Part shown: one piece after another, positions 1 to 64,000 of the stretch | How positions within the stretch are numbered: the first letter of the stretch is position 1 | How the letters are laid out: every line of letters begins with the position of its first letter | Sequence record: AP018399.1 | DNA length: 64,000 nt | Reading direction: 5' to 3' (one strand) | Notes under the pieces: generated by a model | The model's input: only the letters and a program-made list of their open reading frames with translations | Databases searched by the model: none | Told to the model about the DNA's origin: nothing | Made by a program: the position numbers and the translations under genes

Positions 1-316
1 ATTCCGCTTCCGCCTTGCGGACAGTAAGGATGCGACAGGTCATGCCCGGTTCCGGGGTCACAAACATATCTTCACCTAGGAAGACAATGCTACCCTCCAC
101 ACGCGGCTTCTTGTCCGTCTGTAGCAGAACTTCCTTCTTGCCGTGGAGACTGGAACAGCCCAAGTACCACGGACCCTCATCACGGATGCGAGTATAACCC
201 ACATAGATTAGACCAGCAACCAGAATGACGGAAGCAATCTTCAACTGCTTCCACTCGGCAGAGTTCGCAGCCCGTTCGCGTTTGATTTCTTCCCGCAGCT
301 TCTTAAACCAACGCAA
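1..316 (-). CDS. hypothetical membrane-anchored protein, 3'-truncated by window edge
   Basis: TTG at 316 preceded by GGAGG; reads MRWFKKLREEIKR...IASVILVAGLIYVGY (one TM segment); frame open to base 1; not in ORF track. Confidence 0.5.
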   Translation of the reverse strand, partial: MRWFKKLREEIKRERAANSAEWKQLKIASVILVAGLIYVGYTRIRDEGPWYLGCSSLHGKKEVLLQTDKKPRVEGSIVFLGEDMFVTPEPGMTCRILTVRKAEAE

Positions 317-1052
317 CTTCGGCCTCCGGCTCTTCTTGTTTTTCTATGTGCAAGCCCACGTACTCACGCATTTGCGAGAAGACAGGGATGTGTACATCAA
401 CCTGCTTCGAAATGCTATTGTAGCACAGACCACGCTTTTTGTGAATCGCAATGTCGTTCCAGTTCACCGGAACATCCATCTGCATCAGCAAGTCCTGAAC
501 CTGCTGATTGTTCAGGCCATGACACTTCTTATGGCCTAGGTAGTGCGTAGCCACAGAGCGGATACTGTTACGCACAGCATCGTTCTGTCGCCAAATGAAA
601 TAATTTACAATCTCATCCTTCGGCAGCGAGAAGACACGCGAATCGAAGAATGCCAGCGGCTTGTCTTCGAAGGCATCAGCAGCCAGCTTGTTGAACATGC
701 CAGTCGCCAGAGACGCGGACACGCTCACCATCTTCTGGACATTGCCATCGAACCATGCATCGGTCGTCAGGTTGTCGTAGTCACGTAGCAGGATGGAGAT
801 TTCATCCGACTGGCAGTAAGCGAAAACTGCACCTTGGATATTCTCACATAGAAACTTCATGGTGTTCGCCATGATAGCGATGAACGTATCATCGTGGGGA
901 CGGTCAAGTCCCTTCGTCCATGTGTGGAATGCCTTACCGTCCAGACGGATGATTGCGGGCGTGCGTCGCATCAACTTGATACGATTCACGTCCTCATACT
1001 TCTTCATGCGGTCGCCGAGACTATCGCCGCCCTTGGGTGCAGATTTCGCCAT
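303..1052 (-). CDS. thg1: tRNA(His) guanylyltransferase / Thg1-like 3'-5' polymerase
   Basis: LGDRMKxYE, IIRLDGKAFH, AYCQSDEIS, WFDGNVQK, FDSR, YFIWRQxDAxRNS, KRG motifs. Confidence 0.92.
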   Translation of the reverse strand: MAKSAPKGGDSLGDRMKKYEDVNRIKLMRRTPAIIRLDGKAFHTWTKGLDRPHDDTFIAIMANTMKFLCENIQGAVFAYCQSDEISILLRDYDNLTTDAWFDGNVQKMVSVSASLATGMFNKLAADAFEDKPLAFFDSRVFSLPKDEIVNYFIWRQNDAVRNSIRSVATHYLGHKKCHGLNNQQVQDLLMQMDVPVNWNDIAIHKKRGLCYNSISKQVDVHIPVFSQMREYVGLHIEKQEEPEAEVALV

Positions 1053-1588
1053 TACTTTTTCTTCCGAAGTTTGATATTCAACTCTGTTTCCAGTGTATCA
1101 TAGAACGCTGGTCGAGCCAAATACTTTTTGTGTTCGCGAAGCGTAATGGCTGCACGTCGCTTGATTTGTTCGAAGATTCGGTCCCATACCGCTTCGGATA
1201 GCTCCGGAGCCATCGCAGCCTGAACCATGCGACCGCTATCCAGTGTGATGTTATGGCGACCACACCATGCACCGTCGTAGTCAAAACTGACCCGGTATTC
1301 CTTCATGGTCGGCAGCTTGTTGCGTGAGTAGGAATCGTAAGGACAGACCTTGATTTCCCAGCCCTGACCCAAGTTCAGTTCCCAGCCCTCATCCACGCTG
1401 TACTTCTTCTCCGGAATGTATTTGTAATCATTCGGAGTGAACTGCATGATATCGAAAGGCTGGCCGTACAGCTTTTCGAACAACGGCCAGCCCTTCGGGG
1501 CAAGTCTCAGGAAGTCGAACAACTGAATGGCTGCATCAGCCGCTTCAATGTTCGACATGGATGGGATAGGAGGGGAAGCGATGGTCAT
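1052..1588 (-). CDS. hypothetical protein
   Basis: 178 aa, stop/start overlap with thg1. Confidence 0.7.
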   Translation of the reverse strand: MTIASPPIPSMSNIEAADAAIQLFDFLRLAPKGWPLFEKLYGQPFDIMQFTPNDYKYIPEKKYSVDEGWELNLGQGWEIKVCPYDSYSRNKLPTMKEYRVSFDYDGAWCGRHNITLDSGRMVQAAMAPELSEAVWDRIFEQIKRRAAITLREHKKYLARPAFYDTLETELNIKLRKKK

Positions 1589-1851
1589 TAGAATTGAATA
1601 TTGTAAAGGCGTGTCAGGTGTTCCGTGATGCGCTCCCGAATGTGTGCCTTCACACGCTTCAACTCGGTAGCCTCATCTTCCGATTCAAACTTCCAGTCAG
1701 CATTGCTCCACACCAACTGGTCCATGAATGTGATATGCACATTGTAACCGTCCGTGGTCCCAAACAACATGGGGACAGTACGGCCCGGCATCCCCTCATT
1801 CACCATGAGGTTCATCTGGTCGTTCAGTTCGCGGACGATATCGAAGAGCAT
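1588..1851 (-). CDS. hypothetical protein
   Basis: 87 aa, AGGAA RBS, coupled to next gene. Confidence 0.7.
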   Translation of the reverse strand: MLFDIVRELNDQMNLMVNEGMPGRTVPMLFGTTDGYNVHITFMDQLVWSNADWKFESEDEATELKRVKAHIRERITEHLTRLYNIQF

Positions 1852-1878
1852 GACTGCATTCCTGCTTTGTGAGCCTTA

Positions 1879-1906
1879 ATTATAGCACACAAAGTCAGCT
1901 TGTCAA
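1879..1906 (-). promoter_or_regulatory. sigma70-type promoter
   Basis: TTGACA-16-TATAAT on minus strand. Confidence 0.7.
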
Positions 1907-2128
1907 CTACTTCCCACGGGAGTTCGCTATCATCTTCCCTAGGACGAAAAGAATCAGGGCAGTCGGCCAGAAGGTTCCGTAGACTATGGAGTTCGTGACA
2001 CCCTTCAAGATTAGCTCTTCCCGCTCAGGGTCAAAGTAATCCAGCTTCCGGTATTCAAGCCACGTCTCCAATCCCACCCAGCTAGCAACCAACAGGCCAC
2101 AGATTACATAAGTGAGATACGGCTCCAT
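1907..2128 (-). CDS. small membrane protein
   Basis: two hydrophobic segments, FWP motif. Confidence 0.65.
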   Translation of the reverse strand: MEPYLTYVICGLLVASWVGLETWLEYRKLDYFDPEREELILKGVTNSIVYGTFWPTALILFVLGKMIANSRGK

Positions 2129-2162
2129 ACCTTGTCCTCAATCCATTGAACGAGTTCGGCAA

Positions 2163-2510
2163 TCATTCGCGCGGGAAGTCCTTGAAATCGGACTTCTGTT
2201 CAAGCTCACCATCAATGCGAACCAGACCGAAATAATTGCCGTTAATCGGTTCCTCATTGGAGAGTTCACAGTAGGCAGCATTCACCATGCCCACATTCTC
2301 GCCAGTCTCCACCAGCCGGACACGAGGCACACCATGAGCAGCATCACAGCGCTCAACCAGTGCAGCCAGAGCATCAGCATTCATCGGACGCTCCAATCGA
2401 CGCTGTTCACGAGCATGATAGCTCAGCGGTCCACTGATAGTAGACCACATGAAAGTGAACGCCAGTGTCAGCGCACCGAGCATGACAAAAAAGGGAGCTT
2501 TGTTATTCAT
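2163..2510 (-). CDS. hypothetical exported/membrane-anchored protein
   Basis: N-terminal hydrophobic helix; 4-nt overlap with upstream gene. Confidence 0.65.
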   Translation of the reverse strand: MNNKAPFFVMLGALTLAFTFMWSTISGPLSYHAREQRRLERPMNADALAALVERCDAAHGVPRVRLVETGENVGMVNAAYCELSNEEPINGNYFGLVRIDGELEQKSDFKDFPRE

Positions 2511-2716
2511 TTACGTTTCGTCTTCCGTAGCTTGTGAGCAGGGAACATGGTGACAGCTTCACCCTGTTCGTTCTTGATGATTTTCAATTGCAATCGACGC
2601 TTGCACTTCGGACACCGGTGAAACGGTACCTTGTTCATGCGAAGCACCTTGATGTACACGTCCACAGGCTCAGGAGCCGACATACACCAGTCTTCACCTT
2701 GCCTATATCCGACCAT
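2507..2716 (-). CDS. small hypothetical protein with CxxC
   Basis: RCPKC, basic C-terminus, coupled to neighbours. Confidence 0.55.
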   Translation of the reverse strand: MVGYRQGEDWCMSAPEPVDVYIKVLRMNKVPFHRCPKCKRRLQLKIIKNEQGEAVTMFPAHKLRKTKRK

Positions 2717-3024
2717 TAGAAAGTAGACCAGCTTTCAGTGGTCCCCTCCGTCGTCACTTCATTCGAAGAATGACTGTTCGATTCCGGATGTTGTTTGAAG
2801 TCACAGTACACGTTGTACCATTGACCCATTCGCTCGCCACGGTCCTGCTGGTAACCCAACAGAGTTCCATTGAAACCCTTGCACTTCTCAATCTGGGCGT
2901 CCAATTCCTCTTGCGTGACATAGGTAAGAATCTTGCCCGTTTCCGGGTCAAAGACCTGTCCCTCTTGCAAACGAGAGCAAGCCGTCAAAGCCAGTAGTAG
3001 CGAAATCGCGAGTAGAGTCTTCAT
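2716..3024 (-). CDS. putative lipoprotein
   Basis: lipobox-like LALTAC after hydrophobic signal. Confidence 0.7.
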   Translation of the reverse strand: MKTLLAISLLLALTACSRLQEGQVFDPETGKILTYVTQEELDAQIEKCKGFNGTLLGYQQDRGERMGQWYNVYCDFKQHPESNSHSSNEVTTEGTTESWSTF

Positions 3025-3031
3025 GATGAAA

Positions 3032-3060
3032 ATTATAGACTAGCTATTAAGACTTGTCAA
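3032..3060 (-). promoter_or_regulatory. sigma70-type promoter (probably leaderless transcript)
   Basis: TTGACA-17-TATAAT; ATG 7 nt downstream. Confidence 0.8.
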
Positions 3061-3391
3061 CACTTTCAGACATGGCTTTCAGTGCAGCTTTCTCTACCTT
3101 GCGAACGTGCAACCATACACGCACCCACTTAGGCAGCAACACCACACCGACTACAGCACCAATTCCAAACAGAACAGGAATGGCACCAATCGCCAACGGC
3201 CATAGGAACGCCACCACAGCAGATAGGACGATACCCGTGACGACTCCACCCCAATGGGTACGCTCACTGTTAAACTCATGGACAAGCCAACCTGTCACCA
3301 ACAAACCAACAATGAAAAGCAACCAGTTGAACCACTCATTGGCAGTCTGGAAATTCGATGCGACAGTGAACCAAGCTTCGGGTGAAAACAT
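3047..3391 (-). CDS. membrane protein
   Basis: three hydrophobic segments, LWP motif; ATG at 3391 (MFSPEAW) with GAGG RBS preferred to 3448. Confidence 0.7.
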   Translation of the reverse strand: MFSPEAWFTVASNFQTANEWFNWLLFIVGLLVTGWLVHEFNSERTHWGGVVTGIVLSAVVAFLWPLAIGAIPVLFGIGAVVGVVLLPKWVRVWLHVRKVEKAALKAMSESVDKS

Positions 3392-3419
3392 GAAAAGGAA
3401 TCCTCTTTTGATGCTGACA

Positions 3420-3448
3420 ATTATAGGGCACAAAACCAACTCTGTCAA
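3420..3448 (-). promoter_or_regulatory. sigma70-type promoter
   Basis: TTGACA-17-TATAAT. Confidence 0.8.
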
Positions 3449-3449
3449 G

Positions 3450-4125
3450 CACGCATCCGCCAGCCAGTAGAGGGACAGTCCCCCGGCCTGCCTCCCATTT
3501 TACACGAAAAATTATAGTTGTCAACCCCTTGACAGGCAAATTCAAATGGGGTAGTCTTCTCGTGCCGAAAATTGCAACCACCAGCGCTCGGCTAAGGTGT
3601 GCTGGTGAAGTAGTACACCACTGACCTATCTCAATAGATTAAGGATGTTAAGACTATGTGAAGGATACGTTAAAATTTGGTTAACTTAACGGAAACTTAA
3701 CATTTCAGGCCGATTTGTTAAAAGTTCGTTAAAGTTAAAACCTCGTTAACTGACGCTGACGAGAGCCTACCGACTGTCGGTGATAGTTGGTCCGCACATT
3801 TGAAAGCGTAAGTTGATGATTGGTCTAGACTTTTTCAGTCTGGCGAAATTTTGGTGCGTCAGTTGGCGGCACTCTTACTAGCTCGGACTAAATCATTTAG
3901 ACCTTTAACTGACTCCATACCAAGTCCAAATCACATCTATCTCATAGTGATATCACTTTGATATCATACTGACGCTTAAATTATTAAAGTAGCTGTAACA
4001 AGGTTTCCGTGAATACTCTACCATAATTCAACAGGTTAGCAACCTATTTCATTAATTGCTCCACTTTTTCAACACCTTCCCACGAGAACAAATAAGTCCT
4101 AACGCAAGCGTTAGGCTTTGGCCCT
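3450..4125. other. largest non-coding gap, between divergent gene blocks; candidate origin or control region
   Basis: no credible ORF; nine GTTAA/TTAAC sites at 3647-3750; palindrome AGTGATATCACT 3946-3957; repeated ACTGAC; hairpin 4098-4115. Confidence 0.5.
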
Positions 4126-4446
4126 ATGAGCATTCTTACTATCCCTGAGCAAGATGAGGCTATTGCCTTGCAGCGGTTCTTGAACATTGCCAATTACATT
4201 GGCAAGAATGGTACACGTTATCTGGTTATAGGCCATAGGGAGTATGGTGCTGTTCCTAAAGATGACTGTGTGTTCATTACCTATGAGGACTTCAAGACGC
4301 GGCAACGTGATGTATGGGAGTTGGTTGTTCCTACCAGTTGGTATGGGAGCAACGGGCTTGATGAGATTAAGGGTATTGTGATTGACGAGAAGACTTTCCT
4401 GAGTGACTTCCATGAGTTCATTGATGACTACCGTGAATCTGACTGA
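4126..4446 (+). CDS. array paralogue 1 (EFxEFxxDY family)
   Basis: QRFLNIANYI near N-terminus; C-terminal DFHEFIDDY. Confidence 0.8.
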   Translation: MSILTIPEQDEAIALQRFLNIANYIGKNGTRYLVIGHREYGAVPKDDCVFITYEDFKTRQRDVWELVVPTSWYGSNGLDEIKGIVIDEKTFLSDFHEFIDDYRESD

Positions 4447-4810
4447 TACTGACCGGGAGGTCTATGCGTCTCGTTTGGGGATGGTGATAGATTCCTTCAT
4501 GGAGTTGGCTAGTAACCCGAATGATGTATTTGCTTATGAGGACCGGGGTGGTGTGGTTGGTTTGTTGCATCGTGCCAGTGGAGTTCGTATTGGGCTATGG
4601 CATCGACCGGATTACAACGAGGATTCTGGGCGTACTTCTTACAAGACGATGTTGATGTGGGAAGACGTGGTGATACAGGCTCATGGATTGCCTGCCTTTG
4701 AGGATAACCGGGAGGAAGGGCGAGGCTATGAGCCGGAGAGGATGATGGGTGAGTTCATGGAGTTCTTGGATGATTATCATCCGGGTTGGGAGGAAGGTGA
4801 ATGTTCCTGA
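4424..4810 (+). CDS. array paralogue 2
   Basis: C-terminal GEFMEFLDDY; start 4424 or 4433 (track gives 4403). Confidence 0.8.
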   Translation: MTTVNLTDTDREVYASRLGMVIDSFMELASNPNDVFAYEDRGGVVGLLHRASGVRIGLWHRPDYNEDSGRTSYKTMLMWEDVVIQAHGLPAFEDNREEGRGYEPERMMGEFMEFLDDYHPGWEEGECS

Positions 4811-5181
4811 TGACGATTCCTGATGGGGAAGGATTGGTTGCTACCCAGCGGTTCTATAACCTGTTGAAGAGCATCTATGTCTATGGGACTAACAAGCCTG
4901 CGGGTGGTACTGTCTTGCGGATAGGCGACTTCATAATGGAGTTGGCTCATACGGCCATTACTGAGCAGGTTGATGGGCTGGATGATGTAGTGACTCGGGT
5001 GAACATTACCTTTGTTCTAGGGGACGACGAGTTCTTGATTGACAAGGGTGTTCATTGCAATGATGAATGGGACAAGTGGGTGTTGGGTCAACCTGTTCGT
5101 TGTCAGGAAGTTCCTAGGGAAGAGTTTGTGGGCGAGTTCATGGAGTTCTTGCTTGACTACTACCCGGACTATGAGATATAA
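4801..5181 (+). CDS. array paralogue 3
   Basis: GGAGG RBS; TIPxxExxxAxQRF shared with paralogue 1; GEFMEFLLDY. Confidence 0.85.
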   Translation: MFLMTIPDGEGLVATQRFYNLLKSIYVYGTNKPAGGTVLRIGDFIMELAHTAITEQVDGLDDVVTRVNITFVLGDDEFLIDKGVHCNDEWDKWVLGQPVRCQEVPREEFVGEFMEFLLDYYPDYEI

Positions 5182-5182
5182 T
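5153..5182 (+). promoter_or_regulatory. sigma70-type promoter embedded in 3' end of paralogue 3
   Basis: TTGACT-18-TATAAT. Confidence 0.6.
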
Positions 5183-5212
5183 TATGGTCATGTATTTTGT
5201 GGATGACTATCT

Positions 5213-5617
5213 GTGAGCGAGCGTCGGCTATGGTGTGATAACCGGGCTGCGGAGATTCAGCAGCGTGTTGTCCGTTTGATTGGTTCCTTCAAGAAGTATG
5301 GGAAGTTGGTCAAGCACAATGAATTCAACTATGGTCGTCAGACTTCCAATCGGAGTTATGAACTGACGTTGGACGGTATTGGCGATGTGACGTTGGACCT
5401 TCGGACTTCATTGGTTCGTCGTGACAAGGAAACGGAAGACCTGTATCAAGACATTGCCGGGATTGGCTTTATCTTCCCCGGAGAAGGCGACAGGTTCATG
5501 TTCGTGATTCCGTGGGAATGGGTGGATGCCTATGCCCATAATGATGCTGTGGGTCCGTATTACCCGCTGGAAGAGCTATACAATGAAGTGATGGGGTTCC
5601 TAGAGGATTATCTGTGA
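5213..5617 (+). CDS. array paralogue 4
   Basis: C-terminal NEVMGFLEDY. Confidence 0.8.
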   Translation: MSERRLWCDNRAAEIQQRVVRLIGSFKKYGKLVKHNEFNYGRQTSNRSYELTLDGIGDVTLDLRTSLVRRDKETEDLYQDIAGIGFIFPGEGDRFMFVIPWEWVDAYAHNDAVGPYYPLEELYNEVMGFLEDYL

Positions 5618-5925
5618 TGTTCAGTGAAGAAGACTCTCCTGTTGCTAGGGACCGATACCTTCGACTGATTAAGCGCTTCGAACTGGAAGACCAGTCTGCA
5701 CAGGATGAGGAAAGTAATTGCACTTCCTACTGTGTTGAAGTTCAGGGTGGCGTGTGGTTGGGGATGGGCTATGGTTCATCCGGTGGTTTCTATATGTCCA
5801 TCAACAAGGCAGAGGTCTATCAATTCGATTTTCCGATTGATTGGACGTGGTGTGAATTGGTTCCTATCTGCCCGAAGGAAGCCCTGCTGGAAGAGTTCAT
5901 GGAGTTCATTGCAGACTACACCTGA
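5614..5925 (+). CDS. array paralogue 5
   Basis: DRYLRLIKRF; EEFMEFIADY. Confidence 0.8.
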   Translation: MMFSEEDSPVARDRYLRLIKRFELEDQSAQDEESNCTSYCVEVQGGVWLGMGYGSSGGFYMSINKAEVYQFDFPIDWTWCELVPICPKEALLEEFMEFIADYT

Positions 5926-5937
5926 TGGTGGTATAAT
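5909..5937 (+). promoter_or_regulatory. sigma70-type promoter
   Basis: TTGCAG-17-TATAAT with extended TG. Confidence 0.7.
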
Positions 5938-5963
5938 TAGCGCCTCAATTTGAGGAATTAATT

Positions 5964-6365
5964 ATGTTTTTGATTCGCAATTTGTTTAAGAAGAAGGAAC
6001 CTGTGGCTCCTGTGTTCTCTGAGGACACTATGCGACTGGCTCGCCATATTGAGTCTCATGGGTTCGATATTCGCAGTGTCAACAATGAAACCTACCATGC
6101 GGGCTGTGGCGGCGAATTGCCGACTCCGGGCTACCGCGATATCAACATTCAGTTGTCGGACACCACGAGCATCATGGCTCGCGTGTTGAGGGGTGGTAGG
6201 GAAATCCGCGTATTCGGTCGTGTCAAGTCTCCGACTGATGATTTGGTGGCCGCTAGCGTCCCGCACGAAGCCTTCTCTGCCGAGTTCGTGGGTAAGGTTG
6301 CTGATATGGTTCGTAACCGTGCATCGCTGCGTGCTGCGGCTCTGGTCAATGAAATGGCCCTCTGA
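5964..6365 (+). CDS. hypothetical protein (lacks array motif)
   Basis: GAGG RBS, 133 aa. Confidence 0.75.
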   Translation: MFLIRNLFKKKEPVAPVFSEDTMRLARHIESHGFDIRSVNNETYHAGCGGELPTPGYRDINIQLSDTTSIMARVLRGGREIRVFGRVKSPTDDLVAASVPHEAFSAEFVGKVADMVRNRASLRAAALVNEMAL

Positions 6366-6371
6366 TATAAT
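6343..6371 (+). promoter_or_regulatory. sigma70 extended -10 promoter (leaderless)
   Basis: TGaTATAAT; ATG 6 nt downstream. Confidence 0.65.
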
Positions 6372-6377
6372 TCAGTC

Positions 6378-6764
6378 ATGGAATTCATTAAAAAGCCTCT
6401 CAAAGCAGCCATTCAGTTGGTCAGCACGGTCGATTTCCATGCTGATGACGTGAAGATTGCCAATGTGCGTACCAAACGCATTCAGAGAGCGTTCCATGAG
6501 TTCGGAATGTCTTTCCCCACCAGTTACAATGGCAATGAGACTTATTGTGTCTTGCTGGGGGAAATGCCTGACCTGATTAAGCTGACCTTGAAGGTCAAAC
6601 CAATCAATCGTTACTTTGCTCTGGTTGAGAACAACCGAGAGCATCGGTTTATGGTTGTTGGCGAATGGGATTGGCGTCCTGACAAGGATACGATTCCGCT
6701 TCGCCGTGACCAGCTACACGAAGAGGTCATGGAATTCATCAATGATTATTCGGATTTGGATTAA
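6378..6764 (+). CDS. array paralogue 6
   Basis: EEVMEFINDY. Confidence 0.8.
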   Translation: MEFIKKPLKAAIQLVSTVDFHADDVKIANVRTKRIQRAFHEFGMSFPTSYNGNETYCVLLGEMPDLIKLTLKVKPINRYFALVENNREHRFMVVGEWDWRPDKDTIPLRRDQLHEEVMEFINDYSDLD

Positions 6765-7177
6765 TGTTTAATTTGCCTCCTGATGCGGACGTAACCCTTC
6801 GTTTGTTGCCCGATACTGGAATCAAGACCATGTATTACAAGAACACTCCCCGTAATACCTCGTTCGATGAGGCTGATGTTCCTGTCGCCAAGATGCGCTT
6901 CAACAAGATGCGTGGCTATTTCTACCTATTCCATGACAAGGTAGGTGGTACCCGTGCTTCCCGCGATGGTGAGCTTTATTCCTGCGTGGTCAATGACGTG
7001 CGCTTGGGTATGTTCTTCCGCAGTGATGGAACTGGATTCTACTTGCAAATTGGCGAGGAATCGTTTGATTTTGAGACGCAAGATAATTGGGTCCATAGCG
7101 ACGTTGAAGTTGTCGGTCGTAATTTTCCAATTATTGAAGAATTCATGGAGTTTATTGCAGACTACTACGAATTGTGA
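6764..7177 (+). CDS. array paralogue 7
   Basis: MRFNKMRGYF; EEFMEFIADY. Confidence 0.8.
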   Translation: MFNLPPDADVTLRLLPDTGIKTMYYKNTPRNTSFDEADVPVAKMRFNKMRGYFYLFHDKVGGTRASRDGELYSCVVNDVRLGMFFRSDGTGFYLQIGEESFDFETQDNWVHSDVEVVGRNFPIIEEFMEFIADYYEL

Positions 7178-7183
7178 TACGAT
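7155..7183 (+). promoter_or_regulatory. sigma70-type promoter embedded in 3' end of paralogue 7
   Basis: TTGCAG-17-TACGAT with extended TG. Confidence 0.6.
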
Positions 7184-7208
7184 ATCGGTCTAGTAAAGGA
7201 TTAATTCT

Positions 7209-7598
7209 GTGGCCGATTTGATTAGTAGTCGTGATAAACTAATTGATTTCGTAGAACGTCTGGAATATGACGCGGATAAGGTGTCTTGCACATTTAATCG
7301 CAATCCACCAGACCGGGATTATTACGGAAAGCTGGAATTCTATTACGACGATTTCCGAATTGAAGTGAGTTTTTACGTCAATCAGGATAAGCCTTCACAG
7401 AATAGTGCAATTGGCGTCAAGTTCAATAGCCATGATGGGCATCGGGAAGTATTTCTTTCCAGTGTGTCCGATAGTTTGGCGGTATTCTCTCCGGCATTTC
7501 ACAAGAAGGTTGCCGCATGGGCCAGCGAGGCAATGGGCCTGAATGAGCCGGATGACGACGAAGACTGGTTCGTTAGCAAAATAGGTGTTGTTTCCTGA
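7209..7598 (+). CDS. hypothetical protein (lacks array motif)
   Basis: AAGGA RBS, GTG start. Confidence 0.75.
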   Translation: MADLISSRDKLIDFVERLEYDADKVSCTFNRNPPDRDYYGKLEFYYDDFRIEVSFYVNQDKPSQNSAIGVKFNSHDGHREVFLSSVSDSLAVFSPAFHKKVAAWASEAMGLNEPDDDEDWFVSKIGVVS

Positions 7599-7616
7599 CA
7601 ATAGCGATGTTATAAT
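7588..7616 (+). promoter_or_regulatory. sigma70 extended -10 promoter (leaderless)
   Basis: TTGTTT-17-TATAAT with TG; ATG 6 nt downstream. Confidence 0.65.
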
Positions 7617-7622
7617 CATCGC

Positions 7623-8102
7623 ATGTCAAAGCAATCCAACTTCAAGGTTCGTACCGAGCAGTCTGTCCCGACTGACGCCATTGTCATTTCTGCGGAAGAC
7701 GCTCAGGTTTTCATCAATCGACTCGCCCGTATCACTGTAACGATGGACTTCCTGTTTTGGGAGTACCAGCACCAGAAGAACCGGGGCGACACTGACGTGG
7801 GTGTCATTGGCGGCAACATTCGCTTCATCAATGGGCTGGCCCATGAAGTGGATATGTACCACGTCGATGGCGAGCGCATCGGCTCATTCTCGTGGCTTTC
7901 TACTGACTACCAATACTTCCTTGGCGCTGCTATGGAGCTTGGTGATGAATACTACGAGGGCAAGTATGTCGTGGACATGCTAAAGCCCATTGAATCGTAC
8001 ACGTTCGCTCTCAAGACGCAGGAACGCTATCCGCTGGAAGAATTGTTCGGGGAGTTCATGGAATTCCTTGAAGACTACAACATGGCTCCGGTTCTCAAGT
8101 GA
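7623..8102 (+). CDS. array paralogue 8
   Basis: ERYPLEELFGEFMEFLEDY. Confidence 0.8.
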   Translation: MSKQSNFKVRTEQSVPTDAIVISAEDAQVFINRLARITVTMDFLFWEYQHQKNRGDTDVGVIGGNIRFINGLAHEVDMYHVDGERIGSFSWLSTDYQYFLGAAMELGDEYYEGKYVVDMLKPIESYTFALKTQERYPLEELFGEFMEFLEDYNMAPVLK

Positions 8103-8485
8103 ACATTTACCTGTACGACCATCTTGACCGAGAAGACTTCCACGTCATGTGGCATCGCTTCCGTCGCCTGTTGACCCACATGGGGTTCAATATGTCGTGG
8201 GCGAGTGATAGCGGGCGTCAGGTCTATGAAACCAAGACGCGGACGTTTGGTGACACGGAATACAAATTCGAAACGTGGAACGAACAGGGGTTGATGGATA
8301 TCGACACCATGAAGTTCTCTACCGGTGATTACCATTTCCATGTTTCAAACCAAGAACAGTGCGTGGACGTTGAATTGCGTCGCGAATGCCGTAACAACGA
8401 AGTGTTCCCCATCATGCCGTACCGTGACGAAGCGGAATTCATTTCCGAATTCCATGAGTTCCTAGACGACTACCTACCAGAATGA
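8099..8485 (+). CDS. array paralogue 9
   Basis: HRFRRLLTHM; SEFHEFLDDY. Confidence 0.8.
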   Translation: MNIYLYDHLDREDFHVMWHRFRRLLTHMGFNMSWASDSGRQVYETKTRTFGDTEYKFETWNEQGLMDIDTMKFSTGDYHFHVSNQEQCVDVELRRECRNNEVFPIMPYRDEAEFISEFHEFLDDYLPE

Positions 8486-8868
8486 CCACCTACTACCTTC
8501 CCAACCTGCTGTCAATCGAAGACTACCAAGTCATGGCGACTCGTTTCCATCGCATCATCAATGCGATGCCTGAGTTTGCAGAGAAGAAGACCCGTGGCGA
8601 CAGCCGTCACATGGTTCGCTACCGCAAGGACGGCCTGACGGTCATCTTCCGTCGCAAGAACGACATGCGTACCCGCTACGAAATTCAAATTGATTGCAAG
8701 GGCGGTCGGGATATCTTTTACGTCTACGACTACAACACGCCCCACGAGTTCATTCTGGCCTTCTGTAAGGCCAAGGTAGACGCCATTGATGAATCGTTGC
8801 TAAAGGGTGAAGTTCTGGATTTCATTGACGACTATTGTACGCTCAATGAAGTTGACTTGGAGAAATAG
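8482..8868 (+). CDS. array paralogue 10
   Basis: TRFHRIINAM; GEVLDFIDDY. Confidence 0.8.
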   Translation: MTTYYLPNLLSIEDYQVMATRFHRIINAMPEFAEKKTRGDSRHMVRYRKDGLTVIFRRKNDMRTRYEIQIDCKGGRDIFYVYDYNTPHEFILAFCKAKVDAIDESLLKGEVLDFIDDYCTLNEVDLEK

Positions 8869-8880
8869 GTGTTCTATAAT
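8852..8880 (+). promoter_or_regulatory. sigma70-type promoter
   Basis: TTGACT-17-TATAAT. Confidence 0.75.
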
Positions 8881-8902
8881 TGTCGGAAATTAAGGACCGA
8901 CA

Positions 8903-9340
8903 ATGACGTGTGACAGAGCCTTGGCTGAAAGATTGATTGAAATCACCAGTAAGCCGCTTCAAAATTATTCCCTAAAGCATATCGTTACGGGCCGTGACCC
9001 GTATTACGGATATCCGGATGATGAGTACAGCTTGCGCACGTTCGTCTGGGACATTTCTCCCAGAAAGCGTCTGGTGCTGAACATCAAGGATGACCCAACT
9101 CTGGCACCTAACGACCAAGATGTGTATAAGCTTGGCGTTGTTTACCATTTCCGTGGAATTCCTTTCTTCCGAAGAGCATTGGCCCATCATACTTTCCCGA
9201 AGTCTGTCCTTTCGACTCTGTGCCAGTTTGCTTATGATGGTATTACCGAGTTCGCGGTAAGGGATAAAGCCCTTGCGGCACGGTACGATGCCCAGCGTGC
9301 CCAAGAAGCCTGCCAACAAGCCCTACGACGCCTAGCCTAA
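8903..9340 (+). CDS. hypothetical protein (lacks array motif)
   Basis: AAGGA RBS, 145 aa. Confidence 0.75.
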   Translation: MTCDRALAERLIEITSKPLQNYSLKHIVTGRDPYYGYPDDEYSLRTFVWDISPRKRLVLNIKDDPTLAPNDQDVYKLGVVYHFRGIPFFRRALAHHTFPKSVLSTLCQFAYDGITEFAVRDKALAARYDAQRAQEACQQALRRLA

Positions 9341-9801
9341 TGCTCCTACGTGATATTAAATTGGATACCAGTGTGCTTAGCGATAAGCTGATGGACTACC
9401 ATGTCCAGATGCAACGCGCTGCTGGTCTATTCCATCTATGCCTGAACCAACCTATCATGCGGAAAGGGGCGCACATGGTCATGTCCAAGCGTGGCCGTAC
9501 CCTGACCATTACCACCCGTCTCTATCATTTCTTTGAAGAGGGTGACCCTGACTACGATTCATGTAGTGTGGAAATGCTGGCGACGGACGGTGTTCGCTTT
9601 TTGACGTTGAATTTGCTGGGTCAAAGTTTTGAGCTTGCTGATTTCTATCGACCAAGCCACAATATCTCGGCAAAGGATTACGAATTCATCATTGCCGCTA
9701 CGGCACTACCGACGTATGTCCGTCCGTGGTGTGAACATCGTGGCGACAAGCGACACATCATGGGCGAAATCCATGATTTTCTTGAAGATTATGCACTATG
9801 A
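9340..9801 (+). CDS. array paralogue 11
   Basis: GEIHDFLEDY. Confidence 0.8.
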   Translation: MLLRDIKLDTSVLSDKLMDYHVQMQRAAGLFHLCLNQPIMRKGAHMVMSKRGRTLTITTRLYHFFEEGDPDYDSCSVEMLATDGVRFLTLNLLGQSFELADFYRPSHNISAKDYEFIIAATALPTYVRPWCEHRGDKRHIMGEIHDFLEDYAL

Positions 9802-10493
9802 CCAGTAATGTGCCATTGTGGTATGCTCCGGCTGGATTTGTTCGTGGGCAATTTGCTCCCATTATAACTAACCGTAGTTCTGGTAAGAGCATGTATACAC
9901 AAAAGCTGTTGCTTGATTATTTCAAGAATCAGGTAACCACCACTGGAACCTCCGTAGTAACCGCAACACAGTCCCCGAATATGACCAGCACTTCTAACAA
10001 CATAGTTTTTGATTTGGAAAGTAGTGCAATTTCTACATTTCTTGATAAGATTCGTGGTGCATCAGGTTTCTCTAAAATGGAAACCGACGATTCCTATTTT
10101 GAAGATTTCGAACAATACATTATGAGGGCCAAGCGCATTTTCGATTGCCGCTCCTGCCTTCGTAAGCCCACACAGGGAGAAAGCCTTCATGGTGAAGCTG
10201 GACTGGAAAGCATACGAGTTCGTAGCACCGACACCATTTTCTACTATCGTAAGGAAATTGATGACGATGATGGTTCCGAGTATTTCGACGTTGCCTTCCT
10301 CAAAATCGGAGACGTGGTATTTCCCCTACTCACGGAACAAGCCGATTATAATGAGACGGACATTTTCCGGAACCACTTCACTCCCGGATTCGAACACCTA
10401 GACAATCTTCCTTTTCATCGACTGATGGAAGAGATTATTGAGTTTTACGAAGATTACGCAACCGATTATGGCATCCAACATGGCACTACTTAA
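9798..10493 (+). CDS. array paralogue 12 with N-terminal extension
   Basis: EEIIEFYEDY; extra ~95 aa Thr/Ser-rich N-terminus. Confidence 0.75.
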   Translation: MTSNVPLWYAPAGFVRGQFAPIITNRSSGKSMYTQKLLLDYFKNQVTTTGTSVVTATQSPNMTSTSNNIVFDLESSAISTFLDKIRGASGFSKMETDDSYFEDFEQYIMRAKRIFDCRSCLRKPTQGESLHGEAGLESIRVRSTDTIFYYRKEIDDDDGSEYFDVAFLKIGDVVFPLLTEQADYNETDIFRNHFTPGFEHLDNLPFHRLMEEIIEFYEDYATDYGIQHGTT

Positions 10494-11013
10494 TGGCAGT
10501 TCAAGCTTCACCATCAAGCAATTGATGGAAATGATGAAAAGTAATACAATTACTACCCACAATTTCGCGACTCAGATTCTTGGTGTTGATAAAGCCATGA
10601 TAGACAATTCAATTAACCTCAGTGATGCCTTGAAGGAACACGTTGAATTGGAACCAGAAATGCAAGACAAGATTACCTTTGTCGAACGTGCCCTTCGCAT
10701 CTATCACAGTTCAACCGGTGGTCGCAGTCTCAATTTGGGTATCACCGAACAGATGGTGTTCCCTGATGAAAACGACGTGTACTTCTTCATGAAGGTGCAG
10801 GAGTACGCCATTCGCGAGTTGGTGTTCGTGGTTCAGGACATTTACTTTGAAATCCCGGTCAACACCCTTCCCACTGGCATGGGCATCATCACCCAATTCA
10901 AGGGTGTTCCCCTAGTGGACAAGGCCGTGGAAAACGTCAAGGGCGAGATTGCCGACTTCATTGCCGACTACCTAGACGAGTACGGAACAGAAGACGAATT
11001 CGTTCCGAGATAA
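10480..11013 (+). CDS. array paralogue 13
   Basis: GEIADFIADY; ATG 10480 preferred to 10438. Confidence 0.75.
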   Translation: MALLNGSSSFTIKQLMEMMKSNTITTHNFATQILGVDKAMIDNSINLSDALKEHVELEPEMQDKITFVERALRIYHSSTGGRSLNLGITEQMVFPDENDVYFFMKVQEYAIRELVFVVQDIYFEIPVNTLPTGMGIITQFKGVPLVDKAVENVKGEIADFIADYLDEYGTEDEFVPR

Positions 11014-11050
11014 TTTAGCTCATGCTCCTAATTCAGTCGTAAATAGGAGC

Positions 11051-11497
11051 ATGAACCTAACAAAGACCTTCAATCATAACGAGGCCGAGTACACTCACTT
11101 CCTCAATGTACTCACAGATGCCATTCGAAACTGTCCCGAGATTCGTGGCGTTTCGGTACTAACTGGCGACACCATCATGTTAACGCCATTCCATCAGCTT
11201 TCCATTGAGCAGAATGGCGTCAATAGTTGGAGGAATGGCGGAAGCATTACCTACAAAGTCATCCTGAACCGCATTGTAGACAGCGGATTCGAATATCTGG
11301 TAGTCGATGATGGGACGAACAGGAACCATCGTCCAGAGGCCGTAGAAGAGGCTCTAGACGAGTTCTACGAAGAACTAGCCTTCCATGCTCCGGAAGAGAA
11401 CACTACGGACACAATGGATATCAGCCTTACGCTAGAGAATCTATTCCAGACGTACACTACATTCATCAATTCTGGTTACTCAAGCTCCTTCGCTTGA
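11051..11497 (+). CDS. hypothetical protein (possible degenerate array member)
   Basis: AGGAG RBS; internal EALDEFYEEL. Confidence 0.7.
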   Translation: MNLTKTFNHNEAEYTHFLNVLTDAIRNCPEIRGVSVLTGDTIMLTPFHQLSIEQNGVNSWRNGGSITYKVILNRIVDSGFEYLVVDDGTNRNHRPEAVEEALDEFYEELAFHAPEENTTDTMDISLTLENLFQTYTTFINSGYSSSFA

Positions 11498-11541
11498 CCA
11501 TAGGTTCCTTGGAAGCTATAATTGGCCTCCAAGGAATCTAC

Positions 11542-12138
11542 ATGACCAACTACAACCCTCACAATCCACTTTATAATTTCTGTGAGAAGATTCAGAATCG
11601 TTTCAGAAGCATTGGCTGGACCGACGAATCATACTCCGAAATGATTGGTCGCCTGTGCTACCTGATTGACAACGGTCAATCCATTCACCGAAGCATCATC
11701 GGTGAGCCTGTAAAGCAAGAATTCCATTACTTTGAATTTCAGGGACGCAAAATCCCTGTCCCCGGCCGAGTGGATACGAGTAATCCGGTTTGGGGTGAAA
11801 TCGAATTCCTCCCCCTTCATCACAACAGCTACCTAGTCAATATCAATTTGGCTGCGGGTGATGGTTGCTGGACATTTGCAGGCCAACGATTCTACGACCG
11901 AAGCAATGAATACAGCGAGCCGTTGCTTCTCCGCACGCCATATACACAAGACCTTGGCGAAGAGATTGACATTGCGCTTAAATTCTTTGAGCCGAAGAAG
12001 ATTGAGGACCGGGAAGACCGGGACCACCATGACGAATGCATCCAGCATTTCTTTGATGCATACAAAGGCAACGAAATTAGATTTGATGTGATGAAAGAAC
12101 TTCGTCATATACAAGACCGATATGGACAACCAGCATGA
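11542..12138 (+). CDS. hypothetical protein
   Basis: AAGGA RBS before ATG 11542 (track starts at TTG 11494). Confidence 0.7.
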   Translation: MTNYNPHNPLYNFCEKIQNRFRSIGWTDESYSEMIGRLCYLIDNGQSIHRSIIGEPVKQEFHYFEFQGRKIPVPGRVDTSNPVWGEIEFLPLHHNSYLVNINLAAGDGCWTFAGQRFYDRSNEYSEPLLLRTPYTQDLGEEIDIALKFFEPKKIEDREDRDHHDECIQHFFDAYKGNEIRFDVMKELRHIQDRYGQPA

Positions 12139-12554
12139 CCGAAATTAATTACACAGAACTGAATAGCAAGATTCTAGAAATTATCAAGCGTGAGCCTGTC
12201 AATTTCGCGTGGGTCATGAGTCCTGTCCCTGAATCAATGGGGATGCATTACGAAACTGACTACGCCTACATCGAATATCCATGTGGTTGGTTCAAGAAAT
12301 TGTACCTACGTTTCTCAGTGGTCAACCCACACGCTGCTCGTGAACACTACACCTACGTTCTGACTAACGTCAAGTTGCAGTACCTATTCCGCAGCTACGA
12401 TATTCCGCTGAACAAAATTGTCCACCATGCAATTCTGACGCATCGTGTAACTGATTACGCCACAAGTGTCCTGAACAAATACAAGCAAAAGGATGAGGCC
12501 ATTTCATTGAAATTCAATCGAATGGTCAATAAGCTGATTGAAAAGATTAGTTGA
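12135..12554 (+). CDS. hypothetical protein
   Basis: ATGA overlap, 139 aa. Confidence 0.7.
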   Translation: MTEINYTELNSKILEIIKREPVNFAWVMSPVPESMGMHYETDYAYIEYPCGWFKKLYLRFSVVNPHAAREHYTYVLTNVKLQYLFRSYDIPLNKIVHHAILTHRVTDYATSVLNKYKQKDEAISLKFNRMVNKLIEKIS

Positions 12555-12555
12555 C

Positions 12556-12584
12556 TTTACAGAAGTAAGATTACCCGGTATACT
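12556..12584 (+). promoter_or_regulatory. sigma70-type promoter (leaderless)
   Basis: TTTACA-17-TATACT; ATG 6 nt downstream. Confidence 0.65.
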
Positions 12585-12590
12585 CTATCC

Positions 12591-13346
12591 ATGCAAATTG
12601 AAACCGTTAAACCATATCCGAAGTATCCGATTTCCATGTACAAGGAACATGACCATGTTGTTCATGGCGTTCCAAGTGGCTGGGAAGCCTCTACGCTTTG
12701 GATTTGGTTGAAGACGCTGGAAAGCATGGAAGGTGTCACCGTTCTGGATATCGGGGCGTACACGGGCATCTACGGCCTTCTAGCGGCCAAGTACGGCAAG
12801 GACGTAGACGTGATTGCCTTTGAGCCGCTTAAAGCCACGTATACGCGCCTACAGGCCAACATCGGCCTCAATGCACTATCAGACACCATGAAGGCGTTCC
12901 CGGTCGCCCTGAGCGATTCTAGCGGCTCTGTGGAGCTTAACGTGACTGGCGACAATCCGTTGCCGTCCGGCTCATCGGTTGACCCGCATCCATCCAAGGC
13001 TAACGTCCGCGTTGAAACCATCCAGTTGACGACCGGTAATGACTTCTTCACGTTCAAGCATACGCTCAAGAAGAAGGTGGGCTTGATTAAGATGGACGTT
13101 GAGCGACACGAACTGCACGCTCTACGTGGTCTGACTGACATTCTAGTTTCAGATAAGCCCGTTTGCATTATCGAATTGCTGACTCCCGAAGAGGCTGTCG
13201 CAGTATTCGACTTCATGCGAGAAATCGGCTACACAAAAATTTATCAAATCAATGACGCACCAGTCATTAGCGATAAACTATACAAGGAAGTGACCGATAA
13301 TTTGGTCATTACTTCCAGTAAAACCAATTTCATGTTCAAGGAATAA
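12591..13346 (+). CDS. FkbM-family SAM-dependent methyltransferase
   Basis: VLDIGAYTG, VIAFEP, IKMDVE motifs. Confidence 0.85.
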   Translation: MQIETVKPYPKYPISMYKEHDHVVHGVPSGWEASTLWIWLKTLESMEGVTVLDIGAYTGIYGLLAAKYGKDVDVIAFEPLKATYTRLQANIGLNALSDTMKAFPVALSDSSGSVELNVTGDNPLPSGSSVDPHPSKANVRVETIQLTTGNDFFTFKHTLKKKVGLIKMDVERHELHALRGLTDILVSDKPVCIIELLTPEEAVAVFDFMREIGYTKIYQINDAPVISDKLYKEVTDNLVITSSKTNFMFKE

Positions 13347-13348
13347 CA

Positions 13349-13843
13349 GTGGGAATCAGCACTAATTACTACGTCGGCTATCACGTCAGGGTAGAAAACA
13401 AGAAATTCGAAGAATCCAACTTCTATTTGCGCAAGCATTGTTCCAATGCTGGCTGCAATAACTTCGCTGGTAGCATTTCGGGTAGTTTCTGTGCAGATTG
13501 TGGCTATACTACAATGGAGTCCATGACGGAAGCCAAGAAAACTACCACCACTGGACTCCCAGAAGCATTCCGTATTCGCAATGACGAAGATGCTTTTGCT
13601 GTGTTCTATAGCGATGATAGGACTTCCATTTTCCTAATCCCGAATTATATGCACATGGCAGCAAAATACGGTGTTCTGACCGAAGAATTTGAACGTGCTG
13701 GTATCACTTCGTTGGGTATTATCGGACCTTTCGCTGAAAAATTCGATGAATTCCGCGAATCATACGCATCGTTCCTGAAAACTCTGGACGAAGCAAGCAT
13801 CACATACCATGTCGAATACGGCATTGTAAAGTATTACTACTAA
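13349..13843 (+). CDS. hypothetical protein with Cys cluster (possible Zn ribbon)
   Basis: CSNAGC...FCADCG. Confidence 0.65.
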   Translation: MGISTNYYVGYHVRVENKKFEESNFYLRKHCSNAGCNNFAGSISGSFCADCGYTTMESMTEAKKTTTTGLPEAFRIRNDEDAFAVFYSDDRTSIFLIPNYMHMAAKYGVLTEEFERAGITSLGIIGPFAEKFDEFRESYASFLKTLDEASITYHVEYGIVKYYY

Positions 13844-13851
13844 GAGGAAAC

Positions 13852-14034
13852 ATGGGTAACGCATTTCCAACGGTTCAAGAAAGAACCTTTTACTATTTCA
13901 CCAGCGGCGACAAGAAATTTGAAAGTAGCAACTACAGCACTGTAGTTCGTGAACGTCTAGCAGCTATCGACCGTGGTGAAGACGTTTCAATTATCGGGGT
14001 TGTTCTAAACCCTATCCGACTAGCGGTATCCTAA
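13852..14034 (+). CDS. hypothetical protein
   Basis: GAGG RBS, coupled to next gene. Confidence 0.65.
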   Translation: MGNAFPTVQERTFYYFTSGDKKFESSNYSTVVRERLAAIDRGEDVSIIGVVLNPIRLAVS

Positions 14035-14285
14035 TGGCTGGCTATCACCTACGCGAAATTCCGAGAGGAACCTACGGCGAACTCTCCAAGATTAAGGAAG
14101 AGATTGAGGAAATCGAAGACTCAATCGCACAGGGCTGTAAGGTGATGGAACTAGTTGAATTGTCCGACCTATATGGAGCTATCGAAGGCTACCTTGGCAA
14201 GTATCATCCGACCGTGACAATGGAAGACCTACGGGTTATGTCTTCCATTACGAAGCGTGCATTCAAGAGTGGTGCCCGAGGATGA
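14034..14285 (+). CDS. MazG/PRA-PH-like all-alpha NTP pyrophosphohydrolase
   Basis: KIKEEIEEIED...ELSDL acidic ExxE/ExxD pattern. Confidence 0.5.
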   Translation: MAGYHLREIPRGTYGELSKIKEEIEEIEDSIAQGCKVMELVELSDLYGAIEGYLGKYHPTVTMEDLRVMSSITKRAFKSGARG

Positions 14286-14872
14286 GTATGCTAATCGACT
14301 ACAACCTAATCGGCAAAGCCGTTGACTTCTACGTGGCTAAGGGCTACGAGCATATCAACGTGGATTGGATGGTGGCTCCACGCTTTTCCTTCATGACGTA
14401 TGGAAAGGAAGGGGCACAATTCCGTACCTTGAGTTCTACCGGGTATGCCCAGCATTTGGTTGGGTCTGCCGAACAGGGATTCATCCAAGCAGTAAATAAG
14501 AAGGAAGTCGAATTTGACCGCCGCTACGTCAGTGTGACCCCGTGTTTCCGTCGTGGCGATATTGGGCCAGTGAACCAAGAATGGTTTATGAAGGTCGAGC
14601 TAAGCGCTGTGTCCAAGGACAATACCGTCTGGTTTGAAGAAATGCTGGAAGACGCTTGGCAGTGCTTCGATTACCTTGGGGCACAACAGGGCAAAATGCG
14701 GCTCTGGCTAGACGATAACGGCCAAAAGGATATCATGCATGAATACATGGATGGGTATCTAGAACTTGGCTCCTACGGTTATAGAAGCCTAGACGGCTTG
14801 ACAAATGGCAATTGTTTGATACACTATGCAACGGGATTAGCACTCCCGAGATTCCAACTCATCCTTCCATGA
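14282..14872 (+). CDS. stand-alone class II aminoacyl-tRNA synthetase-like catalytic core
   Basis: motif-1-like FYVAKGYEHI, GSAEQ, motif 2 PCFR...FMKVEL, ELGSYG, motif-3-like TGLALPRF; no anticodon domain. Confidence 0.75.
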   Translation: MSMLIDYNLIGKAVDFYVAKGYEHINVDWMVAPRFSFMTYGKEGAQFRTLSSTGYAQHLVGSAEQGFIQAVNKKEVEFDRRYVSVTPCFRRGDIGPVNQEWFMKVELSAVSKDNTVWFEEMLEDAWQCFDYLGAQQGKMRLWLDDNGQKDIMHEYMDGYLELGSYGYRSLDGLTNGNCLIHYATGLALPRFQLILP

Positions 14873-15189
14873 CAATCCTGAACAACAATATGAACCACGC
14901 TTCCGCTGCTGCTCTGGTTATGAACGCCTTCAAGAAGACCGCCAAGGTCAACTTCAAGCCGTATCACTGGACGTTCACCACGAAGGATGGGACCGAAACC
15001 GTCGAGTTCATCGCCGGTAAGCTTGAGTCGCAGTACGTCTACACCCGCGTGAAGAAGTTCCTGTGCTTCAAGCTGGGCGTCGAGCGTGTGTACCTGTCCA
15101 GCAGCGATGCAGAAATGGATATGGCCCTGTGGCACCAGATGGGCGACGTGATGCACAACACCGTGGCTCGCTTCGGAGTTAACGCATGA
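14869..15189 (+). CDS. hypothetical protein
   Basis: ATGA overlap at 14869 (track starts 14812). Confidence 0.7.
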   Translation: MTILNNNMNHASAAALVMNAFKKTAKVNFKPYHWTFTTKDGTETVEFIAGKLESQYVYTRVKKFLCFKLGVERVYLSSSDAEMDMALWHQMGDVMHNTVARFGVNA

Positions 15190-15509
15190 CCCAGATTGAA
15201 AAGCTAGTCTCATTCATTGAGGACGTATTCCGTCACTCCCCATCCGACCGCTTTGAAGTTAAAGAATTGGAGACTGGTACTCCAATTCTTTTTGACAAGG
15301 TGAACCGTATCCGCGTGGTTCTTCACGTTCAGGATATCATGGTCACCAAGTACCACAGCGAATCGGGCGACCTACAGGATGAGATTGTCGTATCGTGGCA
15401 TAATCTAACTAAGTCTCAGCGTGAGCGTATCACCGACCTAGTTGACGTTCCGGATGACCTAGACCCGGAAATTGAAGAGACACTATCAGAAATGCTAAAG
15501 GGCGTCTAA
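15186..15509 (+). CDS. hypothetical protein
   Basis: ATGA overlap, ends in terminator. Confidence 0.7.
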   Translation: MTQIEKLVSFIEDVFRHSPSDRFEVKELETGTPILFDKVNRIRVVLHVQDIMVTKYHSESGDLQDEIVVSWHNLTKSQRERITDLVDVPDDLDPEIEETLSEMLKGV

Positions 15510-15525
15510 GACGCCCTTTTCTTTT
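15497..15525. terminator. intrinsic terminator between convergent genes
   Basis: AAAGGGCGTC-taa-GACGCCCTTT plus T tract. Confidence 0.8.
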
Positions 15526-15697
15526 ACCTTCGTGGATGGGTTCTCAAGGCTTCGGCCAGTCCTGCTATTGCCATGAAGAGAATCATGAAGGCGATGATAC
15601 CGACCTTCAAGTCTGTGGCTCCTGCAATCTCTCTGACTGCGAAGACACCAAGGGCTACAGCAAGTAGCCCCATGATGAATCTTCCTAGCAGATGCAT
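15524..15697 (-). CDS. 57-aa membrane protein (below ORF-track cut-off)
   Basis: TAATG-coupled to upstream gene; MHLLGRFIMGLLAVALGVFAV...VGIIAFMILFMAIAGL, two TM segments. Confidence 0.65.
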   Translation of the reverse strand: MHLLGRFIMGLLAVALGVFAVREIAGATDLKVGIIAFMILFMAIAGLAEALRTHPRR

Positions 15698-16347
15698 TAC
15701 GCAGCGTCCAGAATTGCTTCGAACGCTGCACTGTCACCTGACGCAAACGCATCGTAGATGGCTCGGTGAGTCTTCACCACGCGATGGTCTAGGCGAGGCA
15801 TCAGCAGATATAGTAGATAGTCATGACGAGTCACAATATCGGACATGGGTGTGTTGACCTTACCCTGTGTTCCGTCAATCTCTGCCAACATCGCACGAAT
15901 CATTTCATCGAAATCGTTGGTGTCCGTTTCCATTTCGAAATCCATGAGTTGGCTACGACGGGCCAGAATGGCGAACGTCGCACCGTCCACAATGGACACG
16001 TCCTTGACCGACTTCATGTAGAGAACCGCCGCGTAATCGAACGCGGTCTGGAATGCTGCGTGGTAGTCCACCACACCGTTACGCACGTCTAGGAACGTAT
16101 CGTAGACGTTGTAGTGGGCACATGCGTCTTCTAGAGATACGACGAACTTGCCCTTCTTAAAAGATTGACGAGCAGCGTTCAGAATGGATTGGATTTCTTC
16201 AACTGCCGTTGCGCGGCCATTGTCCCTGTCCGAATCCAAGAAGCGGTCAACGTGGTCGCTGACAGTGTAAGCCCCTGTCGGGAGCTTGCTGAACAGGCTG
16301 ACCAGTCGATGCTTCCTCAAGTCGGTTTGTGCAATGCGGTATGTCAT
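15697..16347 (-). CDS. hypothetical protein
   Basis: 216 aa, AAGGA RBS, TTTACA-17-TATAAT promoter with -10 at 16370-16375. Confidence 0.75.
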   Translation of the reverse strand: MTYRIAQTDLRKHRLVSLFSKLPTGAYTVSDHVDRFLDSDRDNGRATAVEEIQSILNAARQSFKKGKFVVSLEDACAHYNVYDTFLDVRNGVVDYHAAFQTAFDYAAVLYMKSVKDVSIVDGATFAILARRSQLMDFEMETDTNDFDEMIRAMLAEIDGTQGKVNTPMSDIVTRHDYLLYLLMPRLDHRVVKTHRAIYDAFASGDSAAFEAILDAA

Positions 16348-16455
16348 ATGGTTCCTTTGATTTCCTGAAATTATAACTCATCTTGAAGGGCTTGTAAAGC
16401 ACCTTGTTTATTATTTGAATTCAGGTTAATATATACAATCAACAGGAACCATACC

Positions 16456-16752
16456 ATGAGCGATAAATTGTTTAAGGACCGAATCAACCTAAAGGATTTT
16501 GACCAATATGTCAAATTCATTGAGGACACGACCAAGCCTATCGGATTCGGCGAAAAGGGCGATGAGGTATTCGAACGCACCAAGGCGTACCTATTCCTCT
16601 CATTGTACCATCTTGTGAAGGACAATGGGCCGTCATTTGACGCCGAGATTTACTTCACCAGCATCATCAGCGATTTGAACGAGACGTTTGATAACGTCGG
16701 TCCGTCGCTATTGCAGTTGCAGCGTGATAAGGAAGCCGGAAGCCATGAATAA
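16456..16752 (+). CDS. hypothetical protein
   Basis: AGGA RBS. Confidence 0.7.
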   Translation: MSDKLFKDRINLKDFDQYVKFIEDTTKPIGFGEKGDEVFERTKAYLFLSLYHLVKDNGPSFDAEIYFTSIISDLNETFDNVGPSLLQLQRDKEAGSHE

Positions 16753-17011
16753 GCTACTCTCCATTGCCCTAGTGGCACTACTGGCTGCGTGTTCGGTTCC
16801 GACCAAGCCGCAGCTACCACCGGATGCTATTACCTGCCATAACAAGCAGGACAGCAGCCTAGACTTCACCTACTTGCCACAGAATGCAAAGCAGTGGCAC
16901 AGCCTAGACTACAACGTGAATATCTACTTGATTGACACCGTTGACGGTCAGCAGATTGCAATCAACTCACTAGAGCTTGAGAACTACAACTGCGCAAAGG
17001 TTGCCCCGTAA
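16745..17011 (+). CDS. putative lipoprotein
   Basis: MNKLLSIALVALLAAC lipobox; ATG 16745. Confidence 0.75.
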   Translation: MNKLLSIALVALLAACSVPTKPQLPPDAITCHNKQDSSLDFTYLPQNAKQWHSLDYNVNIYLIDTVDGQQIAINSLELENYNCAKVAP

Positions 17012-17023
17012 GTCCCCGGTTGA

Positions 17024-17031
17024 CATAAATA
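17024..17031 (+). promoter_or_regulatory. T4-like late promoter
   Basis: CATAAATA. Confidence 0.6.
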
Positions 17032-17060
17032 GACTTACATCCACTTTTCAAAGGACACAC

Positions 17061-17381
17061 ATGAAACTCTCAGAAATCCGTACCGATATCGTTCTTGAGT
17101 CAGACGACGAAAACAAGGACGTTAGCAAGGCTCCGGCTCCCGGCAAGCTAGGTGAATTCATCACCACTAAGCAGGCAGCTAAGATTCTTAAGGTGTCACC
17201 AAGCCGCGTTCGTCAGTTCATTCAGGACGGCCGTCTAAAGACCTACTCACCAGAAGTTGGTCGTCGTGACAACATGCTAAAGCTATCGGCCGTTGAGAAG
17301 CTAGCTGACAAGGAACGTCCAATCACTGGCCGTCCAGATGAAGGCAAGGGCTTCGCAAAAGACGACAAGAAAGAAGACTAA
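17061..17381 (+). CDS. Xis/MerR-type helix-turn-helix DNA-binding protein
   Basis: FITTKQAAKILKVSPSRVRQFIQDGRL; start MKLSEI at 17061 after AAGGA. Confidence 0.8.
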   Translation: MKLSEIRTDIVLESDDENKDVSKAPAPGKLGEFITTKQAAKILKVSPSRVRQFIQDGRLKTYSPEVGRRDNMLKLSAVEKLADKERPITGRPDEGKGFAKDDKKED

Positions 17382-17500
17382 GTTCTAAAATACGGTGCCC
17401 CAATAGTCGTAGGGATTGTCATGTTTCCCTATTGCCTATTGGGGTATTTTATTTGGAATGAAGTTGTAGTAGAATAGACCCGCTTTAACAGGAGTAGAAA

Positions 17501-17740
17501 ATGAGCAAAGCAGTAGTTTACAGTAAGGACCATTGCCCGTGGTGCGTCAAGGCCAAGCAGCTTTTGACTGAAAAGGGTGTGCAGTTTGAAGAGCTAACTT
17601 ACGGTACCCCGCGTGCTGCCAGTAAGGAAATGATTAGCGAAGCGGTTGGCCGCGACGTTAATACCCTACCGCAGATTATCCTTGATGGCGTTTACATCGG
17701 TGGTTACACCGACCTAGCCCGTCACTACGGAGTGCAGTAA
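17501..17740 (+). CDS. grx: glutaredoxin
   Basis: CPWC, TLPQI, IGGY. Confidence 0.9.
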   Translation: MSKAVVYSKDHCPWCVKAKQLLTEKGVQFEELTYGTPRAASKEMISEAVGRDVNTLPQIILDGVYIGGYTDLARHYGVQ

Positions 17741-17744
17741 GACC

Positions 17745-17972
17745 ATGACCGCCGAAATCTATTCAACCCCGGCATGTGGTCAGTGCGTCATGGCGAAGAA
17801 TATCCTCAAGTCTAAGGAAATTCCGTTCACCGAATACACCGTAGGCAAGGACGTGCAGAAAGCGGAGCTAGAAGAGCGAGTCGGTAACCCGGTCCGTTCG
17901 GTGCCGCAAATCTTCATGGACAATGAGTACATCGGCGGTCTTGACCAACTTCGTGCCAAGGTAGCGGCCTAA
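17745..17972 (+). CDS. grx: glutaredoxin/NrdH-like
   Basis: CGQC, SVPQIF, IGG. Confidence 0.9.
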   Translation: MTAEIYSTPACGQCVMAKNILKSKEIPFTEYTVGKDVQKAELEERVGNPVRSVPQIFMDNEYIGGLDQLRAKVAA

Positions 17973-17988
17973 ACCTACCGTTCGTCGG

Positions 17989-18015
17989 AAAGGGCACCTT
18001 CGGGTGCCCTTTTTT
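17989..18015 (+). terminator. intrinsic terminator
   Basis: AAAGGGCACC-ttcg-GGTGCCCTTT plus T tract. Confidence 0.9.
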
Positions 18016-18023
18016 ATTATAGC

Positions 18024-18052
18024 TAGACAAGTGTCCCGACTTAAGGTATACT
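18024..18052 (+). promoter_or_regulatory. sigma70-type promoter
   Basis: TAGACA-17-TATACT. Confidence 0.7.
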
Positions 18053-18082
18053 TCACCAACAATTAACAAGGCTAAAACATTT

Positions 18083-18529
18083 ATGGAATACATCCAAGGC
18101 GATATCACCCACGAAACGTCGGGCCTCATCATCCACGGGGTCAACTGTCAGGGTAAGATGGGGAGCGGCGTGGCTCTAGCCATCAAGATGAAGTGGCCGG
18201 TGGTCTACACCCGCTACATGGAACACGTACAGGGCCGGGAAGCTTTGGGCAAGGTCCAGTTTATCCCGATTGAGGACGGCCTGTACATTGGCAACTGCTG
18301 GACGCAGGAGTTCTTCGGGAACGATGGCAAGATTTATGCCGACCGTGGCGCTCTCCGTCGCTGCCTGTTCCAAGCTCTCGCCTTCTGCGAAACCCACGGC
18401 CTTGAGTTGAAGACGCCGAAGATTGCGTCTGGTCTGGCCGGGTTGAATTGGGACTCGGACGTGGTTCCTATCTTCGAACTGGCCCGCGCAGTGTATCCCA
18501 CGGTTCCCGTGAAAGTGTACGTAATCTGA
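18083..18529 (+). CDS. macro domain ADP-ribosyl hydrolase (DarG/TARG1-like)
   Basis: GDI, HGVNCxGxMGSGVA, PKIxSGLAGLxW. Confidence 0.88.
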   Translation: MEYIQGDITHETSGLIIHGVNCQGKMGSGVALAIKMKWPVVYTRYMEHVQGREALGKVQFIPIEDGLYIGNCWTQEFFGNDGKIYADRGALRRCLFQALAFCETHGLELKTPKIASGLAGLNWDSDVVPIFELARAVYPTVPVKVYVI

Positions 18530-18586
18530 AAAATCAAACATTTTCAGACTAGTTGCACTATATACTTTCAAACAAGGAATTACTTT

Positions 18587-18769
18587 ATGACCCATCCACT
18601 AGATTCAACCCCCACGAAGTACCAAGTGAAGGTAGCAGGCCGAGTAGTCGGTGAAGCTTTCTCACGCGCACAAGCCGACCTTATCGTCAGCCAGCTATCG
18701 GAAAGCGAGAAGACCCAAGCGGTCGTCGTCCCGGTCGCCAGCAACGGCAATCAGGTTCTACTAGGATAA
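18587..18769 (+). CDS. hypothetical protein
   Basis: AAGGA RBS, 60 aa. Confidence 0.65.
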   Translation: MTHPLDSTPTKYQVKVAGRVVGEAFSRAQADLIVSQLSESEKTQAVVVPVASNGNQVLLG

Positions 18770-18779
18770 TACGACAGCC

Positions 18780-18977
18780 ATGAAAAGTCTTGAACGTGCT
18801 GCCATGTATGAAGCCCTTACCGGGGCTATCGAAGAGATTGATGCGATTTTCGAAGAACACGGCTTTAAGCCAGAAGACTTCGACCCGGACAATCTAGAGT
18901 TCGCTGATATCCCCGACCTAGAAATCGCTAAAGTGTACAGCCATGTACACGGGTTAAAAGAAGCAGTAGAAGGATGA
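18780..18977 (+). CDS. hypothetical acidic protein
   Basis: 65 aa, ends at terminator. Confidence 0.65.
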   Translation: MKSLERAAMYEALTGAIEEIDAIFEEHGFKPEDFDPDNLEFADIPDLEIAKVYSHVHGLKEAVEG

Positions 18978-19006
18978 AAAAAGCCCGCTTTCGCGGGCTT
19001 TTTCTT
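18977..19006. terminator. bidirectional intrinsic terminator
   Basis: A6-GCCCGC-tttc-GCGGGC-T5. Confidence 0.9.
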
Positions 19007-19653
19007 TACCATCTTGCTGCGGTTTGTTTCGGGTAGTACAAGCTCTGTACGTCGTCGTTGTAACCCGCGTCGATAATGACCGGGCTACCGTTGTAGATAC
19101 CCCAATTCTTGATGTTGCTGTAGTCGGCAATGTTCGGGTCATAGCTGCCGACATAATCCATCATGGCTTCGGCCAATTCTGATTCGCCATTTACCTTCTT
19201 GGCATCACCACGAGGATAGCGCTTTCCGTGGTATTCACTTGCATAAGCCAATAGGTCGTTTAGCTGTCCACCACATGCCTTGACGAAATCGGCTTCTGTG
19301 GCCTTCTTTGCTAGTTCGGTATGAATCCAAGTAGGTGTTTCATTCTTGGTATCATAGTCGATTAGGGGAATGAACAGTCCAAGCGTGTTCGCATAGTGGT
19401 CGTTAAGCATCTGGGCTTCCACTTCGTTCTGTGCCATACCCTTGCGGTTCTTGGCAACCTTAAGAACAGTGTCACGGCCCTGATACGGAATCACAAATGC
19501 GATTCGTGAACTGCCAGTACCTAGACGCTTAGCGCGTTCCTTGGCGTATGCTACGCGACGAGCGAATGGCACACGGTCGTTGTACATAGCATCGTCCCAA
19601 TCGTCTGGGAGCGGTGCTTCCGATAGGAATTGAGATAGGCGTACTTGCTTCAT
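19006..19653 (-). CDS. protein kinase-like fold protein
   Basis: LGTGSSRIAF (Gly loop), VLKVA, NEVE, DxxxxxNWG, PVIIDAG; start MKQVRL at 19653 (TAATG). Confidence 0.75.
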   Translation of the reverse strand: MKQVRLSQFLSEAPLPDDWDDAMYNDRVPFARRVAYAKERAKRLGTGSSRIAFVIPYQGRDTVLKVAKNRKGMAQNEVEAQMLNDHYANTLGLFIPLIDYDTKNETPTWIHTELAKKATEADFVKACGGQLNDLLAYASEYHGKRYPRGDAKKVNGESELAEAMMDYVGSYDPNIADYSNIKNWGIYNGSPVIIDAGYNDDVQSLYYPKQTAARW

Positions 19654-20057
19654 TATTCGTCGTCTCGGTCTAGGTGACGTGGAGTACGCTGTTCCCAACG
19701 TGCCCAACGGTTCTTCATACGGTTCTCGTGGTGCTTACCGTGATGGATTGATTCTGGATTCAAGTAAGAACCCATGTCATCAAGGTAGGAGTCCACTTCA
19801 TCCACAACAGCCGATAGCTTGTCACGCTGCTTACGTAGCGCTTGACCTAGCTCATGAATACCATTTTCGATATTGCGCGGGTCGTTGTGCATCTGCTTGA
19901 AGGTTTCAGTGAACGGACCATTCAAGAACTCATAGAATTCCTTGGTTGCGCGCTTCACTTCCTGTAGAGCCTGAGCGGCCTGACCAATCTGGAAGTCTTC
20001 CTTTAGGTTGCGCTGGCGGGCTTCATCAAACAATTGGTTCAATTTCTTCTTCGACAC
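19653..20057 (-). CDS. hypothetical coiled-coil late protein
   Basis: GTG 20057 after GAGG; late promoter GATAAATA at 20080-20087. Confidence 0.7.
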   Translation of the reverse strand: MSKKKLNQLFDEARQRNLKEDFQIGQAAQALQEVKRATKEFYEFLNGPFTETFKQMHNDPRNIENGIHELGQALRKQRDKLSAVVDEVDSYLDDMGSYLNPESIHHGKHHENRMKNRWARWEQRTPRHLDRDDE

Positions 20058-20099
20058 GGTAAAATTCCTCAGTTCAACGTATTTATCAGTCCAAGGCCA

Positions 20100-20128
20100 T
20101 TGACATACCCTTAACACCCTGCTATAAT
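20100..20128 (+). promoter_or_regulatory. sigma70 consensus promoter
   Basis: TTGACA-17-TATAAT. Confidence 0.85.
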
Positions 20129-20158
20129 TTCTGGCATAATTTCTTTAAGGACCAATCA

Positions 20159-20662
20159 ATGCATCGTTTTGAGATTTTTGTAGACAGTGACGGCGTTATC
20201 GCAGACTTCGACGGATACGTTCGTCAGAAGTTCGGTAAGCGCGTCTCGGATTTCCAGCCGAAGGGAACCTTCTGGCAAGCATTGACCCATCATGACACCC
20301 ACGTCGAGAAGTTCTTCCGCAACCTGCCGAAGATGAGCGATGCGGATGCTCTGATGACGTTCCTGCTGGCCGGTAGCTTCAAGTCGGTGAAGATTCTGAC
20401 TGCCTGCGGCTACACCCCGAAGGACGCGAAGGAACAGAAGGTCGAATGGTACGCCGAGCATTATCCGGGCGTTGAGTGCATTGTGGTGTCGAAGTCGCCT
20501 GACAAGGCGGAATACGCTCACCCGTACTCCATCCTGATTGATGACCGCGACAAGTCGATTGACCCGTGGCGTGCCAAGGGCGGCATTGGTATCCTGCACA
20601 CCAGCGCCGAAGACACCATCGCTCAGTTGCGGGCCATCGTGGAATCAATGCAGGCTGCGTAA
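20159..20662 (+). CDS. HAD-superfamily 5'(3')-deoxyribonucleotidase-like
   Basis: FVDSDGVIADF, K, LIDD motifs. Confidence 0.85.
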   Translation: MHRFEIFVDSDGVIADFDGYVRQKFGKRVSDFQPKGTFWQALTHHDTHVEKFFRNLPKMSDADALMTFLLAGSFKSVKILTACGYTPKDAKEQKVEWYAEHYPGVECIVVSKSPDKAEYAHPYSILIDDRDKSIDPWRAKGGIGILHTSAEDTIAQLRAIVESMQAA

Positions 20663-21066
20663 TGCATATCTGGACCGCTCCACTCACGGATTACATGGAC
20701 TACTACCACCTTCTGATTAAGAATGTGGAGTACCTTGATTTTCCGTGGGTGAAGACGGCAACCAAAGATGCCATCGAACGCTACGTCAAGAAAGGAAATA
20801 TGTTCAAGATTATCCACGAGAACCAGTTCGTGGGTACTCTGAGCTTCAAGGCTGTTCCGGATGGGCTTGAATTGGGTTACTGGCTTGACCATGATTTCCG
20901 TAACATGGGCATCATGACGCAGCTATTGCGACAACTCAAGCGTAATGGTCAACCGTACATCATCGTGACTGAACTGTCCAATCGTGCCAATCAACGAGCT
21001 TGCGAGAAAGCCGGATTTATCGAATCTCGGCGTGATGAGAAATTCATCACCTACATTTCCCACTAA
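20662..21066 (+). CDS. GNAT (RimJ/RimL-like) acetyltransferase
   Basis: ELGYWLxxDFRNMGIMT, NxAxQRACEKAGF; TAATG start 20662. Confidence 0.85.
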   Translation: MHIWTAPLTDYMDYYHLLIKNVEYLDFPWVKTATKDAIERYVKKGNMFKIIHENQFVGTLSFKAVPDGLELGYWLDHDFRNMGIMTQLLRQLKRNGQPYIIVTELSNRANQRACEKAGFIESRRDEKFITYISH

Positions 21067-21068
21067 TG

Positions 21069-21104
21069 AAAAAGGAAAAGGGGCCAATGGCCCCTTTTCT
21101 CTTT
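21069..21104. terminator. bidirectional intrinsic terminator
   Basis: AAAAGGGGCC-aat-GGCCCCTTTT. Confidence 0.9.
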
Positions 21105-22863
21105 AGTCAAGTACGCATTCATTGACGAAGTAGCCAACTGCGTTACCCGGTTCACACCAGTCATATTGCTGTTGCTCACCCAAACGTTCTGCGTTACATG
21201 GATTTGCGGTTTCATATGCTGCGGCCTGTTGTTGCGCACCGTTCAACGTCGGGATACTACCACATGGCTGCTGCTCATTGAAGCCTTGGTTCACCACTGT
21301 ACGCCATACATAAGCGCCAGCCGATGGTGACGGAGTTACCGAAGGTGCCGGTGTTGGTGTAGGCGTTACGGTACGTGTCGGAGAAACGGCTGGCGTTGGT
21401 GACACTGTAGCAGTTACGGTCGGCGTGACAGTCTGTGTAACAGCCGGAGTAATCGACGGAGTTACCGAAGGCGTCGGCGTCATTGTACGTGTGACTGTCG
21501 GTGTGACTGTAGACGTTACCGAAGGTGTTACAGACGGAGTAACCGAAGCAGTCATCGTGATGGTCACTGTCGGTGTAATCGTCGGTGTCGGAGTTGTGGT
21601 CAACGTCGGTGTTGGTGTAACCGTCTGCGTTACCGTTGGAGTTACGGTCGGTGTCACTGTCGCAGTCGGAGTGAATGTCGGAGTTACCGATGGGGTCGGT
21701 GTGTTTGACGATGTTGGTGTAGGCGTAATCGTCGGTCCCGGCAAATCGAAGATGGTAATGGTCAAACGTTCGCTGATAGCAGCATTGATGTTGAACGGCT
21801 TTGGTTCCGAACATTCATTCAATCCATCGAAGCCAGCGCCAGTTTCGTAACCGTAGATATTGATTGTCGTCTCTGATGCAGACGAATCTTCCAATGTACC
21901 GTCAACCACAAGCACGGTAGCCTGCTGTGCAGTATCGTACCAAGCCTGTGTAATCTTCCACTCACCGTTGTTGGTGTCGGAATCTCCTTCAATCCACACC
22001 TTGCGGTTCGGAATGAAGCCTGTGCGAAGCTGGATAGCACCATGTACGCCGTCCACTTCTGAATCGGTTAGGCGAGCCTGCGTGTCTGGTGTAAGCTGTA
22101 GAACGGTATCACCACCAACGATACTGAATCCGTCAATCTGGTAGACACCATTGTTCTTGTTGTCCGCATCCACAAGGATACTGCCAAGCGTGGTAGCAGG
22201 TAGGGTGCGGTTCAAAGTAATTGTCGTGATGCCACCAGCAAAGGTAGCGGCCAGTACACCGTAGTGACCATCATTGGCTCCGGCATTCTGGATTTCAAGG
22301 TTAATCTTGGCAAGGAACTGAGCCGCGTGGTCACCGGAGATAGTCACAGTGGTTCCGCTGGCCGTCAGCATTTGATATGAATTCTTACGGACCACCCAGA
22401 ACATTTCGTGGTTAGCGAAGTACGCACTCTGGTCACCAGCAACGACGATGCTCCCTAGGTTGGGAATCGACTTGATGTTGAGGTAGGTGTCGTACAGGTG
22501 GGAGCCGGGGACAACAATCTGGCCGGATGCTCCGGCAATGCTGTCAACTGGAAGCGTGACTAGAAGGTCGCTATTGTCGAAGATAAGGCCGAAACCGCCG
22601 ATACATTCGAACAGGTCACAGCAATCAAGAGCATCGAAGCCGCAATCGTCATCGAAGTTCAAGCCGAAGCCAACACCCTTACACAATGGGTCGTTAGCCA
22701 AAGTGATTTCGAAACTAGGCGTTTCTTCGAATTCTACACTGATTTCTTCGCGGAAGACGTACTGCTCAACGATTTCAAGGATTTTGGTGTGGTACGGTTT
22801 AATGTCACCAAAATACTTGATGAAGGAGTCAATAGGTCGGACGATTGATGAGTCGCAAGCCAT
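21103..22863 (-). CDS. virion structural protein with long Pro/Thr/Val tract
   Basis: late promoter CATAAATA 22889-22896; N-terminal KPYHTK; ~140-aa (V/T)TP(S/T) tract; Cys-containing C-terminal cap. Confidence 0.7.
   Translation of the reverse strand: MACDSSIVRPIDSFIKYFGDIKPYHTKILEIVEQYVFREEISVEFEETPSFEITLANDPLCKGVGFGLNFDDDCGFDALDCCDLFECIGGFGLIFDNSDLLVTLPVDSIAGASGQIVVPGSHLYDTYLNIKSIPNLGSIVVAGDQSAYFANHEMFWVVRKNSYQMLTASGTTVTISGDHAAQFLAKINLEIQNAGANDGHYGVLAATFAGGITTITLNRTLPATTLGSILVDADNKNNGVYQIDGFSIVGGDTVLQLTPDTQARLTDSEVDGVHGAIQLRTGFIPNRKVWIEGDSDTNNGEWKITQAWYDTAQQATVLVVDGTLEDSSASETTINIYGYETGAGFDGLNECSEPKPFNINAAISERLTITIFDLPGPTITPTPTSSNTPTPSVTPTFTPTATVTPTVTPTVTQTVTPTPTLTTTPTPTITPTVTITMTASVTPSVTPSVTSTVTPTVTRTMTPTPSVTPSITPAVTQTVTPTVTATVSPTPAVSPTRTVTPTPTPAPSVTPSPSAGAYVWRTVVNQGFNEQQPCGSIPTLNGAQQQAAAYETANPCNAERLGEQQQYDWCEPGNAVGYFVNECVLD
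21315..21740 (-). repeat. low-complexity VTP(S/T) coding repeat
   Basis: imperfect 12-nt units (gtcggtgtcact-like). Confidence 0.85.
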
Positions 22864-22909
22864 TCAAGGGTTCCATAAGAGCTTGCTTTATTTATGGGAT
22901 GGTAAAACG

Positions 22910-23116
22910 TTAGGAAATAATCTTTTTGACTTCGGTGAAGAACTTTTCAGAGAAGTTCTTACCGTCGAGTTCAAGCTTGTTGTGACGGGCAGCGTCTACC
23001 ATTTCTGTAAGACGAGCCAACTCAATCTGTGAATTCAACATGGCCTTCAAATCCGATGCTGAAATGTCACGAGCACTAATCTTGATAAACGACTTCTGCA
23101 TAGACTTGTTCCTCAC
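22910..23116 (-). CDS. hypothetical late protein
   Basis: perfect TATAAATA at 23134-23141, GAGGA RBS. Confidence 0.65.
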   Translation of the reverse strand: MRNKSMQKSFIKISARDISASDLKAMLNSQIELARLTEMVDAARHNKLELDGKNFSEKFFTEVKKIIS

Positions 23117-23220
23117 AATTAATCTATGTAGAATATTTATACCTGACCTTTGATTATAGGGTAAGTAATTGATATCGTTGAACTTAAAAGTGTGACGTAG
23201 TTCCCTACTTTTCGCCTAAT

Positions 23221-24255
23221 TCAGACAAATGATGCCCTTAGACGTGCTTCCTGACCGGTGTAAGTCTTCTTCACAAGTGAGTTTAGAACATGCAATTTCC
23301 CGAAGCGTAGAATGCCTTCGCACAAGTCTTTGCAGCCTGAGCCAATTTCTGGAATCGCCACACCCCATCCCTGTTCCAAGCCAGCCTGTACCAGTTTCTT
23401 ACTATCGGATTTGCGGTCGGGGACGATGATTTTCTGACGGGGAGAACGGTTCAAAAGCTCAATCTGATTGCTGGTCAGGTTGTTCTCCATAACAGCAACA
23501 CCATCGACGTGGATGGCATCGAATACACCTTCGAATACGTACAACGGACGGTCGAAATGACGATAGAGAGCGTCCATGTTGAAGATGATATTCGTCTTCG
23601 GGACTTCCATATTCAAGTATTTCTTCGCCGGGTTCTTCTCCATCGAACGGCCTTGGTAGTAAACCAACCGGCCATGCTTGAAGAACGGAATGATGATACG
23701 GCCAGCTAGAGCCTTTGCATGTGCAACGTCACGGATATCCGCATCCTTCGCCACTTTGCCAGTAGACAAGTAGAATGGGTAAGAGTCCTGAGTCAGTGCA
23801 TACTTCTCACGTAGAAACTTGCGGGCATCGTTGGCAACCTGATTGGTCAACGGAGCATCGGCAAGCGGGTAGAAGTGTTCAGGGATTTCGTGCGTCTGCA
23901 CGGATAGATGGCGATGCTCAGGCTTCTTCGTCTCGCCGCTATTGCGGTTGGACAGTTTGTTAGCAAAGGCAATAGCATTGTATTCGTTCTTGGGGATACC
24001 GAACGAATCAAAGATTCTCCGCATTTCTTTGGAGAATGGATGTTCACGGTTGGGGTCGAAGTTACCATCTACACCGCAGTTGAAACAGTGATAGAATGCC
24101 ATTTCTCCGTCAAACGCCCAGCCGCCCCGTGGTCCTTTCTTACGGGAACCATCGCCACAGACTTCGCAGTAACAACGGCTCCAACCCTTGGAGTTGAGGC
24201 CGTAGTTAAAATTAATGTAAGATGAAACTAAATCGGAGACTGACTTACCTAGCAT
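23221..24255 (-). CDS. DNA primase (T4 gp61-like)
   Basis: CEVCGD...CFNC zinc finger; RIIIPF, YQGR; TOPRIM VFEGVFDA, PDRxxD, KD. Confidence 0.88.
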   Translation of the reverse strand: MLGKSVSDLVSSYINFNYGLNSKGWSRCYCEVCGDGSRKKGPRGGWAFDGEMAFYHCFNCGVDGNFDPNREHPFSKEMRRIFDSFGIPKNEYNAIAFANKLSNRNSGETKKPEHRHLSVQTHEIPEHFYPLADAPLTNQVANDARKFLREKYALTQDSYPFYLSTGKVAKDADIRDVAHAKALAGRIIIPFFKHGRLVYYQGRSMEKNPAKKYLNMEVPKTNIIFNMDALYRHFDRPLYVFEGVFDAIHVDGVAVMENNLTSNQIELLNRSPRQKIIVPDRKSDSKKLVQAGLEQGWGVAIPEIGSGCKDLCEGILRFGKLHVLNSLVKKTYTGQEARLRASFV

Positions 24256-24287
24256 TCTCCGATTATAGCATGAATCCTACTTGCGAA

Positions 24288-25001
24288 TCAACGCTTCTTC
24301 TTGCGAGAAGTGAGTTCCGCCTTAGCCTTACGTGGGTGCTTGGCTGGGGCTTCTTCAACTTCCGTGGCTTCTTCGACTGTGCTTTCGCCAGCCATCGGAA
24401 GAGCGTCACTTTCAGAGCCTAGGATTTCACGATTGCCAGACTTCATGAGACGGTCTAGGACTTCATCTGAACTGAACCAGAAATCCTTCCCATCAAGCAT
24501 AGCAGCAATTTCTTCCTTGGTCATGAGGTCGGCGTACAGAGCGTAGGCAATGTGGTCGAAATAGCGTTCGGTGAACTTCACCTGTTCGCGAACATCCGAA
24601 CCCTTTCCTTCAACGCCGTGGCTGTACTTGTGAACCATGAACGCACCGAACGGATTGATGATGTGCTTATGGCCCGCTAGGAAGATGATGGTAGCCGCTG
24701 AACAGGCTTCGCCTTCTAGGCAGGTAATCACAGTACCATTACAGTTCTGGATGGCGTTGATAATCTGAATCGTGGTGTATAGGCTACCACCGACGCTGTT
24801 GATGTAGATGAAAACGGTGTCGTGTTCTTCGACGGTCTTCAAGGTCTGCACCAAATCCAGATACTTTTCTGGCCCTTCAATGACCCCAAGGATATAAAAG
24901 TGATGGAGGGTCACTTGGACAACTTGCTTATAATTCGGAATCTTCTCCGAACCAATCTGAGGCAACAGTAGTAGCTCTGTATCTTCACTCGTGTTCTTCA
25001 T
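24288..25001 (-). CDS. clpP: ClpP-like serine protease
   Basis: INSVGG, GEACSAATIIFLAG, FMVH, DFWFS; late promoter GATAAATA 25040-25047. Confidence 0.8.
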   Translation of the reverse strand: MKNTSEDTELLLLPQIGSEKIPNYKQVVQVTLHHFYILGVIEGPEKYLDLVQTLKTVEEHDTVFIYINSVGGSLYTTIQIINAIQNCNGTVITCLEGEACSAATIIFLAGHKHIINPFGAFMVHKYSHGVEGKGSDVREQVKFTERYFDHIAYALYADLMTKEEIAAMLDGKDFWFSSDEVLDRLMKSGNREILGSESDALPMAGESTVEEATEVEEAPAKHPRKAKAELTSRKKKR

Positions 25002-25165
25002 TAAATTGTCCTGTTGGTTGTAGAATTTCTTCTACCCAATATTTATCGGACGATTCAACGGTTTAAAGAAACAGAGGCGTACCAATGACTTGGCTTAATT
25101 TAATTATAACTTATTGATATCCCTGCAAGTTCTATTCCAAACTTGCAGGGGTAACCGGTTGACAA

Positions 25166-27079
25166 TTATAGGTTGTACTTGTCCTTGAATTCGTCCGGAG
25201 TCATGACGGTCACGCCAAGGTCACGGGCCTTCTTGGACTTACCTGAATTGCTCTTGGCGTCGTGGGTCAGCAGATATGTCGTCTTCTTGGAGACACCCGA
25301 ACCAATCTTGCCACCACGCTTCTCAATCTCGGCCGCAAGGTCAGCATCACGGAAGCCCGTCATCACCACCTGTACGTCCTTCAACTCATCCGTCTTGGTC
25401 ACAGTGACCAAAGTCACGTAGCCAGAGGACAAGAGATTGCTGATGAATTTGTGGCTAAGAGCCAGCCCGTTCGAAATCTGGCGAGCGGTCTTGCTGTCAA
25501 AACCTTCCATCAGAGCGATATCGGCTGTAGTCAGACCCCACACGTTGCCATTGTCCGCACCGGAAATCAGAGCCTTTGCCTTTCGGATACCGAAGCCCAC
25601 GCCCATGAACTTGGACGCACCCAGCAGGGTTGCCAGTTCGACGTTCTGCAAGCGGCGATGCAGGCTCAGGTAGCTCTTGACGCCATTGGAGCCAATCGCC
25701 TTCTCCCACTCGTTCTGCTTGAGGTCGATGATGGTGTAGATGATGTTCTCGTAGCTCTCGCTCCACAGGTCGAACGCATCGAACAGCTTGGTCAAGCTGG
25801 ATTCCTTGAGCAGTTCGACGTTCAACTTCTCAACGAAGTCAAGAACCTGCTTCAACTTAACCTGTGGGTTGTTGTCAGCATTTTCAAGTACAATCTCTAC
25901 TTCGGTTTCGTTCCAGCCCCACTTGCCGAACACGGCTTCGTCCGGCAGCATCGTGCGAAGAGCCTTGGAGGTCACTTCGGTGATGTACGGGATAACGGTA
26001 CCGGACTTGGTGATGCGAATCTTTGCACCCGTACCAATGCCGTTGTCACGGATGAACTTGCCGTTGAAGCCGGTGGCATAGGTCACGGTCGTACCGAACA
26101 AGTCAACCGGCATGATTTCCACACGCGGCTTGAGATAGCCCGACTTGGAAATTTCCCAGATGACACGGGTAACTTCGGCTGGGACGATGTTGCTTTCATC
26201 GTTGACCTTGTACTTGCACGAATGTTCCGGGTTCAGAGACACGCTGTTGCGCTGACCCTGAGCCGCTTCGATTTCGTCGGCAGTGATTACGATGCCGTCC
26301 AGTTCATACGGACTGGTGGAACGAACTTCACGCAGGAAGTTCTTGAGGTAGGTATCGTCCACCTTCGGGCCAGCAGTGACGACTTCATACGGCACAACAT
26401 CGAAGCCATTCATTTCAAGGCGCTGAATTTGCTTGACCTTAGAACGGTCCATCGTGGCCGACGTGGCAACGATTTCGTAAGCCACGAAGTCAATGTCGGC
26501 AATCTGTTCCTTGATGGAATCGCTACGGTTCATGGTACCAGCGACCATGACGCGAGGATTCTTGAACTTGGTCGCCCACTTCTGCTTGAACGTGTCGTTC
26601 TTCATGATGATTTCGCCACGGATTACCGTATAGCTGTCATCACCAAGCTTCGGGGGAACGCTCTTGATGAGCTTGACGTGGCGGGTAATGTCAGCACCTT
26701 CGGTACCGTTACCACGGCTGTATGCGATTTCCAGTTCACCGTTGCGGTAGACGAGCATACAACTGATGCCGTCCAGCTTGTCAGTGATGACGATGCGCTT
26801 GCCGTTTAGGCGGTACTTAGAAAGCCATCCCTGAATTTCACCCTCATACACTTGGTCGAGAGAACCCATCGTGTACGGCAGCTTGATTTTGCCACCACGA
26901 ATGTCCGAACCAATGCGGGAGAAGTACGAATGTGAAGGGTTTTGCGCGAAAGCGCGCTTCTTCAAACGGTCGTACTCCGAATCTGTCATCAGGTCCGGAG
27001 CGGTGGAGTTGAAGTAGGCATCGTCAGCCTTCACCAGAAGGTCGATAATGTCGTCAAAGTCGAGGTCGTTGGTACTCAT
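25166..27079 (-). CDS. ligA: NAD-dependent DNA ligase
   Basis: DSEYD, MGSL, KLDG, SRG, RGE, DG; OB fold; C-terminal BRCT (GSGVSKKTxYL..KSKKARDLGV). Confidence 0.93.
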   Translation of the reverse strand: MSTNDLDFDDIIDLLVKADDAYFNSTAPDLMTDSEYDRLKKRAFAQNPSHSYFSRIGSDIRGGKIKLPYTMGSLDQVYEGEIQGWLSKYRLNGKRIVITDKLDGISCMLVYRNGELEIAYSRGNGTEGADITRHVKLIKSVPPKLGDDSYTVIRGEIIMKNDTFKQKWATKFKNPRVMVAGTMNRSDSIKEQIADIDFVAYEIVATSATMDRSKVKQIQRLEMNGFDVVPYEVVTAGPKVDDTYLKNFLREVRSTSPYELDGIVITADEIEAAQGQRNSVSLNPEHSCKYKVNDESNIVPAEVTRVIWEISKSGYLKPRVEIMPVDLFGTTVTYATGFNGKFIRDNGIGTGAKIRITKSGTVIPYITEVTSKALRTMLPDEAVFGKWGWNETEVEIVLENADNNPQVKLKQVLDFVEKLNVELLKESSLTKLFDAFDLWSESYENIIYTIIDLKQNEWEKAIGSNGVKSYLSLHRRLQNVELATLLGASKFMGVGFGIRKAKALISGADNGNVWGLTTADIALMEGFDSKTARQISNGLALSHKFISNLLSSGYVTLVTVTKTDELKDVQVVMTGFRDADLAAEIEKRGGKIGSGVSKKTTYLLTHDAKSNSGKSKKARDLGVTVMTPDEFKDKYNL

Positions 27080-27101
27080 GGGTGTCCTTAAAGTTTCCGC
27101 A

Positions 27102-27130
27102 ATTATACCAGATTAGGTCGGGGATGGCAA
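27102..27130 (-). promoter_or_regulatory. sigma70-type promoter
   Basis: TTGCCA-17-TATAAT. Confidence 0.75.
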
Positions 27131-27139
27131 GGAAAGGTT

Positions 27140-27147
27140 AATAAATA
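27140..27147 (+). promoter_or_regulatory. T4-like late promoter
   Basis: AATAAATA. Confidence 0.6.
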
Positions 27148-27171
27148 AGAAAACAACCTTGAGAACCCTAG

Positions 27172-27435
27172 ATGCACACCGCTGAGTACAAGTACCAAGT
27201 CGGCCAAACGGTCTACGAAGTGGACTACGACAATAAAGAAATTAGAACAGCCACAGTCTTGCAGGTTAGCATAGACCTGTATTCAGATTCAAGGGGTGAT
27301 GTTGCTCAAGAAAATACCTACACAATTCAGCTACTTACGGGCATGGATTGTTCCGAGAACGTAGAGTGTGATGAGTCTCAATTGTTTGAAACTGCTGCGG
27401 AAGCAGCGGATGCATTGGAACAGGTGCTAAACTAA
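27172..27435 (+). CDS. small late protein, paralogue of the N-terminal domain of the next gene
   Basis: YKYQVGQTVY...ESQLFETAAEA vs YKFNPGETAY...ESDVFETFDEA. Confidence 0.75.
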   Translation: MHTAEYKYQVGQTVYEVDYDNKEIRTATVLQVSIDLYSDSRGDVAQENTYTIQLLTGMDCSENVECDESQLFETAAEAADALEQVLN

Positions 27436-30400
27436 TGGCTTTCGAAATCGACTACAAGTTCAATCCCGGTGAAACCGCCTACGTTGTAAACCGTGGAACA
27501 TTTTCGGTCCACAAGGGCAAGGTCTACAGCGTCCAGATTAAATCTTTTAAGGATGACGACGGGCTAGGAACCACCATTTGGTATTCGTTGAGCCTTGAAG
27601 ATGGTACCGGCGTAGATGCCGTTGAATCGGACGTGTTCGAAACGTTTGACGAAGCCACAGCTTCGCTACTTGCGACACCGACACCGACAGCAACCCGTAC
27701 AGTCACACCGACACCGACACTAACTCGTACTCCTACACCTACGGCGTCACGTACACCAACTCCGTCTCCAACTTTGACACAGACGGTGACTCCGACTGTG
27801 ACTGCATCAATTGCTGCATCACCAACTGCTACGCCGACACGTACACCAGTTGCAACACGTAGCCCAACACCAAGCGTAACTGCAACAATTACCCCGACAG
27901 TGACCCGTACTACAACGGCTTCTGCAACTCCAACTCCTACCGTTACAGGAACCCCAGCTACAACAGCAACGGCAACTCCAACGGTGACTCCGACTGGAAC
28001 GAATTCCGTTTCACCGACCCCTTCGATTACCCCAACTATTACACCATCACCGACACCTATTGATGCTGTAGTCAGCCTAATTAATGTGCCAACAACTGTT
28101 ACAGGTCAACAGGCATTTGCTCCTACTGACGTAGCATTCTCACCAGTCAGTGGTGTATTGGTTGCCGTATACAATGATACCTCACGACCAGTACCAAAGT
28201 ATTCTACGACACAAGGCCAAACATGGCAAGATGCTATCGTAACTGGCTCACCTTCTAAGGCGGCATTCGTTGTTTGGTGTGATGCCCCATTGAACTACTT
28301 CGTTGCTGGTATTGACGAAGAACAACAGAAGCTTATGAAGTCGTATGATGGTATCACTTGGGAAGTGATTTCAACTTCTATCCCAAGCAATACCAATCAG
28401 TTCAATTCTCAGCAAGGCGTTGACGCTTATTGGATTCAAGAAACTCGTTCTATCGTCGCCAAGAGTGGTGCATACATCACTGTATCTCACGACGGTGGTT
28501 TGACGTGGGATATCCTTGACCAGTTCAACGGCTCATTCCCCGGTCCGGGCACAATGGCTTATGCCCCATCAGCCAGATTGCTTGTATCCTCAATGTATGG
28601 TCAGACCAATTGGCTAGTTTCGGACTTCTCTGGAACAGTCATGGTTCTATTGCCTCGTTTCTTCCGTAACGTTGTGTGGAACGACGTAGAAAATCTCTTC
28701 TATGCCGTCTCTGATAACAACAACGAAACTTATACGATTTACTCGTCACCGGACGGCTTTGACTGGACTGAATACGGTGTCATGAGTGTGCCGTGGTCAC
28801 TAGGTCAGCCGACAGTGTTGGCGTGGTCGTCAACACTAGGGGTGTACCTATTCAAATTTGCATTTGAAGGCACATATCAGTCTGAGGATTTGTTGACTTG
28901 GACATTGGTACCTGAAACTGGAAGCCGCGTCGGTGTGGGTGGATATAACATCCATATCATCGACTCCATCCGTAAGGCGTTCATTACTGGTGTAACGTCA
29001 ACCGTTGCTTCAAATAACTTGGGTGTCGTCTATGACGTTAACCATCCGCTACCGAGCGTGATGGCAACCAGCACACCAACTCCAACCCCAGCGTCGTCTA
29101 ACCAGCCAACTCCAACCCCAACTAGCACCCCTGCGGTTCTATCCAACTTCACATTCACCACGACACGTCTAGACAACGAGACAGATGCGTTTGATATGTC
29201 CGTGAACTCAGTTGCATACTCGCCAACGTTGGGTATCTCGGTAGCCGTGGGTGAAAGTATTTCTGGTAATCCGGTAAACATCGCCTACACAGCAGATGGT
29301 ATCAACTGGAATAAGGCAAATGTCACATGGACTACAACGAGCATTCCAGCCATTACATGGGATAAGGACCATGAGCTATTCTATGCTGTGTCGTTCGACA
29401 ACAAGACTTTGATTTCAGATGATGGCATCAATTGGGATGAAAGCGATAATGACCTTGCCGGAACGATTTCTACTTCGGTGGGTCGCTTCGAATACTATAG
29501 CTCTGTGCAGAAGTACATTGCGGTAGGTTACCCGCAGAGCCGAGCATACGTGTCGGATAATGCGGTGGACTGGAACCAAATTTCAACCGGATTCACCGTG
29601 TTCGGTTCCACAAGTTCTGATACTGCTGTCATCCTATTTGGTACCGGTCAGGCCAATTATGCCTACTCTACTGACGGCGAGAGCTACGCTCAGTTGTGGC
29701 TACAAGGAAAGAACATCACAGCTATCGGTTACAATCCAGTAGCCAAAACCTTCAATGGTATTGTAACTGACCAAATGACCGGTGACCTTGAATGGGTTAC
29801 AAGTAATGATGGTCTAGTTTGGTCATCTACTCCGATTAATTCATGGCCGGGGTCCATTAACTCATTCATGGGACCACAGAATCAACTATCATGGAGCAAC
29901 ATCCTAGGCGGCTTCATCTTTAGCAGCCCGCCAAATGCTTCTGTAGCGGTTTCTCGCAACGGTGTTGATTGGTTCGATGCGAATATTTCAAATAACGAAG
30001 CGTCCACCAACATCGGTCGCGTGGCCGACCACGAAGCTAGCAATGTAATTCTAATGGCATCGTGCTGTGGTCAGTACAATAACGTGTTGGTTGGCTACAA
30101 CGTAAGCAATCCTCCAATTTTCCAGACTACACCTACTCCGACTCCTACGCCTTCGGTTACCCCAAGTGCAGTAGTATCGGAACGCTATCTGGCCCTAACC
30201 AGCATCAACGATAATGGTCAGTTGTACGTAACTGACATGGATTCCGTATCTGGTTTGGGTTCACTGGACCAGTTGATTCCCGACATTCTACCTGACAACG
30301 CAAATCCAATTGGTGTTGCCGTTGGCGGTCGTATTCACATGGTCGTGTATAATGAAGACTACACCGCTCGCACTATATCCAGTATGACATACAGTGATGG

Positions 30401-31214
30401 TGGTCTTGACACCAGCAGTGCGTACACTACTGCTCTTGTCGGTGATTTGAATTCCGTAACGTTGTATGAATACAATGGAAAACTACTAGTCATGCGCAGT
30501 TTGACCAACGGTGACATGAACTTCGATGTATACACTGTAGGTGCAACCGAATTGACTTTGGATTACACGACTCTATTCACTCGCGGATTCCTATCACGCG
30601 AATTTGTACTTGAACAGGTTGCAGGTAAGTTGATTACTGCCGTCGTCAACGAATCGGCAGCTAAAACTATCTTTACTGAATATTCTGACACCGGTACGGA
30701 GTTCTTGGTCGGCAACACGTATGAATACAATGCGTTCACCGGAGTATATCCAAATACGTACACCGGAACGAACCTCATGTTCGTTGATGGAAACAAGATT
30801 TACGCATTGCCATACGATTCATCGACCGGATTTGGTACTCCGGTTGAAACATTCGACCCACAGACCTATTATCCGGGTATCACAGTTGGATGGTCACTGG
30901 ACGCAATTGACGGTGCCAATGGATTCTTGTATTCTTCATACGCTGACCTTGACGATGATGAAAAGCACATCAATGTCTTCTCATGGGACAACGATTGGAA
31001 CTTGACTCTTGAGAATGATATCACCGATACGGATGTTACATCAAGTGCTTCTGGTGGTAAAATGGCAACCGTTAACAACAGTGTAGGCTTTGGCTATACA
31101 CAGATTCCGTTCAATGGACTCATCTACAATGGAACCACCATTGTCATCGCGGGTGAACGCAACATTGACGGATTCTTTAGCATTGCTGGTAGCAATCTGA
31201 TTAAGCTTAATTAA
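27435..31214 (+). CDS. large virion fibre/adhesin-like protein: Pro/Thr linkers and Asp-box beta-propellers
   Basis: three PT tracts (~27675-28060, 29065-29130, 30125-30170); ~11 SxDGxxW Asp-box motifs. Confidence 0.75.
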   Translation: MAFEIDYKFNPGETAYVVNRGTFSVHKGKVYSVQIKSFKDDDGLGTTIWYSLSLEDGTGVDAVESDVFETFDEATASLLATPTPTATRTVTPTPTLTRTPTPTASRTPTPSPTLTQTVTPTVTASIAASPTATPTRTPVATRSPTPSVTATITPTVTRTTTASATPTPTVTGTPATTATATPTVTPTGTNSVSPTPSITPTITPSPTPIDAVVSLINVPTTVTGQQAFAPTDVAFSPVSGVLVAVYNDTSRPVPKYSTTQGQTWQDAIVTGSPSKAAFVVWCDAPLNYFVAGIDEEQQKLMKSYDGITWEVISTSIPSNTNQFNSQQGVDAYWIQETRSIVAKSGAYITVSHDGGLTWDILDQFNGSFPGPGTMAYAPSARLLVSSMYGQTNWLVSDFSGTVMVLLPRFFRNVVWNDVENLFYAVSDNNNETYTIYSSPDGFDWTEYGVMSVPWSLGQPTVLAWSSTLGVYLFKFAFEGTYQSEDLLTWTLVPETGSRVGVGGYNIHIIDSIRKAFITGVTSTVASNNLGVVYDVNHPLPSVMATSTPTPTPASSNQPTPTPTSTPAVLSNFTFTTTRLDNETDAFDMSVNSVAYSPTLGISVAVGESISGNPVNIAYTADGINWNKANVTWTTTSIPAITWDKDHELFYAVSFDNKTLISDDGINWDESDNDLAGTISTSVGRFEYYSSVQKYIAVGYPQSRAYVSDNAVDWNQISTGFTVFGSTSSDTAVILFGTGQANYAYSTDGESYAQLWLQGKNITAIGYNPVAKTFNGIVTDQMTGDLEWVTSNDGLVWSSTPINSWPGSINSFMGPQNQLSWSNILGGFIFSSPPNASVAVSRNGVDWFDANISNNEASTNIGRVADHEASNVILMASCCGQYNNVLVGYNVSNPPIFQTTPTPTPTPSVTPSAVVSERYLALTSINDNGQLYVTDMDSVSGLGSLDQLIPDILPDNANPIGVAVGGRIHMVVYNEDYTARTISSMTYSDGGLDTSSAYTTALVGDLNSVTLYEYNGKLLVMRSLTNGDMNFDVYTVGATELTLDYTTLFTRGFLSREFVLEQVAGKLITAVVNESAAKTIFTEYSDTGTEFLVGNTYEYNAFTGVYPNTYTGTNLMFVDGNKIYALPYDSSTGFGTPVETFDPQTYYPGITVGWSLDAIDGANGFLYSSYADLDDDEKHINVFSWDNDWNLTLENDITDTDVTSSASGGKMATVNNSVGFGYTQIPFNGLIYNGTTIVIAGERNIDGFFSIAGSNLIKLN

Positions 31215-31222
31215 ATAAAAAT

Positions 31223-31251
31223 TTGCTTTGCCAATTCAGTTGATATATACT
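31223..31251 (+). promoter_or_regulatory. sigma70-type promoter
   Basis: TTGCTT-17-TATACT. Confidence 0.65.
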
Positions 31252-31281
31252 TCCGTACCGAAGGACTGTATCAAATAAATT

Positions 31282-33153
31282 ATGACAAAGAAAATTGAAG
31301 ACCGTTTTAAGAAGCTGACAGAAGTCGAACACGTACTGGCCCGTCCGGGCCGGTACATCGGTGTGACCGACCCAAAGGCAATCGAAACCCACGTCATCAA
31401 GGACGGGAAGGTAGAGTGGCGTGAGGTAACTTATAGCCCAGCCTTCCTTAAACTATTTGACGAAATCATTTCGAATTCCGCCGACTTCTCCAAGACCGCA
31501 GAAGGTAAGCATGTCAATAAGATTGAAGTGACCATCGACCCAGCCAAAGGTTCGATTTCAGTCTTTGACAATGGTGGTATCCCTGTTGTGAAGCATCCGG
31601 AGTACGACCAGTACGTTCCGGACATGATTTTCGGTGAGCTACGTTCAGGCTCCAACTTCGATGACGAAGCTGATTCCGTTACCACGGGTCAGAATGGTGA
31701 AGGCTCAACCCTTACCAACATCTTCTCAACTGAGTTCATCGTGGACACCGCAGACGGTAAGAACCGCTTCCTGTGTGGCTACTACGACAACTTGCACCGC
31801 AAGGACACCCCGAAGGTCACCAAGACCTCCAAGAATTACACACAGATTACCTACACGCCCGACTACAAGCGTCTTGGCATCACGCTAGATGCTGACCATA
31901 TGGCGATGCTTGAACGTCGTGTGTACGAGATTGCAGCTACCAATACGCACCTGAAAGTGTACTTGAATGGCAAGCTCATCAACTTCAAGGGCTTCAAGGA
32001 CTACGTAGCTCTGTTCAGCGACAATGCCATCAATTTCGGCACTGACCGCTTCCAAGCTGCTGTCTTCCACAGCAAGAACGGATTCCAGCAAATCAACTTC
32101 GTCAACAGTACGAACGTCTTCCAAGGCGGTACGCACATTGACGCATTGATGAACACCATTGTGGCTGGTATCCGTGAGCATGTGAAGAAGAAAACCAAGC
32201 AGGATATCAAGCCGTCCGATATCAAGAACCACTTCTTCCTGATGGGTACGTTCACCATCAACAACCCTCGTTACAACTCACAGACAAAGGAATTCCTACA
32301 GACTGCGGTCAAGGACTTCGGTATGTCTCTGGACGTTCCGGACAAGGTGATTCAGCAAATCATCAAGTCAGAAATCGTACAGGAAATCATTGAGTGGGCC
32401 GAGAACAAGAAGGCTCTTGAGGACTTGGCTGCACTCAAGAAGAAGAACAAGGATATCGACAAGAGCGGTACTGCTGCTCTACGTGCGATTACTAAGTACG
32501 AACCGGCTACGTCGAAGCTACGCCACAAGTGTACGCTCTTCATCGCCGAAGGTGACTCTGCGGCCAAGGCTCTACAGTCGGCTCGTGACCCTGAATTCCA
32601 CGGTGTATTCCCGTTGAAGGGTAAGCCAGTGAACGTTCGTGGCATGAAGATTAAGCAGCTACTTGAGAACAAGGAACTGGAATCTTTGATGACCATCCTT
32701 GGCCTACAGTTCGGCAAAGACCACAAGCTGTCCGAATTGCGCTATAATGAACTGGTGGTCGCTACCGACCAAGACCTTGACGGATTCCACCTGTGTGGCC
32801 TGCTGTTCAATATGTTCCATGAACTGTGGCCCGGTCTGTTGAAGCAAGGCTTCCTGTTCAAGCTACAGACTCCGATTGTTCGCGTCACTCAGAACAAGAA
32901 GGAAATCGAATTCATTTACTTGGAAGATTTCCAGAAGTGGGAAGAGAAGCAGACCAAGAACAACTACTCGGCTTCGTACTTGAAGGGTCTGGGTAGCAAC
33001 GATACCAAATACTTTAAGGAATATATGTTCAAGCCGGAATACAAGGTACCGATTCTGTTCAAGGGTAATGCCGACAAGCAGGCTCTTGATATCGCGTTCG
33101 ACAAGGCCAAGGCCGACGACCGCAAGAAGTTCATCTACGGAGACGTAGCATGA
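31282..33153 (+). CDS. DNA topoisomerase II large subunit (T4 gp39+60-like)
   Basis: EHVLARPGRYIG, EIISNSAD, GQNGEG, EGDSA, PLKGK, DQDLDG, KGLGS. Confidence 0.95.
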   Translation: MTKKIEDRFKKLTEVEHVLARPGRYIGVTDPKAIETHVIKDGKVEWREVTYSPAFLKLFDEIISNSADFSKTAEGKHVNKIEVTIDPAKGSISVFDNGGIPVVKHPEYDQYVPDMIFGELRSGSNFDDEADSVTTGQNGEGSTLTNIFSTEFIVDTADGKNRFLCGYYDNLHRKDTPKVTKTSKNYTQITYTPDYKRLGITLDADHMAMLERRVYEIAATNTHLKVYLNGKLINFKGFKDYVALFSDNAINFGTDRFQAAVFHSKNGFQQINFVNSTNVFQGGTHIDALMNTIVAGIREHVKKKTKQDIKPSDIKNHFFLMGTFTINNPRYNSQTKEFLQTAVKDFGMSLDVPDKVIQQIIKSEIVQEIIEWAENKKALEDLAALKKKNKDIDKSGTAALRAITKYEPATSKLRHKCTLFIAEGDSAAKALQSARDPEFHGVFPLKGKPVNVRGMKIKQLLENKELESLMTILGLQFGKDHKLSELRYNELVVATDQDLDGFHLCGLLFNMFHELWPGLLKQGFLFKLQTPIVRVTQNKKEIEFIYLEDFQKWEEKQTKNNYSASYLKGLGSNDTKYFKEYMFKPEYKVPILFKGNADKQALDIAFDKAKADDRKKFIYGDVA

Positions 33154-34475
33154 GCCAGCAACCAATCAGAGTCCTAGACTTCATCGCAAATGAGTGGGCA
33201 CAGTACGCGGACTACGACAATCGCCGTTCGCTACCGCACATCATGGACGGCTTGAAGATTACGCAGCGTAAGGCCATGTACACGGCCACGTTGCTACCGA
33301 AGGGAGACAAGCCTACCCGCGTCAGCCAGTTCTCGTCAGAGGCCGCTAAGGTCACTGCATATCACCACGGCGAGTCATCAATGATTTCGACGGTGGTTGG
33401 TCTGGCACAAGACTATCCGGGCAGCAACAACTATCCGTGGCTTGAAAAGCATGGTCAGTTTGGTTCGCGTCTGTCCAACGACTCGGCGGCTCCACGTTAC
33501 ATTCACACCAAGCTCCACAAGAATTGGGACACTTTCTTCAAGAAGGAAGACCAAGAGATTGTCGAACACCTGTACGACGATGGTGACAAGATTGAACCCA
33601 AGTATTTTATTCCGGTGGTTCCGACTGTCCTACTGAACGGTGCAGACGGCGTAGGTAACGGCTACAAGGCCAAGATTCTTACTTACGATGTTGCAGCGGT
33701 CGCCAAGGCTCTCCGCGAGATTGTGAAGGGTGGCAAGGTCAAGACGCCTCTCATCCCGCATATCGTTGGCTGGAAGGGTAAGATTGAGAAGCAGGAACGT
33801 CAGGTCATCCTAACCGGTGTCATGGAAGTGGTTCACTCCACCAAGATTCGTATCACCGAACTTCCACCGAACTACGACAATGAGAAGTACAAGAAGCTCC
33901 TGAATCAGCTAATCGAAGACGGTACGGTCAAGGACTACGAGAACAAGTCCACAGAAGAGAAGTGGGATTGGATTATCCACGTTCCTCGCACGACGACCAG
34001 CCTGACCGAAGACAAGCTCATGGATATGTTCGGCTTGGTCGAGAAGACCACTGAGAACTTCGTGTGCTGGGGTATGGATGCCAAGGCTCCCATGACCTTC
34101 GACGGCCCAGAAGCGTTGATTGAGCATTGGTACGTTGAGCGCATCAAGCTGTACGAGAAGTCCATTGCACATCAGATTGCCAAGTGCCGTGAAGAAATCG
34201 TCCGTGCAGACTTGAAGCAGCGTTTCATCAAGTGGTGTTTGAAGAATGACTTCCGCAAGCTGACTCGCAAGGAATTCATCGAACAGTCGGTAGCCGGTGT
34301 CAAGAACCTGACCGAAGCTGTTGCGGGTGACTTCGTGGCGATGCCTATGTACCGCATCACGACTGACGAAGTGGAGAAGCTACTTGCCGAGATTGATGCT
34401 CTCATGGACAAGCTGGAAGAACTGGAACAGTTGACACCAGTCATCCTAATGGAACGAAACATAAAGGGGCTATAA
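33150..34475 (+). CDS. DNA topoisomerase II medium subunit (T4 gp52-like)
   Basis: DGLKxxQRK, YHHGESS, GQFGSR, AAPRYI (active Tyr). Confidence 0.95.
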   Translation: MSQQPIRVLDFIANEWAQYADYDNRRSLPHIMDGLKITQRKAMYTATLLPKGDKPTRVSQFSSEAAKVTAYHHGESSMISTVVGLAQDYPGSNNYPWLEKHGQFGSRLSNDSAAPRYIHTKLHKNWDTFFKKEDQEIVEHLYDDGDKIEPKYFIPVVPTVLLNGADGVGNGYKAKILTYDVAAVAKALREIVKGGKVKTPLIPHIVGWKGKIEKQERQVILTGVMEVVHSTKIRITELPPNYDNEKYKKLLNQLIEDGTVKDYENKSTEEKWDWIIHVPRTTTSLTEDKLMDMFGLVEKTTENFVCWGMDAKAPMTFDGPEALIEHWYVERIKLYEKSIAHQIAKCREEIVRADLKQRFIKWCLKNDFRKLTRKEFIEQSVAGVKNLTEAVAGDFVAMPMYRITTDEVEKLLAEIDALMDKLEELEQLTPVILMERNIKGL

Positions 34476-34488
34476 GCCCCTTTTGTTT
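34463..34488. terminator. bidirectional intrinsic terminator
   Basis: AAAGGGGCT-ata-AGCCCCTTTT. Confidence 0.85.
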
Positions 34489-34684
34489 ATCTGAATTTCT
34501 TCGGCCATCGTATTGTACAGCCCGGTTCGATTGGAATCATGATGGGCATCGGCTCATGTGGATTCTTCCGATACTCTTCAATCTCCGCTGCACGTCGCTC
34601 TTGGTCGAACGCCCATAGCGAAACAGACGGTTGCTTGCGCTTCCGTCTGTCCTTATTGGGGATTTCCTGATTACAGTAGGTCAC
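34487..34684 (-). CDS. hypothetical protein
   Basis: 65 aa, ends at terminator. Confidence 0.5.
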   Translation of the reverse strand: MTYCNQEIPNKDRRKRKQPSVSLWAFDQERRAAEIEEYRKNPHEPMPIMIPIEPGCTIRWPKKFR

Positions 34685-34823
34685 CTAGGCTGTCCAATCC
34701 GTGTTGCATGAGTTCCTTGTTCTTCTCTTCACTCAGCTTCTTGGTCGTGTCCATCCCACAAGTGTCCGACTCTAGCGGACAACCTTCCTCTTCTTCCTGC
34801 TTCTTATCTGTATCCGTAACCAC
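34671..34823 (-). CDS. 50-aa hypothetical protein (below track cut-off)
   Basis: GTG after GGAA; MVTDTDKKQEEEEGCPLESDTCG...; fills the gap between neighbours. Confidence 0.45.
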   Translation of the reverse strand: MVTDTDKKQEEEEGCPLESDTCGMDTTKKLSEEKNKELMQHGLDSLGDLL

Positions 34824-35001
34824 TGTCTAGTTCCTGTCTGATTTTCTTAATTGATTTACCATTCTTGGTCAGTTCGACCGAAATGGTGATGGTACTGCTA
34901 TTGTCCGAAGACTGCAACAGGGTGATACGACCCTGTTGCATGAGTTCCTTCACAGTACGATACATTTCCAATTGCTTTGAATCGTCGTCTGAAAGAGCCA
35001 T
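34804..35001 (-). CDS. hypothetical protein
   Basis: TAATG-coupled to acb1-like gene. Confidence 0.65.
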   Translation of the reverse strand: MALSDDDSKQLEMYRTVKELMQQGRITLLQSSDNSSTITISVELTKNGKSIKKIRQELDSGYGYR

Positions 35002-35573
35002 TATTTATCGTCCTCTTTCTTCTCGTCGTCCTTGTCATCGCTGGCATCCTTGGCCCAATCAAGGTTGAGGGGTTCGTAATACTCTTCGGCGATTTCAATC
35101 TTGTCGATGTGTTCCTTAATGTCGAAGTCCTTTGGAATCTGCCAGTCTTCGCCCACGTCGTAACACAGGGTTGCATGAATCTTGTATTCATCGTAGTCGT
35201 ACTGTGCCCCGTATTCCTTGTTGAAATACTCGTGACGTTCCTTCATTTCCGGACAGTCGAAGCGCAGCACTAGAGCGCGACTACCAGACTGCGTAGGGAA
35301 GATTTCAAGCTTGGTTGGAGTACCAATCCAAGGCTCTTTCATCTTACCGTGGATGGTGAAGTCCTTGAACGGCTTGCGACTGTACACGATGGTGCAGTGC
35401 ATCTTCTTACGTTCGACACGGTTTTCCTTCGAAATACCCAGAGTTTCCGCTAGCTTGGCTAGCTTGTTCTGAGTGGCCTTTGAAAAGTGTACCGCAATGT
35501 ATGTTCCGTCTTTGCCGAGTTCGGTGATTCGTGTTTCCTTCTCAAGCAAAATTTCTGCCAAATGTCTACCCAT
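35001..35573 (-). CDS. acb1: 2H phosphodiesterase, Acb1/T4 57B-like anti-CBASS nuclease
   Basis: GxYxAxxFS, HCTIVYSR, GAxxDxDxYxxHATLCYDVG, EYYEPLNLDWA match T4 57B as I recall it. Confidence 0.82.
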   Translation of the reverse strand: MGRHLAEILLEKETRITELGKDGTYIAVHFSKATQNKLAKLAETLGISKENRVERKKMHCTIVYSRKPFKDFTIHGKMKEPWIGTPTKLEIFPTQSGSRALVLRFDCPEMKERHEYFNKEYGAQYDYDEYKIHATLCYDVGEDWQIPKDFDIKEHIDKIEIAEEYYEPLNLDWAKDASDDKDDEKKEDDK

Positions 35574-35582
35574 TATGAATCC

Positions 35583-36152
35583 TTAGTTGTGCGGGTTTTT
35601 GCTTCCAAATATATTATGGACGTAAGTGTGGAAGACAAGACCGTCACCACCCTCTCGCTTGTTATATATCTGATAACTATTGCGTAGTTTCTCATGTGGG
35701 AAGAACCGGTCGCAGCCATGCTTGCCCGGAATCATTGTGAGATACACGCAATCGGCCATGTTCAAGCCTGACGCGAAGATGCGTTCGCCACCGATGAAGA
35801 ACACGTCACCGGGCATGTTGCGGGAAATATTCAACGCATCGCTGACAGTCGTAACCTCATGTACGTTGTTGTATTTCCACTCTTCCATTTCACGAATGGA
35901 CATTGCATTGGGCCGCTCCCCAAGCTCTAGAGGGGTGCTGGTAACCACAATGCATTGACGACCGGGCAGAACAGGCTTGCCCTTTGCGTAAGTCAACAGG
36001 TCATCAAATGTTTTACGGCCCATGACGCAGACATGGCCCTTGGTCTTTTCCTTAAAGAATTTAAAGTCTTCCGGATAGTGCCACGGAATCTTGCCGTCCT
36101 TGCCGAAGCCGAATTCTTCATCGACGGCCGCAATCAAATTAATCGTTCTCAC
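35583..36152 (-). CDS. frd: dihydrofolate reductase
   Basis: IAAV, GxDGKIPW, DFKFFK, MGRKTF, LPGR, IGG, DxFFP. Confidence 0.93.
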   Translation of the reverse strand: MRTINLIAAVDEEFGFGKDGKIPWHYPEDFKFFKEKTKGHVCVMGRKTFDDLLTYAKGKPVLPGRQCIVVTSTPLELGERPNAMSIREMEEWKYNNVHEVTTVSDALNISRNMPGDVFFIGGERIFASGLNMADCVYLTMIPGKHGCDRFFPHEKLRNSYQIYNKREGGDGLVFHTYVHNIFGSKNPHN

Positions 36153-36420
36153 GGGATGCCTCGTCGTTGCTTTTCTTTAAGCTTTCCACATCAAGGTTCT
36201 TGACTTCGCTGATGTAGAACAGTTCGCGAGGGTCTACCCACTTGTGGAACGTCGGGTCACCGCCTGCAATGCCCGTGGGTGCAATCTCCACGACCGTCAT
36301 GCTGCCAACGACCTCATTCACTCTGCGCTTGTGGAACACCGGCTTGGCGGCTTTACGTCCGGTCAGCGTCCACTCTTTGCCTTCATAAACAAACGTCTTT
36401 TCGTCTGTTGTATCAACCAT
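36139..36420 (-). CDS. hypothetical protein
   Basis: AAGGA RBS, 93 aa. Confidence 0.7.
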   Translation of the reverse strand: MVDTTDEKTFVYEGKEWTLTGRKAAKPVFHKRRVNEVVGSMTVVEIAPTGIAGGDPTFHKWVDPRELFYISEVKNLDVESLKKSNDEASREND

Positions 36421-36453
36421 TTAGAAATTCCTTAAAGTCCAATCATAAATACT

Positions 36454-36665
36454 ATCAGAATCAGACGAAATTTTCAAGAGAGCGTCTGGTTTGAAAGATT
36501 TGCAACCTACTATTTACTGACAGTTTGGACTAATGCGAAGCATAACAACTCCTGCTCTCCCTTTACAATCCACTTATCTACCCCTAAGACAATCTTTGCA
36601 CACGGGCGCTCTCGTCTCTGATTTCACGAAGGAGAGTAATTGACTTAAACTTGAATCTCAATTAC
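36454..36665 (+). ncRNA. candidate structured RNA or leader upstream of phoH
   Basis: CATAAATA at 36444; long-range complementarity 36459-36500 with 36591-36623. Confidence 0.3.
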
Positions 36666-36732
36666 AATCGACCTGTACCTCGCGCTTGTTAAACCCCCAA
36701 ATAAATTTTACACGAAACTTAGGAGTTGTCCA

Positions 36733-37512
36733 ATGGCCCGTAAAAGCCAAGCACGCAAAGCACGCAAGAACACGACGTTTGATGACCAGTGGCTAGCCGA
36801 AAGTCTGAATCAGACTGCTATCAAGGAAGGCCCACGTCGTAAGAAGTGGTCACTACATGACCTAAAGAACATCCAGCCGAAGTCGGAGGCTCAGCGCGAG
36901 CTATTCGAATCGTACCTTGGCTATGACAATCACGTCGTCGCTAATGGTTTCCCCGGCACAGGTAAGACCTATCTGTCCTTCTGGTTGGCTCTAAACAGCG
37001 TGCTATCGCCGGAACACGAACAAGACCACATCATCGTTGTTCGTAGCGCAGTACCATCACGAGATATCGGCTTCCTACCGGGTACCGAGAAGGAAAAGAT
37101 GGCCCCGTTCGAAGTCGCTTACAAGGATATCGTTGCTGACCTAATCGGCAAGCCATCCTCATACGACGATATGTGCGAAGCTGGTAAGATTAAGTTCATG
37201 CCAACCTCGTTCCTACGTGGTCTAACTTGGGATAACGCCGTCATCATCATTGACGAAATCCAGAACCTAACGTGGCAGGAAATCCACACGGTTATGACCC
37301 GTGTTGGTAAGAACTCTCGCGTTCTAGTCTGCGGTGACGTTTCACAGAACGACCTTCTAAACAAGCGTAGCGAAGAAACTGGTATCGGTAACTTCCTAAA
37401 GGTCGCCGAGAAGATGCGTAAGTTTGACGTGGTTCAGTTCCATAAGGAAGACGTGGTACGAAGCGGCTTCGTGAAGGATTGGATTATCGCCAAGGAAGAT
37501 TTGGCACTATAA
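36733..37512 (+). CDS. phoH: PhoH-family ATPase
   Basis: GFPGTGKT, IGFLPG, FLRGLT, IIDEIQN, TRVG, GDVSQ, VVRS. Confidence 0.93.
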   Translation: MARKSQARKARKNTTFDDQWLAESLNQTAIKEGPRRKKWSLHDLKNIQPKSEAQRELFESYLGYDNHVVANGFPGTGKTYLSFWLALNSVLSPEHEQDHIIVVRSAVPSRDIGFLPGTEKEKMAPFEVAYKDIVADLIGKPSSYDDMCEAGKIKFMPTSFLRGLTWDNAVIIIDEIQNLTWQEIHTVMTRVGKNSRVLVCGDVSQNDLLNKRSEETGIGNFLKVAEKMRKFDVVQFHKEDVVRSGFVKDWIIAKEDLAL

Positions 37513-37513
37513 G

Positions 37514-37542
37514 GAAAGGGGCTTCGGCCCCTTTCTTCTTTT
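37514..37542 (+). terminator. intrinsic terminator
   Basis: GAAAGGGGC-ttcg-GCCCCTTTC plus T tract. Confidence 0.9.
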
Positions 37543-37600
37543 GACTTAAAATTAAGACCTATAGCCATAAATACTAGGAAACCATTCCCAAGGAAAATCA

Positions 37601-37912
37601 ATGGCAACCAGCATTCTAACTCCCGGACAGACAGCCGAAGACTCAGCTACATTCACTGTTGCTGACGGTGCTTCGCTACTCGTGTCCATCTACACGGACA
37701 ATGGCAACGACATGCCTTCCGGTCCTGTTCTATCGTTGAAGCGTGCCGATATCAACGGCAACTTCATCAACGTTGCCACGGCTGGCTTTGGACGTATCAC
37801 ATTCACTTGGGGTTGCCAACAGGTGGTAATCACAAGTCCGGGTACCTACATGGTTTCGCGCCCAGATATTTCGGTATGGGGAGCTAACATCGGCGTTCAA
37901 ACTGGTGCTTAA
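37601..37912 (+). CDS. late (probable virion) beta-rich protein
   Basis: CATAAATA at 37566-37573, AAGGA RBS. Confidence 0.7.
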   Translation: MATSILTPGQTAEDSATFTVADGASLLVSIYTDNGNDMPSGPVLSLKRADINGNFINVATAGFGRITFTWGCQQVVITSPGTYMVSRPDISVWGANIGVQTGA

Positions 37913-37914
37913 TT

Positions 37915-38556
37915 GTGATTATTCAGCCGATTGTTAATGCTATCGTTAATCTAGAAGAAGCTGGTCCCGGACCGGCTCCTTCGCCGTTTCCGACTCCCTC
38001 GGTAACACGTAGCATTGCAGCGACACCATCACCTTCTGTCACTCCTACGCCATCGGCTAGCAAACCTGCATCGTCTCGTACTCCAACCCCGACCGTTTCC
38101 GTGACGGCAACACCAGCGGTTACAACCAGCCGCACTCCAACACCGACTCCAACCCATACAGTGACGGTTTCATTGACCAGCACTCCATTGGTTTCGGCAA
38201 CTCGTACTCCAACCCCAACACCCAACGTAGCGTCTCCTACGCCGACTCCTACGTTGACTGCTACAGTTACCCCATCGGTAACTCCTTCGGCCTCTGCAAC
38301 GCAGCCACAAATCAATGTGAGTGGCGTGCCTACGACCGGTAGTGTTGGCGTTGAGTATAACGGCGTTCTAAGCGCAACTGGCGGCAACGGTCTGTACCAT
38401 TACAGTGAGTGGCTAAACAACCTTCCTATCGGCCTAAGCATCGTTGGGAATACCATTACTGGATTCCCAAGCACACCGGGAACATTCGAAGTAGGATTGC
38501 AAGTAGAATCTGCTGGAATGACCGACCAAGAAATTGTCACCATCATAATCTCCTAA
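37915..38556 (+). CDS. Pro/Thr-tract protein with C-terminal Ig-like (He_PIG-type) domain
   Basis: ~110-aa PT tract then GSVGVEY...ATGG...LPIGLSI...ITGFPSTPGTF. Confidence 0.75.
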   Translation: MIIQPIVNAIVNLEEAGPGPAPSPFPTPSVTRSIAATPSPSVTPTPSASKPASSRTPTPTVSVTATPAVTTSRTPTPTPTHTVTVSLTSTPLVSATRTPTPTPNVASPTPTPTLTATVTPSVTPSASATQPQINVSGVPTTGSVGVEYNGVLSATGGNGLYHYSEWLNNLPIGLSIVGNTITGFPSTPGTFEVGLQVESAGMTDQEIVTIIIS

Positions 38557-38557
38557 T

Positions 38558-38588
38558 AAGAAACCCGCCTCTCGGCGGGTTTTCTCTT
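38558..38588. terminator. bidirectional intrinsic terminator
   Basis: AAACCCGCC-tctc-GGCGGGTTT. Confidence 0.9.
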
Positions 38589-38871
38589 ATCGGAGTGTGG
38601 TGTAGTCCGTGACGTGGACATTGGAGAAGCCTAGCTGCTCCGAATACTTAAATCCATGTACAACGTCTTCATCCCCGGTTGTAACGCCGTAGATGATGAA
38701 TGCCTTCTTTCTGTCCGGTGTTGCCATCAACAGGTTGGTGAATTTCTTTAGAGGAAGATTCACGGCTCCGTCAATGTGGCCGTCGCGGAACGAGACAGGA
38801 CTACGCATATCGACAACGATAGCTCCCTTGTCAATCAATTTCTTCGCTTTGTCTTTTGTAATTGTTTTCAT
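38587..38871 (-). CDS. rhodanese-like domain protein lacking the catalytic Cys
   Basis: VVDMRSPxxFxDGHIDGAVNLP, LGF; IIYG where YC is expected; ATG 38871. Confidence 0.8.
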   Translation of the reverse strand: MKTITKDKAKKLIDKGAIVVDMRSPVSFRDGHIDGAVNLPLKKFTNLLMATPDRKKAFIIYGVTTGDEDVVHGFKYSEQLGFSNVHVTDYTTLR

Positions 38872-38891
38872 TTTTCTTTCCTCAAATAAAG

Positions 38892-38928
38892 CACCCCGTA
38901 TGTTAGTCATACGGGGTGTCATTGTCAA
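38892..38928 (-). promoter_or_regulatory. sigma70 promoter overlapped by 11-bp inverted repeat
   Basis: TTGACA-17-TAACAT; CACCCCGTATG/CATACGGGGTG. Confidence 0.65.
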
Positions 38929-38943
38929 TCAATGAATTGTTAT

Positions 38944-39384
38944 TTAGATGGCTGGCGGGCCGTCTGGTTTCGGATTTGTTATCATACCCCAAGCTTTCCG
39001 GAAGGTTGGAAATGCATCCGTCCCCTTATCCTTGATGATTTCAACAAACAAAGCCGTTCCCAATTTCATTGTTTCAAACTTATTCTTCCGTACTTCATCC
39101 GTTCCAATGTAGTCTTCCAGTTGGTTCGGAGTCTTGGTGATGTTGTAAAGGTGAATCATTACGTTGGAACACCTTACGTCTACTGCTTTTACGATGTGCG
39201 CTTGAATGTAAGGGTCCGGGACTGGAACCGTACTACCAAACTTGATATCACCTACACAGAATTGAGCTTGCTCATACGCTGATTCGAACTCTGTGTGAAA
39301 CTCATCATCAGTTAGGCGTGCTGCTGTTGCCGAACCTAGAACCCCAAACATCAAAACCAACGCTAGTAGCAGTCTCATTGTCAC
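38944..39384 (-). CDS. exported hypothetical protein
   Basis: signal peptide ending ATA-A. Confidence 0.7.
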   Translation of the reverse strand: MTMRLLLALVLMFGVLGSATAARLTDDEFHTEFESAYEQAQFCVGDIKFGSTVPVPDPYIQAHIVKAVDVRCSNVMIHLYNITKTPNQLEDYIGTDEVRKNKFETMKLGTALFVEIIKDKGTDAFPTFRKAWGMITNPKPDGPPAI

Positions 39385-39962
39385 TCCGGTAGATAATTCA
39401 GTACATCATAAAGATTATCTATCACGTCGAAATTCGGGGTGAGCGCATTGTGCCAAACCTTGTTCCAAGGCTGAGAGTACAGCAGCGTGTGCTTGACTCG
39501 GCCCGAACCCATCATGGCTGTACAGTGGTCGTAACGGTCGTCCACGAACAGGGCAATGTTCTCAATGTGGCGAGTCACCCGTTCCTTGCATTCGAACAGA
39601 GGGACGATGTTGATACGGTCGTAGGACACGTAATGGTCGTCCAGCCACTTCTTGGTAATGTCGTAGGCACCCGGACACCAACCACGGGCCGTCACAAATT
39701 CAACGTTGTATCCGCGAGCTTTGAGGATGGCAGTGACTTCAATCAGACCATCATGAGGCTTCATCAATGCAAGTGAATTGTCTGCGATGAATAGTTCACT
39801 CAACTGGTCGCTGGTGATGCCGTAGCGGTCCTTGGCATTGTAGTCCGTCCAGTCATTCCAACTGATTTCGGGGTTGCCTGTCTCTCTACGGTAGATTTCC
39901 TGTAGGCGACTTTTCAGGTCGCCCACAGTATCATCAATGTCAAAAATTACAGTCTGTGTCAT
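39381..39962 (-). CDS. HAD-superfamily phosphatase/nucleotidase
   Basis: IFDIDDTV, VTAR, FVDD, PWN. Confidence 0.85.
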   Translation of the reverse strand: MTQTVIFDIDDTVGDLKSRLQEIYRRETGNPEISWNDWTDYNAKDRYGITSDQLSELFIADNSLALMKPHDGLIEVTAILKARGYNVEFVTARGWCPGAYDITKKWLDDHYVSYDRINIVPLFECKERVTRHIENIALFVDDRYDHCTAMMGSGRVKHTLLYSQPWNKVWHNALTPNFDVIDNLYDVLNYLPE

Positions 39963-40222
39963 AGTGGTCCGTGAATGGCCTCATACTGACGACGCTGTTC
40001 AGCGAAGTAAGCGATGGTGGCCGGGTTGTCTGAATCGCCGATACCGAAGCACGGCTTCGTCTTACCATCTAGCATGGCTTCGATGAAGTCAGCAGCATCG
40101 GAAGCAACCTTGTCCGCAGACGGGTTGCCACTCTTATCCACATGGAATTTTACGTCTACGACTCCACGTTCCTTGAGTCGTTCGCTCAGGGCGTCCAGTC
40201 GTGCTTTCAGTTCGGTATTCAT
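39959..40222 (-). CDS. hypothetical protein
   Basis: AAGGA RBS, ATGA overlap. Confidence 0.7.
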   Translation of the reverse strand: MNTELKARLDALSERLKERGVVDVKFHVDKSGNPSADKVASDAADFIEAMLDGKTKPCFGIGDSDNPATIAYFAEQRRQYEAIHGPL

Positions 40223-40231
40223 ATAAGTTCC

Positions 40232-40834
40232 TTAAACTAGACCGCGTTCTAGCTGCTCGCGTTCGGCATCTAGGTCACGGTTGTCTGCGAAGTAGCTGCT
40301 GAACTTGTCTGGATAGCGGACAATCAGCTTGTTCACCACGTTGGTCAAACCGGTGTAGTAGTCCAGCTTCAATTCGTCGTTGATGATGGCGACGTACCAA
40401 GCGGCGTCCGACACTTCTTCCTGAATGTTCACGGCGTCAATTGCCTCGCCAGCAACACCCTTGTTCAGTACCGCAGCCAGTTCGCCAGCTTCGGTCACGA
40501 AGCCAAGCAGGCCGTGTAGAACACGCGGGTTCATGCTGATGCTATCGGTCAACGATTCGGCCGTAACGCCCTCACTTAGAATTGCAGTGGCTTCCTGTAG
40601 GATGCCATTGAAATGGGCGAGCTTGGTGGTCAGCTTTTCACTCTTGCCGTAGAACAACTGCTTCTTGAAGCCGTCTAGGATTTCAGCCGTTGCGATTGCA
40701 GCCGAGATAGCCGCCACGAATGCACGAGCATTGGTGCGTAGTGCTGGCGGTAGCGATTCCGTTCTTAGGGCGAGCGGAATGAACTTCTCAAATGAATCTG
40801 CATCGGCTCTGGTAATTAGTTTTGTATCTGTCAT
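40232..40834 (-). CDS. MazG-like NTP pyrophosphohydrolase
   Basis: LHGLLGxxTEAGEL...EEVSDxxWY...NKLxxRYP. Confidence 0.75.
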   Translation of the reverse strand: MTDTKLITRADADSFEKFIPLALRTESLPPALRTNARAFVAAISAAIATAEILDGFKKQLFYGKSEKLTTKLAHFNGILQEATAILSEGVTAESLTDSISMNPRVLHGLLGFVTEAGELAAVLNKGVAGEAIDAVNIQEEVSDAAWYVAIINDELKLDYYTGLTNVVNKLIVRYPDKFSSYFADNRDLDAEREQLERGLV

Positions 40835-40835
40835 T

Positions 40836-41021
40836 TTAGTCCTTAAGGTCGAAGTTCTTGAGTTTGTCAGTTGAATTTATGGTTCCACACTTCGGGCACT
40901 TACCCTGTGACCCGACTAGCTTGGCGTCACACCCACCGCACCAGAACTTGTCCTTGTCGGACACAGAATGGCTCTTGATGCGATTCTCTTTCTTGATGCG
41001 GTAGGTGTATTCGTCGGTCAT
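40836..41021 (-). CDS. small zinc-ribbon protein
   Basis: WCGGCD...KCPKCG. Confidence 0.7.
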   Translation of the reverse strand: MTDEYTYRIKKENRIKSHSVSDKDKFWCGGCDAKLVGSQGKCPKCGTINSTDKLKNFDLKD

Positions 41022-42232
41022 AGGCGAGTATCTAGCGTGTTCTCTTCTTCAATCTCAAACAGCAAGTTCTTCGCAATTGTATCATATTTGGTTTCGAAGT
41101 CAACGTCGTTCCAGTTCAGCTTGAGCATTTCCTTGCCCAGCTTGTATTCGTGGTGCGACAGCTTGCGCTTCTTGCCAACACGCTTCTTGCGGACCAATTC
41201 TTTAAGCTTCTCTTCACGCTGGTAGTCGTAGCCGTAAATGATTCGCAGGTAGTCCTTGTTGCGAACCTTCATGCAGTGAACGGCATCCGTCGCAGCCGGG
41301 TCCACCGGCTTAATCATGATGCCTTCGTAGCCATTGACGACCAGCATGTCAAGGAACTCAGCCACTTCAACAACCTGTTCCGGCGTCACCAGAAGACCGG
41401 TACGCTCAATTGGAACGGGATTCTTGTAGTTGACCGTCGTGTACTTCAAGTAAGTATTCGCCAGCCAACCATCGTCAACGTTGAACGTACCGTCTTCGAA
41501 GTCGATGCGCAGAATGTCGAATGCCTTGAACTCAATCTGACCATCACGAGCGTACAAGCGAAGCTGCTGCTCGTACAGTTCCAAGTCGTTGCGTTCCTGC
41601 TGAATGCTGTACTTCTCTACGGCGTCGAAATTGACGTAGGTTTCGTAGCGAGGGTACTTCTTCTGCAAGTCCTTCTTCGACATACCGGCCTGAGAGTCGG
41701 TGATGAAGTCGATAGCGTTCTGGCTGTTCTGGACAGCCTTGCGGGCTTCGTCCAGACCATACTTCTCAAGGAAGTCCACTTCCGCGTTGACACAGGTCAA
41801 CAGACCTTCGAACTCGCGGTCAATCAGACTTCCACCGATGGCCTTCCACGGTAGCAGTTCGCCGTCAAGGATGATAGCGTTCGCGCGAGATTCCACTTCG
41901 GTTTCGATACCGTCGAAGATGAACATCCAGTCGGCGAAGACGTGGCTCAAGTCCAGCTTAATCTTGTAACCGTTACGCGACACGGCGAAGCACTTCTCCG
42001 GCTCATCGCGGAACAAGTACAACTGGCAACGCGAACCCATCCACTTCGGCTGAATGTGGAGTGCAGGAACACCCTTCTCGGCGAAGTAGGCCATCGCCTT
42101 CTCAAGCGATTCGATATCGTCGTAATCATGATTACTCTCGGCAGGCGACACCGTACCTGACACGTACTTGATGCCGTCGTTCTTGAGCCACTTGATGCGG
42201 CGATTGATTTTGTTCTGTAGTGCGAAATCCAT
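41018..42232 (-). CDS. stand-alone Pnkp-type RNA ligase (adenylyltransferase) module
   Basis: TVSP, KWMGSR (motif I), LDGELLPW, FDIL, EGIMIKP, KVRxxDYLRIIYG, LDTRL; ATG 42232. Confidence 0.85.
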   Translation of the reverse strand: MDFALQNKINRRIKWLKNDGIKYVSGTVSPAESNHDYDDIESLEKAMAYFAEKGVPALHIQPKWMGSRCQLYLFRDEPEKCFAVSRNGYKIKLDLSHVFADWMFIFDGIETEVESRANAIILDGELLPWKAIGGSLIDREFEGLLTCVNAEVDFLEKYGLDEARKAVQNSQNAIDFITDSQAGMSKKDLQKKYPRYETYVNFDAVEKYSIQQERNDLELYEQQLRLYARDGQIEFKAFDILRIDFEDGTFNVDDGWLANTYLKYTTVNYKNPVPIERTGLLVTPEQVVEVAEFLDMLVVNGYEGIMIKPVDPAATDAVHCMKVRNKDYLRIIYGYDYQREEKLKELVRKKRVGKKRKLSHHEYKLGKEMLKLNWNDVDFETKYDTIAKNLLFEIEEENTLDTRL

Positions 42233-42234
42233 GT

Positions 42235-43524
42235 TTAATCCTTGGTGATGATGCAGCCCTGAGCCATCGAAATGTCGTTCACTTGGTCGCCAACACCGAA
42301 GTCGCGCACCGTGAACTGACCGCCGACTTCTGCTAGGCATTCAGCGATGAACGTCTGGAATTCCTGACGGTCAAGCTCAAAGTGGTGGTCGTCGTGACGG
42401 AACGGTCCACCCATCGTTGTGTAGAACTGGTTGAACGTGACATTCGGCGTGCTGATAAGCAGCTTGCGGAAGTTACGCTTTGCCAGCTTGATAACCAATT
42501 CCTTGGCATCGGCCAGCGGCATGTGTTCAATGACTTCAATACAAATGATATCGTGCAGACCATCCATCTGTACTTCGTCAATGTGGTTCACCACAGCCGC
42601 ATTGTGCTGATGACGTTCCACCAGCTTGTAGCCAAGCTTGTCGGTGATTTCCTTGTCAATGTCAACACCCACAATGTTGTGACCCTTGTCCTTTAGCTTC
42701 TTGGCGTAAGGCAACACGTAGTCACCGCCACCGCAGCCAACGTCCAGAATGTCACAGTCGAATGCCCCGATGTGCTTGTCTACCCATGCCTTACGCTGCT
42801 GCTGGGTGTTACCAAATTCCAAGTACATTTTGCCGTCGCTGCTGTTCTTGCCTAGCTCCTGCTCCAAGTCCTTGTAGAACGACTGCTTGATAAGCACGTT
42901 CTTCTTGAACCAGTACCACAGGAAGTATGGGCTACGAAGTTCCTGCATGATGCCGACAACCTTACCAATCATACCTTCCATGAACACAATGTCCGACGCA
43001 TACAGGTCAGCGTGCATGAGGTAGAACAGCAGGTAGACCTTCATCATGAATTCGTTGAAGGTACCATCGCTGTGAATGTGGATATCGTACAGCGCCATGC
43101 TGTTCGTTTCCGACTTCTTGGTCAGCGTGTACAATCCCGGCTGGATGAACTCGCACAGGTGATGGAACGTCTTCTCAGTGCGAAGCTGGACGTTCGGAAT
43201 GCGGATTTGATGGACGACACCGCTGTACGGCTGATTCTCGTCCAGCTTCAACACCTGATTGAACAGGGTCGTCATCGCCTGAAACACGAAGTACGTACTT
43301 GCATACTGTGTCAGGTCGAGATAGTTCTTGCCGTCTTCGTTGGAGAAGCTATTCTCGCTTGAAGTTTCACGGAACCACAGTGCGTACTTCTGGGCATCGC
43401 CATTCGGGTACCAACCCGACAGGACACCAGAACGCATTGATTTGATGGTCATTCCACCGGCCGGATTCTTCTTCAAGTAGTGCGAGAAGTTCGGGTCGGT
43501 CGATTCGATAAGCATTACTGCCAT
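42235..43524 (-). CDS. hen1: Hen1 RNA 3'-terminal 2'-O-methyltransferase
   Basis: N-terminal YLKKNP (cf. YLLHKHP), QQR, LDVGCGGG, EVIEHM, STPNxxFN, FRHDDHHFE, GVG. Confidence 0.88.
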   Translation of the reverse strand: MAVMLIESTDPNFSHYLKKNPAGGMTIKSMRSGVLSGWYPNGDAQKYALWFRETSSENSFSNEDGKNYLDLTQYASTYFVFQAMTTLFNQVLKLDENQPYSGVVHQIRIPNVQLRTEKTFHHLCEFIQPGLYTLTKKSETNSMALYDIHIHSDGTFNEFMMKVYLLFYLMHADLYASDIVFMEGMIGKVVGIMQELRSPYFLWYWFKKNVLIKQSFYKDLEQELGKNSSDGKMYLEFGNTQQQRKAWVDKHIGAFDCDILDVGCGGGDYVLPYAKKLKDKGHNIVGVDIDKEITDKLGYKLVERHQHNAAVVNHIDEVQMDGLHDIICIEVIEHMPLADAKELVIKLAKRNFRKLLISTPNVTFNQFYTTMGGPFRHDDHHFELDRQEFQTFIAECLAEVGGQFTVRDFGVGDQVNDISMAQGCIITKD

Positions 43525-43542
43525 TGTTTTAGTCCTAATGAA

Positions 43543-43580
43543 AACGCCGATAGTGTATCAGACTACCGGCGTCAAAGCAA
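43543..43580 (-). promoter_or_regulatory. sigma70 promoter within a hairpin, upstream of hen1
   Basis: TTGCTT-17-TACACT; ACGCCG(A)TAG/CTACCGGCGT arms. Confidence 0.55.
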
Positions 43581-43597
43581 GCTATAATTTTTACAGC

Positions 43598-44092
43598 TTA
43601 GGTGTTATCGACGTGGATAATCTCGTCAAAGCCTTCCTCGCGGGTCGGCTCCACATAGTTATCACGCATCGACTTGATGACGTGGCCGGGGATGCTCTTG
43701 CCAGTCGTGTCCGCACGATTCTTCAAGCGATAGCGATGCACGTCCGGGTCGGCCGTAACAACGACCGCCTTCTTGATGTATTCCTTCGGGAAACGGGACA
43801 GGATGCTCTTGCGCTTGCCCGGAGCCATGTTCGTCTGATTCCAGATGATGTTCTCGCGGTTCTTGATGGCTTCGGTCACTTCCGAATCCATGCGCTTCAT
43901 AGCAAGCTTCGAAGCAGAATCGAACACATCCGAATAGGTCTTACCCTGCTCAGCCGCGATGGCTTCAATGATGGCGTCCGACGAAGCGACGTGCCACTTC
44001 TGGCCCGGATTCTGCTTCATGAACTGGTCAATCCAGTAGTCCTTGCCGGAACCCGGCAGGCCCACCATGACAATAAGTTGAGGCTGGTTCAT
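43598..44092 (-). CDS. polynucleotide kinase-like P-loop kinase (AAA_33)
   Basis: LIVMVGLPGSGK, SSD, QTN, RxxxR. Confidence 0.85.
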   Translation of the reverse strand: MNQPQLIVMVGLPGSGKDYWIDQFMKQNPGQKWHVASSDAIIEAIAAEQGKTYSDVFDSASKLAMKRMDSEVTEAIKNRENIIWNQTNMAPGKRKSILSRFPKEYIKKAVVVTADPDVHRYRLKNRADTTGKSIPGHVIKSMRDNYVEPTREEGFDEIIHVDNT

Positions 44093-44107
44093 ATGTCTTC
44101 CAATAAA

Positions 44108-44146
44108 ATGAGCCGGTATTATAACCGGCTCATCTTAGTGCGTCAA
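44108..44146 (-). promoter_or_regulatory. sigma70 promoter with -10 forming the loop of a terminator hairpin
   Basis: TTGACG-17-TATAAT; ATGAGCCGGT/ACCGGCTCAT then T tract. Confidence 0.75.
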
Positions 44147-44153
44147 GTTGAAC

Positions 44154-44708
44154 TTACGCTTTGAAAGCGCGATAGGTCAACGAGATACGAGGACCGCAAG
44201 GACGGTCGTGCTTCGGAATCCTGTGCCAGTGGGTGTGCTGCATCCCGGCTTCCATGATGAACAAGGAACCATTACCCAACATCACCTTCTCCACGTCATC
44301 AGCGGTGCCACCGAAAGGCTTGCACCAAATCTCACGTTCGGCACCGACCGACACAACCGCAATCGGACGGGTGTGGTCGATGGATTCTGCATCGTCGGCG
44401 TGCCAGCCCAAAGCCTGACGTTCGCCTTCGTAGTAGTTCATGAAGCACAGTTCGTATGTATCGAACCCTTCCATCGCAGCAATGCGGTCACCGATTTCCT
44501 TGACATACGCATCCATCGGAGTCGGCGTGTAGGTACGCGCAAACTCGCCCGAACCGTAGGTGTACGGGTCAGTTACCGTGGCGAAGAACAGTTCGCGACG
44601 TGCGCTTGTCCTGTCCAGCCAATCCATGTTGCTAAAGTATTTGAAGTCTTCCTCCGGCGACGCCAAGAAATTGGCGTAATACTTCACCGGACTTTTAAAC
44701 GTATTCAT
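44154..44708 (-). CDS. alkB: AlkB-family 2OG-Fe(II) dioxygenase
   Basis: NYY, GWHADD (HxD), VSVGAER, GSLFIM, HRIPK, RISLTYR. Confidence 0.9.
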   Translation of the reverse strand: MNTFKSPVKYYANFLASPEEDFKYFSNMDWLDRTSARRELFFATVTDPYTYGSGEFARTYTPTPMDAYVKEIGDRIAAMEGFDTYELCFMNYYEGERQALGWHADDAESIDHTRPIAVVSVGAEREIWCKPFGGTADDVEKVMLGNGSLFIMEAGMQHTHWHRIPKHDRPCGPRISLTYRAFKA

Positions 44709-44980
44709 AAATCGTCTACACTCCACAGTGTAATTTCGTCGTCATCCCCACTGTTAGGTTTTGCAGGGTCAACGAGCGTCAATGTAATTTTGTAGCCTCG
44801 CTCATCGCGATATCCGTTGGGCATGGTCGGGGAGAATTCAACTTTCACCTTCGACACAAGGTTCGGCCCTTCGGGGTTCAGAGCAACCGTATTTTTGTAC
44901 TTGTACCGCAGTTCGATACGTTGGTTCAGGTACTTCTTTTCGATTGCCTGCTTGACTACCTTGGCTATTTCGTCTCGCAT
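44705..44980 (-). CDS. hypothetical protein
   Basis: AGGAG RBS, ATGA overlap. Confidence 0.7.
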   Translation of the reverse strand: MRDEIAKVVKQAIEKKYLNQRIELRYKYKNTVALNPEGPNLVSKVKVEFSPTMPNGYRDERGYKITLTLVDPAKPNSGDDDEITLWSVDDL

Positions 44981-45495
44981 AACTTGCTCCTGTAGATAGT
45001 CATCTTTGCCTTCCCGACCTTCTTCCGGTATTCCAGTTCCAAGAACGGGAAGTCCAGAAGGTGGGAGTTGGGTCGGATGACGACCAGCCTATTTGTTTGA
45101 GCCGCCACGTTCCAAAAGAAATTGTGACGGTACGATTCGGGAATGATATCCACCATGTAGGAACAGATGACCGTATCGAAATGTTCGTCGGTCGGCAGTC
45201 CCTTCATGGCAACGTCTTCGAAGCTGGCTTCGTAACAGAGGAAGCCGGTTTCGTCCCGGTAGCGCTGGGCCATGTACTTATCCAATCCAGTTAGATAGTA
45301 CGGGCCTCGCTGCTTGAGAATCTTGGTTATCAGACCATCGCCACAGCCAAGGTCAAGAATGCTTTCACCGCTCTGGAAGGAGCAAAAGTTTAAGCACTGC
45401 TCAACGTACAAAGCATGAGGGTTGGCGTACTCCTGAGAATGATTCTCATAGAACTTGCCAACCCCTTCGCTTCGATAGCCGTCCGATATGCCCAT
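44965..45495 (-). CDS. class I SAM-dependent methyltransferase
   Basis: ILDLGCGDG, GLD, FDTVICSY; TTGACA-17-TATAAT at 45503-45531. Confidence 0.85.
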   Translation of the reverse strand: MGISDGYRSEGVGKFYENHSQEYANPHALYVEQCLNFCSFQSGESILDLGCGDGLITKILKQRGPYYLTGLDKYMAQRYRDETGFLCYEASFEDVAMKGLPTDEHFDTVICSYMVDIIPESYRHNFFWNVAAQTNRLVVIRPNSHLLDFPFLELEYRKKVGKAKMTIYRSKLCETK

Positions 45496-45527
45496 TGTTT
45501 TAATTATAGGGCATCCGGTTCAGTTTG

Positions 45528-46118
45528 TCAACGATGTAGTGCTTCGCGTGCCCAACTTTCGCCATTGGAGTTGAGGTAGTCAACTCGGCCGGAGACGGTG
45601 ATGTTGGTACGGGACGTGATTTCGATGGCCTTGACCAGCGCTTCACGGACGCCTAGGTGGGAGACTAGGCCAAACTCAAGCATGGTTTCAAACGCCGTGT
45701 TCGAAGCGATGAAACCGGAACCGCATGAATCGAAGTTGCGTGGACGTTCGAACACTGAGAAGTCGTCCTGTAGCGCAAACAGCTTACCGCGATAGATGAT
45801 TAGGAATGTACCACCATCCTTGTCTTCCTTGGTCATGTAGTTGCCTTCCACGAATGCCTTGCGAATGGCTGGAACTACTTGCTTTACCATGTACTGATAG
45901 TCGGTTAGACCATCATTGCGTTCCGGAGCCGTAAAAACGTGTTCCAGAATTTGTCCCATGCGGAACGAGGATGTGTAGCCAATCAGCATTTCACCGTTAC
46001 GGAACACCTTGGCGTGAACATTGTCCACGCGGTAGTGTCCGTCAACTGATGTTCCTGCTGTATCGCCAGCCATGTGGCCGACGCCCTTCTCATCAATGTA
46101 ACCAATAATACAAGTCAT
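45528..46118 (-). CDS. HslV/proteasome-beta-like Ntn hydrolase
   Basis: MTCIIG (N-terminal Thr), AGD, K, GxTxSFRxGQ, GSG. Confidence 0.7.
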   Translation of the reverse strand: MTCIIGYIDEKGVGHMAGDTAGTSVDGHYRVDNVHAKVFRNGEMLIGYTSSFRMGQILEHVFTAPERNDGLTDYQYMVKQVVPAIRKAFVEGNYMTKEDKDGGTFLIIYRGKLFALQDDFSVFERPRNFDSCGSGFIASNTAFETMLEFGLVSHLGVREALVKAIEITSRTNITVSGRVDYLNSNGESWAREALHR

Positions 46119-46167
46119 TTATCACCTTTTGAACTTATGCGTATTCTACATAAGTTCGGTGACAAAA

Positions 46168-46902
46168 TCAATCCTTATTCAAGTCGATTACGACCAATTC
46201 GACGCCAGCTTCCGCAAACATTTCCTTGGACAGTTCAACCGAATCCTTCCAGCGGCTTAGGAAGTCCGCGTTCGGCTCCTGTACCACGACCTTCTTGATA
46301 CCAGCGCCAATCATCAGGCCAGCGCAAGTGCTGCAAGGGAAGTGCGTCACGGCCATCGTGGTCCCTTCCGTGGAGATACCCAGCTTGGAACAGGTTGCGA
46401 TAGCATTGGCTTCCGCGTGCTGCACCAGTTTGTACTTGAGTTCTCGGTTGTTCAAGCGTTCGTATGTGTCTTCGATGCCCGGTGGGAAACCGTTGTACGA
46501 AGCTGCAATCGGATACTTGCCACGGAAGATGGTAGCCGACACCTTGGTTGAAGGGTCTTTGCTCCACGTATTGATTTCTCCCGCAGCCATCTTGAGAAAG
46601 CGACGGTCCCAATCAATCTCCGGTGGAAATTCCTTGGCAATGAATCCGTTGAGACGGTCGATAAACTCTTCATTCTCTCCCACACAATCCACATCAAATG
46701 GGAATTCGCTGTAGTCGTCAATGATTAGCTTGGCATCGTCAGGCGTTACCAGCTTCAACGAACGGTGGTCCGAAGGCTCTGGTCGGCCAACATACTTAAC
46801 TTTGGTGATATCCACCTTGTAGTAGTCTGGACGCTTGGCTTCCAGTGCAACAGCCGCTTCCATAATCTGTAGGAAGGGAGCGTTGTAGGGCAATGGCTTC
46901 AT
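46168..46902 (-). CDS. dCMP deaminase with N-terminal extension
   Basis: SKDPSTKV, YNGFP, HAEANAI, PCSTC; ATG 46902. Confidence 0.9.
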   Translation of the reverse strand: MKPLPYNAPFLQIMEAAVALEAKRPDYYKVDITKVKYVGRPEPSDHRSLKLVTPDDAKLIIDDYSEFPFDVDCVGENEEFIDRLNGFIAKEFPPEIDWDRRFLKMAAGEINTWSKDPSTKVSATIFRGKYPIAASYNGFPPGIEDTYERLNNRELKYKLVQHAEANAIATCSKLGISTEGTTMAVTHFPCSTCAGLMIGAGIKKVVVQEPNADFLSRWKDSVELSKEMFAEAGVELVVIDLNKD

Positions 46903-47249
46903 TAGGATACGGCCTGCTCGCCCGGTGAATCCGTAGAGCATTCGCCAGTGTAGACCGGTTCACGGACGTGTGGCGGAACTGCCTTCTCGGTGACCTTCCA
47001 TGTACGGTTCTGTAGTTCTGGGATTGCTGCACGCTGTTCCTTGGCCTTCGCCAAAATGTATTCCAGCGCGTCAATAACGTTGTCGTCCAGCCACATTTTG
47101 GTTTCGTGCGGCAGGCCGAAGGCATGGAGCGACGTGGTTAGGTACTGCACAGAGTAGTCGTCTGCGACTTTCTCGACTTCTACCCCGATGGTGAAGCCGC
47201 TGTTCCCCGTATGTACGTAAGAACTGTATCTGGTGTTTACTTCTGACAT
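46902..47249 (-). CDS. hypothetical protein
   Basis: GGAG RBS before ATG 47249 (track start 47549 is a shadow extension). Confidence 0.7.
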   Translation of the reverse strand: MSEVNTRYSSYVHTGNSGFTIGVEVEKVADDYSVQYLTTSLHAFGLPHETKMWLDDNVIDALEYILAKAKEQRAAIPELQNRTWKVTEKAVPPHVREPVYTGECSTDSPGEQAVS

Positions 47250-47259
47250 TTGATGCTCC

Positions 47260-47290
47260 AAAAAGAAAGGGAGGCTATGAGCCTCCCTTT
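47260..47290 (-). terminator. intrinsic terminator after nadV
   Basis: AAAGGGAGGCT-cat-AGCCTCCCTTT plus T tract. Confidence 0.85.
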
Positions 47291-47316
47291 CAATATACAT
47301 CAGGTTGTTATAACTA

Positions 47317-48729
47317 TCAAGCGAAGCTTGCGTCCACGCGGGCACGAACTTCGGCAAGGGTCGGAACGTTGAACAGTTCGCCGTTGCGGTAGACAACCTG
47401 CAACACTTCTTCCTGTTCGTCCGTCTTGTCGGCGATGCGGATGGTCTTGTACTCGCCGTTCTCACGAACCAGAGTGATGCGACCGCGCTTCGAATTCTTC
47501 TTGGCGTCCGTCTTCGGCTGCTTGAACACGTCGATTTCGCGACCATCAACCGTAGTCGAACTGCACTTCATCGCCGCCTGTAGCGTATCGCGGTCGATAT
47601 CGGCCTGTAGCAGCTTGCCGCCCATGCCGAACACGATGTTGGTTGCGCTAATCTTGCGAGCTTCCAGATTCGCAAGAATCTGGTGGATGCTGCGCTCATT
47701 CACACCATCGCCCTGAATCACACGGACATACGGAGGAAGAACCTTGTAGCCCTTGCTGTTAACGGTGACTTCATCAGCCAGACCTTCCATCAGCATTTCA
47801 ATTACTTCAACCGGAACCTTGGTCGGGTCGCCACTGTCCGGACGGAGAACCACGCGGGCACCCGAAGCCTTGACCTTGGCAAGCAGACCACCTTCCAACC
47901 AAATGTTCTTGACTGCGCCGTAGGTATCGTAGCTGTCGATGACGCAAGCGAAGATTCCATTCTTGGCGTAGGTGTTAATCATGTTGTCGAACGAATCCTT
48001 CTCGCCATCAACTTCCCACGAGGTCACAGTGCTGTGTTCCATCGCTGGAATCGAAAAGCCAGCCATCGGCTCGCTGTAGTAGCGACGTGCGGCCAGAATG
48101 CCCGGAACGTTGTCGGTACCCTTGAAGACGGCCAGATGAGCCAGACCACCAATCGCAGCCGATTCGGTGCTGCTGACGCCACGGAAACCGAAGTCGTTCA
48201 GCATGAAGCCGATATCAGCTTCCGGAGTATCCGAAGTCAGGTTCAGGTAGTGCGTGCAGATTTCGCGGATGGTGTACGAAATGGTACCCACAGTCGCCGG
48301 ATACCACACGGCCGGAAGGATGACGGTTTCCATGAAGCTGGTCAGCCAGTAGCATTCCGGGTCAGTGTTCTCGACAGTGACGAGAGCGTTCTGAATCGGG
48401 ATGACCAGACCTTCCGGAGCGGCCTTGATTTCCAGCGGCAGGTAGCCGTTGTGCTTGTCCAGAATGTAATCCCAGCCAGCGCGATTGAACGGCTCGCCAT
48501 GCGCAGTGATGATGGCTTCCATTTCGTCAACCATTTCGACGGTGACGGGCTTGGACAGGATGTTCTGTAGAATGATGGTGAAACCGACGTTCAACGTCTT
48601 GGTGAACTTGTCGCTTCCACGGAATTCGACGTAAGAGAAGATGCTTTCGGTGCCCGGACGGTACTGCGCGAACTGGCTGTACTTGTAGCTGTCGGCGAGC
48701 AAAGCTGTGAGAAAAATGTTGTTGTTCAT
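47317..48729 (-). CDS. nadV: nicotinamide phosphoribosyltransferase
   Basis: ADSYKxSQ, DFGxRG, GTD, EHS, DSYD, RPDSG, QGDG, FGMGG, KSxRG. Confidence 0.93.
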   Translation of the reverse strand: MNNNIFLTALLADSYKYSQFAQYRPGTESIFSYVEFRGSDKFTKTLNVGFTIILQNILSKPVTVEMVDEMEAIITAHGEPFNRAGWDYILDKHNGYLPLEIKAAPEGLVIPIQNALVTVENTDPECYWLTSFMETVILPAVWYPATVGTISYTIREICTHYLNLTSDTPEADIGFMLNDFGFRGVSSTESAAIGGLAHLAVFKGTDNVPGILAARRYYSEPMAGFSIPAMEHSTVTSWEVDGEKDSFDNMINTYAKNGIFACVIDSYDTYGAVKNIWLEGGLLAKVKASGARVVLRPDSGDPTKVPVEVIEMLMEGLADEVTVNSKGYKVLPPYVRVIQGDGVNERSIHQILANLEARKISATNIVFGMGGKLLQADIDRDTLQAAMKCSSTTVDGREIDVFKQPKTDAKKNSKRGRITLVRENGEYKTIRIADKTDEQEEVLQVVYRNGELFNVPTLAEVRARVDASFA

Positions 48730-48786
48730 ACTGTATAACTCCTATATCAGTCTGTATGTTTTAAGTTGTGTGTTGCTATGGGGGAT

Positions 48787-48815
48787 ATTATAGGTATCCC
48801 GTCCTCTAATGTCAA
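48787..48815 (-). promoter_or_regulatory. sigma70 consensus promoter
   Basis: TTGACA-17-TATAAT. Confidence 0.85.
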
Positions 48816-48871
48816 GACCTATTCATCATGGGACTCCCCCGAACAGGTCTTACATCCTTATTTAGTGCTGG

Positions 48872-49369
48872 TCACTTCAACCTGTTCAGCAAACGCTTGA
48901 AGAAACCGTTAGCTGACTTGTAGACCCACACGTCCAGCCATTCCTTACCGTCGTGGCTGATATCCACGAAGTCGTGAGTGAAGCCATTGGCTTCAAGAAC
49001 CTTCTGTGAAGCGACATTGTTCTTACGAACATGGGCTTCAACGAAATGGTTCTTGGGGACGGTCAACAGAATTTGTTTGACTGCCTGAGTCATGATGCCC
49101 TGACGACGAACGTCATGGGCCAGCCAGTAGCCGATTGATTGGAAACGATGCTGTTCCTTGCGCAGCGTAATCATGCCGACAATACGACCATCCAGCAGGA
49201 TTACTTTAAGTGTTTCCGTTGACGGAACACTGGCAAGGAACTTTTCGGTAGACACTCGCGTCGCCGACTTGGCCCAGACCAAATTCGTCAGGTGTTCGCG
49301 ATTGGCGTCGATGACTGCGTACAGTTCATCACGGTCACTTACTGCGGCGGTACGGAGCGTAATGTTCAT
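48872..49369 (-). CDS. GNAT (RimJ/RimL-like) acetyltransferase
   Basis: IGYWLxxxxRRQGIMT, NVASQKVLEANGF. Confidence 0.88.
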   Translation of the reverse strand: MNITLRTAAVSDRDELYAVIDANREHLTNLVWAKSATRVSTEKFLASVPSTETLKVILLDGRIVGMITLRKEQHRFQSIGYWLAHDVRRQGIMTQAVKQILLTVPKNHFVEAHVRKNNVASQKVLEANGFTHDFVDISHDGKEWLDVWVYKSANGFFKRLLNRLK

Positions 49370-49980
49370 CAGACCTTCTCGGCGTGCTTACGGAATTCGC
49401 TCATCAGCGCGTTGTGACGCGGCTGATACTCTTCCTTCAATTCATCCCACGTTGCGTCGTGGCGGTCACGCAGTTCATCCCAAATGGAATTTGCTGCGGC
49501 GAAGTCAACCACCTTGCCGTGTTCGGCAATCTGGATACCGAACATCGGGATGCGGAACGAATGGAACAGGCTCTTGATGCCAATGTAGTATTCGTTCTCT
49601 TCGACGGTAAGCTTCTTCTTGCACTTGACCCAACTGTTGCTCGCCTTCGAACTGATTTCCTTGCGCAGCGAAGGCTTGTCCAAGATGAACTTGAACTGGT
49701 CCAGCGGCATCAGGGAATGACATTCGACGGCGAAAATCTTGTGGTCAAACAAATGACGCTGCCATGAGTCGGCATGGTAGGTGTGGACCGACAAATCCTT
49801 GGTACGACTGTCGTACTGCTGGGCATCATTGCTGGACGCACCATCGTGAACCACGATGAAATCGTAGTCACTCTGCGGACCAGCCGTACCATAGACGCGG
49901 CTACCGTATGGGTATACGGCCACGATTTCCTTTTCGGACAGGCCGGACAGGTCAAGAATGCGGGAAATAGGCGGTTGCAT
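49369..49980 (-). CDS. Pol-beta-superfamily nucleotidyltransferase with helical C-terminal domain
   Basis: YGSRVYG, SDYDF; C-terminal KSLFHSFR. Confidence 0.8.
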   Translation of the reverse strand: MQPPISRILDLSGLSEKEIVAVYPYGSRVYGTAGPQSDYDFIVVHDGASSNDAQQYDSRTKDLSVHTYHADSWQRHLFDHKIFAVECHSLMPLDQFKFILDKPSLRKEISSKASNSWVKCKKKLTVEENEYYIGIKSLFHSFRIPMFGIQIAEHGKVVDFAAANSIWDELRDRHDATWDELKEEYQPRHNALMSEFRKHAEKV

Positions 49981-49982
49981 AA

Positions 49983-50189
49983 TCAGGAGTAAGAGCGTTC
50001 TGCGTCAGAAATGTTTTCGTCAATGCGCTTGCGAAGCTTTTCAGCTTGGCGGTGTAGGTCTTCACGATTAGATTCTTCCCAGCGATTGTCGCCAGTACCT
50101 TCAAGAGCCATCACGCAGTCATGCAGCGCGATATACTTCTTGCATTCTTTTACAATCTCGTCGTGGTCACCCGGTCGTAGAAGTGCCAT
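49983..50189 (-). CDS. hypothetical protein
   Basis: AGGA RBS; TTGACA-16-TATAAT at 50219-50246. Confidence 0.7.
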   Translation of the reverse strand: MALLRPGDHDEIVKECKKYIALHDCVMALEGTGDNRWEESNREDLHRQAEKLRKRIDENISDAERSYS

Positions 50190-50287
50190 GTTCAGGTTCC
50201 TTGTTGTCTTCGGCCTTAATTATATCATCTTCCACGGGATTGTCAACTGCCTTAACAGAATCCATCCAATGGGTGGCTTCGAATTGT

Positions 50288-50845
50288 TTAAGAAAGTCCT
50301 TCATACTTGTTTCGTTCCTCATTCAAATCCGCAGGCTTGTACGTGTCATCAAAGACACCGCGTTCAATACGGTAGACTTCACCAGCAATGGCCTCTTCCG
50401 GGTCCGTGACCGGACAGGCTAGAAAGTCACCTTCCTTGCATAGCATGTCTTCATCCCAACTGGCTCTGAACTTGAAGGTCGGACCCTTGTATTCGTAGGC
50501 ATAGATTAGACCCTTCGCCTTGTAGTCTTGGAATTCGTCAGTCAGTTCCTTGTCCACTTCGTAGCGGTCATTGAACTTCTTGGTTGAAACGACATACATT
50601 TCGCCCTTCGGACCCTTGATGACGACTTCACCATCCTTCACGGTCTTCTCGGTTTCCTTCTCTCCGTCAATCTCGGTGACAACGTGTTCACCGGGCTTGC
50701 CGTTTCTGGCCTTGAATGTTCCGGACTTCTTGTACAGCTTCACGTCTTCATCGTGAGCGGCCAGCTTCTTGTTCATTTCACCAATCATGGTGTCCTGTGA
50801 CTTTACCGGTCTGGTACCTTCGGTGATAATGTCATGGAGTTTCAT
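50288..50845 (-). CDS. PGDYG-like protein
   Basis: YKK..AR..GE...G...V..GPKGExY...KFxxRYE; SW..GDFL..YRIERxxFxxTY. Confidence 0.6.
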   Translation of the reverse strand: MKLHDIITEGTRPVKSQDTMIGEMNKKLAAHDEDVKLYKKSGTFKARNGKPGEHVVTEIDGEKETEKTVKDGEVVIKGPKGEMYVVSTKKFNDRYEVDKELTDEFQDYKAKGLIYAYEYKGPTFKFRASWDEDMLCKEGDFLACPVTDPEEAIAGEVYRIERGVFDDTYKPADLNEERNKYEGLS

Positions 50846-51012
50846 TAGTCTAGAATCCCTGAAATGATATCACCAGCCAAATCGACAATGCTGTCAATGA
50901 TGATGAAATCTGCGGCAGCATCGGCGACTTCACCAACAACGCTACCAGCGGTTGTCTTGCTTGCAGCTTCTTGCTGCTTCCTTTTCTTTTCGGCTTCAAC
51001 TTGTGCGTTCAT
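50845..51012 (-). CDS. small hypothetical protein
   Basis: ATG 51012; TAATG-coupled downstream. Confidence 0.55.
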   Translation of the reverse strand: MNAQVEAEKKRKQQEAASKTTAGSVVGEVADAAADFIIIDSIVDLAGDIISGILD

Positions 51013-51583
51013 CTTCTTTCCTAATTGCGTCACGGACGCGCATCAAACATTTGCCGAGTAGGTTCTGCCCCTTCCAGTTGTTCGGGTCCAGAATCGCCGG
51101 ATGCTTATCGACACCCATTGCGATACCCCATACCTTGTCGTAAGGCGATGCCTCAACAATGGTGCGGTCGCCAGTGTCCAGAAGAATCTTCTTGAGTTCG
51201 GCATCCTGCGTGAACTTCTGGTAGAGAATCTTGTCTACTACCCACTCGCGTTCGGCGACCCACTCTTCTTCGTTGTAGTTACGAACGCCACGGCCTAGCG
51301 CCTTCTGTTCACCCGGCTTCTTCGACTTGAGAATCTTGTCGGCAGCTTCATGGTCACCAAACAGACGAGCCTTGCAGAACATCATAGCCTGCTCGGAACA
51401 GTTGAACTCGTGGCGCTTACGAAGTTCACCTTCGTTGTAGCCCATCGTGAACTTGGCCGGATGCCAGTTGGAGAACGGACCAGCCCAGAAGAACACGTAG
51501 TCGTCCGTGGCAAAATGGCCCGGAACTGACTGGTCGTAGATATGCCGTAGGTCGGCGAATTCAAGTGCAGCGTGCTTGCTCAT
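50996..51583 (-). CDS. NADAR (YbiA-like) ADP-ribosyl/N-glycosidase
   Basis: FSNW, SEQxMMxxKAxLFGD, KALGR, KFxQ, LLxTG, EASPYDxxWGI, GQNLLG. Confidence 0.92.
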   Translation of the reverse strand: MSKHAALEFADLRHIYDQSVPGHFATDDYVFFWAGPFSNWHPAKFTMGYNEGELRKRHEFNCSEQAMMFCKARLFGDHEAADKILKSKKPGEQKALGRGVRNYNEEEWVAEREWVVDKILYQKFTQDAELKKILLDTGDRTIVEASPYDKVWGIAMGVDKHPAILDPNNWKGQNLLGKCLMRVRDAIRKEDERTS

Positions 51584-51987
51584 TTTCCATGCCATAGGTA
51601 TGCGGGAGTGACCGCGATAATGCTTCCGGAGTGTCCACCGACGTGTCCCCAACCACCGACGTATGCACGCCATCCAAGCGAGTTGCTACCATCATGGTCT
51701 TCATCACGGAACCAGCCTTCCAGTTCGACGGTCTTTGCGTCGTCGGAAGACGTGAGCCATTGCCATGCAAGGTCAGCCGCAGCTTCGGCTTCCAGCGGAA
51801 CCGGTAGAGCATTGGCTTTGGCAGGGTCAGAGACGTACCAATGCAGCACCAGACCGTTCTTCTTGTCGAACGTCCAATACTTTGCTTTGGTGTTGCGGCC
51901 TTCTTGGGCGAAAGCCAGCTTGAACGCCATACGCAGTTGTTCTTGCGTCTCGCCGTTCATATCAAATACGCGATTGTCGAAGCTCAT
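51580..51987 (-). CDS. hypothetical protein
   Basis: AAGGA RBS, ATGA overlap with NADAR. Confidence 0.75.
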   Translation of the reverse strand: MSFDNRVFDMNGETQEQLRMAFKLAFAQEGRNTKAKYWTFDKKNGLVLHWYVSDPAKANALPVPLEAEAAADLAWQWLTSSDDAKTVELEGWFRDEDHDGSNSLGWRAYVGGWGHVGGHSGSIIAVTPAYLWHGK

Positions 51988-52044
51988 AATGTTCCTTTAA
52001 GTGTCCTATAATAACAAAGGCTCGCCAAAATGGCAAGCCCTTGT

Positions 52045-52311
52045 TCATTTTTCAAAGTTCATCTTGGCTGTGTAGTACGGTGTCCAAGACTCAAAGTTTT
52101 CTTTGTCAAATGGTATCGGTTGGAAGTTCGGAACTTCCTGATACTTGGCAACGAACTCCTGAATTTCTTCAAGATTGGTGAACCACAAGCGACACTTAAT
52201 CCATTTCCAGTTAATGTCCCCTTGCGGATTTCGCCAATTCTTGATGAAGCTCATCAGGAGCATCGGGCCATCACCGGGAGTGGCCCCGGTGTAGCCTAGT
52301 CCTATACTCAT
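52045..52311 (-). CDS. hypothetical protein
   Basis: 88 aa downstream of NMNAT-Nudix. Confidence 0.6.
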   Translation of the reverse strand: MSIGLGYTGATPGDGPMLLMSFIKNWRNPQGDINWKWIKCRLWFTNLEEIQEFVAKYQEVPNFQPIPFDKENFESWTPYYTAKMNFEK

Positions 52312-52320
52312 GTGAGTTCC

Positions 52321-53424
52321 TTATAGGCGGTTGGCAAACCACTTGATGATATGCCAATGGTCCTCAAACAATTCCGAACGCATTTCGTTCAGAACCACGT
52401 CGATAGGAATCCAACGTGCCAGTGCAGCATCGTCCTGCCCCGTGACACGCGGAAGCTTTTCCTTGTCGTCCAACTTGAAGCCGAAGGCCATTGTTACCGT
52501 GCGACCCTTGCGAGCCTTGATGCGGCAACGTAGCGACCGGTTCGGATGGTCGAATACGTTCTCGGCGAAGACGCTACCACGAAGAACCTTTTCAGGAACC
52601 TTCAAGCCAGTCTCTTCACGCAGTTCGCGAATCGCACCTTCAAGGAAGCGTTCGTTGTTGTTCAGGTGACCACCCGGAACGGCCCACAGCCCCTTACCCG
52701 GAGAATGACCACGCTGTACCAACAGAACGTGACCCGACTGGAACACCACAGCATCCGAAGTGAGGAAGTTGGTGTTGCCGTATGGAGCGTTTTCGAACTG
52801 CTTGTCGTACTTGATGCCTTCATCGTATTCGAAGCGAAGGGCAGCGTATTCCGGCGTCTTCATGAACTTCACGAGGAAGTCGTAGGTACCCGGAGTCACA
52901 GCCGGTTCGATGAACTTGACGTAGCCTTCCAGATACAGTTCGCGAATCTTGGTAGCCGACAGAGCGTGCGAATGGTCATCGCCCACCTTGATTTCATGCA
53001 TCGGCAGGATATCGAACGATTCCTTGAAGTAATCAAGGTAGTAGGTCGATTCGTCCTTGTTCAATGCCATGATGGCGACAGACTCATCCGAGTCGAAGTT
53101 GGCAAACGCCACTTCGCGAATCAGGCGGCTCACGTTGGTGAACCAGTCCGAATCGGAGTAGAGGTAGTCTTCTGCACCCACGAAGACGATGCGCTGCTGC
53201 AAATCAAGCGGCAGAGACGCAAGCACCATTTCCATACGCTCTTGCGTAGTGAAAGGATTCTTAATCGTGCGGGGTTCATTGTGGCTTCCGAGGACCATCA
53301 GAACCTTGCGGCCGTGGTTGAAAGCGTTGAGAAGTGTTTCGATATGACCCACATGAGGCGGCTCAAGACGGCCGAGGAAGGTCACCAAATCGTACTGCGG
53401 TGTGTTATTAGTTTTAGCGTTCAT
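52321..53424 (-). CDS. nadM: bifunctional NMN adenylyltransferase / Nudix ADP-ribose pyrophosphatase
   Basis: GRxxPPHxGH, NPFTxxER, SATxIR; Nudix PGGx5ExxxxGAxRELxEETG, DD. Confidence 0.93.
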   Translation of the reverse strand: MNAKTNNTPQYDLVTFLGRLEPPHVGHIETLLNAFNHGRKVLMVLGSHNEPRTIKNPFTTQERMEMVLASLPLDLQQRIVFVGAEDYLYSDSDWFTNVSRLIREVAFANFDSDESVAIMALNKDESTYYLDYFKESFDILPMHEIKVGDDHSHALSATKIRELYLEGYVKFIEPAVTPGTYDFLVKFMKTPEYAALRFEYDEGIKYDKQFENAPYGNTNFLTSDAVVFQSGHVLLVQRGHSPGKGLWAVPGGHLNNNERFLEGAIRELREETGLKVPEKVLRGSVFAENVFDHPNRSLRCRIKARKGRTVTMAFGFKLDDKEKLPRVTGQDDAALARWIPIDVVLNEMRSELFEDHWHIIKWFANRL

Positions 53425-53512
53425 ATGTTCGACTCCCGAATCAATGGTTGAAGCTTACTCTTATATAGGGCTGTTGTCAAGTACCTAAACTGTGGTACAA
53501 TAAATATCGGGT

Positions 53513-53839
53513 ATGAATATCATGGAAATCGTCAACCAGCCACAGATTAAGGTCGAAGCTGTCCGCAAGGGCGGTGATAAGGGCCGTACCCTATTGCTTG
53601 CAGACCTGAACGGCCAGAATCCGGTCGGTCACATCAAAGCAGTCCTTCAAAAGATTAAGGACAAGTTCGTTGATGGAGAGGTCACAAAGATTCGGTTGGA
53701 AGAGCGTAGCCCGGTCATATTCACTGTCGTTCCTCAGTTCGGAACCGACGTGTACCGATTCACCATCAGCTTCCCGGAAGGAATGGAGGACATTCAGAAG
53801 TCCTTGATGACCGGGATATCCAACTTCGTGAACGCCTGA
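53513..53839 (+). CDS. hypothetical late protein
   Basis: AATAAATA at 53499-53506. Confidence 0.7.
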   Translation: MNIMEIVNQPQIKVEAVRKGGDKGRTLLLADLNGQNPVGHIKAVLQKIKDKFVDGEVTKIRLEERSPVIFTVVPQFGTDVYRFTISFPEGMEDIQKSLMTGISNFVNA

Positions 53840-54009
53840 TAGCCGCACTTGTTGGCTTCAATCACGATACGTTCCACGTCTGGTAGACACATCGAACACC
53901 CCAGCGAAGCTCCTGTTTCATACATGAGTTTCGTAAGCGTGTTGTGACCATCCGCGATGGCCTTCTTCAAGTCGTCTTCCGTCAACCCTGCACAAATACA
54001 CACAAACAT
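53794..54009 (-). CDS. bfd: bacterioferritin-associated ferredoxin-like [2Fe-2S] protein
   Basis: VCICxG...GCxxC; TTGACA-17-TACTAT promoter. Confidence 0.85.
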   Translation of the reverse strand: MFVCICAGLTEDDLKKAIADGHNTLTKLMYETGASLGCSMCLPDVERIVIEANKCGYQAFTKLDIPVIKDF

Positions 54010-54038
54010 AAAAAGAAAGCCCTGATTACTCAGGGCTT
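54010..54038 (-). terminator. intrinsic terminator
   Basis: AAGCCCTGA-gtaa-TCAGGGCTT plus T tract. Confidence 0.8.
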
Positions 54039-54063
54039 ATAGTATTAAGAATTGTTCTTATTG

Positions 54064-55320
54064 TCAAGCGCTTTCGTCACCGACGTATGGATTCACCGCG
54101 TTGGCTAGCCAGTTGATTAGCTTCGGCGGGAAGAAGTCGGTTAGTGGTGACATTAGGGTTTCGAAATAAATCTGAGCCTTCTTCACACCTTCCAAATCGT
54201 TTGTCGATAGGTCTTGTAGAATCTGGTTCAAGCAATCTACGGCCTGCTGCTTAATGCTCTTGTCGTCATAACCCTTGTCATCGTAGCGTAGGATGGCCTG
54301 ATTTAGCTCGGCGATACGCTGCTTGACTTCTGCCTTCACGGCAGCAGGTAGACGAATCTTCGTTCCCTGTTCGAACTTCACGCCTGAGTTCTCAGTCGGT
54401 CCATTCTGGTAATCGACTTCTACTTCTGTCGGGGTCAAATCCTTCTCAAGAATACGGGCTACGATATCTTCAACAGACTCTTCGACTGCTCCTGCCTTCT
54501 TAGCAACCCATTCTTGGGCCTTTGATACCGGCATAGCAAACCATGCTCCCGGACCATTATGCCATGTATTCTTATCGTATGCACGGCTTTCTGCTTCTTC
54601 CTTTGAAGAATAGCGAATGGCATCTTCCAAGTTTCCGCCACGTTCTAGGCCAAGGAATGACCAAATCTGTCCATCGCCGCCAACGGCAACAACGTACTCT
54701 TCACCAACGGCTTCTTCAACCTTCACTTCTACTTTAACGGTCTTCTCGTCGCCTTCCTTGTCCTTCTTTTCAGAGTCGTCCTTCTTGTCTTCCTTCTTAT
54801 CGTCAGAATCCTTGTCGTCCTTCTCTTCCTTATCGTCATCCTTCTTCTCGGACTTCTTTTCGTCCTTGTCGTCTTCCTTATCGTCCTTCTTGTCCTTTAG
54901 GAAAGCAGGCTTGTCGTCATCCTTGTCGGAATCCTTTTTGTCTTCCTTGTCGTCGTCCTTCTTGGAATCCTTGTCATCGTCCTTTTCGTCCGAATCCTTT
55001 TTGTCTTCCTTGTCGTCGTCCTTCTTGTCGTCGTCCTTGGCTTCTAGCACAGGCTCGACGGCACAAGCTTCTTCGGATTCCTTGACTTCCGACTTCTCGG
55101 CGTCTTCTAGCTTCTTTAGGCATTCGTTGACTAGCTTCAACTCTTCTGCTGCATTCTTGTACTTGAAAGATGCACGAGCGGCAGTAGCCATGATGCCTTG
55201 AAGTTCTTTCTTCACGGCCTGTAGGCCAGCTTTGTCGCGGTCAGCATACTTCTTCTCACCGAAGGCTTCGGTAAGCGTGTGGATGCCAGATAGTTTGGTT
55301 AGACGTTCGATGCTATTCAT
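54064..55320 (-). CDS. highly charged probable prohead core/scaffold or internal head protein
   Basis: several [LV]xE-[AS] sites; ~100-aa Asp/Lys tract; KPAFL. Confidence 0.6.
   Translation of the reverse strand: MNSIERLTKLSGIHTLTEAFGEKKYADRDKAGLQAVKKELQGIMATAARASFKYKNAAEELKLVNECLKKLEDAEKSEVKESEEACAVEPVLEAKDDDKKDDDKEDKKDSDEKDDDKDSKKDDDKEDKKDSDKDDDKPAFLKDKKDDKEDDKDEKKSEKKDDDKEEKDDKDSDDKKEDKKDDSEKKDKEGDEKTVKVEVKVEEAVGEEYVVAVGGDGQIWSFLGLERGGNLEDAIRYSSKEEAESRAYDKNTWHNGPGAWFAMPVSKAQEWVAKKAGAVEESVEDIVARILEKDLTPTEVEVDYQNGPTENSGVKFEQGTKIRLPAAVKAEVKQRIAELNQAILRYDDKGYDDKSIKQQAVDCLNQILQDLSTNDLEGVKKAQIYFETLMSPLTDFFPPKLINWLANAVNPYVGDESA
54740..55040 (-). repeat. low-complexity D/K coding repeat
   Basis: repeated DDDKEDKKDSD units. 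Confidence 0.85.
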
Positions 55321-55329
55321 TAGTTTCCC

Positions 55330-55659
55330 TTAAACGGTTTGTGTCCAGTGTGCTTTCATACCACGGGAATCTCTCAAAGAAGTCACGGCATCAGCAATCA
55401 ATTCATTGTACTGTGCCCAACGGTCTTTCAGGTATGCCAGTGGCTTTGGAACTTCAAGTTCGGCAAATGCAAAATCGACAAGTTCGACTGCACTACGCCA
55501 TTGCTTTTCCAAATCTTTAGCTTGTTTATTTATCTCTTTTTGAAGCGCAGACATGGTATCCGCTGGGAAAGCTTCCTGCGGGTCAGTCTCTACGAAGACA
55601 ATCTTCTTCTTTTCGGGCTTCTTTTCCTTAGCCTCAATCAATGATTGAAGGAATTTCAC
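55330..55659 (-). CDS. hypothetical late protein
   Basis: starts MKFLQSLIEA. Confidence 0.7.
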   Translation of the reverse strand: MKFLQSLIEAKEKKPEKKKIVFVETDPQEAFPADTMSALQKEINKQAKDLEKQWRSAVELVDFAFAELEVPKPLAYLKDRWAQYNELIADAVTSLRDSRGMKAHWTQTV

Positions 55660-56036
55660 TTCTTCTGTTCCTTTGCCTTGGCTTCTGCTTCGGCCTTCTT
55701 CTTGGCACGGTAGTCATCTACCGACTTCTGCCAGTATTGGTTCGTCTCAATTGACTTGGCGAACACGTCCGAGATATCGGATAGGTTGTCAAGCAATGCA
55801 CCTAGCTGGTCTTGAGTCAGAACGAAGAACACCTTGTCCTTATTCTCGGCCTTGGCTGCTTCCTCGGCTAGACGCTTCTGATTCCATGCCTGCCACTCAA
55901 CGTCCTGTAGGTTTAGCTCAGGAGTGCGGTCAGGGTCAACAACAACGTATTCCTGCGTTGGCGGAACTTCCTTGCAGAACTTGGAACAAGAGGCTAGGGT
56001 TAGAGTTAGGAAAATGGCGGCTAGTAGCTTTTTCAC
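55656..56036 (-). CDS. o-spanin (Rz1-like lipoprotein)
   Basis: lipobox LASC, Pro-rich start, follows TM-coiled-coil gene. Confidence 0.7.
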   Translation of the reverse strand: MKKLLAAIFLTLTLASCSKFCKEVPPTQEYVVVDPDRTPELNLQDVEWQAWNQKRLAEEAAKAENKDKVFFVLTQDQLGALLDNLSDISDVFAKSIETNQYWQKSVDDYRAKKKAEAEAKAKEQKK

Positions 56037-56455
56037 TTTGTTTTACCTCGTGATGCGTCTTCGAAGCGCTGGAACACTTGCTTGGTAATCTGGTTAGCTT
56101 CGGCTTCCAACTGTGCGGAATTAGCACCACCCGGAGCAACCGGAGTGTTCTTCAAGCCGTTGACCTTGGCCTGTAGGGCGGCAGTCTGAGTGCTGATTTC
56201 GCCAAGACTGGTACGTAGCTCGGCTAGGTCTGCCAGAGCCTTGTCAGTGCTGGCCTTGTATTCGGTGAATTGCTTGTTGGTGTTGTCCAACTTGGTGGAT
56301 AGTGCCGTATTCTGAGTCTTAAGTTCGTCGGTCTTGGTTTCCAACATCGACGCACGATGATACTGCCAGCCCAAACCTAGGGCTAGAAGACCAATCAAAG
56401 AAATGATGATAATCCACTTGTATGCAGCGATTTGTGCTTTAATGGTAGTGAACAT
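56033..56455 (-). CDS. i-spanin (Rz-like)
   Basis: one N-terminal TM then long coiled coil. Confidence 0.7.
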   Translation of the reverse strand: MFTTIKAQIAAYKWIIIISLIGLLALGLGWQYHRASMLETKTDELKTQNTALSTKLDNTNKQFTEYKASTDKALADLAELRTSLGEISTQTAALQAKVNGLKNTPVAPGGANSAQLEAEANQITKQVFQRFEDASRGKTK

Positions 56456-56459
56456 AAGA

Positions 56460-56496
56460 AAACCCGTCTATCATGTTATTTATAATAGACGGGTTT
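56460..56496 (-). promoter_or_regulatory. late promoter TATAAATA inside a 12-bp inverted repeat next to the spanin start
   Basis: AAACCCGTCTAT-tataaataacatg-ATAGACGGGTTT-tcttATG. Confidence 0.75.
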
Positions 56497-56501
56497 GGGG
56501 T

Positions 56502-56786
56502 TTACTTCTTACGGGATAGTTGAGCGACTTCTGAGTCCAAATCGTTCAGCTTTTGTCGGTCGATGACCTGAGTTCGTCGCAATGCCGCAAATTTGGTTTG
56601 AATTAGGTTGTCTGCCTTCTTCATCAAGTTGTTGACGTAGGTTGTCAACTTCTTGTCTGCCTCACGCAGTTCCTTGTTTTCATCCTGCAACTTACGAATA
56701 GCCTTGGCTTGGGCTTCGATTTCTTTCGTAGCCATCTTCTTAAATTTTTCGAATTCGTCGCGCAAGGCTTTTACGTCATCACTCAC
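56502..56786 (-). CDS. coiled-coil hypothetical protein
   Basis: GATAAATA at 56811-56818; heptad pattern. Confidence 0.7.
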   Translation of the reverse strand: MSDDVKALRDEFEKFKKMATKEIEAQAKAIRKLQDENKELREADKKLTTYVNNLMKKADNLIQTKFAALRRTQVIDRQKLNDLDSEVAQLSRKK

Positions 56787-57372
56787 TTTCTAGGCACCGT
56801 TTAACGAGCTTATTTATCATCCTAATGGACTTAAGCGTGTACTCAATGTCCTCTAGAGCGTTGTGCATACGGCGTGGAGCTAGCTCCATCTTGGAGAACA
56901 GTTCGTCCGAATCGAACGCCTGAACTGCCACTAGGCCGATGGTGAACGAGTCGATGACACGGTGGGAGAACTTGAGTTCAATATCGAACTTACGTAGAAG
57001 AGCCTTGAGGAAGAACTTGTCAAAGCTGGCCGCATTGTGACCACAAAGGGTGATGCCCTTGGTTGTGTCAAAGTGACGCATGATGAGTTCAAGGATTTGG
57101 GCCGCAGCCTCTTCCTCATCCACACCATTCTCTTCCAAGTATTCCTTAGACAGACCGTGAATCTTGTAAGCGAAGTCGCTCCATTCCGATTCGCCGTTCC
57201 ACTTAATTTCAAGGTACAGCTTTTCGATTTCCTTGAAGGTCTTCGGGTCTGAAACAATTAGACCAATCGACACCATCTGGTAGTTCACCGAAGGGTCATC
57301 GCCCTTGGTGTTCATACCGGACGTTTCACAGTCGATGGCTAGGAACTTGTGGAATTCACTACCCTTGCTCAT
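56779..57372 (-). CDS. DEDDh 3'-5' exonuclease
   Basis: IDCETSG, GHNxxFD, HNALED. Confidence 0.88.
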   Translation of the reverse strand: MSKGSEFHKFLAIDCETSGMNTKGDDPSVNYQMVSIGLIVSDPKTFKEIEKLYLEIKWNGESEWSDFAYKIHGLSKEYLEENGVDEEEAAAQILELIMRHFDTTKGITLCGHNAASFDKFFLKALLRKFDIELKFSHRVIDSFTIGLVAVQAFDSDELFSKMELAPRRMHNALEDIEYTLKSIRMINKLVKRCLESE

Positions 57373-57977
57373 GATGCATCCTTTAGATTGCGTAGAGTAC
57401 GCAGTACGATAGTCTGTAGTTCTGCCGCAGCAACGAACGCATTACCTTCCACGTTGTTGATTGTGTAGGTGATGTTCTCTGGCTTTAGCGGTTGTTCGGA
57501 AGCATGGTTTGAGGTTGCGATGGTCTTCTGACCTTCACGGACCACGCGAATCACTAGCCCTGCATCCTGACCCTTAATGAATTCGGCTTCGTTATCAAAG
57601 CGAGCATCGGTGATGAACGCGATATCGACGCCAGAGGTTAGGATGGTTGATTCAAGTGACTTAATCCAGATATCATCGCGGATGCCCTTACGGCAAGCTT
57701 CGGTACCCAATTGCTGGGCCATCTGGCGGGGTGACAGGTTCCAGTACGGAATCGTCTCTTCCTTCTTGTTACGGTCGAAGAACCATTCAAGAGGAACGTC
57801 GAAGATGACTGATGCAGCCTTCTTCAAGTTGTCGGCGAATGCAAAACATTTGACATTCAGGCCGTGGTCTTTCTGTAGGGATAGGAGTACCATGTTCGCC
57901 ACGGTGTCCTTTCCGGCTCCCGCTAGACCATTGATACCAATGATTAGAGGGACTTTTGCTAGATTTGTTTCAGACAT
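57369..57977 (-). CDS. deoxynucleoside monophosphate kinase (T4 gp1-like)
   Basis: GLAGAGKDTVA, RxxxQxLGTE, DARFxNE, HASE. Confidence 0.88.
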   Translation of the reverse strand: MSETNLAKVPLIIGINGLAGAGKDTVANMVLLSLQKDHGLNVKCFAFADNLKKAASVIFDVPLEWFFDRNKKEETIPYWNLSPRQMAQQLGTEACRKGIRDDIWIKSLESTILTSGVDIAFITDARFDNEAEFIKGQDAGLVIRVVREGQKTIATSNHASEQPLKPENITYTINNVEGNAFVAAAELQTIVLRTLRNLKDAS

Positions 57978-58040
57978 TAAACGTTTCCTTGATGTTGCAA
58001 CCCACATTGTAAGTGAATTGCAACATCAAGTCAAGTACGT

Positions 58041-58745
58041 TTACTGTGGTAGGCCGACGATGTGTAGGAACTGCACGTTGCCAGTGGTTGAAGTATCGGC
58101 ACGCTGCTGGCCGTCCTTCGAATCTTGAGTGCCGGGGTCAATGTCTGTACCGGCTAGGATAGCACGGCGAATCTGTGTTTCACGCTTAATGTCGTTGCCG
58201 ACATTGTAAATCCAAAGCTCTTCGAAGTTGCCGTCGTCCATCTTACGCTTGAACACTAGGTTCGCACCACGGACTGTACGGATTTCACCTTGGAAGTCTG
58301 GGTTGCTGTCAGCAGCATCCGGGTCGTTTGTGGCAATGTCGTCAGCCTGATTCTGCGACATATCATCAAAGTCCTGCTCTTCTTCATCAGAGTTTAGAAC
58401 TTCGTCGCCAACATCGAAGGCGAAGTCATCAGCGGATTCGCCACCTTCTTCACCACCACCAAGCTCATATCCGCCACCGTCGCCAATGGCTTCGTCACCA
58501 AGGGCACCTAGTTCAAGCGATTCATCACCGAACTCAAATGGTTCGTCATCAAGAGCTAGGTTCGCTAGGTCTGAGAAATCCAACCCACCGACAACATCGC
58601 TGTCGTCATCCTGATACTCGCCACCTAGTAGCGAATCAAGGTCTAGGTCCGCCAGAGCGTCTAGGTCAAGTTCCTCGTCAGTGTCGAGGTTAAAGGCACG
58701 CACATCTTCAAGGAGGGCTTTCAAAGTTTTCATGTTAGATTCCAT
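58041..58745 (-). CDS. acidic late (probable virion) protein
   Basis: GATAAATA at 58760-58767; MKTLKALLED; Asp/Glu-rich linker then globular C-terminus. Confidence 0.7.
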   Translation of the reverse strand: MESNMKTLKALLEDVRAFNLDTDEELDLDALADLDLDSLLGGEYQDDDSDVVGGLDFSDLANLALDDEPFEFGDESLELGALGDEAIGDGGGYELGGGEEGGESADDFAFDVGDEVLNSDEEEQDFDDMSQNQADDIATNDPDAADSNPDFQGEIRTVRGANLVFKRKMDDGNFEELWIYNVGNDIKRETQIRRAILAGTDIDPGTQDSKDGQQRADTSTTGNVQFLHIVGLPQ

Positions 58746-58841
58746 TAGTTCTTAAGTAATATTTATCAGGATTTTGATTTATTACAGCCGAATTTATGGA
58801 ATCCTAAATATTGTAAGCTGAAACAACAAGTTAAGAACACC

Positions 58842-59279
58842 ATGAAAAAGCACCCAGCAATTCCACTGATTACTGAACCGCATCCGGATGGGTACACAGG
58901 CTACCCGTTCCTAACTCTGATTCGCTACAACGATGAGAACTACCTGAACATCATCGACAACGTAGTGAACAAGCAGATTGTGGGCTACAACCTAGACCTA
59001 TGTGCGGCGTCTAACATTGACGAACTTGTCGTTGTCAGCATCGCCGAAGACTGGTTCTACAGTGAACGTCACAAGAAGTACCCACTATCGGTGGAGTTCT
59101 CCAAGCTTGGCTATGCAAGCAAGCTACGCCCAATCCTACGCTGCTATCCAGTTGAATTCGTGACTCGCGTCATCGGACCACTACCAGAGTACAAGATGGG
59201 CGGTGTCTTCAAGTCCAAGAAGAAAAAGAAGAAGTCGATTCCACCGGAAATCGAATTCCAAGACAAGCGCTTTAAATAA
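58842..59279 (+). CDS. hypothetical protein
   Basis: 145 aa, basic C-terminus. Confidence 0.75.
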   Translation: MKKHPAIPLITEPHPDGYTGYPFLTLIRYNDENYLNIIDNVVNKQIVGYNLDLCAASNIDELVVVSIAEDWFYSERHKKYPLSVEFSKLGYASKLRPILRCYPVEFVTRVIGPLPEYKMGGVFKSKKKKKKSIPPEIEFQDKRFK

Positions 59280-59676
59280 GCGTCTTTAGAACAGGATACG
59301 CTACGGCTTCCGTGGCGTCCTGAAACTCATCCTTGACGGCGTTCTGCTGGTCAAGAACTTCCTGTCCCTCTTCCGTTACCTGTCCAGTATCGTCAACTAG
59401 ATTGTTGTTGGCGAGAGCTTCCTGTCCAGCGTCCGTCACACCAGCACGGGCACCGTTGGTATCAATGTTGATTAGACCCATGCTACGAAGCTGCTGTGCG
59501 GCCTGTGACACGTTCTCTGAGCCTGTGGTGGCCTCGTATGCCAATTCCGGTGTGGGAGCCGCGTAGATGCTTAGAAGCACGCTCTTCTGCGTGTCAGTTA
59601 GGCGAACGGTTGATGCAGCGTTACCACCCATTGGCGGCATTGTGGAGAAAGCGGTTAGCTCTTGTAGAAACTTCAT
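59272..59676 (-). CDS. hypothetical protein
   Basis: starts MKFLQEL; ATGA overlap. Confidence 0.7.
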   Translation of the reverse strand: MKFLQELTAFSTMPPMGGNAASTVRLTDTQKSVLLSIYAAPTPELAYEATTGSENVSQAAQQLRSMGLINIDTNGARAGVTDAGQEALANNNLVDDTGQVTEEGQEVLDQQNAVKDEFQDATEAVAYPVLKTLI

Positions 59677-60239
59677 AGTCGGTCGGCCTTGAATAGATGG
59701 AGTTGAAGTACAATCAGCAAGGCGTAAGGAATAGCGTGGGACTTTCTCAAGTCACTTGGGTCGCGCTTCGTATACAGTTCCTTGAGAACTGCCTTCTTGT
59801 TCTTGACGTATTTATCAATCAAATGGGTTTTATTGGGACGGATAATCGCCAGACAGTCAGCCAAATCCGACACAGAGCGGGGCTTTAGCTTCTGTAGCGT
59901 GTCATAGTGCTTGGCTAGGTGGAATAGATTGGCGACGACCTCTTCGTCTTCCAGAAGGGTCCAGTCAGGCTCAATCTTAAGTAGTTGGCGAATTTCATCC
60001 TTGCTTTCGAAGTTCTCAAGGATGTTCAAGTTCAGCATGTCAATCTTGAAGAAGCCATGCTCTTGCGCTTCCTTGTACGGAATCGCGGCGTAGCCAGTGA
60101 CGGCATCCTTGGGGATGTTCTGGAAGTAGACGCCAACGTTGTGCTTCTTCAAGTCTCCCTTCTCCACGATGGAAGCATGGGTCAGCTTGAACAGAGTGTC
60201 CGGCTTGAACTTGGGGGTAATGTCGATATCAATATCCAT
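59673..60239 (-). CDS. miniature DNA polymerase III alpha (DnaE)-like palm/fingers fragment
   Basis: DIDID, HxxGV, FKIDMLxL, KPxSxxDL...AIIRP, KSHAxxYA. Confidence 0.7.
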   Translation of the reverse strand: MDIDIDITPKFKPDTLFKLTHASIVEKGDLKKHNVGVYFQNIPKDAVTGYAAIPYKEAQEHGFFKIDMLNLNILENFESKDEIRQLLKIEPDWTLLEDEEVVANLFHLAKHYDTLQKLKPRSVSDLADCLAIIRPNKTHLIDKYVKNKKAVLKELYTKRDPSDLRKSHAIPYALLIVLQLHLFKADRL

Positions 60240-60270
60240 TGGCCTAGTTTACCAGACCAATGAATCCAAA

Positions 60271-60951
60271 TCAATACCCGTGCATGTTCTTGACGATTTC
60301 AATTACTTCGTCAATTGTTTTAGCGTCGTTGAGCTTGGCGGTGAACTTGTGGCGGTGCTGTTCGATACTCACTAGCGTTTCATTGGCTAGTCGCTTCAAG
60401 TTCATGACCTCTTCCATAACCTCACTACGGCTACGGCCAGTCAGCTTTCGCATTGTATCAAGCAATGGATAATCACTCAAGGACTTCGGCTTAGGCTTGG
60501 CCGCATAATAGCGAAGCATTTCCGCTTCCTTGGCGTAAATCAAATGAATACTTTCAGGAAGTAGATTGACCATCCAGTCGTTGTGCAGGGTCTTGAGGAT
60601 GTTGTGAGCATCCGACTTGGCCTGACCCAAATCATTTAAGTCCAGATGATACTTCTTCTGGCGGGCCGTTCGGCTCTTAATGAATTCACGCTCCGGAAGG
60701 GAATTCTCCAATTGAATTAGAATCTGTTCGGCAGCTTCCGGGCTGTCGTACACACGACGACGAACCTCACGAACCTGATTACGCCAGTGGTTCCAGCGTA
60801 CTCGGGATTCGAAAGTAAGTTCGTTGTCTTCAAGTTGGGTCCAGTCGGTAGTTCCCAGAAGGTGTAGACGCTTGCCTAGTACGGTCGCCCATTCACGGTC
60901 GATGTACTCTGGGGTCTTCTCTAGCGAAAGGATGGTAATCTTTTCAGCCAT
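60271..60951 (-). CDS. tail-fibre assembly chaperone-like protein
   Basis: DWTQLxDxxL...WxxWRxQxR pattern. Confidence 0.6.
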   Translation of the reverse strand: MAEKITILSLEKTPEYIDREWATVLGKRLHLLGTTDWTQLEDNELTFESRVRWNHWRNQVREVRRRVYDSPEAAEQILIQLENSLPEREFIKSRTARQKKYHLDLNDLGQAKSDAHNILKTLHNDWMVNLLPESIHLIYAKEAEMLRYYAAKPKPKSLSDYPLLDTMRKLTGRSRSEVMEEVMNLKRLANETLVSIEQHRHKFTAKLNDAKTIDEVIEIVKNMHGY

Positions 60952-61118
60952 TAGACCGTCTTGAAGTCTTGTAGTTTCTGACCAATCATCTTGTAGTCAA
61001 ATTCGCTGTCGGCAACTTCATACACCTTATTGCCTTGGCGTGACATATCTTCTTTGTTTACTGGCTTAACTGAGCAGCCTACGATTACGTTGTCTGTAGC
61101 TCTTACAAAAATGAACAT
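60951..61118 (-). CDS. 55-aa late protein (below track cut-off)
   Basis: GAGG RBS, MFIFVRATDNVIVGC..., TAATG-coupled to the chaperone gene. Confidence 0.7.
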   Translation of the reverse strand: MFIFVRATDNVIVGCSVKPVNKEDMSRQGNKVYEVADSEFDYKMIGQKLQDFKTV

Positions 61119-61175
61119 AAAAATACCCTCGTCATGGTGACGAAGGTATTTAGGTACCCAAATTTGGGATAGTTA

Positions 61176-62033
61176 TTACATCTTCTGGTCGGCGACGTTG
61201 TGGGTGTAGATGTAAGCGCCAGCAGTTTCACCAGCAGCGTATGAGTAACCGCCGATGTTTAGAACCTGCACTTCGACCATACCTACTTCGTCAACGGCAG
61301 CAACGGTATCCCAGAATGGTTCTTCCGAGAATTCAGAATGACCTTCGTAACGAACTGGTAGTTCGATGCCCGGTGTTAGGTCGGCTACCATCATCAAACC
61401 ACCATCGCGTAGGGTTAGCGGTGTTGACTTCGACACAACCAGCGTAGCACCGGTTGTCATAGTGACACGTACCGAGTCCTGATACTCTGGACGGTTGCTG
61501 CGGACTGCCATTGGCTGGAAGACCAAGGCATCGTCCATACCGAACAGGATATCACCAACAACGGCTTCGCCAGCGGTCTTGGTAGCAGTTACGTAAGAAG
61601 TTGCGGCAACACAGCCACCACCACCGCCGCCACTGAATGTAACGTAGCGCGAGATAGAAACCGGGAAGGTTAGGCTACCGGTTACAACCTGACCTGAATT
61701 GTCAGTTACCGTGTAGTTGACCTGTAGGTTACCAGTGATGCTTAGCGAACACATATTGCTGCCGGTGAAGCTGTAACCAAACTGCGGAGCCGAGCCTGAA
61801 CCACCGGGGAACGCCGACATATTCAAAGTACAATTGCTTGCGGTCGGAATTACCGGATACGAGAATGTCGTATTGTACGGAGCCACACCACCAGAAATTG
61901 AAAGGGCACACGAGTCCGTAGCTGTACCCGAGCCGCAAGCTGCGCTATACGACTGGCTTTCGCTGAACTGTGCGCAGCTACCCGGTGTGGATACGACTAG
62001 CTGCGGAATGATGTTGTTACATACGGTTGGCAT
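61176..62033 (-). CDS. virion/tail protein with C-terminal Hint (intein-like) domain
   Basis: Gly6-CV start of Hint at 61613; block B SKSTP; ends THN-VADQKM. Confidence 0.75.
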   Translation of the reverse strand: MPTVCNNIIPQLVVSTPGSCAQFSESQSYSAACGSGTATDSCALSISGGVAPYNTTFSYPVIPTASNCTLNMSAFPGGSGSAPQFGYSFTGSNMCSLSITGNLQVNYTVTDNSGQVVTGSLTFPVSISRYVTFSGGGGGGCVAATSYVTATKTAGEAVVGDILFGMDDALVFQPMAVRSNRPEYQDSVRVTMTTGATLVVSKSTPLTLRDGGLMMVADLTPGIELPVRYEGHSEFSEEPFWDTVAAVDEVGMVEVQVLNIGGYSYAAGETAGAYIYTHNVADQKM

Positions 62034-62047
62034 ATTATTCCTTAGTA

Positions 62048-63634
62048 TTAGCAGAAGCTTAGTTGAGTTCCGCGTTCATTATCAACAACAATGTAGTCGG
62101 ACACAATCTGCCATGTACGGTTGCTACCGCTGCTGGCAACTAGCGTTGGGGTCATGTGCATTGTGATAGTAAATGCACGGCTACCAACGTAAATTGTATC
62201 GGTCACTGTTTGTGCAGTCGTACCATACACCGTGCGGCTGTAGTTCGTAGAACCAACACCCGCGATGTTCACACGAATGTTGAAGTGATTAGCCGGGGTC
62301 GCATTGTAGTATTGCGTGTTGTTTCGAACCGGATTGATAGCAATGGTCTGAGTCGATGTAAAGCTTTGAGCAGTATTACATGCACAGTACGTAGTACACT
62401 GGTTATAGTTACCACTACCGCCAGATGAGTTAGTGAAGTATACAAGTGCGCCACCCGGAGAAGTTGCACACATAAATCCAGAACAGTAGCCGCCGTTGAA
62501 TCCGTTGTCCGGAGTTACACCCGGAACAATCAAACAAGCTGTTCGTGGTGTAGCTGTAGGTGTCGGAGTTGGTGTAGCTGGCATCGGAGCGTTCTTACAA
62601 ATCTGGACGCTTGACTGGTTCGGCGGAATGAATCCCGCAGTCTGGTCTAGTAGCGGACCAACTAGCGTACCATCAGTGCTTGCACACACGCCGTTGTAGT
62701 CACCCGAACGTGTTAGGGTGAACGAGTAACCCGCAGGCGGTGCCGGGTTGTTCAGCGTAATGGTGTAGCAAACCTGAGCGCCCGGTAGGATGTTGCCTGA
62801 TGGGCTGGCAGAAATGCTTAGTGCGTAGTTGATTTTGCTTGGCGTCGGAGTCGCGGACGGAGCCGGAGTGCTTGTGCGAGTGACAGTAGGCGTCGGAGTC
62901 GCAGACACACCCGGAGTCGGAGTGACAGACGGCGTTGGTGACACGACCGGCGTACTTGTACGAGTCGGTGTCGGTGTAGGGGTTGGCGATGGAGCCGGAG
63001 TTGCAGACGGAATCGGCAACTGAGTACCCAAGTTGACATTACCTTTAATGCCGACAATCAGGTAGTTCGCACAACCATAGGTTGGTGTTCCACTTCCTTC
63101 CGGATTGTAGAACATAGTTACATTGGCGTTTTCGTCTGTCAAACACTGCATGTAAGTGAATGTGCTGTCGAATACGAATGGCGAGACAATCCACGAACAT
63201 TCCGAGTAATCGAAAATGTAACCGTGCTGATTGACCGGACGAGGTAGCTGGCTACCGTGGGCGATTACGCCCCAATTGGCGGCAATGTCACCGACCATAC
63301 CCAGAGCAACCCATGAACCGCCGTTGAAAACGAATAGCGATTCCTGAGTGGTGTTGTACCAAAGTTGACCTTCAACCGGCGTCGATAGTAGACGCTTGGT
63401 TGTGTCAGCAATGAATGAGGTCTTGGTTAGGTCCGGAGCGCCGGGTAGTAGTGGGTTTTCTTCACAAGCGAAGTTCTCCAAAATGTGGAGGAAGTTCGCA
63501 TTCATGTCACGACCGTACTCTAGACGCTTTCTACCGAATAGCGAAATGTCAGTGCTTGAGTTGTTGACATTGGACTCTGAAATGGTAATCGGAGTCTTGT
63601 TCTTATTGGTAAATTTAACGTTGTAGTCAGTCAT
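62048..63634 (-). CDS. tail fibre/baseplate-type virion protein with PT tracts
   Basis: LFGRxxxEYG..NxNFLHILENFA, PVEGQLWYN; CATAAATA at 63657-63664. Confidence 0.75.
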   Translation of the reverse strand: MTDYNVKFTNKNKTPITISESNVNNSSTDISLFGRKRLEYGRDMNANFLHILENFACEENPLLPGAPDLTKTSFIADTTKRLLSTPVEGQLWYNTTQESLFVFNGGSWVALGMVGDIAANWGVIAHGSQLPRPVNQHGYIFDYSECSWIVSPFVFDSTFTYMQCLTDENANVTMFYNPEGSGTPTYGCANYLIVGIKGNVNLGTQLPIPSATPAPSPTPTPTPTRTSTPVVSPTPSVTPTPGVSATPTPTVTRTSTPAPSATPTPSKINYALSISASPSGNILPGAQVCYTITLNNPAPPAGYSFTLTRSGDYNGVCASTDGTLVGPLLDQTAGFIPPNQSSVQICKNAPMPATPTPTPTATPRTACLIVPGVTPDNGFNGGYCSGFMCATSPGGALVYFTNSSGGSGNYNQCTTYCACNTAQSFTSTQTIAINPVRNNTQYYNATPANHFNIRVNIAGVGSTNYSRTVYGTTAQTVTDTIYVGSRAFTITMHMTPTLVASSGSNRTWQIVSDYIVVDNERGTQLSFC

Positions 63635-63681
63635 TATGGTGTCTTATCAATAAGTCTATTTATGCGGTGAATCTTTACCGT

Positions 63682-64000
63682 TTATAGGCACTCGTTGTTT
63701 AGGCTTAGCTGTACCGTACCAACCGATGCCGTCGAGAATACTACCCCGGTAGATGCTCTACGCATCTGGAATGTACCTGAAATCATTCTCGTTGCTGGCG
63801 TACTTGGTGATGATGCCGTAGTTGTCCAAATGTAATTACGGCCTGTGCCTAGGTTGTACCACACTCCTGCTGTTAGGGAGTTTGGTGGCGAACCAGTGAA
63901 CATGATTTCGAAGTCGCCCGGATTCGGGGCGGAACCCAGCCAGTTACCAGCGTTACCCGGTGGAGCAACGGCCAAGCTTGAGCCTTCGGTAACCTGTCCA
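63682..64000 (-). CDS. C-terminal part of a virion protein, 5'-truncated by window edge
   Basis: frame stays open from 63975 to the window end (GQVTEGSSLAVAPP...). Confidence 0.65.
   Translation of the reverse strand, partial: GQVTEGSSLAVAPPGNAGNWLGSAPNPGDFEIMFTGSPPNSLTAGVWYNLGTGRNYIWTTTASSPSTPATRMISGTFQMRRASTGVVFSTASVGTVQLSLNNECL

Follow-up and report, generated by a model that had tools for sequence, protein, structure and literature searches.

The prohead protease of phage T4, gp21, cuts after the motif L/I-X-E, and the first 10 residues of the internal protein IPIII are enough for encapsidation (PMC9026906). In the giant phages phiKZ, 201phi2-1 and SPN3US, the propeptides of ejection and inner-body proteins are likewise removed after a Glu that stands behind a short motif (PMC9026906; see also PMC10052503). 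The DNA considered here (the window) is a stretch of 64,000 nucleotides identical to bases 62001–126000 of AP018399.1, the genome of the jumbo phage Xanthomonas phage XacN1. A sequence-only reading of the window had singled out nine dispersed proteins with N-termini resembling the T4 signal, and had proposed that these proteins are packaged in the head and ejected into the host.

The nine N-termini

All nine coincide with annotated CDS starts, those of ORF171 and ORF219 being GTG codons. The genes are as follows.

17061..17381, + strand: ORF164, 13-residue leader ending V-L-E, acidic linker, HTH_17 domain (residues 34–84) and D/K-rich tail
19006..19653, − strand: ORF170, 12-residue leader ending L-S-E, then a predicted minimal protein-kinase-like fold; PHROG 4301 family
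19653..20057, − strand: ORF171, first gene of the putative late ORF171-ORF170 unit; leader like that of ORF170, ending F-D-E
35001..35573, − strand: ORF185, Acb1 (2H phosphoesterase), 22-residue N-terminal extension with L-L-E at residues 9–11; D/K/E-rich tail
50288..50845, − strand: ORF211, 9-residue leader with terminal I-T-E; not behind a late promoter
54064..55320, − strand: ORF218, 18-residue leader ending L-T-E, D/K tract of ~100 residues, acidic; last gene of the putative late ORF221-220-219-218 unit
55330..55659, − strand: ORF219, 9-residue leader ending L-I-E, then a K/E-rich linker
58041..58733, − strand: ORF225, 9-residue leader ending L-L-E, very acidic
59272..59676, − strand: ORF227, L-Q-E at residues 4–6 only

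Eight of the nine proposed cut sites fit [ILV]xE if Val is allowed at P3, but that of ORF171 (F-D-E) does not. Tails or tracts rich in D, E and K, which had also been pointed out, occur in ORF164, ORF185, ORF171 and ORF218. Although all of the quoted sequences are present, the motif by itself does not set the nine proteins apart.

Prohead protease and late promoters

The machinery that capsid targeting would need appears to be encoded in XacN1. Outside the window, at record position 175133–175759, ORF297 matches the T4 gp21 family of prohead proteases (Peptidase_S77, PF03420; 8.9e-20), and a tblastn search with it gave more than 1000 matches in the T4 superfamily. ORF303 is annotated as a late sigma factor (gp55-like). 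The heptamer ATAAATA occurs 16 times in the window, against 4.4 expected. Across 263 kb of XacN1 there are 52 sites, 46 of which are followed within 60 nt by a start on the same strand; among the genes so preceded are those of the capsid operon, the portal, the sheath and the baseplate. Judging from this placement, NATAAATA is probably a genuine late promoter of the structural genes. Several of the leader genes had been said to follow such promoters, and sites are indeed found directly upstream of ORF164, ORF171 and ORF225. The promoter-like and terminator-like features around the nine genes are listed below.

17024..17031, + strand: putative late promoter CATAAATA, 29 nt upstream of ORF164
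17427–17444: terminator-like site after ORF164
20080..20087, − strand: putative late promoter GATAAATA, 22 nt upstream of ORF171
36449..36477, − strand: sigma70-like promoter (TTGAAA, 17 nt, TAGTAT) ahead of the ORF187-ORF186 (DHFR)-ORF185 operon
54017–54038: terminator-like site beyond ORF218
56477..56484, − strand: putative late promoter TATAAATA, heading the ORF221-220-219-218 unit
58760..58767, − strand: putative late promoter GATAAATA, 26 nt upstream of ORF225

Late transcription units predicted in this way would hold ORF164 (which appears to form a single-gene unit), ORF171, ORF170, ORF218, ORF219, ORF225 and ORF227, that is, seven of the nine leader genes compared with 34 of the 107 genes in the window (P = 0.004). 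The link of ORF227 to its late unit is doubtful due to a terminator-like site after ORF231. ORF185 and ORF211 probably lie outside late units, and the putative sigma70-like promoter indicates early, not late, expression of Acb1.

Leader-bearing families

Homologues of ORF164, ORF170 and ORF185 were collected with a word-indexed search that favours closer relatives, and in these sets a leader is found on 119 of 120 homologues of ORF170, with a length of mostly 8–19 residues. P3 of these leaders is Leu in 106, Ile in 12 and Val in one; P2 is variable, and P1 is Glu in 117 of the 119. All four of the distant homologues examined stand behind a T4-type late promoter or in an operon headed by one. 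ORF170 had been called a kinase. Despite the absence of any Pfam match in a profile search, its predicted model (pLDDT 90.6 overall, 54 for residues 1–10) shows a protein-kinase fold, with the leader lying outside it. The model has 169 PDB matches at E <= 0.001; the 50 of these that were listed (E ~1e-4, TM 0.34–0.45) are all protein kinases or aminoglycoside phosphotransferases. Among 53 sequences of the family, K65, E79 and D195-x-G197 are invariant and N183 is kept in 52, while D177 is kept in 47 and replaced by Glu in the remaining six. The protein is predicted by the model and these motifs (Gly-rich loop, Lys, Glu, catalytic-loop Asp/Asn and D-x-G) to have a bilobal protein-kinase-like fold, and kinase activity is likewise a prediction. 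ORF170 is a good candidate for a capsid-targeting leader. ORF171 has the same type of leader, but its cleavage is doubtful; Phe stands at P3 in place of the strict motif, and the orthologue in Xoo-sp13 has Gln at the position of the Glu.

ORF164 is also a good candidate. The call of a helix-turn-helix protein holds (HTH_17, PF12728, residues 34–84; 1.2e-7, 32.3 bits against a curated cut-off of 27), and in all 38 homologues listed, as read by eye, a leader of variable length reaches Leu/Ile/Val-x-Glu before the linker, outside the folded domain. The identification of ORF185 as Acb1 was borne out as well. Its residues 22–176 cover all 144 positions of the Pfam model (PF23474; 4.2e-43), and the alignment to PDB 7T26 (1e-20) includes both H-x-T motifs. 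Both alignments begin the Acb1 core at residue 22–23, so the leader lies outside it. An extension of 8–24 residues containing [LIV]xE is present in 38 of 38 Acb1 relatives, whereas T-even Acb1 and crystallised Acb1 have a short stub only, or nothing, at the N-terminus. By its leader ORF185 is a good candidate, but it is apparently expressed early. ORF211 is a weak candidate. Its assignment to PGDYG (PF14083) fell short, at 17.5 bits against a curated cut-off of 27, and it belongs to a large family of ~150-residue domains that are also repeated in giant proteins; the motif is carried by 37 of 111 members, which is the background rate.

For ORF219, ORF218 and ORF225 few relatives are available, and the leader motif is kept in them. 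ORF219 is a good candidate, ORF225 and ORF218 likely carry a targeting signal, and ORF227 is a weak to moderate candidate. Acidic proteins such as ORF225 would be odd cargo beside DNA.

Leaders common to unrelated proteins

The late proteins ORF219, ORF314 and ORF352 have their first 9–10 residues in common and nothing else that is detected by blastp; their codons and upstream DNA differ. A start of the form M-[K/R]-four residues-[L/I]-x-E occurs in seven XacN1 proteins, five of them late, where 0.53 are expected; none of 5000 shuffles gave seven. The clearest set is found in Alishewanella phage Slicko01, which encodes a gp21-type protease with 46% identity to ORF297. There a 13-residue leader is common to ten proteins, eight of which are encoded by consecutive genes, and the ten include an ART-PolyVal protein (2e-11), Acb1 (1.7e-30) and an ORF170 homologue. 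Identity is 63% in the DNA encoding this leader, where synonymous codon differences are numerous, and 33% in the DNA upstream; selection therefore acts on the peptide. The leaders of XacN1 are much less uniform.

ORF170 homologues elsewhere also share leaders. In L015 the homologue shares a leader with neighbouring amidoligase genes, and in L024 its leader is also present on other neighbours. In L022 it bears a leader of the ORF314/352/219 type, which has thus been exchanged between families, and it directly follows the Gp23 capsid gene.

Proposed function

Based on these observations, it seems probable (roughly 60%) that XacN1 and its relatives use a capsid-targeting propeptide system of the T4 type. 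A leader of ~6–20 residues ending in Leu/Ile/Val-x-Glu, placed on otherwise unrelated proteins, would bring its carrier into the prohead's scaffolding core, as in T4. The gp21-family protease ORF297 would then cut after the Glu, and the mature protein would stay in the head with the DNA, or leave the head if it is a core component. Targeting, cleavage and ejection are all inferred here by analogy. For the nine proteins as a set, the idea of capsid-targeting leaders is partly supported: leader conservation, modularity, late promoters and the protease family speak for it, but ORF185 appears to be early, the family of ORF211 is at background and ORF171 lacks the strict motif. The text of the XacN1 publication names virion ORFs other than the nine, its full list being a figure image, and the enzymes reported in virions (ORF272, ORF279 and ORF322) carry no such leader.

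The leaders may also target the prohead without all of their carriers being injected, several of these being parts of the core or scaffold, lost by degradation or expulsion as the head matures. This is a real though lesser possibility, chiefly for the acidic proteins ORF225, ORF218, ORF227 and ORF296, whose net charges are −49, −34, −11 and −19, respectively. ORF296 adjoins the prohead protease gene, stands behind TATAAATA and shows weak similarity to ORF225 (E = 0.005). Similar leaders are found on the scaffold-like ORF275 and the core-region ORF300, and the T4 core proteins gp22, gp67 and gp68 are cut up and mostly leave the head (PMC9026906). ORF225 and ORF218 look, from their composition, more like prohead-core components than injected effectors. 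The enzymes fit this explanation poorly, since the kinase-like fold with its conserved motifs, Acb1 and ART-PolyVal have no obvious role in assembly.

A further concern is that the nine leaders could simply be amphipathic N-terminal helices rich in Leu, Lys and Glu, picked from a large background. The bare [ILV]xE motif is weak evidence. It ends at residues 6–20 in 31 of the 107 ORFs of the window, compared with 21–23 in shuffles (P ~0.01–0.04), and is found in 19% of internal windows. Moreover, the 31 take in DHFR, a topoisomerase, a methyltransferase and dCMP deaminase. Among 346 XacN1 proteins, [LI]xE ends at residues 7–10 in 25, against ~14.5 expected (P = 0.005), and the proteome-wide enrichment extends over residues 6–20 generally, with no preference for late genes. 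A refined motif that also asks for a small residue behind the Glu did not hold up on a hold-out set, where 8 cases were found and 8.8 expected, and the motif carriage of the ORF211 family (33%) is of the kind that composition would produce. A start of the form M-[K/R]-four residues-[L/I]-x-E occurs in seven XacN1 proteins, five of them late, where 0.53 are expected; none of 5000 shuffles gave seven. Chance and ordinary composition would leave unexplained why [LIV]xE is kept throughout three unrelated families while the middle residue and the length of the leader vary, why non-homologous proteins have leaders in common, and why the peptide is conserved despite synonymous codon change. As an account of the leaders as a whole, it is improbable.

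Regulation without encapsidation seems similarly unlikely. Here the prohead protease would cut the leader in the cytoplasm, switching or relocating enzymes such as Acb1 as proheads form. The CD-NTases of CBASS are activated late, when T4 gp21 cuts an I/LxE loop in them (10.64898/2026.03.04.709575), and the XacN1 Acb1 has a conserved L-x-E leader even though it appears to be expressed early. No precedent is known, however, for gating of this kind, and the presence of one leader on many unrelated proteins of late structural operons, in one case right behind the capsid gene, fits loading into the head better. The late triggering of CBASS also weakens the rationale of the sequence-only reading that an ejected Acb1 must act before any phage gene expression. 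Finally, it is very improbable that the leader addresses proteins to the ClpP-like protease of the phage, ORF177, for degradation or processing, instead of to the gp21-type protease: ORF177 (CLP_protease, 1.8e-18) is behind a late promoter, and in L015 the operon of the ORF170 homologue is closely preceded by a ClpP gene, but Slicko01, with the clearest leader set, gave no ClpP match, and the conserved L/I-x-E agrees with the published specificity of gp21.

Comparison with known systems

The putative capsid-targeting system of XacN1 is closest to the capsid targeting sequence of T4 (IPI, IPII, IPIII and Alt, processed by gp21). Both have a short N-terminal propeptide ending in L/I-x-E, a protease of the same Pfam family, and a T4-type late promoter and sigma factor. 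In both, one leader is placed on unrelated, fast-evolving proteins, sometimes in tandem arrays, and an ADP-ribosyltransferase, as Alt is in T4, is among the carriers in Slicko01. The first seven residues of the 'internal head protein' of Shigella phage Shfl2 resemble, by eye and as a single T-even example, some leaders of the ORF170 family and that of ORF225. However, the leaders described here differ from those of T4 in sequence and length (6–18 residues), with several types per genome. Their putative carriers are mostly enzymes or acidic proteins, whereas those of T4 are small basic proteins, and they include Acb1, which is leaderless in T-even phages.

Relative to the anti-CBASS nuclease Acb1 (PDB 7T26/7T27; T4 gp57B), ORF185 has the same Pfam and PDB matches and the two H-x-T motifs. 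A conserved leader of ~22 residues and a D/K/E-rich tail distinguish ORF185 and its close relatives from the crystallised and T-even proteins, which have neither.

Phages phiKZ, 201phi2-1 and SPN3US share with XacN1 a large head and many internal proteins, which in their case are cut by distant homologues of gp21. They represent a different lineage; XacN1 has head genes of the T4/Rak2 kind, and its protease is a direct match to Peptidase_S77. Polyvalent proteins, reportedly described by Iyer, Burroughs and Aravind in 2017, are said to carry effector domains such as ART-PolyVal that are predicted to pass into the host cell along with the DNA. The ART-PolyVal domain is found on one of the leader-bearing proteins of Slicko01. 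In polyvalent proteins such domains are fused in one giant polypeptide, whereas here they would be separate small proteins, each with a leader of its own.

The nine candidate N-termini

The window sequence is identical to bases 62001-126000 of AP018399.1, the record of Xanthomonas phage XacN1, a jumbo myovirus of 385 kb with a distant relation to Rak2-like phages (PMC5852040). The sequence-only reading had quoted nine N-termini as T4 capsid-targeting-like, and all nine are the starts of annotated CDSs (ORF164, ORF170, ORF171, ORF185, ORF211, ORF218, ORF219, ORF225 and ORF227). ORF171 has F-D-E at its proposed cut and so falls outside [ILV]xE. The assignments of ORF164 as an HTH protein (HTH_17) and of ORF185 as the anti-CBASS nuclease Acb1 (4e-43) are borne out by Pfam. 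The proposed kinase, ORF170, has no Pfam match, but a protein-kinase fold is seen in its structure model (pLDDT 90.6), in which the leader itself is at low confidence. For ORF211, the proposed PGDYG domain is matched only below the Pfam cut-off. Domains of the ORF211 type are found at the following places:

50288-50845 (-) of the window, where the domain stands alone
16188-17186 of L009
P0198 and P0199

Giant proteins, 1612 and 3743 aa long, contain 8-16 such domains in tandem, and in Xoo-sp13 a protein of 332 aa has the domain as its C-terminal half and a P-loop N-terminal half.

Frequency of the bare motif

The motif [ILV]xE ends at residues 6-20 in 31 of the 107 window ORFs, compared with 21-23 in shuffled sequences and a rate of 19% in internal windows. 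A larger set of 346 proteins was taken from 263 kb of the XacN1 record using annotated start codons. Among these, [LI]xE at the T4-like residues 7-10 is found in 25 proteins against ~14.5 expected (P = 0.005) and does not favour late genes, and the generic motif is weakly associated with late genes (41% vs 28%, P = 0.08). The same proteins (record 62-325 kb) show an excess of [LI]xE at residues 6-13 (43 vs 29) and 14-20 (40 vs 25), and no enrichment at residues 21-29 (27 vs 32). This excess of ~25-30 proteins may represent the size of the true leader-bearing set, or a general bias of N-termini. When the motif was narrowed to those with a small residue following the Glu, the counts were 21 vs 8.6 in the window and head region, and then 8 vs 8.8 on 176 hold-out proteins. 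The motif is also carried by the DHFR, topoisomerase and dCMP deaminase of the window. Because the background is high, the refinement failed on the hold-out set and such enzymes carry it, the motif alone cannot pick out cargo, and bare [ILV]xE is not diagnostic. Real leaders are distinguished from noise in that homologues conserve them, they lie outside the fold and unrelated proteins share them. It is family conservation and shared leaders that change the picture.

Conservation of leaders within families

The ORF170 family consists of 505 homologues, most of which are encoded on large phage contigs. IMG/VR scans found no relatives of ORF170. A leader of variable length, mostly 8-19 residues, is present in 119 of the 120 best homologues. 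In these, the third position back from the proposed cut (P3) is Leu in 106, Ile in 12 and Val in one, the middle residue is free, and the last (P1) is Glu in 117 of 119. Ala, Thr or Ser follows in 110, and the conserved core begins afterwards. Equivalents of the kinase Lys, Glu, Asp/Asn and D-x-G are conserved in the family.

The 38 listed homologues of ORF164, read by eye rather than by a scripted count, each have a leader of variable length reaching Leu/Ile/Val-x-Glu, with an acidic linker between it and the HTH. The motif is also kept in relatives of ORF218, ORF219 and ORF225; for the last two, IMG/VR scans returned just a few. Single-domain homologues of ORF211 have it in 37 of 111, which is background.

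All 38 Acb1 relatives with a recognisable core carry an N-terminal extension of 8-24 residues containing [LIV]xE. Only 0-11 residues precede the core in the crystallised Acb1 and in Acb1 from T-even, Acinetobacter and Vibrio T4-like phages. Late activation of CBASS is reported to occur through the prohead protease gp21, which cuts an I/LxE loop (10.64898/2026.03.04.709575). The leader-bearing Acb1 may thus have a tie to the protease that does not involve pre-loading, and as a variant of the capsid pre-loading reading its leader may link the nuclease to the same protease that triggers CBASS. In the T-even Shigella phage Shfl2 (L019 377-1162) the Acb1 gene (57B) is directly followed by a gene for an 'internal head protein'; thus anti-CBASS and capsid-loaded proteins can be adjacent even where Acb1 has no leader.

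Tails rich in D/E/K had also been noted in the sequence-only reading. Genes whose products carry them include:

17061-17381 (+): ORF164
35001-35573 (-): ORF185
elsewhere in the record: ORF385

Such C-terminal tails are rare, occurring in 6 of the 346 proteins, and four of the six also have leaders (ORF164, ORF185, ORF385 and ORF448). As a joint signature, leader plus tail was set aside (P = 0.07). The composition of the tail is kept in relatives of ORF164 and Acb1, and is absent from T-even and Slicko01 Acb1.

Leaders shared between unrelated proteins

In XacN1, ORF219, ORF314 and ORF352 have their first 9-10 residues in common and nothing else, and both the codons and the upstream DNA differ. 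IMG/VR scans found no relatives of ORF314 or ORF352. A start of the form M-[K/R]-four residues-[L/I]-x-E is found in seven XacN1 proteins against 0.53 expected, and five of the seven are predicted to be late. In Alishewanella phage Slicko01, one 13-residue leader is common to ten proteins. Eight of these are encoded consecutively, with the ORF170 homologue last and an ART-PolyVal protein among them, and the dispersed carriers include an Acb1 homologue. On the unrelated contig L015 the leader of the ORF170 homologue is also found on adjoining amidoligase genes, and a ClpP gene (8745-9365) lies just upstream of this operon. On another contig (L024) the leader is on other neighbours. A 315-kb contig (L022) has its ORF170 homologue directly after the Gp23 gene, with a leader of the ORF314/ORF352/ORF219 type.

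XacN1 ORF297 is a Peptidase_S77 protease of the T4 gp21 family (8.9e-20). Slicko01 has a gp21-type protease with 46% identity to it, along with a portal gene, a gp55-like gene and a Gp23-like major capsid gene, the last of which (L018 40130-41377, Slicko01 record 140130-141377) is annotated as 'DNA polymerase I'. XacN1 also encodes a ClpP-like protease:

24288-25001 (-): ORF177, ClpP-like (CLP_protease, 1.8e-18), with a late promoter at 25040-25046

A role of the leader as a tag for ClpP is unlikely, since no ClpP was found in Slicko01. A duplicated DNA cassette as the source of the shared leaders is rejected because the upstream DNA is unrelated and the codons differ; in Slicko01 the upstream DNA is 33% identical and the leader DNA 63%, the latter with numerous synonymous changes. 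That ORF219, ORF314 and ORF352 are paralogues was rejected on the blastp result.

Late promoters and transcription units

ATAAATA is over-represented in the window (16 vs 4.4 expected). In the 263 kb, 46 of 52 sites lie within 60 nt upstream of a start on the same strand, including those of the scaffold/capsid operon, portal, sheath and baseplate genes. Judged by this placement, ATAAATA is the predicted late promoter of XacN1, for which a late sigma factor is annotated (ORF303). As an annotation rule, late genes in such genomes would have NATAAATA ~20-35 nt before the start codon. Features of the units discussed here are:

20100-20128 (+): perfect sigma70 consensus (TTGACA, 17 nt, TG, TATAAT) before ORF172 (5'-nucleotidase)
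21103-22863 (-): ORF174, 586 aa, behind a late promoter of its own, with an extended region of Thr/Pro-rich repeats
55656-56455 (-): ORF221, with an N-terminal membrane helix, and ORF220, with a lipoprotein signal ending in Cys
56460-56496: 15-bp terminator-like stem-loop that contains TATAAATA, the promoter of the ORF221-ORF218 unit

Late promoters had been proposed ahead of several candidates. One directly precedes each of ORF164, ORF225 and ORF171, the last of these being followed by ORF170; ORF211 has none. A predicted late unit runs from TATAAATA before ORF221 through ORF219 and ORF218 to a strong terminator-like site; ORF221 and ORF220, which head it, look like an i-/o-spanin pair. The tie of ORF227 to a late promoter is less clear because of a terminator-like site after ORF231. 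ORF185 is grouped with DHFR behind a sigma70-like promoter. Inferred late units hold seven of the nine candidate genes compared with 34 of the 107 window genes (P = 0.004), a test that is not independent because the nine were partly chosen on promoters. The sigma70 promoter of ORF172 and the late promoter of ORF171 lie back to back. Glycoprotein bands are described in the XacN1 paper, and on that ground ORF174 may be a virion protein that is glycosylated.

Interpretation

Together, these features suggest that a distant lineage has a capsid-targeting and processing system of the T4 type, and that some of the nine proteins belong to it (probability roughly 0.6). For leader-bearing proteins we infer targeting, cleavage and ejection. 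Of the nine, ORF170, ORF164 and ORF219 are good candidates, and ORF171, ORF227 and ORF211 are weak ones. ORF185 is good by its leader, but its expression is predicted to be early. ORF225 and ORF218 are very acidic and, with ORF296, which adjoins the protease gene, may be core components rather than effectors.

No leader is present on the enzymes named from XacN1 virions (ORF272, ORF279 and ORF322). Virion proteomics of RsoM2USA covered the most abundant gel bands, and the literature search found no such study for Xoo-sp13.

A broader and distinctly more tentative proposal is that a distant branch of the T4 superfamily pre-loads its capsids with an enzyme toolbox through interchangeable leaders. 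The branch would include jumbo phages like XacN1, phages like Slicko01 and many relatives that are uncultured. Its toolbox would hold a minimal protein kinase and a small HTH protein as well as Acb1 (the anti-CBASS nuclease), an ADP-ribosyltransferase and amidoligases, so that the means of counter-defence and host take-over would enter together with the DNA. Should the leaders function as they do in T4, they provide a sequence-readable label of effectors delivered by the virion in a large group of big phages, mostly uncultured, and point to the packaging of a kinase and of an anti-CBASS enzyme; neither case was found described in the literature searched. T-even internal proteins are diverse and have only a conserved targeting sequence in common (PMC3012670; PMC9026906); the shared leaders of XacN1, Slicko01 and the other contigs show the same pattern.

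Follow-up and report, generated by a model that had tools for sequence, protein, structure and literature searches.

ORF170 of Xanthomonas jumbo phage XacN1, a predicted late-expressed and C-terminally truncated protein-kinase-like enzyme with a capsid-targeting-type leader

The 64,000-nt stretch of DNA analysed here as a whole (the window; record AP018399.1) belongs to the Xanthomonas jumbo phage XacN1 and carries on its minus strand a two-gene operon, in which ORF171 (19653..20057), the first gene, encodes a helical protein of 134 aa and ORF170 (P0001, BBA65318.1; 19006..19653), the second, encodes a protein of 215 aa annotated just as "predicted ORF". Base 19653 is common to the stop codon of ORF171 and the start codon of ORF170 (TAATG; 1-base overlap), which agrees with the coupling to an upstream gene claimed in the original prediction. 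Between the convergent ORF169 and ORF170 a bidirectional intrinsic terminator (18977..19003, no strand assigned), which is missing from the output of the consensus scan, was read directly from the sequence, its GC stem being formed by 18983-18988 and 18993-18998 with an A-run and a T-run on the flanks. The matches of ORF171 in Pfam and PHROG were weak, and an ORF171-like gene is found alongside an ORF170-like gene only in XacN1, Xoo-sp13 and contig L015.

The late-promoter-like element ATAAATA is located on the minus strand at 20080-20086, at a distance of 29 nt upstream from the start codon of ORF171, and the divergent 5'-nucleotidase/GNAT operon is preceded by a perfect sigma-70 promoter (20100..20128, plus strand; 12/12 with TG extension), so that the two elements mark an early-versus-late contrast at one intergenic region. 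In the window ATAAATA occurs in 16 copies versus 4.4 expected, mostly 20-45 nt upstream of gene starts, and in the whole XacN1 genome, where the counts are based on our own crude gene calling, of the 56 copies 36 are found at 15-50 nt before a called gene in the sense orientation and 2 in the antisense one. The genes with such an upstream element include those of the portal and the sheath, ORF275 of the head operon, ORF302, and ORF268. The same element stands directly upstream of the ORF170 homologue in four contigs (Slicko01, L012, L013, and L014); in L015 and Xoo-sp13 the gene that directly follows it is the ORF171-like one. XacN1 encodes a T4 gp55-like late sigma factor (phrog_234, E 7e-36). 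The predicted late transcription of ORF171-ORF170 is thus backed by promoter statistics together with the gp55-like factor, and the late promoter that had been proposed for this operon proved to be an element shared with structural genes.

The AlphaFold (AF2) model of ORF170 has a pLDDT of 91.2 and a pTM of 0.85. When it was compared with the PDB by Foldseek, 204 matches were obtained at E<=1e-3, with kinases throughout among the matches listed, and in a VIA-wide structure search the best 50 matches, including ULK4, FAK, APH(2''), Rio1/2, Bud32, and ArkI, were all protein-kinase-like with Z 6.8-9.0, where values of 7-9 are middling on the tool's own scale. Annotated T7-type kinases are present among the BFVD structural matches, and the closest named clusters of the ESM Atlas are Phage_T7_kinase and Pkinase. 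The order of elements in the model also fits the protein-kinase-like fold: a five-strand N-lobe with helix alphaC is followed by a hinge and by a helical C-lobe with the catalytic loop and the DFG strand pair. The structural alignments with kinases mostly end at model residues 195-215, most commonly at 201, and the chain itself stops about 20 residues past D195, without an activation segment and without helices alphaF-alphaI. As modelled, ORF170 keeps the whole N-lobe and the C-lobe just up to the DFG-equivalent motif, and because the fold ends just past the Asp of this motif the substrate-binding part of the C-lobe is missing.

The active-site positions were followed in 120 ORF170 homologues with a mean column identity of about 51%. 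The Gly-rich loop LGTGSSRIAF (residues 44-53; 19495..19524, minus strand) is placed between beta1 and beta2 (model strands 42-46 and 50-57) and is nearly invariant, G45 being present in 119, G47 in 120, S48 in 119, and R50 in 120 of the 120 sequences. The beta3 lysine K65 of VLKVA (19459-19461), near the end of strand 60-67, and the alphaC glutamate E79 of NEVE (19417-19419), in helix 70-84, delimit codons 65-79 (19417..19461, minus strand), and each is found in 120/120. The catalytic-loop equivalent D177-x5-N183 (19105..19125, minus strand), where position 177 is D in 114 and E in 6 sequences and N183 is kept in 118/120 directly before strand 184-187, exceeds the canonical D-x4-N by one residue and has no conserved His before D177. 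The DFG equivalent D195-A-G197 of IIDAG (19063..19071, minus strand) follows strand 190-193 directly, with D195 and G197 each in 119/120 and with D-(A/L/I/V)-G variants among homologues. In general the N-lobe and the catalytic segments are conserved and the region 118-174 is variable; invariant residues outside the canonical kinase set are R50, N69, Q75, N76, D99, D101, W109, and W184. All five motifs listed in the original prediction for the 215-aa frame are accordingly present and invariant or nearly so, which speaks against a chance occurrence, and its kinase fold is borne out by structure prediction, both the best 50 VIA matches and the Foldseek matches listed being kinase-like. These data support the characterization of ORF170 as a C-terminally truncated protein-kinase-like enzyme with putative activity.

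At the level of sequence, no significant link of ORF170 to any kinase was obtained in the Pfam, PDB, and hhalign searches. Pfam profiles, Kinase-PolyVal included, did not match ORF170 or 79 family members, and among relatives weak matches to the kinase clan were found (Pkinase, E 0.002, under the cut-off; YrbL, E 0.001). Sequence and profile searches of the PDB returned no kinase, and their best matches (a glycolipid transfer protein and designed repeats) arose by chance. Thirteen family members also matched DUF5619 weakly (best E 0.0015). The protein falls into phrog_4301, a PHROG family of unknown function, and the ORF170 family as a whole, which is carried by large T4-type myoviruses, comprises 2,436 clusters at 50% identity and has no Pfam model and no name; no paper on it was found in the literature search.

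The N-terminus of ORF170 is a predicted capsid-targeting propeptide of 12 codons (19618..19653, minus strand) that ends in L10-S11-E12 and is followed by APLPDDWD, with the predicted cleavage before A13. The leaders of 118 homologues are 8-19 aa long and have Glu at P1 in 116 cases, L or I at P3 in all 118, and hydrophobic residues at P4 and P7; residues 1-10 of ORF170 are modelled with a pLDDT of 53. For the T4 capsid-targeting sequence the positions that serve targeting and processing have been described (PMC9026906), and the same hydrophobic spacing as in ORF170 was read in the IPII and IPIII leaders of the T4 record. Thus the cleavable-looking leader seen in the original prediction fits the cleavage rule of T4 gp21 together with the T4 capsid-targeting pattern, and a candidate protease is encoded in the same genome, since XacN1 ORF297 is a gp21-like prohead protease (phrog_207, E 5e-58) and the gp21-type protease profile PF03420 was over cut-off in XacN1, Xoo-sp13, and Slicko01. 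Within XacN1 only ORF171 resembles the ORF170 leader, and weakly; its N-terminus is similar, with a Glu that is not kept in Xoo-sp13. By our own crude gene calling, N-termini of this type are found in 4/56 genes of late XacN1 operons versus 10/452 others (p = 0.057), and since this enrichment is borderline the argument for packaging is carried by the comparative data and not by XacN1 by itself.

The comparative data come from gene neighbourhoods and from fusions. The 141-kb genome Slicko01 has an uninterrupted row of eight genes with one common leader, one of which encodes ART-PolyVal and the last of which is the homologue, and a strict form of the leader pattern matched 6 genes of this array and none elsewhere in the genome. 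Contig L010 contains three consecutive genes with one leader, namely the homologue and two amidoligase-domain genes. In L012 the homologue is the gene immediately downstream of that for the major capsid protein; in L014 one more gene stands between the two. Multi-domain relatives begin with a leader of MRA-K-E-F-I-x-E type, continue with ART-PolyVal, GNAT, or the P-loop domain AAA_33, and end with the ORF170-type domain; for example, P0152 consists of the leader, ART-PolyVal (E 4.6e-25), and the ORF170-type domain, and in P0125, P0136, P0156, and P0163 GNAT precedes this domain. In 39-40 of 41 fusions the segment [L/I]-x-E-(A/T/M)-P-L-P is also kept at the internal junctions between domains. 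Taken together, the head modules, the leader-sharing arrays, and the ART-PolyVal fusions in other phages point to a packaged effector.

According to these data ORF170 may be a prohead-processed, injected, and minimal protein-kinase-like phosphotransferase, a reading that is held here with slightly better than even confidence and in which we infer the activity, cleavage, packaging, injection, and substrate. Late in infection the gp55-like sigma factor would transcribe ORF171-ORF170 from ATAAATA, and the 12-residue leader would dock the precursor on the prohead core in the manner of a T4 capsid-targeting sequence, after which the ORF297 protease would cut behind E12 and release an enzyme of 203 aa starting with APLPDDWD. 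In the next infection this enzyme would be ejected with the DNA and, ahead of all phage gene expression, would transfer phosphate from the ATP of the host to host targets, which are most likely proteins; this would lead to host takeover or to blunted defences. For catalysis it is proposed that ATP is held by the G45-x-G47-S-S-R50 loop together with the K65-E79 pair, that Mg is bound by N183 and D195, and that D177 acts as the base. An enzyme without the alphaF-alphaI substrate lobe could be promiscuous, or it could read its targets via the variable helical region 118-174.

Other explanations of the same locus were weighed against the injected kinase. The protein may be a kinase that is made late, is not taken into the head, and acts at the end of infection in the cytoplasm of the producing cell, on phage proteins of assembly or lysis or on host proteins, so that L-x-E-A-P-L-P-D-D-W-D would be the first structural element of the domain and not a processing site; this appears unlikely, despite several observations on its side. 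The conservation of the leader-end segment at internal junctions of multi-domain relatives means that it might belong to the fold instead of a cut site, and the VIA alignments, which often begin at model residue 12-13, suggest that this segment packs on the N-lobe. The enrichment of such leaders over the XacN1 genome is weak, which is in line with the same explanation, as is the XacN1 paper, in whose text and supplement, as far as they were accessible, ORF170 is named only in the ORF table and not among the virion proteins, the virion proteome there having been obtained from excised gel bands; the literature search returned no virion proteome of Slicko01 or Xoo-sp13. An unpackaged kinase accounts poorly, however, for the residues before L-x-E, which in their hydrophobic P4 and P7, their length of 8-19 aa, and their low pLDDT follow the T4 targeting pattern, and for the leader shared with unrelated neighbour genes in Slicko01 and L010. 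It is further opposed by the position next to the capsid gene region in L012 and L014 and by the fusion to ART-PolyVal, which is a marker of injected effectors (PMC5512222).

A different question is whether the substrate is a protein. Packaged or not, ORF170 could phosphorylate small molecules or nucleic acids, as APH and the tRNA kinase ArkI do, or it could have other chemistry, such as AMPylation or the glutamylation known from SelO and SidJ, and this is judged rather improbable. The structural scores are close (Z 8.6 for APH(2'') versus 9.0 for protein kinases), the archaeal RNA kinases ArkI/Ark1 match too, both the activation segment and the peptide-binding lobe alphaF-alphaI are absent, the additional invariant residues lie outside the canonical kinase set, and the recurrent GNAT-kinase fusions recall the bifunctional AAC(6')-APH(2''); the richness of XacN1 in tRNA and RNA-repair genes can be read in the same direction. 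But ORF170 does not possess the C-terminal helical subdomain by which APH and choline kinases bind their substrates, its closest named feature clusters are protein kinases, and its fusion partners ART-PolyVal and GNAT have, in the context of polyvalent proteins, been interpreted as protein-modifying domains (PMC5512222). It is very improbable that ORF170 is a catalytically dead kinase-fold protein serving as a structural or scaffolding part of the head core, although it is a late gene with a propeptide-like leader, belongs to a head module in some phages, and has in ORF171 a small and helical neighbour like the T4 core proteins. Across 120 sequences at about 50% identity the canonical nucleotide-binding and catalytic positions remain invariant or nearly so and the other parts of the C-lobe diverge, so that an enzyme is expected and not a scaffold.

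Among the systems already characterized, the cargoes of the T4 head resemble the injected kinase proposed here with respect to delivery. Like ORF170, T4 IPI, IPII, IPIII, and Alt have a propeptide of 10-20 residues that ends with [L/I]-x-Glu and has hydrophobic targeting positions, and, as in the ORF170 family, one leader is found on unrelated proteins encoded by late genes and is associated with a gp21-type protease. Alt is a packaged and injected host-modifying enzyme, but there is no kinase among these named cargoes, and their packaging and cleavage are demonstrated, whereas those of ORF170 are deduced from the genes.

With respect to the enzyme, C-terminally truncated kinases were predicted in injected polyvalent proteins by Iyer et al. 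in 2017 (PMC5512222). Kinase-PolyVal (PF18762) has, like ORF170, lost the C-terminal subdomain and kept the ATP-binding and phosphotransfer residues, and like the ORF170 family it is found either stand-alone or fused to ART/GNAT with predicted delivery with the invading DNA (PMC5512222). However, it has Glu before strand 2, where the ORF170 family has the invariant R50; it has Gln in the last N-lobe strand, where the ORF170 family has H111 in 118/120 (Gln in 2) within strand 109-113; and it has an insert between the catalytic-loop His and Asp, an arrangement not present in ORF170. Kinase-PolyVal is mainly reported from (pro)phages of Verrucomicrobia-Chlamydia and Bacteroidetes (PMC5512222), unlike the ORF170 family, which comes with a T4-like leader and belongs to large T4-type myoviruses. 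Membership in PF18762 was rejected, as this profile gave no match even at E<=10 in the genomes of the isolated phages XacN1, Xoo-sp13, and Slicko01 and is absent from the 25 families listed in the Pfam scan of the ORF170 family; membership in the eukaryotic-type Pkinase family (PF00069) was likewise rejected, with no profile match over cut-off and with the activation segment and alphaF-alphaI absent.

For T7K (T7 gp0.7) it was shown in 2026 that many defence systems are disarmed through the phosphorylation of a very large number of host proteins; DPV replaces DFG in this enzyme, whose C-terminal domain acts in shut-off and DNA binding (PMC13645617). Like ORF170 it is a phage-encoded atypical kinase-fold enzyme, and T7-type kinases are among the structural and feature-cluster neighbours of ORF170. 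Nevertheless, T7K is an early product made after entry, while ORF170 is a predicted late gene with D-A-G instead of DPV, without the extra domain, with a propeptide-like leader, and in another PHROG family; the assignment to the T7 kinase family was rejected, since the ORF170 family profile, aligned by hhalign with the T7 gp0.7 sequence alone, reached a non-significant probability of 0.6%.

Rio, Bud32, and ArkI are, like ORF170, small kinase-fold enzymes (about 170-260 aa) without an activation segment, and they match it structurally with Z 7.2-8.1 over 117-146 residues. The G-D-(Y/F/L) at the start of the catalytic loop in the ORF170 family recalls their H-G-D-L. The sequence relationship to them is not detectable, ORF170 is cut further and has a catalytic loop one residue longer, and their biology is ribosome and tRNA maturation, in contrast to that proposed for ORF170. 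The structural match to APH(2'') and the GNAT fusions of ORF170 relatives recall AAC(6')-APH(2''), from which ORF170 differs in having no C-terminal helical substrate-binding subdomain; sequence similarity to APH amounts to one weak APH_6_hur match (E 0.078) in a single family member.

A broader view, which is put forward tentatively and seems possible but rather doubtful, is that T4-type and jumbo phages load their heads from a large and so far undescribed set of effector modules, to which the ORF170 domain would belong together with ADP-ribosyltransferase, acetyltransferase, amidoligase, and P-loop modules and which would have a common prohead-addressing leader M-(K/R)-x-x-(E/x)-F-(I/L)-x-E. 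The prohead protease would then cut multi-domain precursors at the conserved inter-domain (L/I/V)-x-E sites, yielding several separate enzymes inside the capsid from each packaged polyprotein. If this were true, ORF170 would be the first known case of a kinase that reaches the bacterial cell in finished form along with phage DNA. The known injected phage enzymes form a short list, for example T4 Alt and the N4 virion RNA polymerase, which a packaged ORF170 would extend. Whereas T7K needs expression first, a kinase delivered together with the DNA could be at work ahead of the response of any host sensor or nuclease. The ATAAATA element and the leader rule can serve as simple markers for further late genes and packaged effectors in poorly annotated jumbo phages, and the size of 203 aa suits ORF170 as a convenient minimal kinase scaffold. 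Among public sequencing runs near-identical DNA turned up in no infection time course and only in freshwater, wastewater, and soil metagenomes.

The window corresponds to bases 62001-126000 of Xanthomonas phage XacN1 (AP018399.1). The ORF170 gene (window 19006-19653, minus strand; 215 aa product P0001, annotated as "predicted ORF") of XacN1, a jumbo myovirus of X. citri with a genome of 384,670 bp, is surrounded mostly by genes of nucleotide metabolism and replication. Together with the upstream ORF171 (19653-20057, minus strand), which it overlaps by one base, it forms a pair oriented opposite to the flanking genes on both sides, and a GC-rich hairpin with an A-run and a T-run on its flanks (18983-18998) separates ORF170 from the convergent ORF169. 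A sigma-70 promoter with 12/12 consensus positions and a TG extension (20100-20128, plus strand) marks the start of the divergent 5'-nucleotidase/GNAT operon and is placed back to back with the late-type ORF171-ORF170 operon.

The late promoter of phage T4 is TATAAATA. In the window the element ATAAATA is found in 16 copies against 4.4 expected; most are on the coding strand, 20-45 nt ahead of start codons, and one copy is located 29 nt upstream of ORF171. The non-redundant XacN1 sequence (318.7 kb) has 56 copies, of which 36 precede a called gene by 15-50 nt in sense orientation, compared with 2 antisense copies in the corresponding intervals. The genes that follow include the tail sheath, the sheath stabiliser, ORF275 (head of the operon that contains the major capsid gene), ORF302, ORF268, and, when annotated starts are used, the portal gene; genes with sigma-70-type promoters, for example the late sigma factor gene, lack the element. 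A late sigma factor of T4 gp55 type is encoded by ORF303 (phrog_234, E 7e-36). The element is also kept in homologous loci: in Alishewanella phage Slicko01 and the contigs L012, L013, and L014 it precedes the homologous gene by 21-30 nt, and in phage Xoo-sp13 and contig L015 it lies ahead of the ORF171-like gene. Because of this position and strand bias, the structural genes that it precedes, the gp55-type sigma factor, and the retention in homologous loci, the late operon proposed in the original prediction is well supported; judged from sequence, ORF170 is probably expressed late, and ATAAATA is usable as a late-gene marker in the XacN1 phage group. Among the window copies are those at 17025, 20086, 22895, 23140, 25046, 27141, 37567, 56483, 58766, and 63663, and the element also precedes ORF164, ORF174, ORF175, the ClpP-like ORF177, ORF179-180, ORF189, ORF221, ORF225, and ORF232.

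A Pfam search of the ORF170 protein gave no match, and the sole PHROGs match was phrog_4301, a family of unknown function. The AlphaFold2 model built from the homologue alignment (pLDDT 91.2, pTM 0.85) follows the secondary-structure order of kinases: β1 (42-46), Gly loop, β2 (50-57), β3 (60-67, with K65), αC (70-84, with E79), β4, and β5 (109-113), then three helices, a short turn with D177, N183, two strands, D195-A-G, and one short final helix. Foldseek returned at least 204 PDB matches at E≤1e-3, protein kinases throughout among the matches listed, and in an independent VIA-wide structure search the top 50 were exclusively kinase-like folds with Z scores of 6.8-9.0 over 117-157 aligned residues, values of 7-9 being in the middling range by the search tool's own warning. 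The latter set includes ULK4, FAK, BRAF, APH(2''), Rio1, Rio2, Bud32, and the archaeal RNA kinases ArkI and Ark1. Since all listed structural matches represent one fold and the motifs occur in matching order, the kinase-like assignment is firm, and ORF170 almost certainly possesses this fold. Weaker, independent support comes from annotated T7-type kinases among the BFVD structural neighbours, from Phage_T7_kinase and Pkinase as the nearest named ESM Atlas clusters, and from sub-threshold Pfam matches of relatives (Pkinase, E 0.002; YrbL, E 0.001). Most structural alignments end at model residues 195-215, most commonly at 201, so ORF170 ends where other kinases start the activation segment.

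The model, the one-fold matches, and the conserved motifs bear out the kinase fold of the original prediction, and its five named motifs (Gly loop, Lys, Glu, catalytic loop, and DFG equivalent) are all found in the translation. Among 120 aligned homologues G47, R50, K65, and E79 are invariant, D195 and G197 are kept in 119 each and N183 in 118, and position 177 is acidic in every sequence. Conservation is concentrated in the N-lobe and the catalytic strands, with variation in the tail and in helical region 118-174 and with one loop varying from 13 to 33 residues, a pattern in keeping with an enzyme. Assignment of the K65-E79 pair and of the metal site is putative and follows from position, and the catalytic-loop spacing D-x5-N exceeds the canonical one by one residue. 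ORF170 is predicted, with good probability, to be an active nucleotide-dependent transferase; that its substrate is a protein is an evenly balanced proposal.

A word-based search gave 505 homologues, about 210 aa long and all without a functional name, and in the full profile search the number of cluster representatives was 2,436 at E≤1e-3 and 292 at E≤1e-30. The gene is present in one copy per genome and, among isolated phages, only in XacN1, Xoo-sp13, Slicko01, and Slickus01, the remaining carriers being uncultured phages, in many cases represented by contigs 100-315 kb long. Three known families were considered. Pkinase membership is not detectable by the Pfam profile; Kinase-PolyVal gave no match at E≤10 and its published signature residues are not matched; and hhalign to the T7 kinase family was not significant, the ORF170 motif being D-A-G instead of DPV, a T7 kinase feature (PMC13645617). 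All three are similar to ORF170 in the concept of action, while Rio, Bud32, and ArkI are closest in fold and size, and T4 Alt and the internal proteins share the delivery logic proposed here. ORF170 represents a large, unnamed truncated-kinase family, distinct from Kinase-PolyVal and T7K, with a putative capsid-targeting leader of T4 type attached.

The leader was analysed in 118 homologues anchored on the invariant P-L-P-x-x-W-D segment. Two residues before it Glu is found in 116, four residues before it Leu or Ile in all 118, and at positions five and eight before it Phe, Leu, Ile, or Tyr predominates, with 8-19 residues from Met1 to the Glu. In the T4 record the IPII and IPIII leaders have the same spacing, with an aromatic P7, Phe P4, Ile P3, and Glu P1 followed by Ala. 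The first 10 residues of IPIII are sufficient for packaging according to a review of Black's work, residues 4 and 7 being important for targeting and 8 and 10 for processing (PMC9026906); for Alt, the gp21 sites ITE-6 and LTE-619 are also quoted. XacN1 (ORF297; phrog_207, E 5e-58), Xoo-sp13, and Slicko01 each encode a gp21-type protease (PF03420, above cut-off), and residues 1-10 of the ORF170 model have a pLDDT of 53. Packaging of ORF170 into the head through the leader is somewhat probable. In XacN1 alone the enrichment of N-termini of the strict capsid-targeting pattern among late operons is no more than marginal (p = 0.057); the ORF171 N-terminus resembles the ORF170 leader, its Glu not being conserved in Xoo-sp13. 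In the text and supplement of the XacN1 paper (gel-band proteome), Figure 3 labels aside, ORF170 appears in the ORF table only.

The strongest argument for packaging is the gene context in other phages. In Slicko01 the homologue closes a run of eight consecutive genes (L003:966-6636; OQ508956.1, record 85888-91558) whose products share near-identical first 12-13 residues ending in (L/I)-x-E on differing bodies, one of which is an ART-PolyVal ADP-ribosyltransferase (E 2e-11); a strict pattern of this leader matched six array genes and none elsewhere in the 141-kb genome. In the metagenomic contig that carries the 'UFOVP116_121' protein (L010:10001-13596) the homologue shares its first six residues with the products of the two genes that follow it (403 and 564 aa, each with an Amidoligase_2 domain); this sharing suggests amidoligases as further cargo of this leader system. 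Two long metagenomic contigs have the homologue upstream of the gp13 neck gene and either immediately behind the major capsid gene or separated from it by one gene. Among the top 146 profile matches newly returned, 64 are at least 280 aa long, and many of these long relatives start with the nine-residue leader M-R-A-(K/T/S)-(E/D)-F-(I/L)-x-E, after which come ART-PolyVal (P0152, E 4.6e-25), GNAT (one or two domains), an AAA_33 P-loop domain, or DUF6934, and last the kinase-like domain. This is the polyvalent-protein architecture of Iyer et al., who argued that such proteins are packaged and delivered with DNA and who described for them a kinase clade without the C-terminal subdomain (PMC5512222). 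At internal fusion junctions, too, (L/I/V)-x-E before P-L-P is kept in 39-40 of 41 cases, which limits the packaging argument; the segment is compatible both with a protease site at the junction and simply with being the first part of the fold. Within the reach of computation, the original interpretation of ORF170 is supported.

Several observations accompany these data. Four genes of the Slicko01 array are paralogues that share conserved H-x-T and S-T-A-R motifs and may likewise encode ADP-ribosyltransferase-like enzymes. In the relatives P0122, P0123, P0213, and P0217 (444-923 aa) the kinase-like profile matches a single polypeptide in two to four stretches, and P0122 and P0123 have their own (L/I)-x-E P-L-P junction before each of two kinase-like copies. 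Other XacN1 products carry the capsid-targeting-like pattern M-(K/R)-x-x-x-hydrophobic-L-x-E in an N-terminal stretch of 9-13 residues (record 190362-191417 and 53927-54760, minus, 238329-239063 and 174593-175045, plus; window 50288-50845, 58041-58733, and 35001-35573, minus) and are, with function unassigned, candidates for further head cargo; four of these genes have their own ATAAATA, and one 277-aa product weakly matches 'virion structural protein' PHROGs. ORF174 (window 21103-22863, minus strand; 586 aa), with a late-type promoter and about 170 residues of Thr/Pro/Val/Ser-rich repeats, may encode a virion surface or fibre-like protein, and contig L015 encodes a 961-aa relative with the N-terminus in common. 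The ClpP-family protease gene ORF177 (window 24288-25001, minus strand) also has a late-type element, and in contigs L010 and L015 a ClpP gene and the kinase-like gene are a few genes apart.

Follow-up and report, generated by a model that had tools for sequence, protein, structure and literature searches.

In the classical Pnkp-Hen1 systems of Clostridium thermocellum and Anabaena variabilis, Pnkp is a single kinase-metallophosphatase-ligase polypeptide in which the metallophosphatase performs the 2′,3′-phosphatase step, and ligation depends on the N-domain of Hen1. In the Pnkp1-Rnl-Hen1 system of Capnocytophaga, which has a stand-alone Rnl, in vitro repair needs all three bacterial proteins, and SAM-dependent methylation shields the repaired junction from colicin D (PMC4411300). 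Phages also carry tRNA repair directed against anticodon nucleases, in the form of T4 Pnkp and Rnl1 and of a split version found in roseophages, Ruegeria phage RpAliso among them.

Here, we analysed a window of 64,000 nucleotides, bases 62001-126000 of the giant Xanthomonas phage XacN1 (AP018399.1). An initial annotation had listed six of its genes in connection with a split, phage-borne Pnkp-Hen1 system; all six were confirmed at the coordinates given there, on the minus strand and with strong family matches (Table 1). Direct observation covers the identity of the domains, the integrity of their motifs, synteny and distribution. The XacN1 locus is a genuine and rare form of a known repair-and-methylate system, kinase-only and borne by a phage. 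The reading that we favour, with some reserve, is that ORF198 and ORF197 are the two-gene core of a system of the Pnkp1-Rnl-Hen1 kind, carried as a variable jumbo-phage cassette, with ORF199 as its kinase and the 3′ phosphatase supplied in trans. The hairpin at the far end of the locus would terminate the co-directional run that extends from the kinase gene to ORF192; the promoter match at its start comes from a consensus scan in which the total number of sigma-70-like sites was not above chance.

Table 1. Features of the XacN1 locus, with positions in the window
Feature	Position	Strand	Remarks
Sigma-70-like promoter match	44118-44146	-	11/12; just upstream of kinase gene; consensus scan only
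Kinase ORF199	43598-44092	-	164 aa; AAA_33 3e-22; PHROG 'polynucleotide kinase' 6e-14
Hen1 ORF198	42235-43524	-	429 aa; Hen1_N 5e-59 and SAM methyltransferase domain
Rnl-type ligase ORF197	41018-42232	-	404 aa; PNKP_ligase 1.7e-30
Zinc ribbon ORF196	40836-41021	-	61 aa; CxxC...CxxC; weak DZR matches
MazG-like pyrophosphatase ORF195	40232-40834	-	PHROG 229 at 1.5e-43
C1-capped HAD phosphatase ORF193	39381-39962	-	DxDxT, T, K and DD motifs intact
Terminator-like hairpin	38892-38918	-	consensus scan only
2H enzyme ORF185	35001-35573		Acb1 match, 4e-43

The Hen1-Rnl pair and its probable kinase

ORF198 spans the full length of CgiHen1 in the alignment, among solved structures it is nearest to Hen1 from the Pnkp1-Rnl-Hen1 complex (4XRP_C, 3.7e-29), and the LDVGCGxG, EVIEH and FRHDDHHF motifs of Hen1 are invariant across the phage homologues. 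By sequence it is thus classed as a full-length Hen1, with a predicted N-terminal ligase-activating domain and a predicted RNA 3′-terminal 2′-O-methyltransferase. The alignment of ORF197 with CgiRnl (4XRU_B, 5e-39, compared with 1e-15 for the CthPnkp ligase domain) runs from end to end, whereas the bacterial Pnkp model, 851 positions long, is matched by ORF197 over positions 484-826 only; its motif I lysine (K63, 'KWMGS') and the other ligase motifs are invariant. We assign it as a predicted stand-alone ATP-dependent RNA ligase of the Rnl type, that is, the Pnkp ligase module. The GenBank label of ORF197, 'metallophosphoesterase', is wrong, the domain being PNKP_ligase. The frame of this gene is open back to 42340, and the start at 42232 is backed by the CgiRnl alignment. 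Against the NCBIfam equivalog models, XacN1 scores far under the cut-off in both cases (89.8 vs 750 for Pnkp and 61.8 vs 340 for Hen1). Hen1 and Rnl were adjacent in all five phage records that hold either gene, out of 50,697 searched, and Hen1 lay near Rnl in 13/13 full-length IMG/VR loci with sufficient contig extent. The proposal of a phage-borne, modular Pnkp-Hen1 relative with separate kinase, full-length Hen1 and stand-alone ligase therefore stands, with catalytic motifs intact. The split ligase itself is not new: ORF197 and ORF198 are closest to the Rnl and Hen1 of the Capnocytophaga complex, and the stand-alone ligase is thus an architecture already published (PMC4411300).

ORF199 is probably an RNA 5′-OH polynucleotide kinase of the P-loop type, kinase only and without a phosphatase domain. 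Against solved structures, the profile of its family finds Pnkp1 best (4XRP_A, 2.5e-16), then PSTK, T4 Pnk, mammalian PNKP and CthPnk, whereas nucleotide kinases appear at about 1e-3; a Pnkp1-kinase profile built without ORF199 recovers it at 1e-11. The top Foldseek matches of its AF2 model (pLDDT 92.9) are polynucleotide or RNA 5′-OH kinases. The Arg three residues past the catalytic Asp, which is essential in T4 Pnk and conserved in Pnkp1 and Listeria-type Pnkp kinases, is replaced by I or L in the ORF199 clade. Homologues of ORF199 in other phages are covered by features labelled 'RNA ligase' or 'polyA polymerase'; in roseophage records, they overlap genes labelled 'RNA ligase' or lie directly against them. 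In RpAliso, a kinase-only homologue with 36.5% identity to ORF199 is encoded directly after a ligase gene of the T4 Rnl1 type, and the HAD_PNKP gene (PF25109 at 1.7e-29) is a separate one, around 2.5 kb upstream.

The cassette is carried by a small jumbo-phage clade comprising XacN1, Stenotrophomonas phages RAS14 and CM1, and one 326-kb contig. In contig L084 it occupies the same site of the gene row, with three unrelated ORFs between kinase and Hen1. The zinc ribbon gene overlaps the ligase stop by 4 nt; a 59-aa ORF stands at the equivalent position in L084, and RAS14 has none. Phage Xoo-sp13 and contigs L085/L086 and L087 keep AlkB, kinase, MazG and HAD and do not have Hen1 and Rnl. Because kinase, MazG and HAD persist in these relatives, we regard Hen1-Rnl, together with the zinc ribbon in XacN1 and L084, as a variable cassette set into a row of conserved genes. 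The MazG-like and HAD genes downstream are best read as conserved nucleotide-metabolism backbone and not cassette, and ORF195 in particular is probably a backbone neighbour outside the repair system. In total, four related genomes or contigs retain kinase, MazG and HAD in the absence of the pair. Xoo-sp13, moreover, keeps the kinase and has no homologues of the two other RNA ligases of XacN1. Since the kinase is kept without Hen1 and Rnl, and there without those ligases too, its main role may be another one.

Kinase role and candidates for the 3′ phosphatase

Does the kinase belong to the repair system at all, and what heals the 3′ end? ORF199 might instead be part of a kinase-MazG-HAD row in nucleotide metabolism, with the inserted Hen1-Rnl pair relying on host end-healing or on ends that need none. 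The occurrence of the three genes together in the relatives just named fits this idea, as do the lack of the substrate-binding Arg and two large phage contigs in which Hen1 and Rnl have no kinase or phosphatase within 8 kb. We nevertheless consider it unlikely, as ORF199 groups with polynucleotide and tRNA kinases by both sequence and structure, its family lies far nearer to Pnkp1 than to nucleotide kinases, its homologues elsewhere coincide with 'RNA ligase' or 'polyA polymerase' features, and the RpAliso kinase gene stands directly behind a ligase gene. For the 3′ end, the initial annotation had suggested a HAD as in T4 Pnkp. ORF193 would then be a T4-Pnkp-like enzyme split still further, and kinase, Hen1, Rnl and HAD would make up one complete system. 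ORF193 has the full set of HAD catalytic motifs, lies in the same tightly packed co-directional run, between the promoter-like and terminator-like sites, and matches PHROG 415, labelled 'polynucleotide kinase' (7.8e-12); RpAliso shows that stand-alone kinase and HAD phosphatase genes can occur beside an RNA ligase, and the phosphatases of Pnkp1 and T4 Pnkp are themselves HADs (PMC4411300). However, ORF193 is C1-capped and nucleotidase-like, not of the capless PNKP type. It matched neither PF25109 nor a 33-sequence HAD_PNKP profile, and its own profile found only phosphoserine phosphatase among solved structures (0.006); the NT5C match is 1e-3, and 1.5e-5 for the RAS14 orthologue. The confident AF2 model (pLDDT 93.5) has a helical C1 cap and resembles small-molecule HADs, with best TM-scores of about 0.7 to 5′(3′)-deoxyribonucleotidases, beta-phosphoglucomutase-like enzymes also among the best, and T4 Pnkp and Pnkp1 outside the top 50. 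Capped HADs usually act on small molecules, although 5′(3′)-deoxyribonucleotidases also hydrolyse 3′-nucleotides. In addition, the gene is retained in four relatives without Hen1 and Rnl, and an ORF193-type HAD was not found next to Hen1-Rnl in any locus outside the XacN1 clade. ORF193 therefore appears to be an NT5C-nucleotidase-like backbone neighbour and a weak candidate, and the complete four-gene system seems to us slightly less plausible still than the metabolic role of the kinase.

The absence of a calcineurin-like phosphatase from the window, noted at the outset, was borne out. In XacN1 bases 1-322000 (what follows is the terminal repeat in its second copy), metallophosphoesterase motifs were confined to three genes, ORF293, ORF383 and the Mre11-like ORF305, none of which is in the window. 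A canonical phosphatase encoded elsewhere had been foreseen as a competing explanation; no Pnkp-type enzyme was found in XacN1 by profile search, neither the HAD_PNKP profile nor a metallophosphatase profile built on the phosphatase parts of 15 fusion proteins of the Pnkp type matching any XacN1 ORF at E < 0.1. One of the two calcineurin-like genes, ORF293 or ORF383, could still supply the 2′,3′-phosphatase in trans: both have Metallophos-family signatures, ORF383 was also caught by the motif scan, ORF293 lies two genes from peptidyl-tRNA hydrolase, and a metallophosphatase does this step in classical Pnkp. We judge this improbable, to about the same degree as the metabolic role of the kinase, as neither protein matched the 15-protein profile even at E < 1 with filters off and neither gene is linked to the cassette, to which they appear unrelated. 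The 2H enzyme of the window, ORF185, had been named as another possible healer of 2′,3′-cyclic phosphate ends. Although RNA cyclic phosphodiesterases are found among 2H enzymes and ORF185 is only about 4 kb from the cassette, it belongs to the Acb1 anti-CBASS family (147 bits; cut-off 27), is separated from the cassette by plus-strand genes and is retained in relatives without Hen1 and Rnl, which makes such a role most improbable.

Proposed pathway and comparison with known systems

The activities, substrate, complex formation and biological role that we propose for the XacN1 proteins are inferred from homology with reconstituted bacterial complexes. In the proposed pathway, a tRNA, either the host's or one of the phage's own 56, would be cut by a ribotoxin or anticodon nuclease of the host, which would leave 5′-OH and 2′,3′-cyclic phosphate ends. 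The Pnkp1-like ORF199, devoid of a phosphatase domain, would phosphorylate the 5′ end, another phage or host enzyme would dephosphorylate the 3′ end in trans, Hen1 would put a methyl group on the terminal 2′-OH, and Rnl, activated by the Hen1 N-domain, would seal the break. The 2′-O-methyl junction should then withstand a second cut. Without a dedicated phosphatase, the repair pathway is incomplete as described.

Among known systems, the ligase module and Hen1 of classical Pnkp-Hen1 are homologous to those of XacN1, where separate genes encode kinase and ligase and there is no metallophosphatase. T4 and RpAliso differ in their ligase, of the Rnl1 type; the separate HAD of RpAliso is a true PF25109 member, and because these systems are without Hen1 they would leave no methyl mark. 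In Vibrio phages RYC and vB_VpaM_sm033 and IMG/VR contig L018, Rnl and Hen1 are phage-borne and adjacent as in XacN1, and around 26-34% identical to the XacN1 proteins. There, Rnl is followed by a Hen1-kinase-HAD_PNKP fusion of 709-726 aa, in which a complete T4-like Pnkp (kinase and PF25109 HAD) sits on the Hen1 C-terminus; this system is self-sufficient because that Pnkp is complete, whereas XacN1 has no HAD_PNKP part. The Capnocytophaga system provides the closest solved relatives of all three proteins, with the T4-like kinase of Pnkp1 as that of the ORF199 family, and the same chemistry is expected in both: kinase, phosphatase, 2′-O-methylation and then ligation. However, Pnkp1 is a kinase-HAD fusion, and XacN1 has the kinase alone, with no PNKP-type HAD found genome-wide; in Capnocytophaga, hen1 is not linked to the rnl and pnkp1 genes, whereas the three XacN1 genes are adjacent and phage-carried; and the Hen1 tree sets the XacN1 clade apart, on a well-supported branch of its own that does not fall among the Pnkp1-type loci. 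Together, the XacN1 ligase, methyltransferase and kinase should reseal a tRNA that has been cut and leave a mark at the joint that guards it from re-cutting. The locus is the phage counterpart of a bacterial system already known, and this counterpart had been half-noticed in print: the 2018 XacN1 genome paper named ORF197 and ORF198 as PNKP and Hen1, a tRNA repair pair (PMC5852040).

The Hen1-ligase locus and its surroundings

The locus is a genuine phage-borne relative of the Pnkp1-Rnl-Hen1 system, which repairs and methylates RNA, and it is rare. It lies at 39381-44800 of the window, a segment 100% identical to AP018399.1 101381-106800 of XacN1, a jumbo myovirus that infects Xanthomonas citri and has a genome of 384,670 bp; the window as a whole spans record positions 62001-126000. 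The initial annotation had listed six genes here (kinase, Hen1, ligase, zinc ribbon, MazG-like and HAD), and all of them were recovered on the minus strand where it had placed them, with strong family matches. Because these matches are far beyond chance, the observation is confirmed. Two of the genes, Hen1 (ORF198) and the ligase Rnl (ORF197), are sure parts of the system.

In a comparison with solved structures, the alignment of ORF197 with the ligase of the Capnocytophaga gingivalis Pnkp1-Rnl-Hen1 complex runs from end to end (residues 8-404 with 6-394 of CgiRnl, 5e-39), and ORF197 reaches only 1e-15 with the ligase domain of Clostridium thermocellum Pnkp. The stand-alone ligase is thus an architecture that was already known. 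The closest solved relative of ORF198 is the Hen1 of that same complex (4XRP_C, 3.7e-29). Across four distinct phage homologue sequences, the motif I lysine of the ligase (K63) and its remaining nucleotidyltransferase motifs are invariant, as are the SAM-binding LDVGCGxG and the metal-binding EVIEH and FRHDDH of Hen1. The GenBank name of ORF197, 'metallophosphoesterase', is a misleading annotation carry-over, the protein being the Pnkp ligase module only. The 2018 genome paper named ORF197 'PNKP', recognised ORF198 as a Hen1 homologue and assigned a likely tRNA repair role, and is silent on ORF197 being the ligase module alone (PMC5852040).

Features of the XacN1 locus, its neighbourhood and the triple fusions of related loci (window coordinates unless stated)
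Feature	Coordinates	Strand	Description
ORF199, kinase	43598-44092	minus	164 aa; AAA_33 3e-22; PHROG 505 'polynucleotide kinase' 6e-14; GenBank 'predicted kinase'
ORF198, Hen1	42235-43524	minus	429 aa; Hen1_N 5e-59 across entire model, then SAM methyltransferase domain; GenBank 'methyltransferase'
ORF197, Rnl	41018-42232	minus	404 aa; PNKP_ligase 1.7e-30
ORF196, zinc ribbon		minus	61 aa; two CxxC pairs
ORF195		minus	MazG-like; PHROG 229 1.5e-43; GenBank 'MazG'
ORF194			between ORF195 and ORF193 in GenBank numbering
ORF193, HAD	39381-39962	minus	all four catalytic HAD motifs
ORF185	35001-35573	minus	Acb1 anti-CBASS family 4e-43, 147 bits vs cut-off 27, whole model covered
ORF260	AP018399.1 150606-151256 (locus L003 31907-32557), outside window		PF09414 ATP-dependent RNA ligase domain
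Promoter-like site	44146-44118		11/12 match
Terminator-like hairpin	38918-38892		after ORF192
AlkB-like dioxygenase	44154-44726	minus	PHROG 21963 3e-88
Small methyltransferase	44965-45495	minus	PHROG labelled 'tRNA methyltransferase' 3e-91
Nicotinamide/nicotinate phosphoribosyltransferase	47317-48729	minus	GenBank and precomputed Pfam in relatives' contigs
NADAR domain protein	50996-51583	minus	1.3e-52 (Pfam on the window's gene)
Bifunctional NMN adenylyltransferase/Nudix	52321-53424	minus	GenBank annotation alone
ORF134-146	~4100-9350	plus	~12 consecutive similar-sized ORFs, 100-145 aa; all GenBank 'predicted ORF'
Thg1-like tRNA-His guanylyltransferase	303-1052	minus	1.9e-31
Triple fusion, Vibrio phage RYC	L005 6001-8154		Hen1_N + methyltransferase + P-loop kinase + PNKP-type HAD (PF25109)
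Triple fusion, Vibrio phage vB_VpaM_sm033	L006 5998-8178		as above
Triple fusion, IMG/VR contig	L018 8001-10130		as above

A promoter-like site just upstream of the kinase and a terminator-like hairpin bracket the locus, both being consensus matches only, with an overall number of such sites not above chance. Between them the genes are co-directional and overlap or leave gaps of a few bases, except for 73 nt between kinase and Hen1. The RNA-end toolkit of XacN1 is large, with two further PF09414 ligases (ORF121 and ORF260), an RlaP nucleotidyltransferase, a CCA-adding enzyme and two copies of Thg1. The genome paper reports the window's Thg1-like gene in the second terminal-repeat copy as well (PMC5852040).

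The surroundings hold other features. The AlkB-like gene is the kinase's immediate upstream neighbour in XacN1 and in every relative, and the small methyltransferase lies just beyond it in the window. With the cassette, these two genes suggest a broader nucleic-acid repair row. Just upstream of the repair genes lie three NAD-related genes (phosphoribosyltransferase, NADAR and NMN adenylyltransferase/Nudix) that, by their annotations, look like an NAD+ reconstitution set as used against NAD-depleting defences. Elsewhere in the window, the run ORF134-146 looks like a tandem paralogue array.

Distribution of the cassette and its architectures

By tblastn, Hen1 together with Rnl was found in 5 of 50,697 phage records, the two genes being adjacent every time: XacN1, the Stenotrophomonas phages RAS14 and CM1, and the Vibrio phages RYC and vB_VpaM_sm033. 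RAS14 repeats the XacN1 order of kinase, Hen1, Rnl and MazG, with the HAD further on. The Xanthomonas phage Xoo-sp13 also has the HAD (64% identity) and the kinase (58% identity), in the order AlkB, kinase, MazG, 171-aa ORF and HAD, with 117 bp between kinase and MazG and neither Hen1 nor Rnl. Three metagenomic contigs of relatives (L085, L086 and L087) likewise lack the cassette. In L084 the cassette occupies the same position; there Rnl is followed by a 59-aa ORF, and three additional ORFs separate kinase from Hen1. Hen1-Rnl is thus a variable cassette, which includes the zinc ribbon in XacN1 and L084 and lies within a conserved row of AlkB, kinase, MazG, HAD and rhodanese genes, and kinase, MazG and HAD are independent of it. 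An environmental metagenome contig of 7.4 kb (JACCDJ010765419.1) encodes a Hen1 100% identical to that of XacN1; its MazG-HAD spacing is ~1.2 kb, compared with ~0.3 kb in XacN1, which suggests an insertion or deletion inside the backbone between the two.

In both Vibrio phages, and in a single IMG/VR contig, a stand-alone Rnl precedes a Hen1 fusion of 709-726 aa, in which kinase and PNKP-type HAD are joined to the methyltransferase. In the records these proteins are annotated merely as 'polynucleotide kinase'. We found no description of this triple fusion in the literature searched; the RNA repair survey of Burroughs and Aravind (2016) may describe such phage architectures.

The search was extended with conserved Hen1 peptides to IMG/VR, to one genome per GTDB species and to metagenome contigs, and the loci retrieved were annotated with local profiles. 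About 30 Flavobacterium species, as well as Dysgonomonas and Niabella, encode Hen1, Rnl and Pnkp1 (kinase plus HAD_PNKP) in a single operon. In Listeria sensu lato and several viral contigs, the gene after Hen1 encodes kinase, metallophosphatase and ligase as one fusion protein of ~850 aa. Other layouts also occur: in one locus (L013) the kinase is split off from the fusion, and in another (L019) a kinase-phosphatase is separate from Rnl. Two large phage contigs (L020 and L022) encode Hen1 and Rnl but lack any healing gene within 8 kb, the ORFs in between giving no informative Pfam match, and 11 of the long metagenome contigs have Hen1 alone, as published for Capnocytophaga. The healing modules of Hen1-Rnl systems have been repeatedly swapped, fused and lost. 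Apart from the near-identical 7.4-kb contig, no additional member of the XacN1 clade was found in these three collections.

When Hen1 sequences were placed in a quick tree with classical Pnkp-Hen1 loci as the root, XacN1, L084 and RAS14 grouped in a separate clade (SH-aLRT 99), which falls outside both the Pnkp1-type (Flavobacterium/Dysgonomonas) and the Vibrio-phage clades; several long branches make deeper placement unsure. Environmental Listeria species (L025-L034) encode Hen1 and then the ~850-aa kinase-metallophosphatase-ligase protein, and their Hen1 and ligase parts outscore the Flavobacterium stand-alone proteins against the phage Hen1 and Rnl profiles; the distinction between fused and split systems hence tracks the Hen1 tree imperfectly.

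The kinase and the healing of 3′ ends

ORF199 is a kinase domain only, with no phosphatase fused to it. Searched as a single sequence it gives weak matches to T4 Pnk (3.8e-5) and Pnkp1 (1.3e-3). A profile of its 24-member family finds Pnkp1 as the top solved structure (2.5e-16), followed by the tRNA kinase PSTK, T4 Pnk, fungal RNA 5′-OH kinases, mammalian PNKP and the C. thermocellum Pnk domain, with nucleotide kinases scoring only ~1e-3. Conversely, a profile of 33 Pnkp1-type kinase domains, ORF199 not among them, finds it full-length at 1e-11, and polynucleotide and RNA kinases are the first structural matches of its AF2 model (pLDDT 92.9). Its GLPGSGK, S-S-D and R...R motifs (P-loop, catalytic Asp and lid arginines) align with those of Pnkp1, Listeria-type Pnkp N-terminal kinases and T4 Pnk; G11, K17, D39 and R126 are invariant across the family and R122 almost so. 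Pnkp1 and Listeria-type Pnkp kinases conserve a substrate-binding arginine (T4 R38) three residues past the catalytic Asp; in XacN1, RAS14, Xoo-sp13 and the Ruegeria phage RpAliso this position is I or L.

The polynucleotide-kinase reading is also supported by gene context in other phages. Homologues 35-38% identical to ORF199 lie under or beside 'RNA ligase' features in roseophages and a Rhodobacter phage, and under 'polyA polymerase' features in Campylobacter and Sinorhizobium phages. In RpAliso a T4 Rnl1-type ligase gene is overlapped at its end by a kinase-only gene, and a distinct protein of 208 aa nearby is a true PNKP-type HAD (PF25109, 1.7e-29). ORF199 is thus, by homology and modelled fold, probably a Pnkp1-like kinase that belongs to the repair system. 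Xoo-sp13 keeps the kinase and has no homologue of the XacN1 ligases ORF121 and ORF260, and the idea that its kinase serves ligases of that type was therefore dropped.

Which enzyme would heal the 3′ end? The initial annotation had proposed a HAD acting as in T4 Pnkp, or else a 2H enzyme, and had seen no calcineurin-like phosphatase in the window. The last point holds: in a scan of XacN1 bases 1-322000, beyond which the 66-kb terminal repeat recurs as its second copy, the only ORFs with the metallophosphoesterase signature were ORF293, ORF383 and the Mre11-like ORF305, none of which is in the window. ORF293 (Metallophos_2, two genes away from a peptidyl-tRNA hydrolase) and ORF383 (Metallophos) do not resemble the Pnkp phosphatase in profile searches. 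With filters off, no XacN1 ORF of at least 50 aa matched below E = 0.1 either a HAD_PNKP profile or a Pnkp-type metallophosphatase profile built from the phosphatase regions of 15 fusion proteins, so a hidden Pnkp-type metallophosphatase was rejected; none matched PF25109. Healing by a canonical phosphatase gene elsewhere, which the initial annotation had named as a refuting case, is a possibility that these results neither support nor contradict. The HAD, ORF193, does have all four catalytic motifs. However, a T4-Pnkp-type role for it was rejected on several comparisons: Pfam gives the general HAD model and a sub-threshold NT5C match (1e-3, 19.5 bits, cut-off 24.8) and no PF25109, and a 33-sequence HAD_PNKP profile does not match it (0.23 for the RAS14 orthologue). 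That orthologue exceeds the NT5C cut-off (1.5e-5, 25.4 bits), and many homologues carry PF06941. Against solved structures, a 23-sequence family profile finds phosphoserine phosphatase only (0.006), in an alignment passing through the cap region. The AF2 model (pLDDT 93.5) places a helical insert, the cap, directly after motif I, and Foldseek returns beta-phosphoglucomutase-like hydrolases and the 5′(3′)-deoxyribonucleotidases mdN and cdN (TM-scores 0.68-0.72), with no T4 Pnkp or Pnkp1 chain in the top 50. In HAD phosphatases a cap usually goes with small-molecule substrates and the lack of one with macromolecular substrates, which, given the capped fold, argues for a nucleotidase. ORF193 and the MazG-like ORF195 are best read as a nucleotide-metabolism backbone.

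The 2H proposal fails as well, since the sole 2H-fold protein of the window, ORF185 ('hypothetical protein' in GenBank), is predicted to be an Acb1-family anti-CBASS phosphodiesterase; its gene adjoins DHFR in all relatives examined. ORF260, labelled '2′-5′ RNA ligase' in GenBank, was rejected as a 2H enzyme on its ligase domain. There is, in our judgement, only a slim chance that XacN1-type phages heal 3′ ends, within a Hen1-Rnl repair-and-immunise pathway, by an enzyme of a kind not previously tied to RNA repair. One possibility would be ORF193 itself, a capped nucleotidase-like HAD recruited to polynucleotide ends; another would be a small unannotated cassette protein, for instance the zinc ribbon with a partner. 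The 56 tRNAs of the phage and those of the host would then be shielded from anticodon-nuclease defences. Despite the many architectures retrieved, no new phosphatase was found beside an XacN1-type Hen1 in IMG/VR, GTDB genomes or metagenome contigs. What is observed is a kinase-only form, without recognisable phosphatase, on a variable cassette, and this form consequently offers a defined spot to seek a new RNA 3′-end healing activity.

Relation to known repair systems

Enzymes that cleave tRNA are a recurrent bacterial anti-phage defence, to which the textbook counter is the T4 pair of Pnkp and Rnl1. A phage that adds Hen1 would repair the cut and also render the mended tRNA immune to the same nuclease, and in a phage with a full tRNA set this would give translation two protective layers. 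The practical gain is modest, as the core biochemistry is established in bacteria and the gene pair was flagged in the genome paper (PMC5852040).

The initial annotation described a split Pnkp-Hen1 system. Its separate kinase, full Hen1 and ligase stand, and its HAD and 2H healers do not, the split ligase being known already. In the Pnkp1-Rnl-Hen1 system, reconstituted in 2015, the counterpart of the Pnkp ligase domain is a protein on its own, Rnl, whereas Pnkp1 joins a T4-Pnkp-like kinase to a HAD phosphatase; the three proteins form a heterohexamer, repair of colicin-cut tRNA requires all of them, and a junction methylated in the SAM-dependent step resists colicin D (PMC4411300). Unlike the classical system, with its single polypeptide, XacN1 has kinase and ligase on separate genes. 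On an 851-position Pnkp model these cover 8-155 and 484-826, respectively, and 156-483 is uncovered, so that the phosphatase region has no counterpart; the NCBIfam equivalog cut-offs are not reached for Pnkp (TIGR04075, 89.8 vs 750 bits) or Hen1 (TIGR04074, 61.8 vs 340). It differs too from Pnkp1-Rnl-Hen1, where kinase and HAD are fused, in that its kinase stands alone in a genome without a PNKP-type HAD match, and its Hen1 does not group with that of Pnkp1-encoding loci in the quick, long-branched tree. It resembles that system in its stand-alone Rnl, a homologue of the Pnkp ligase domain, and in having a Hen1 with an N-terminal domain and a predicted C-terminal metal-dependent 2′-O-methyltransferase.
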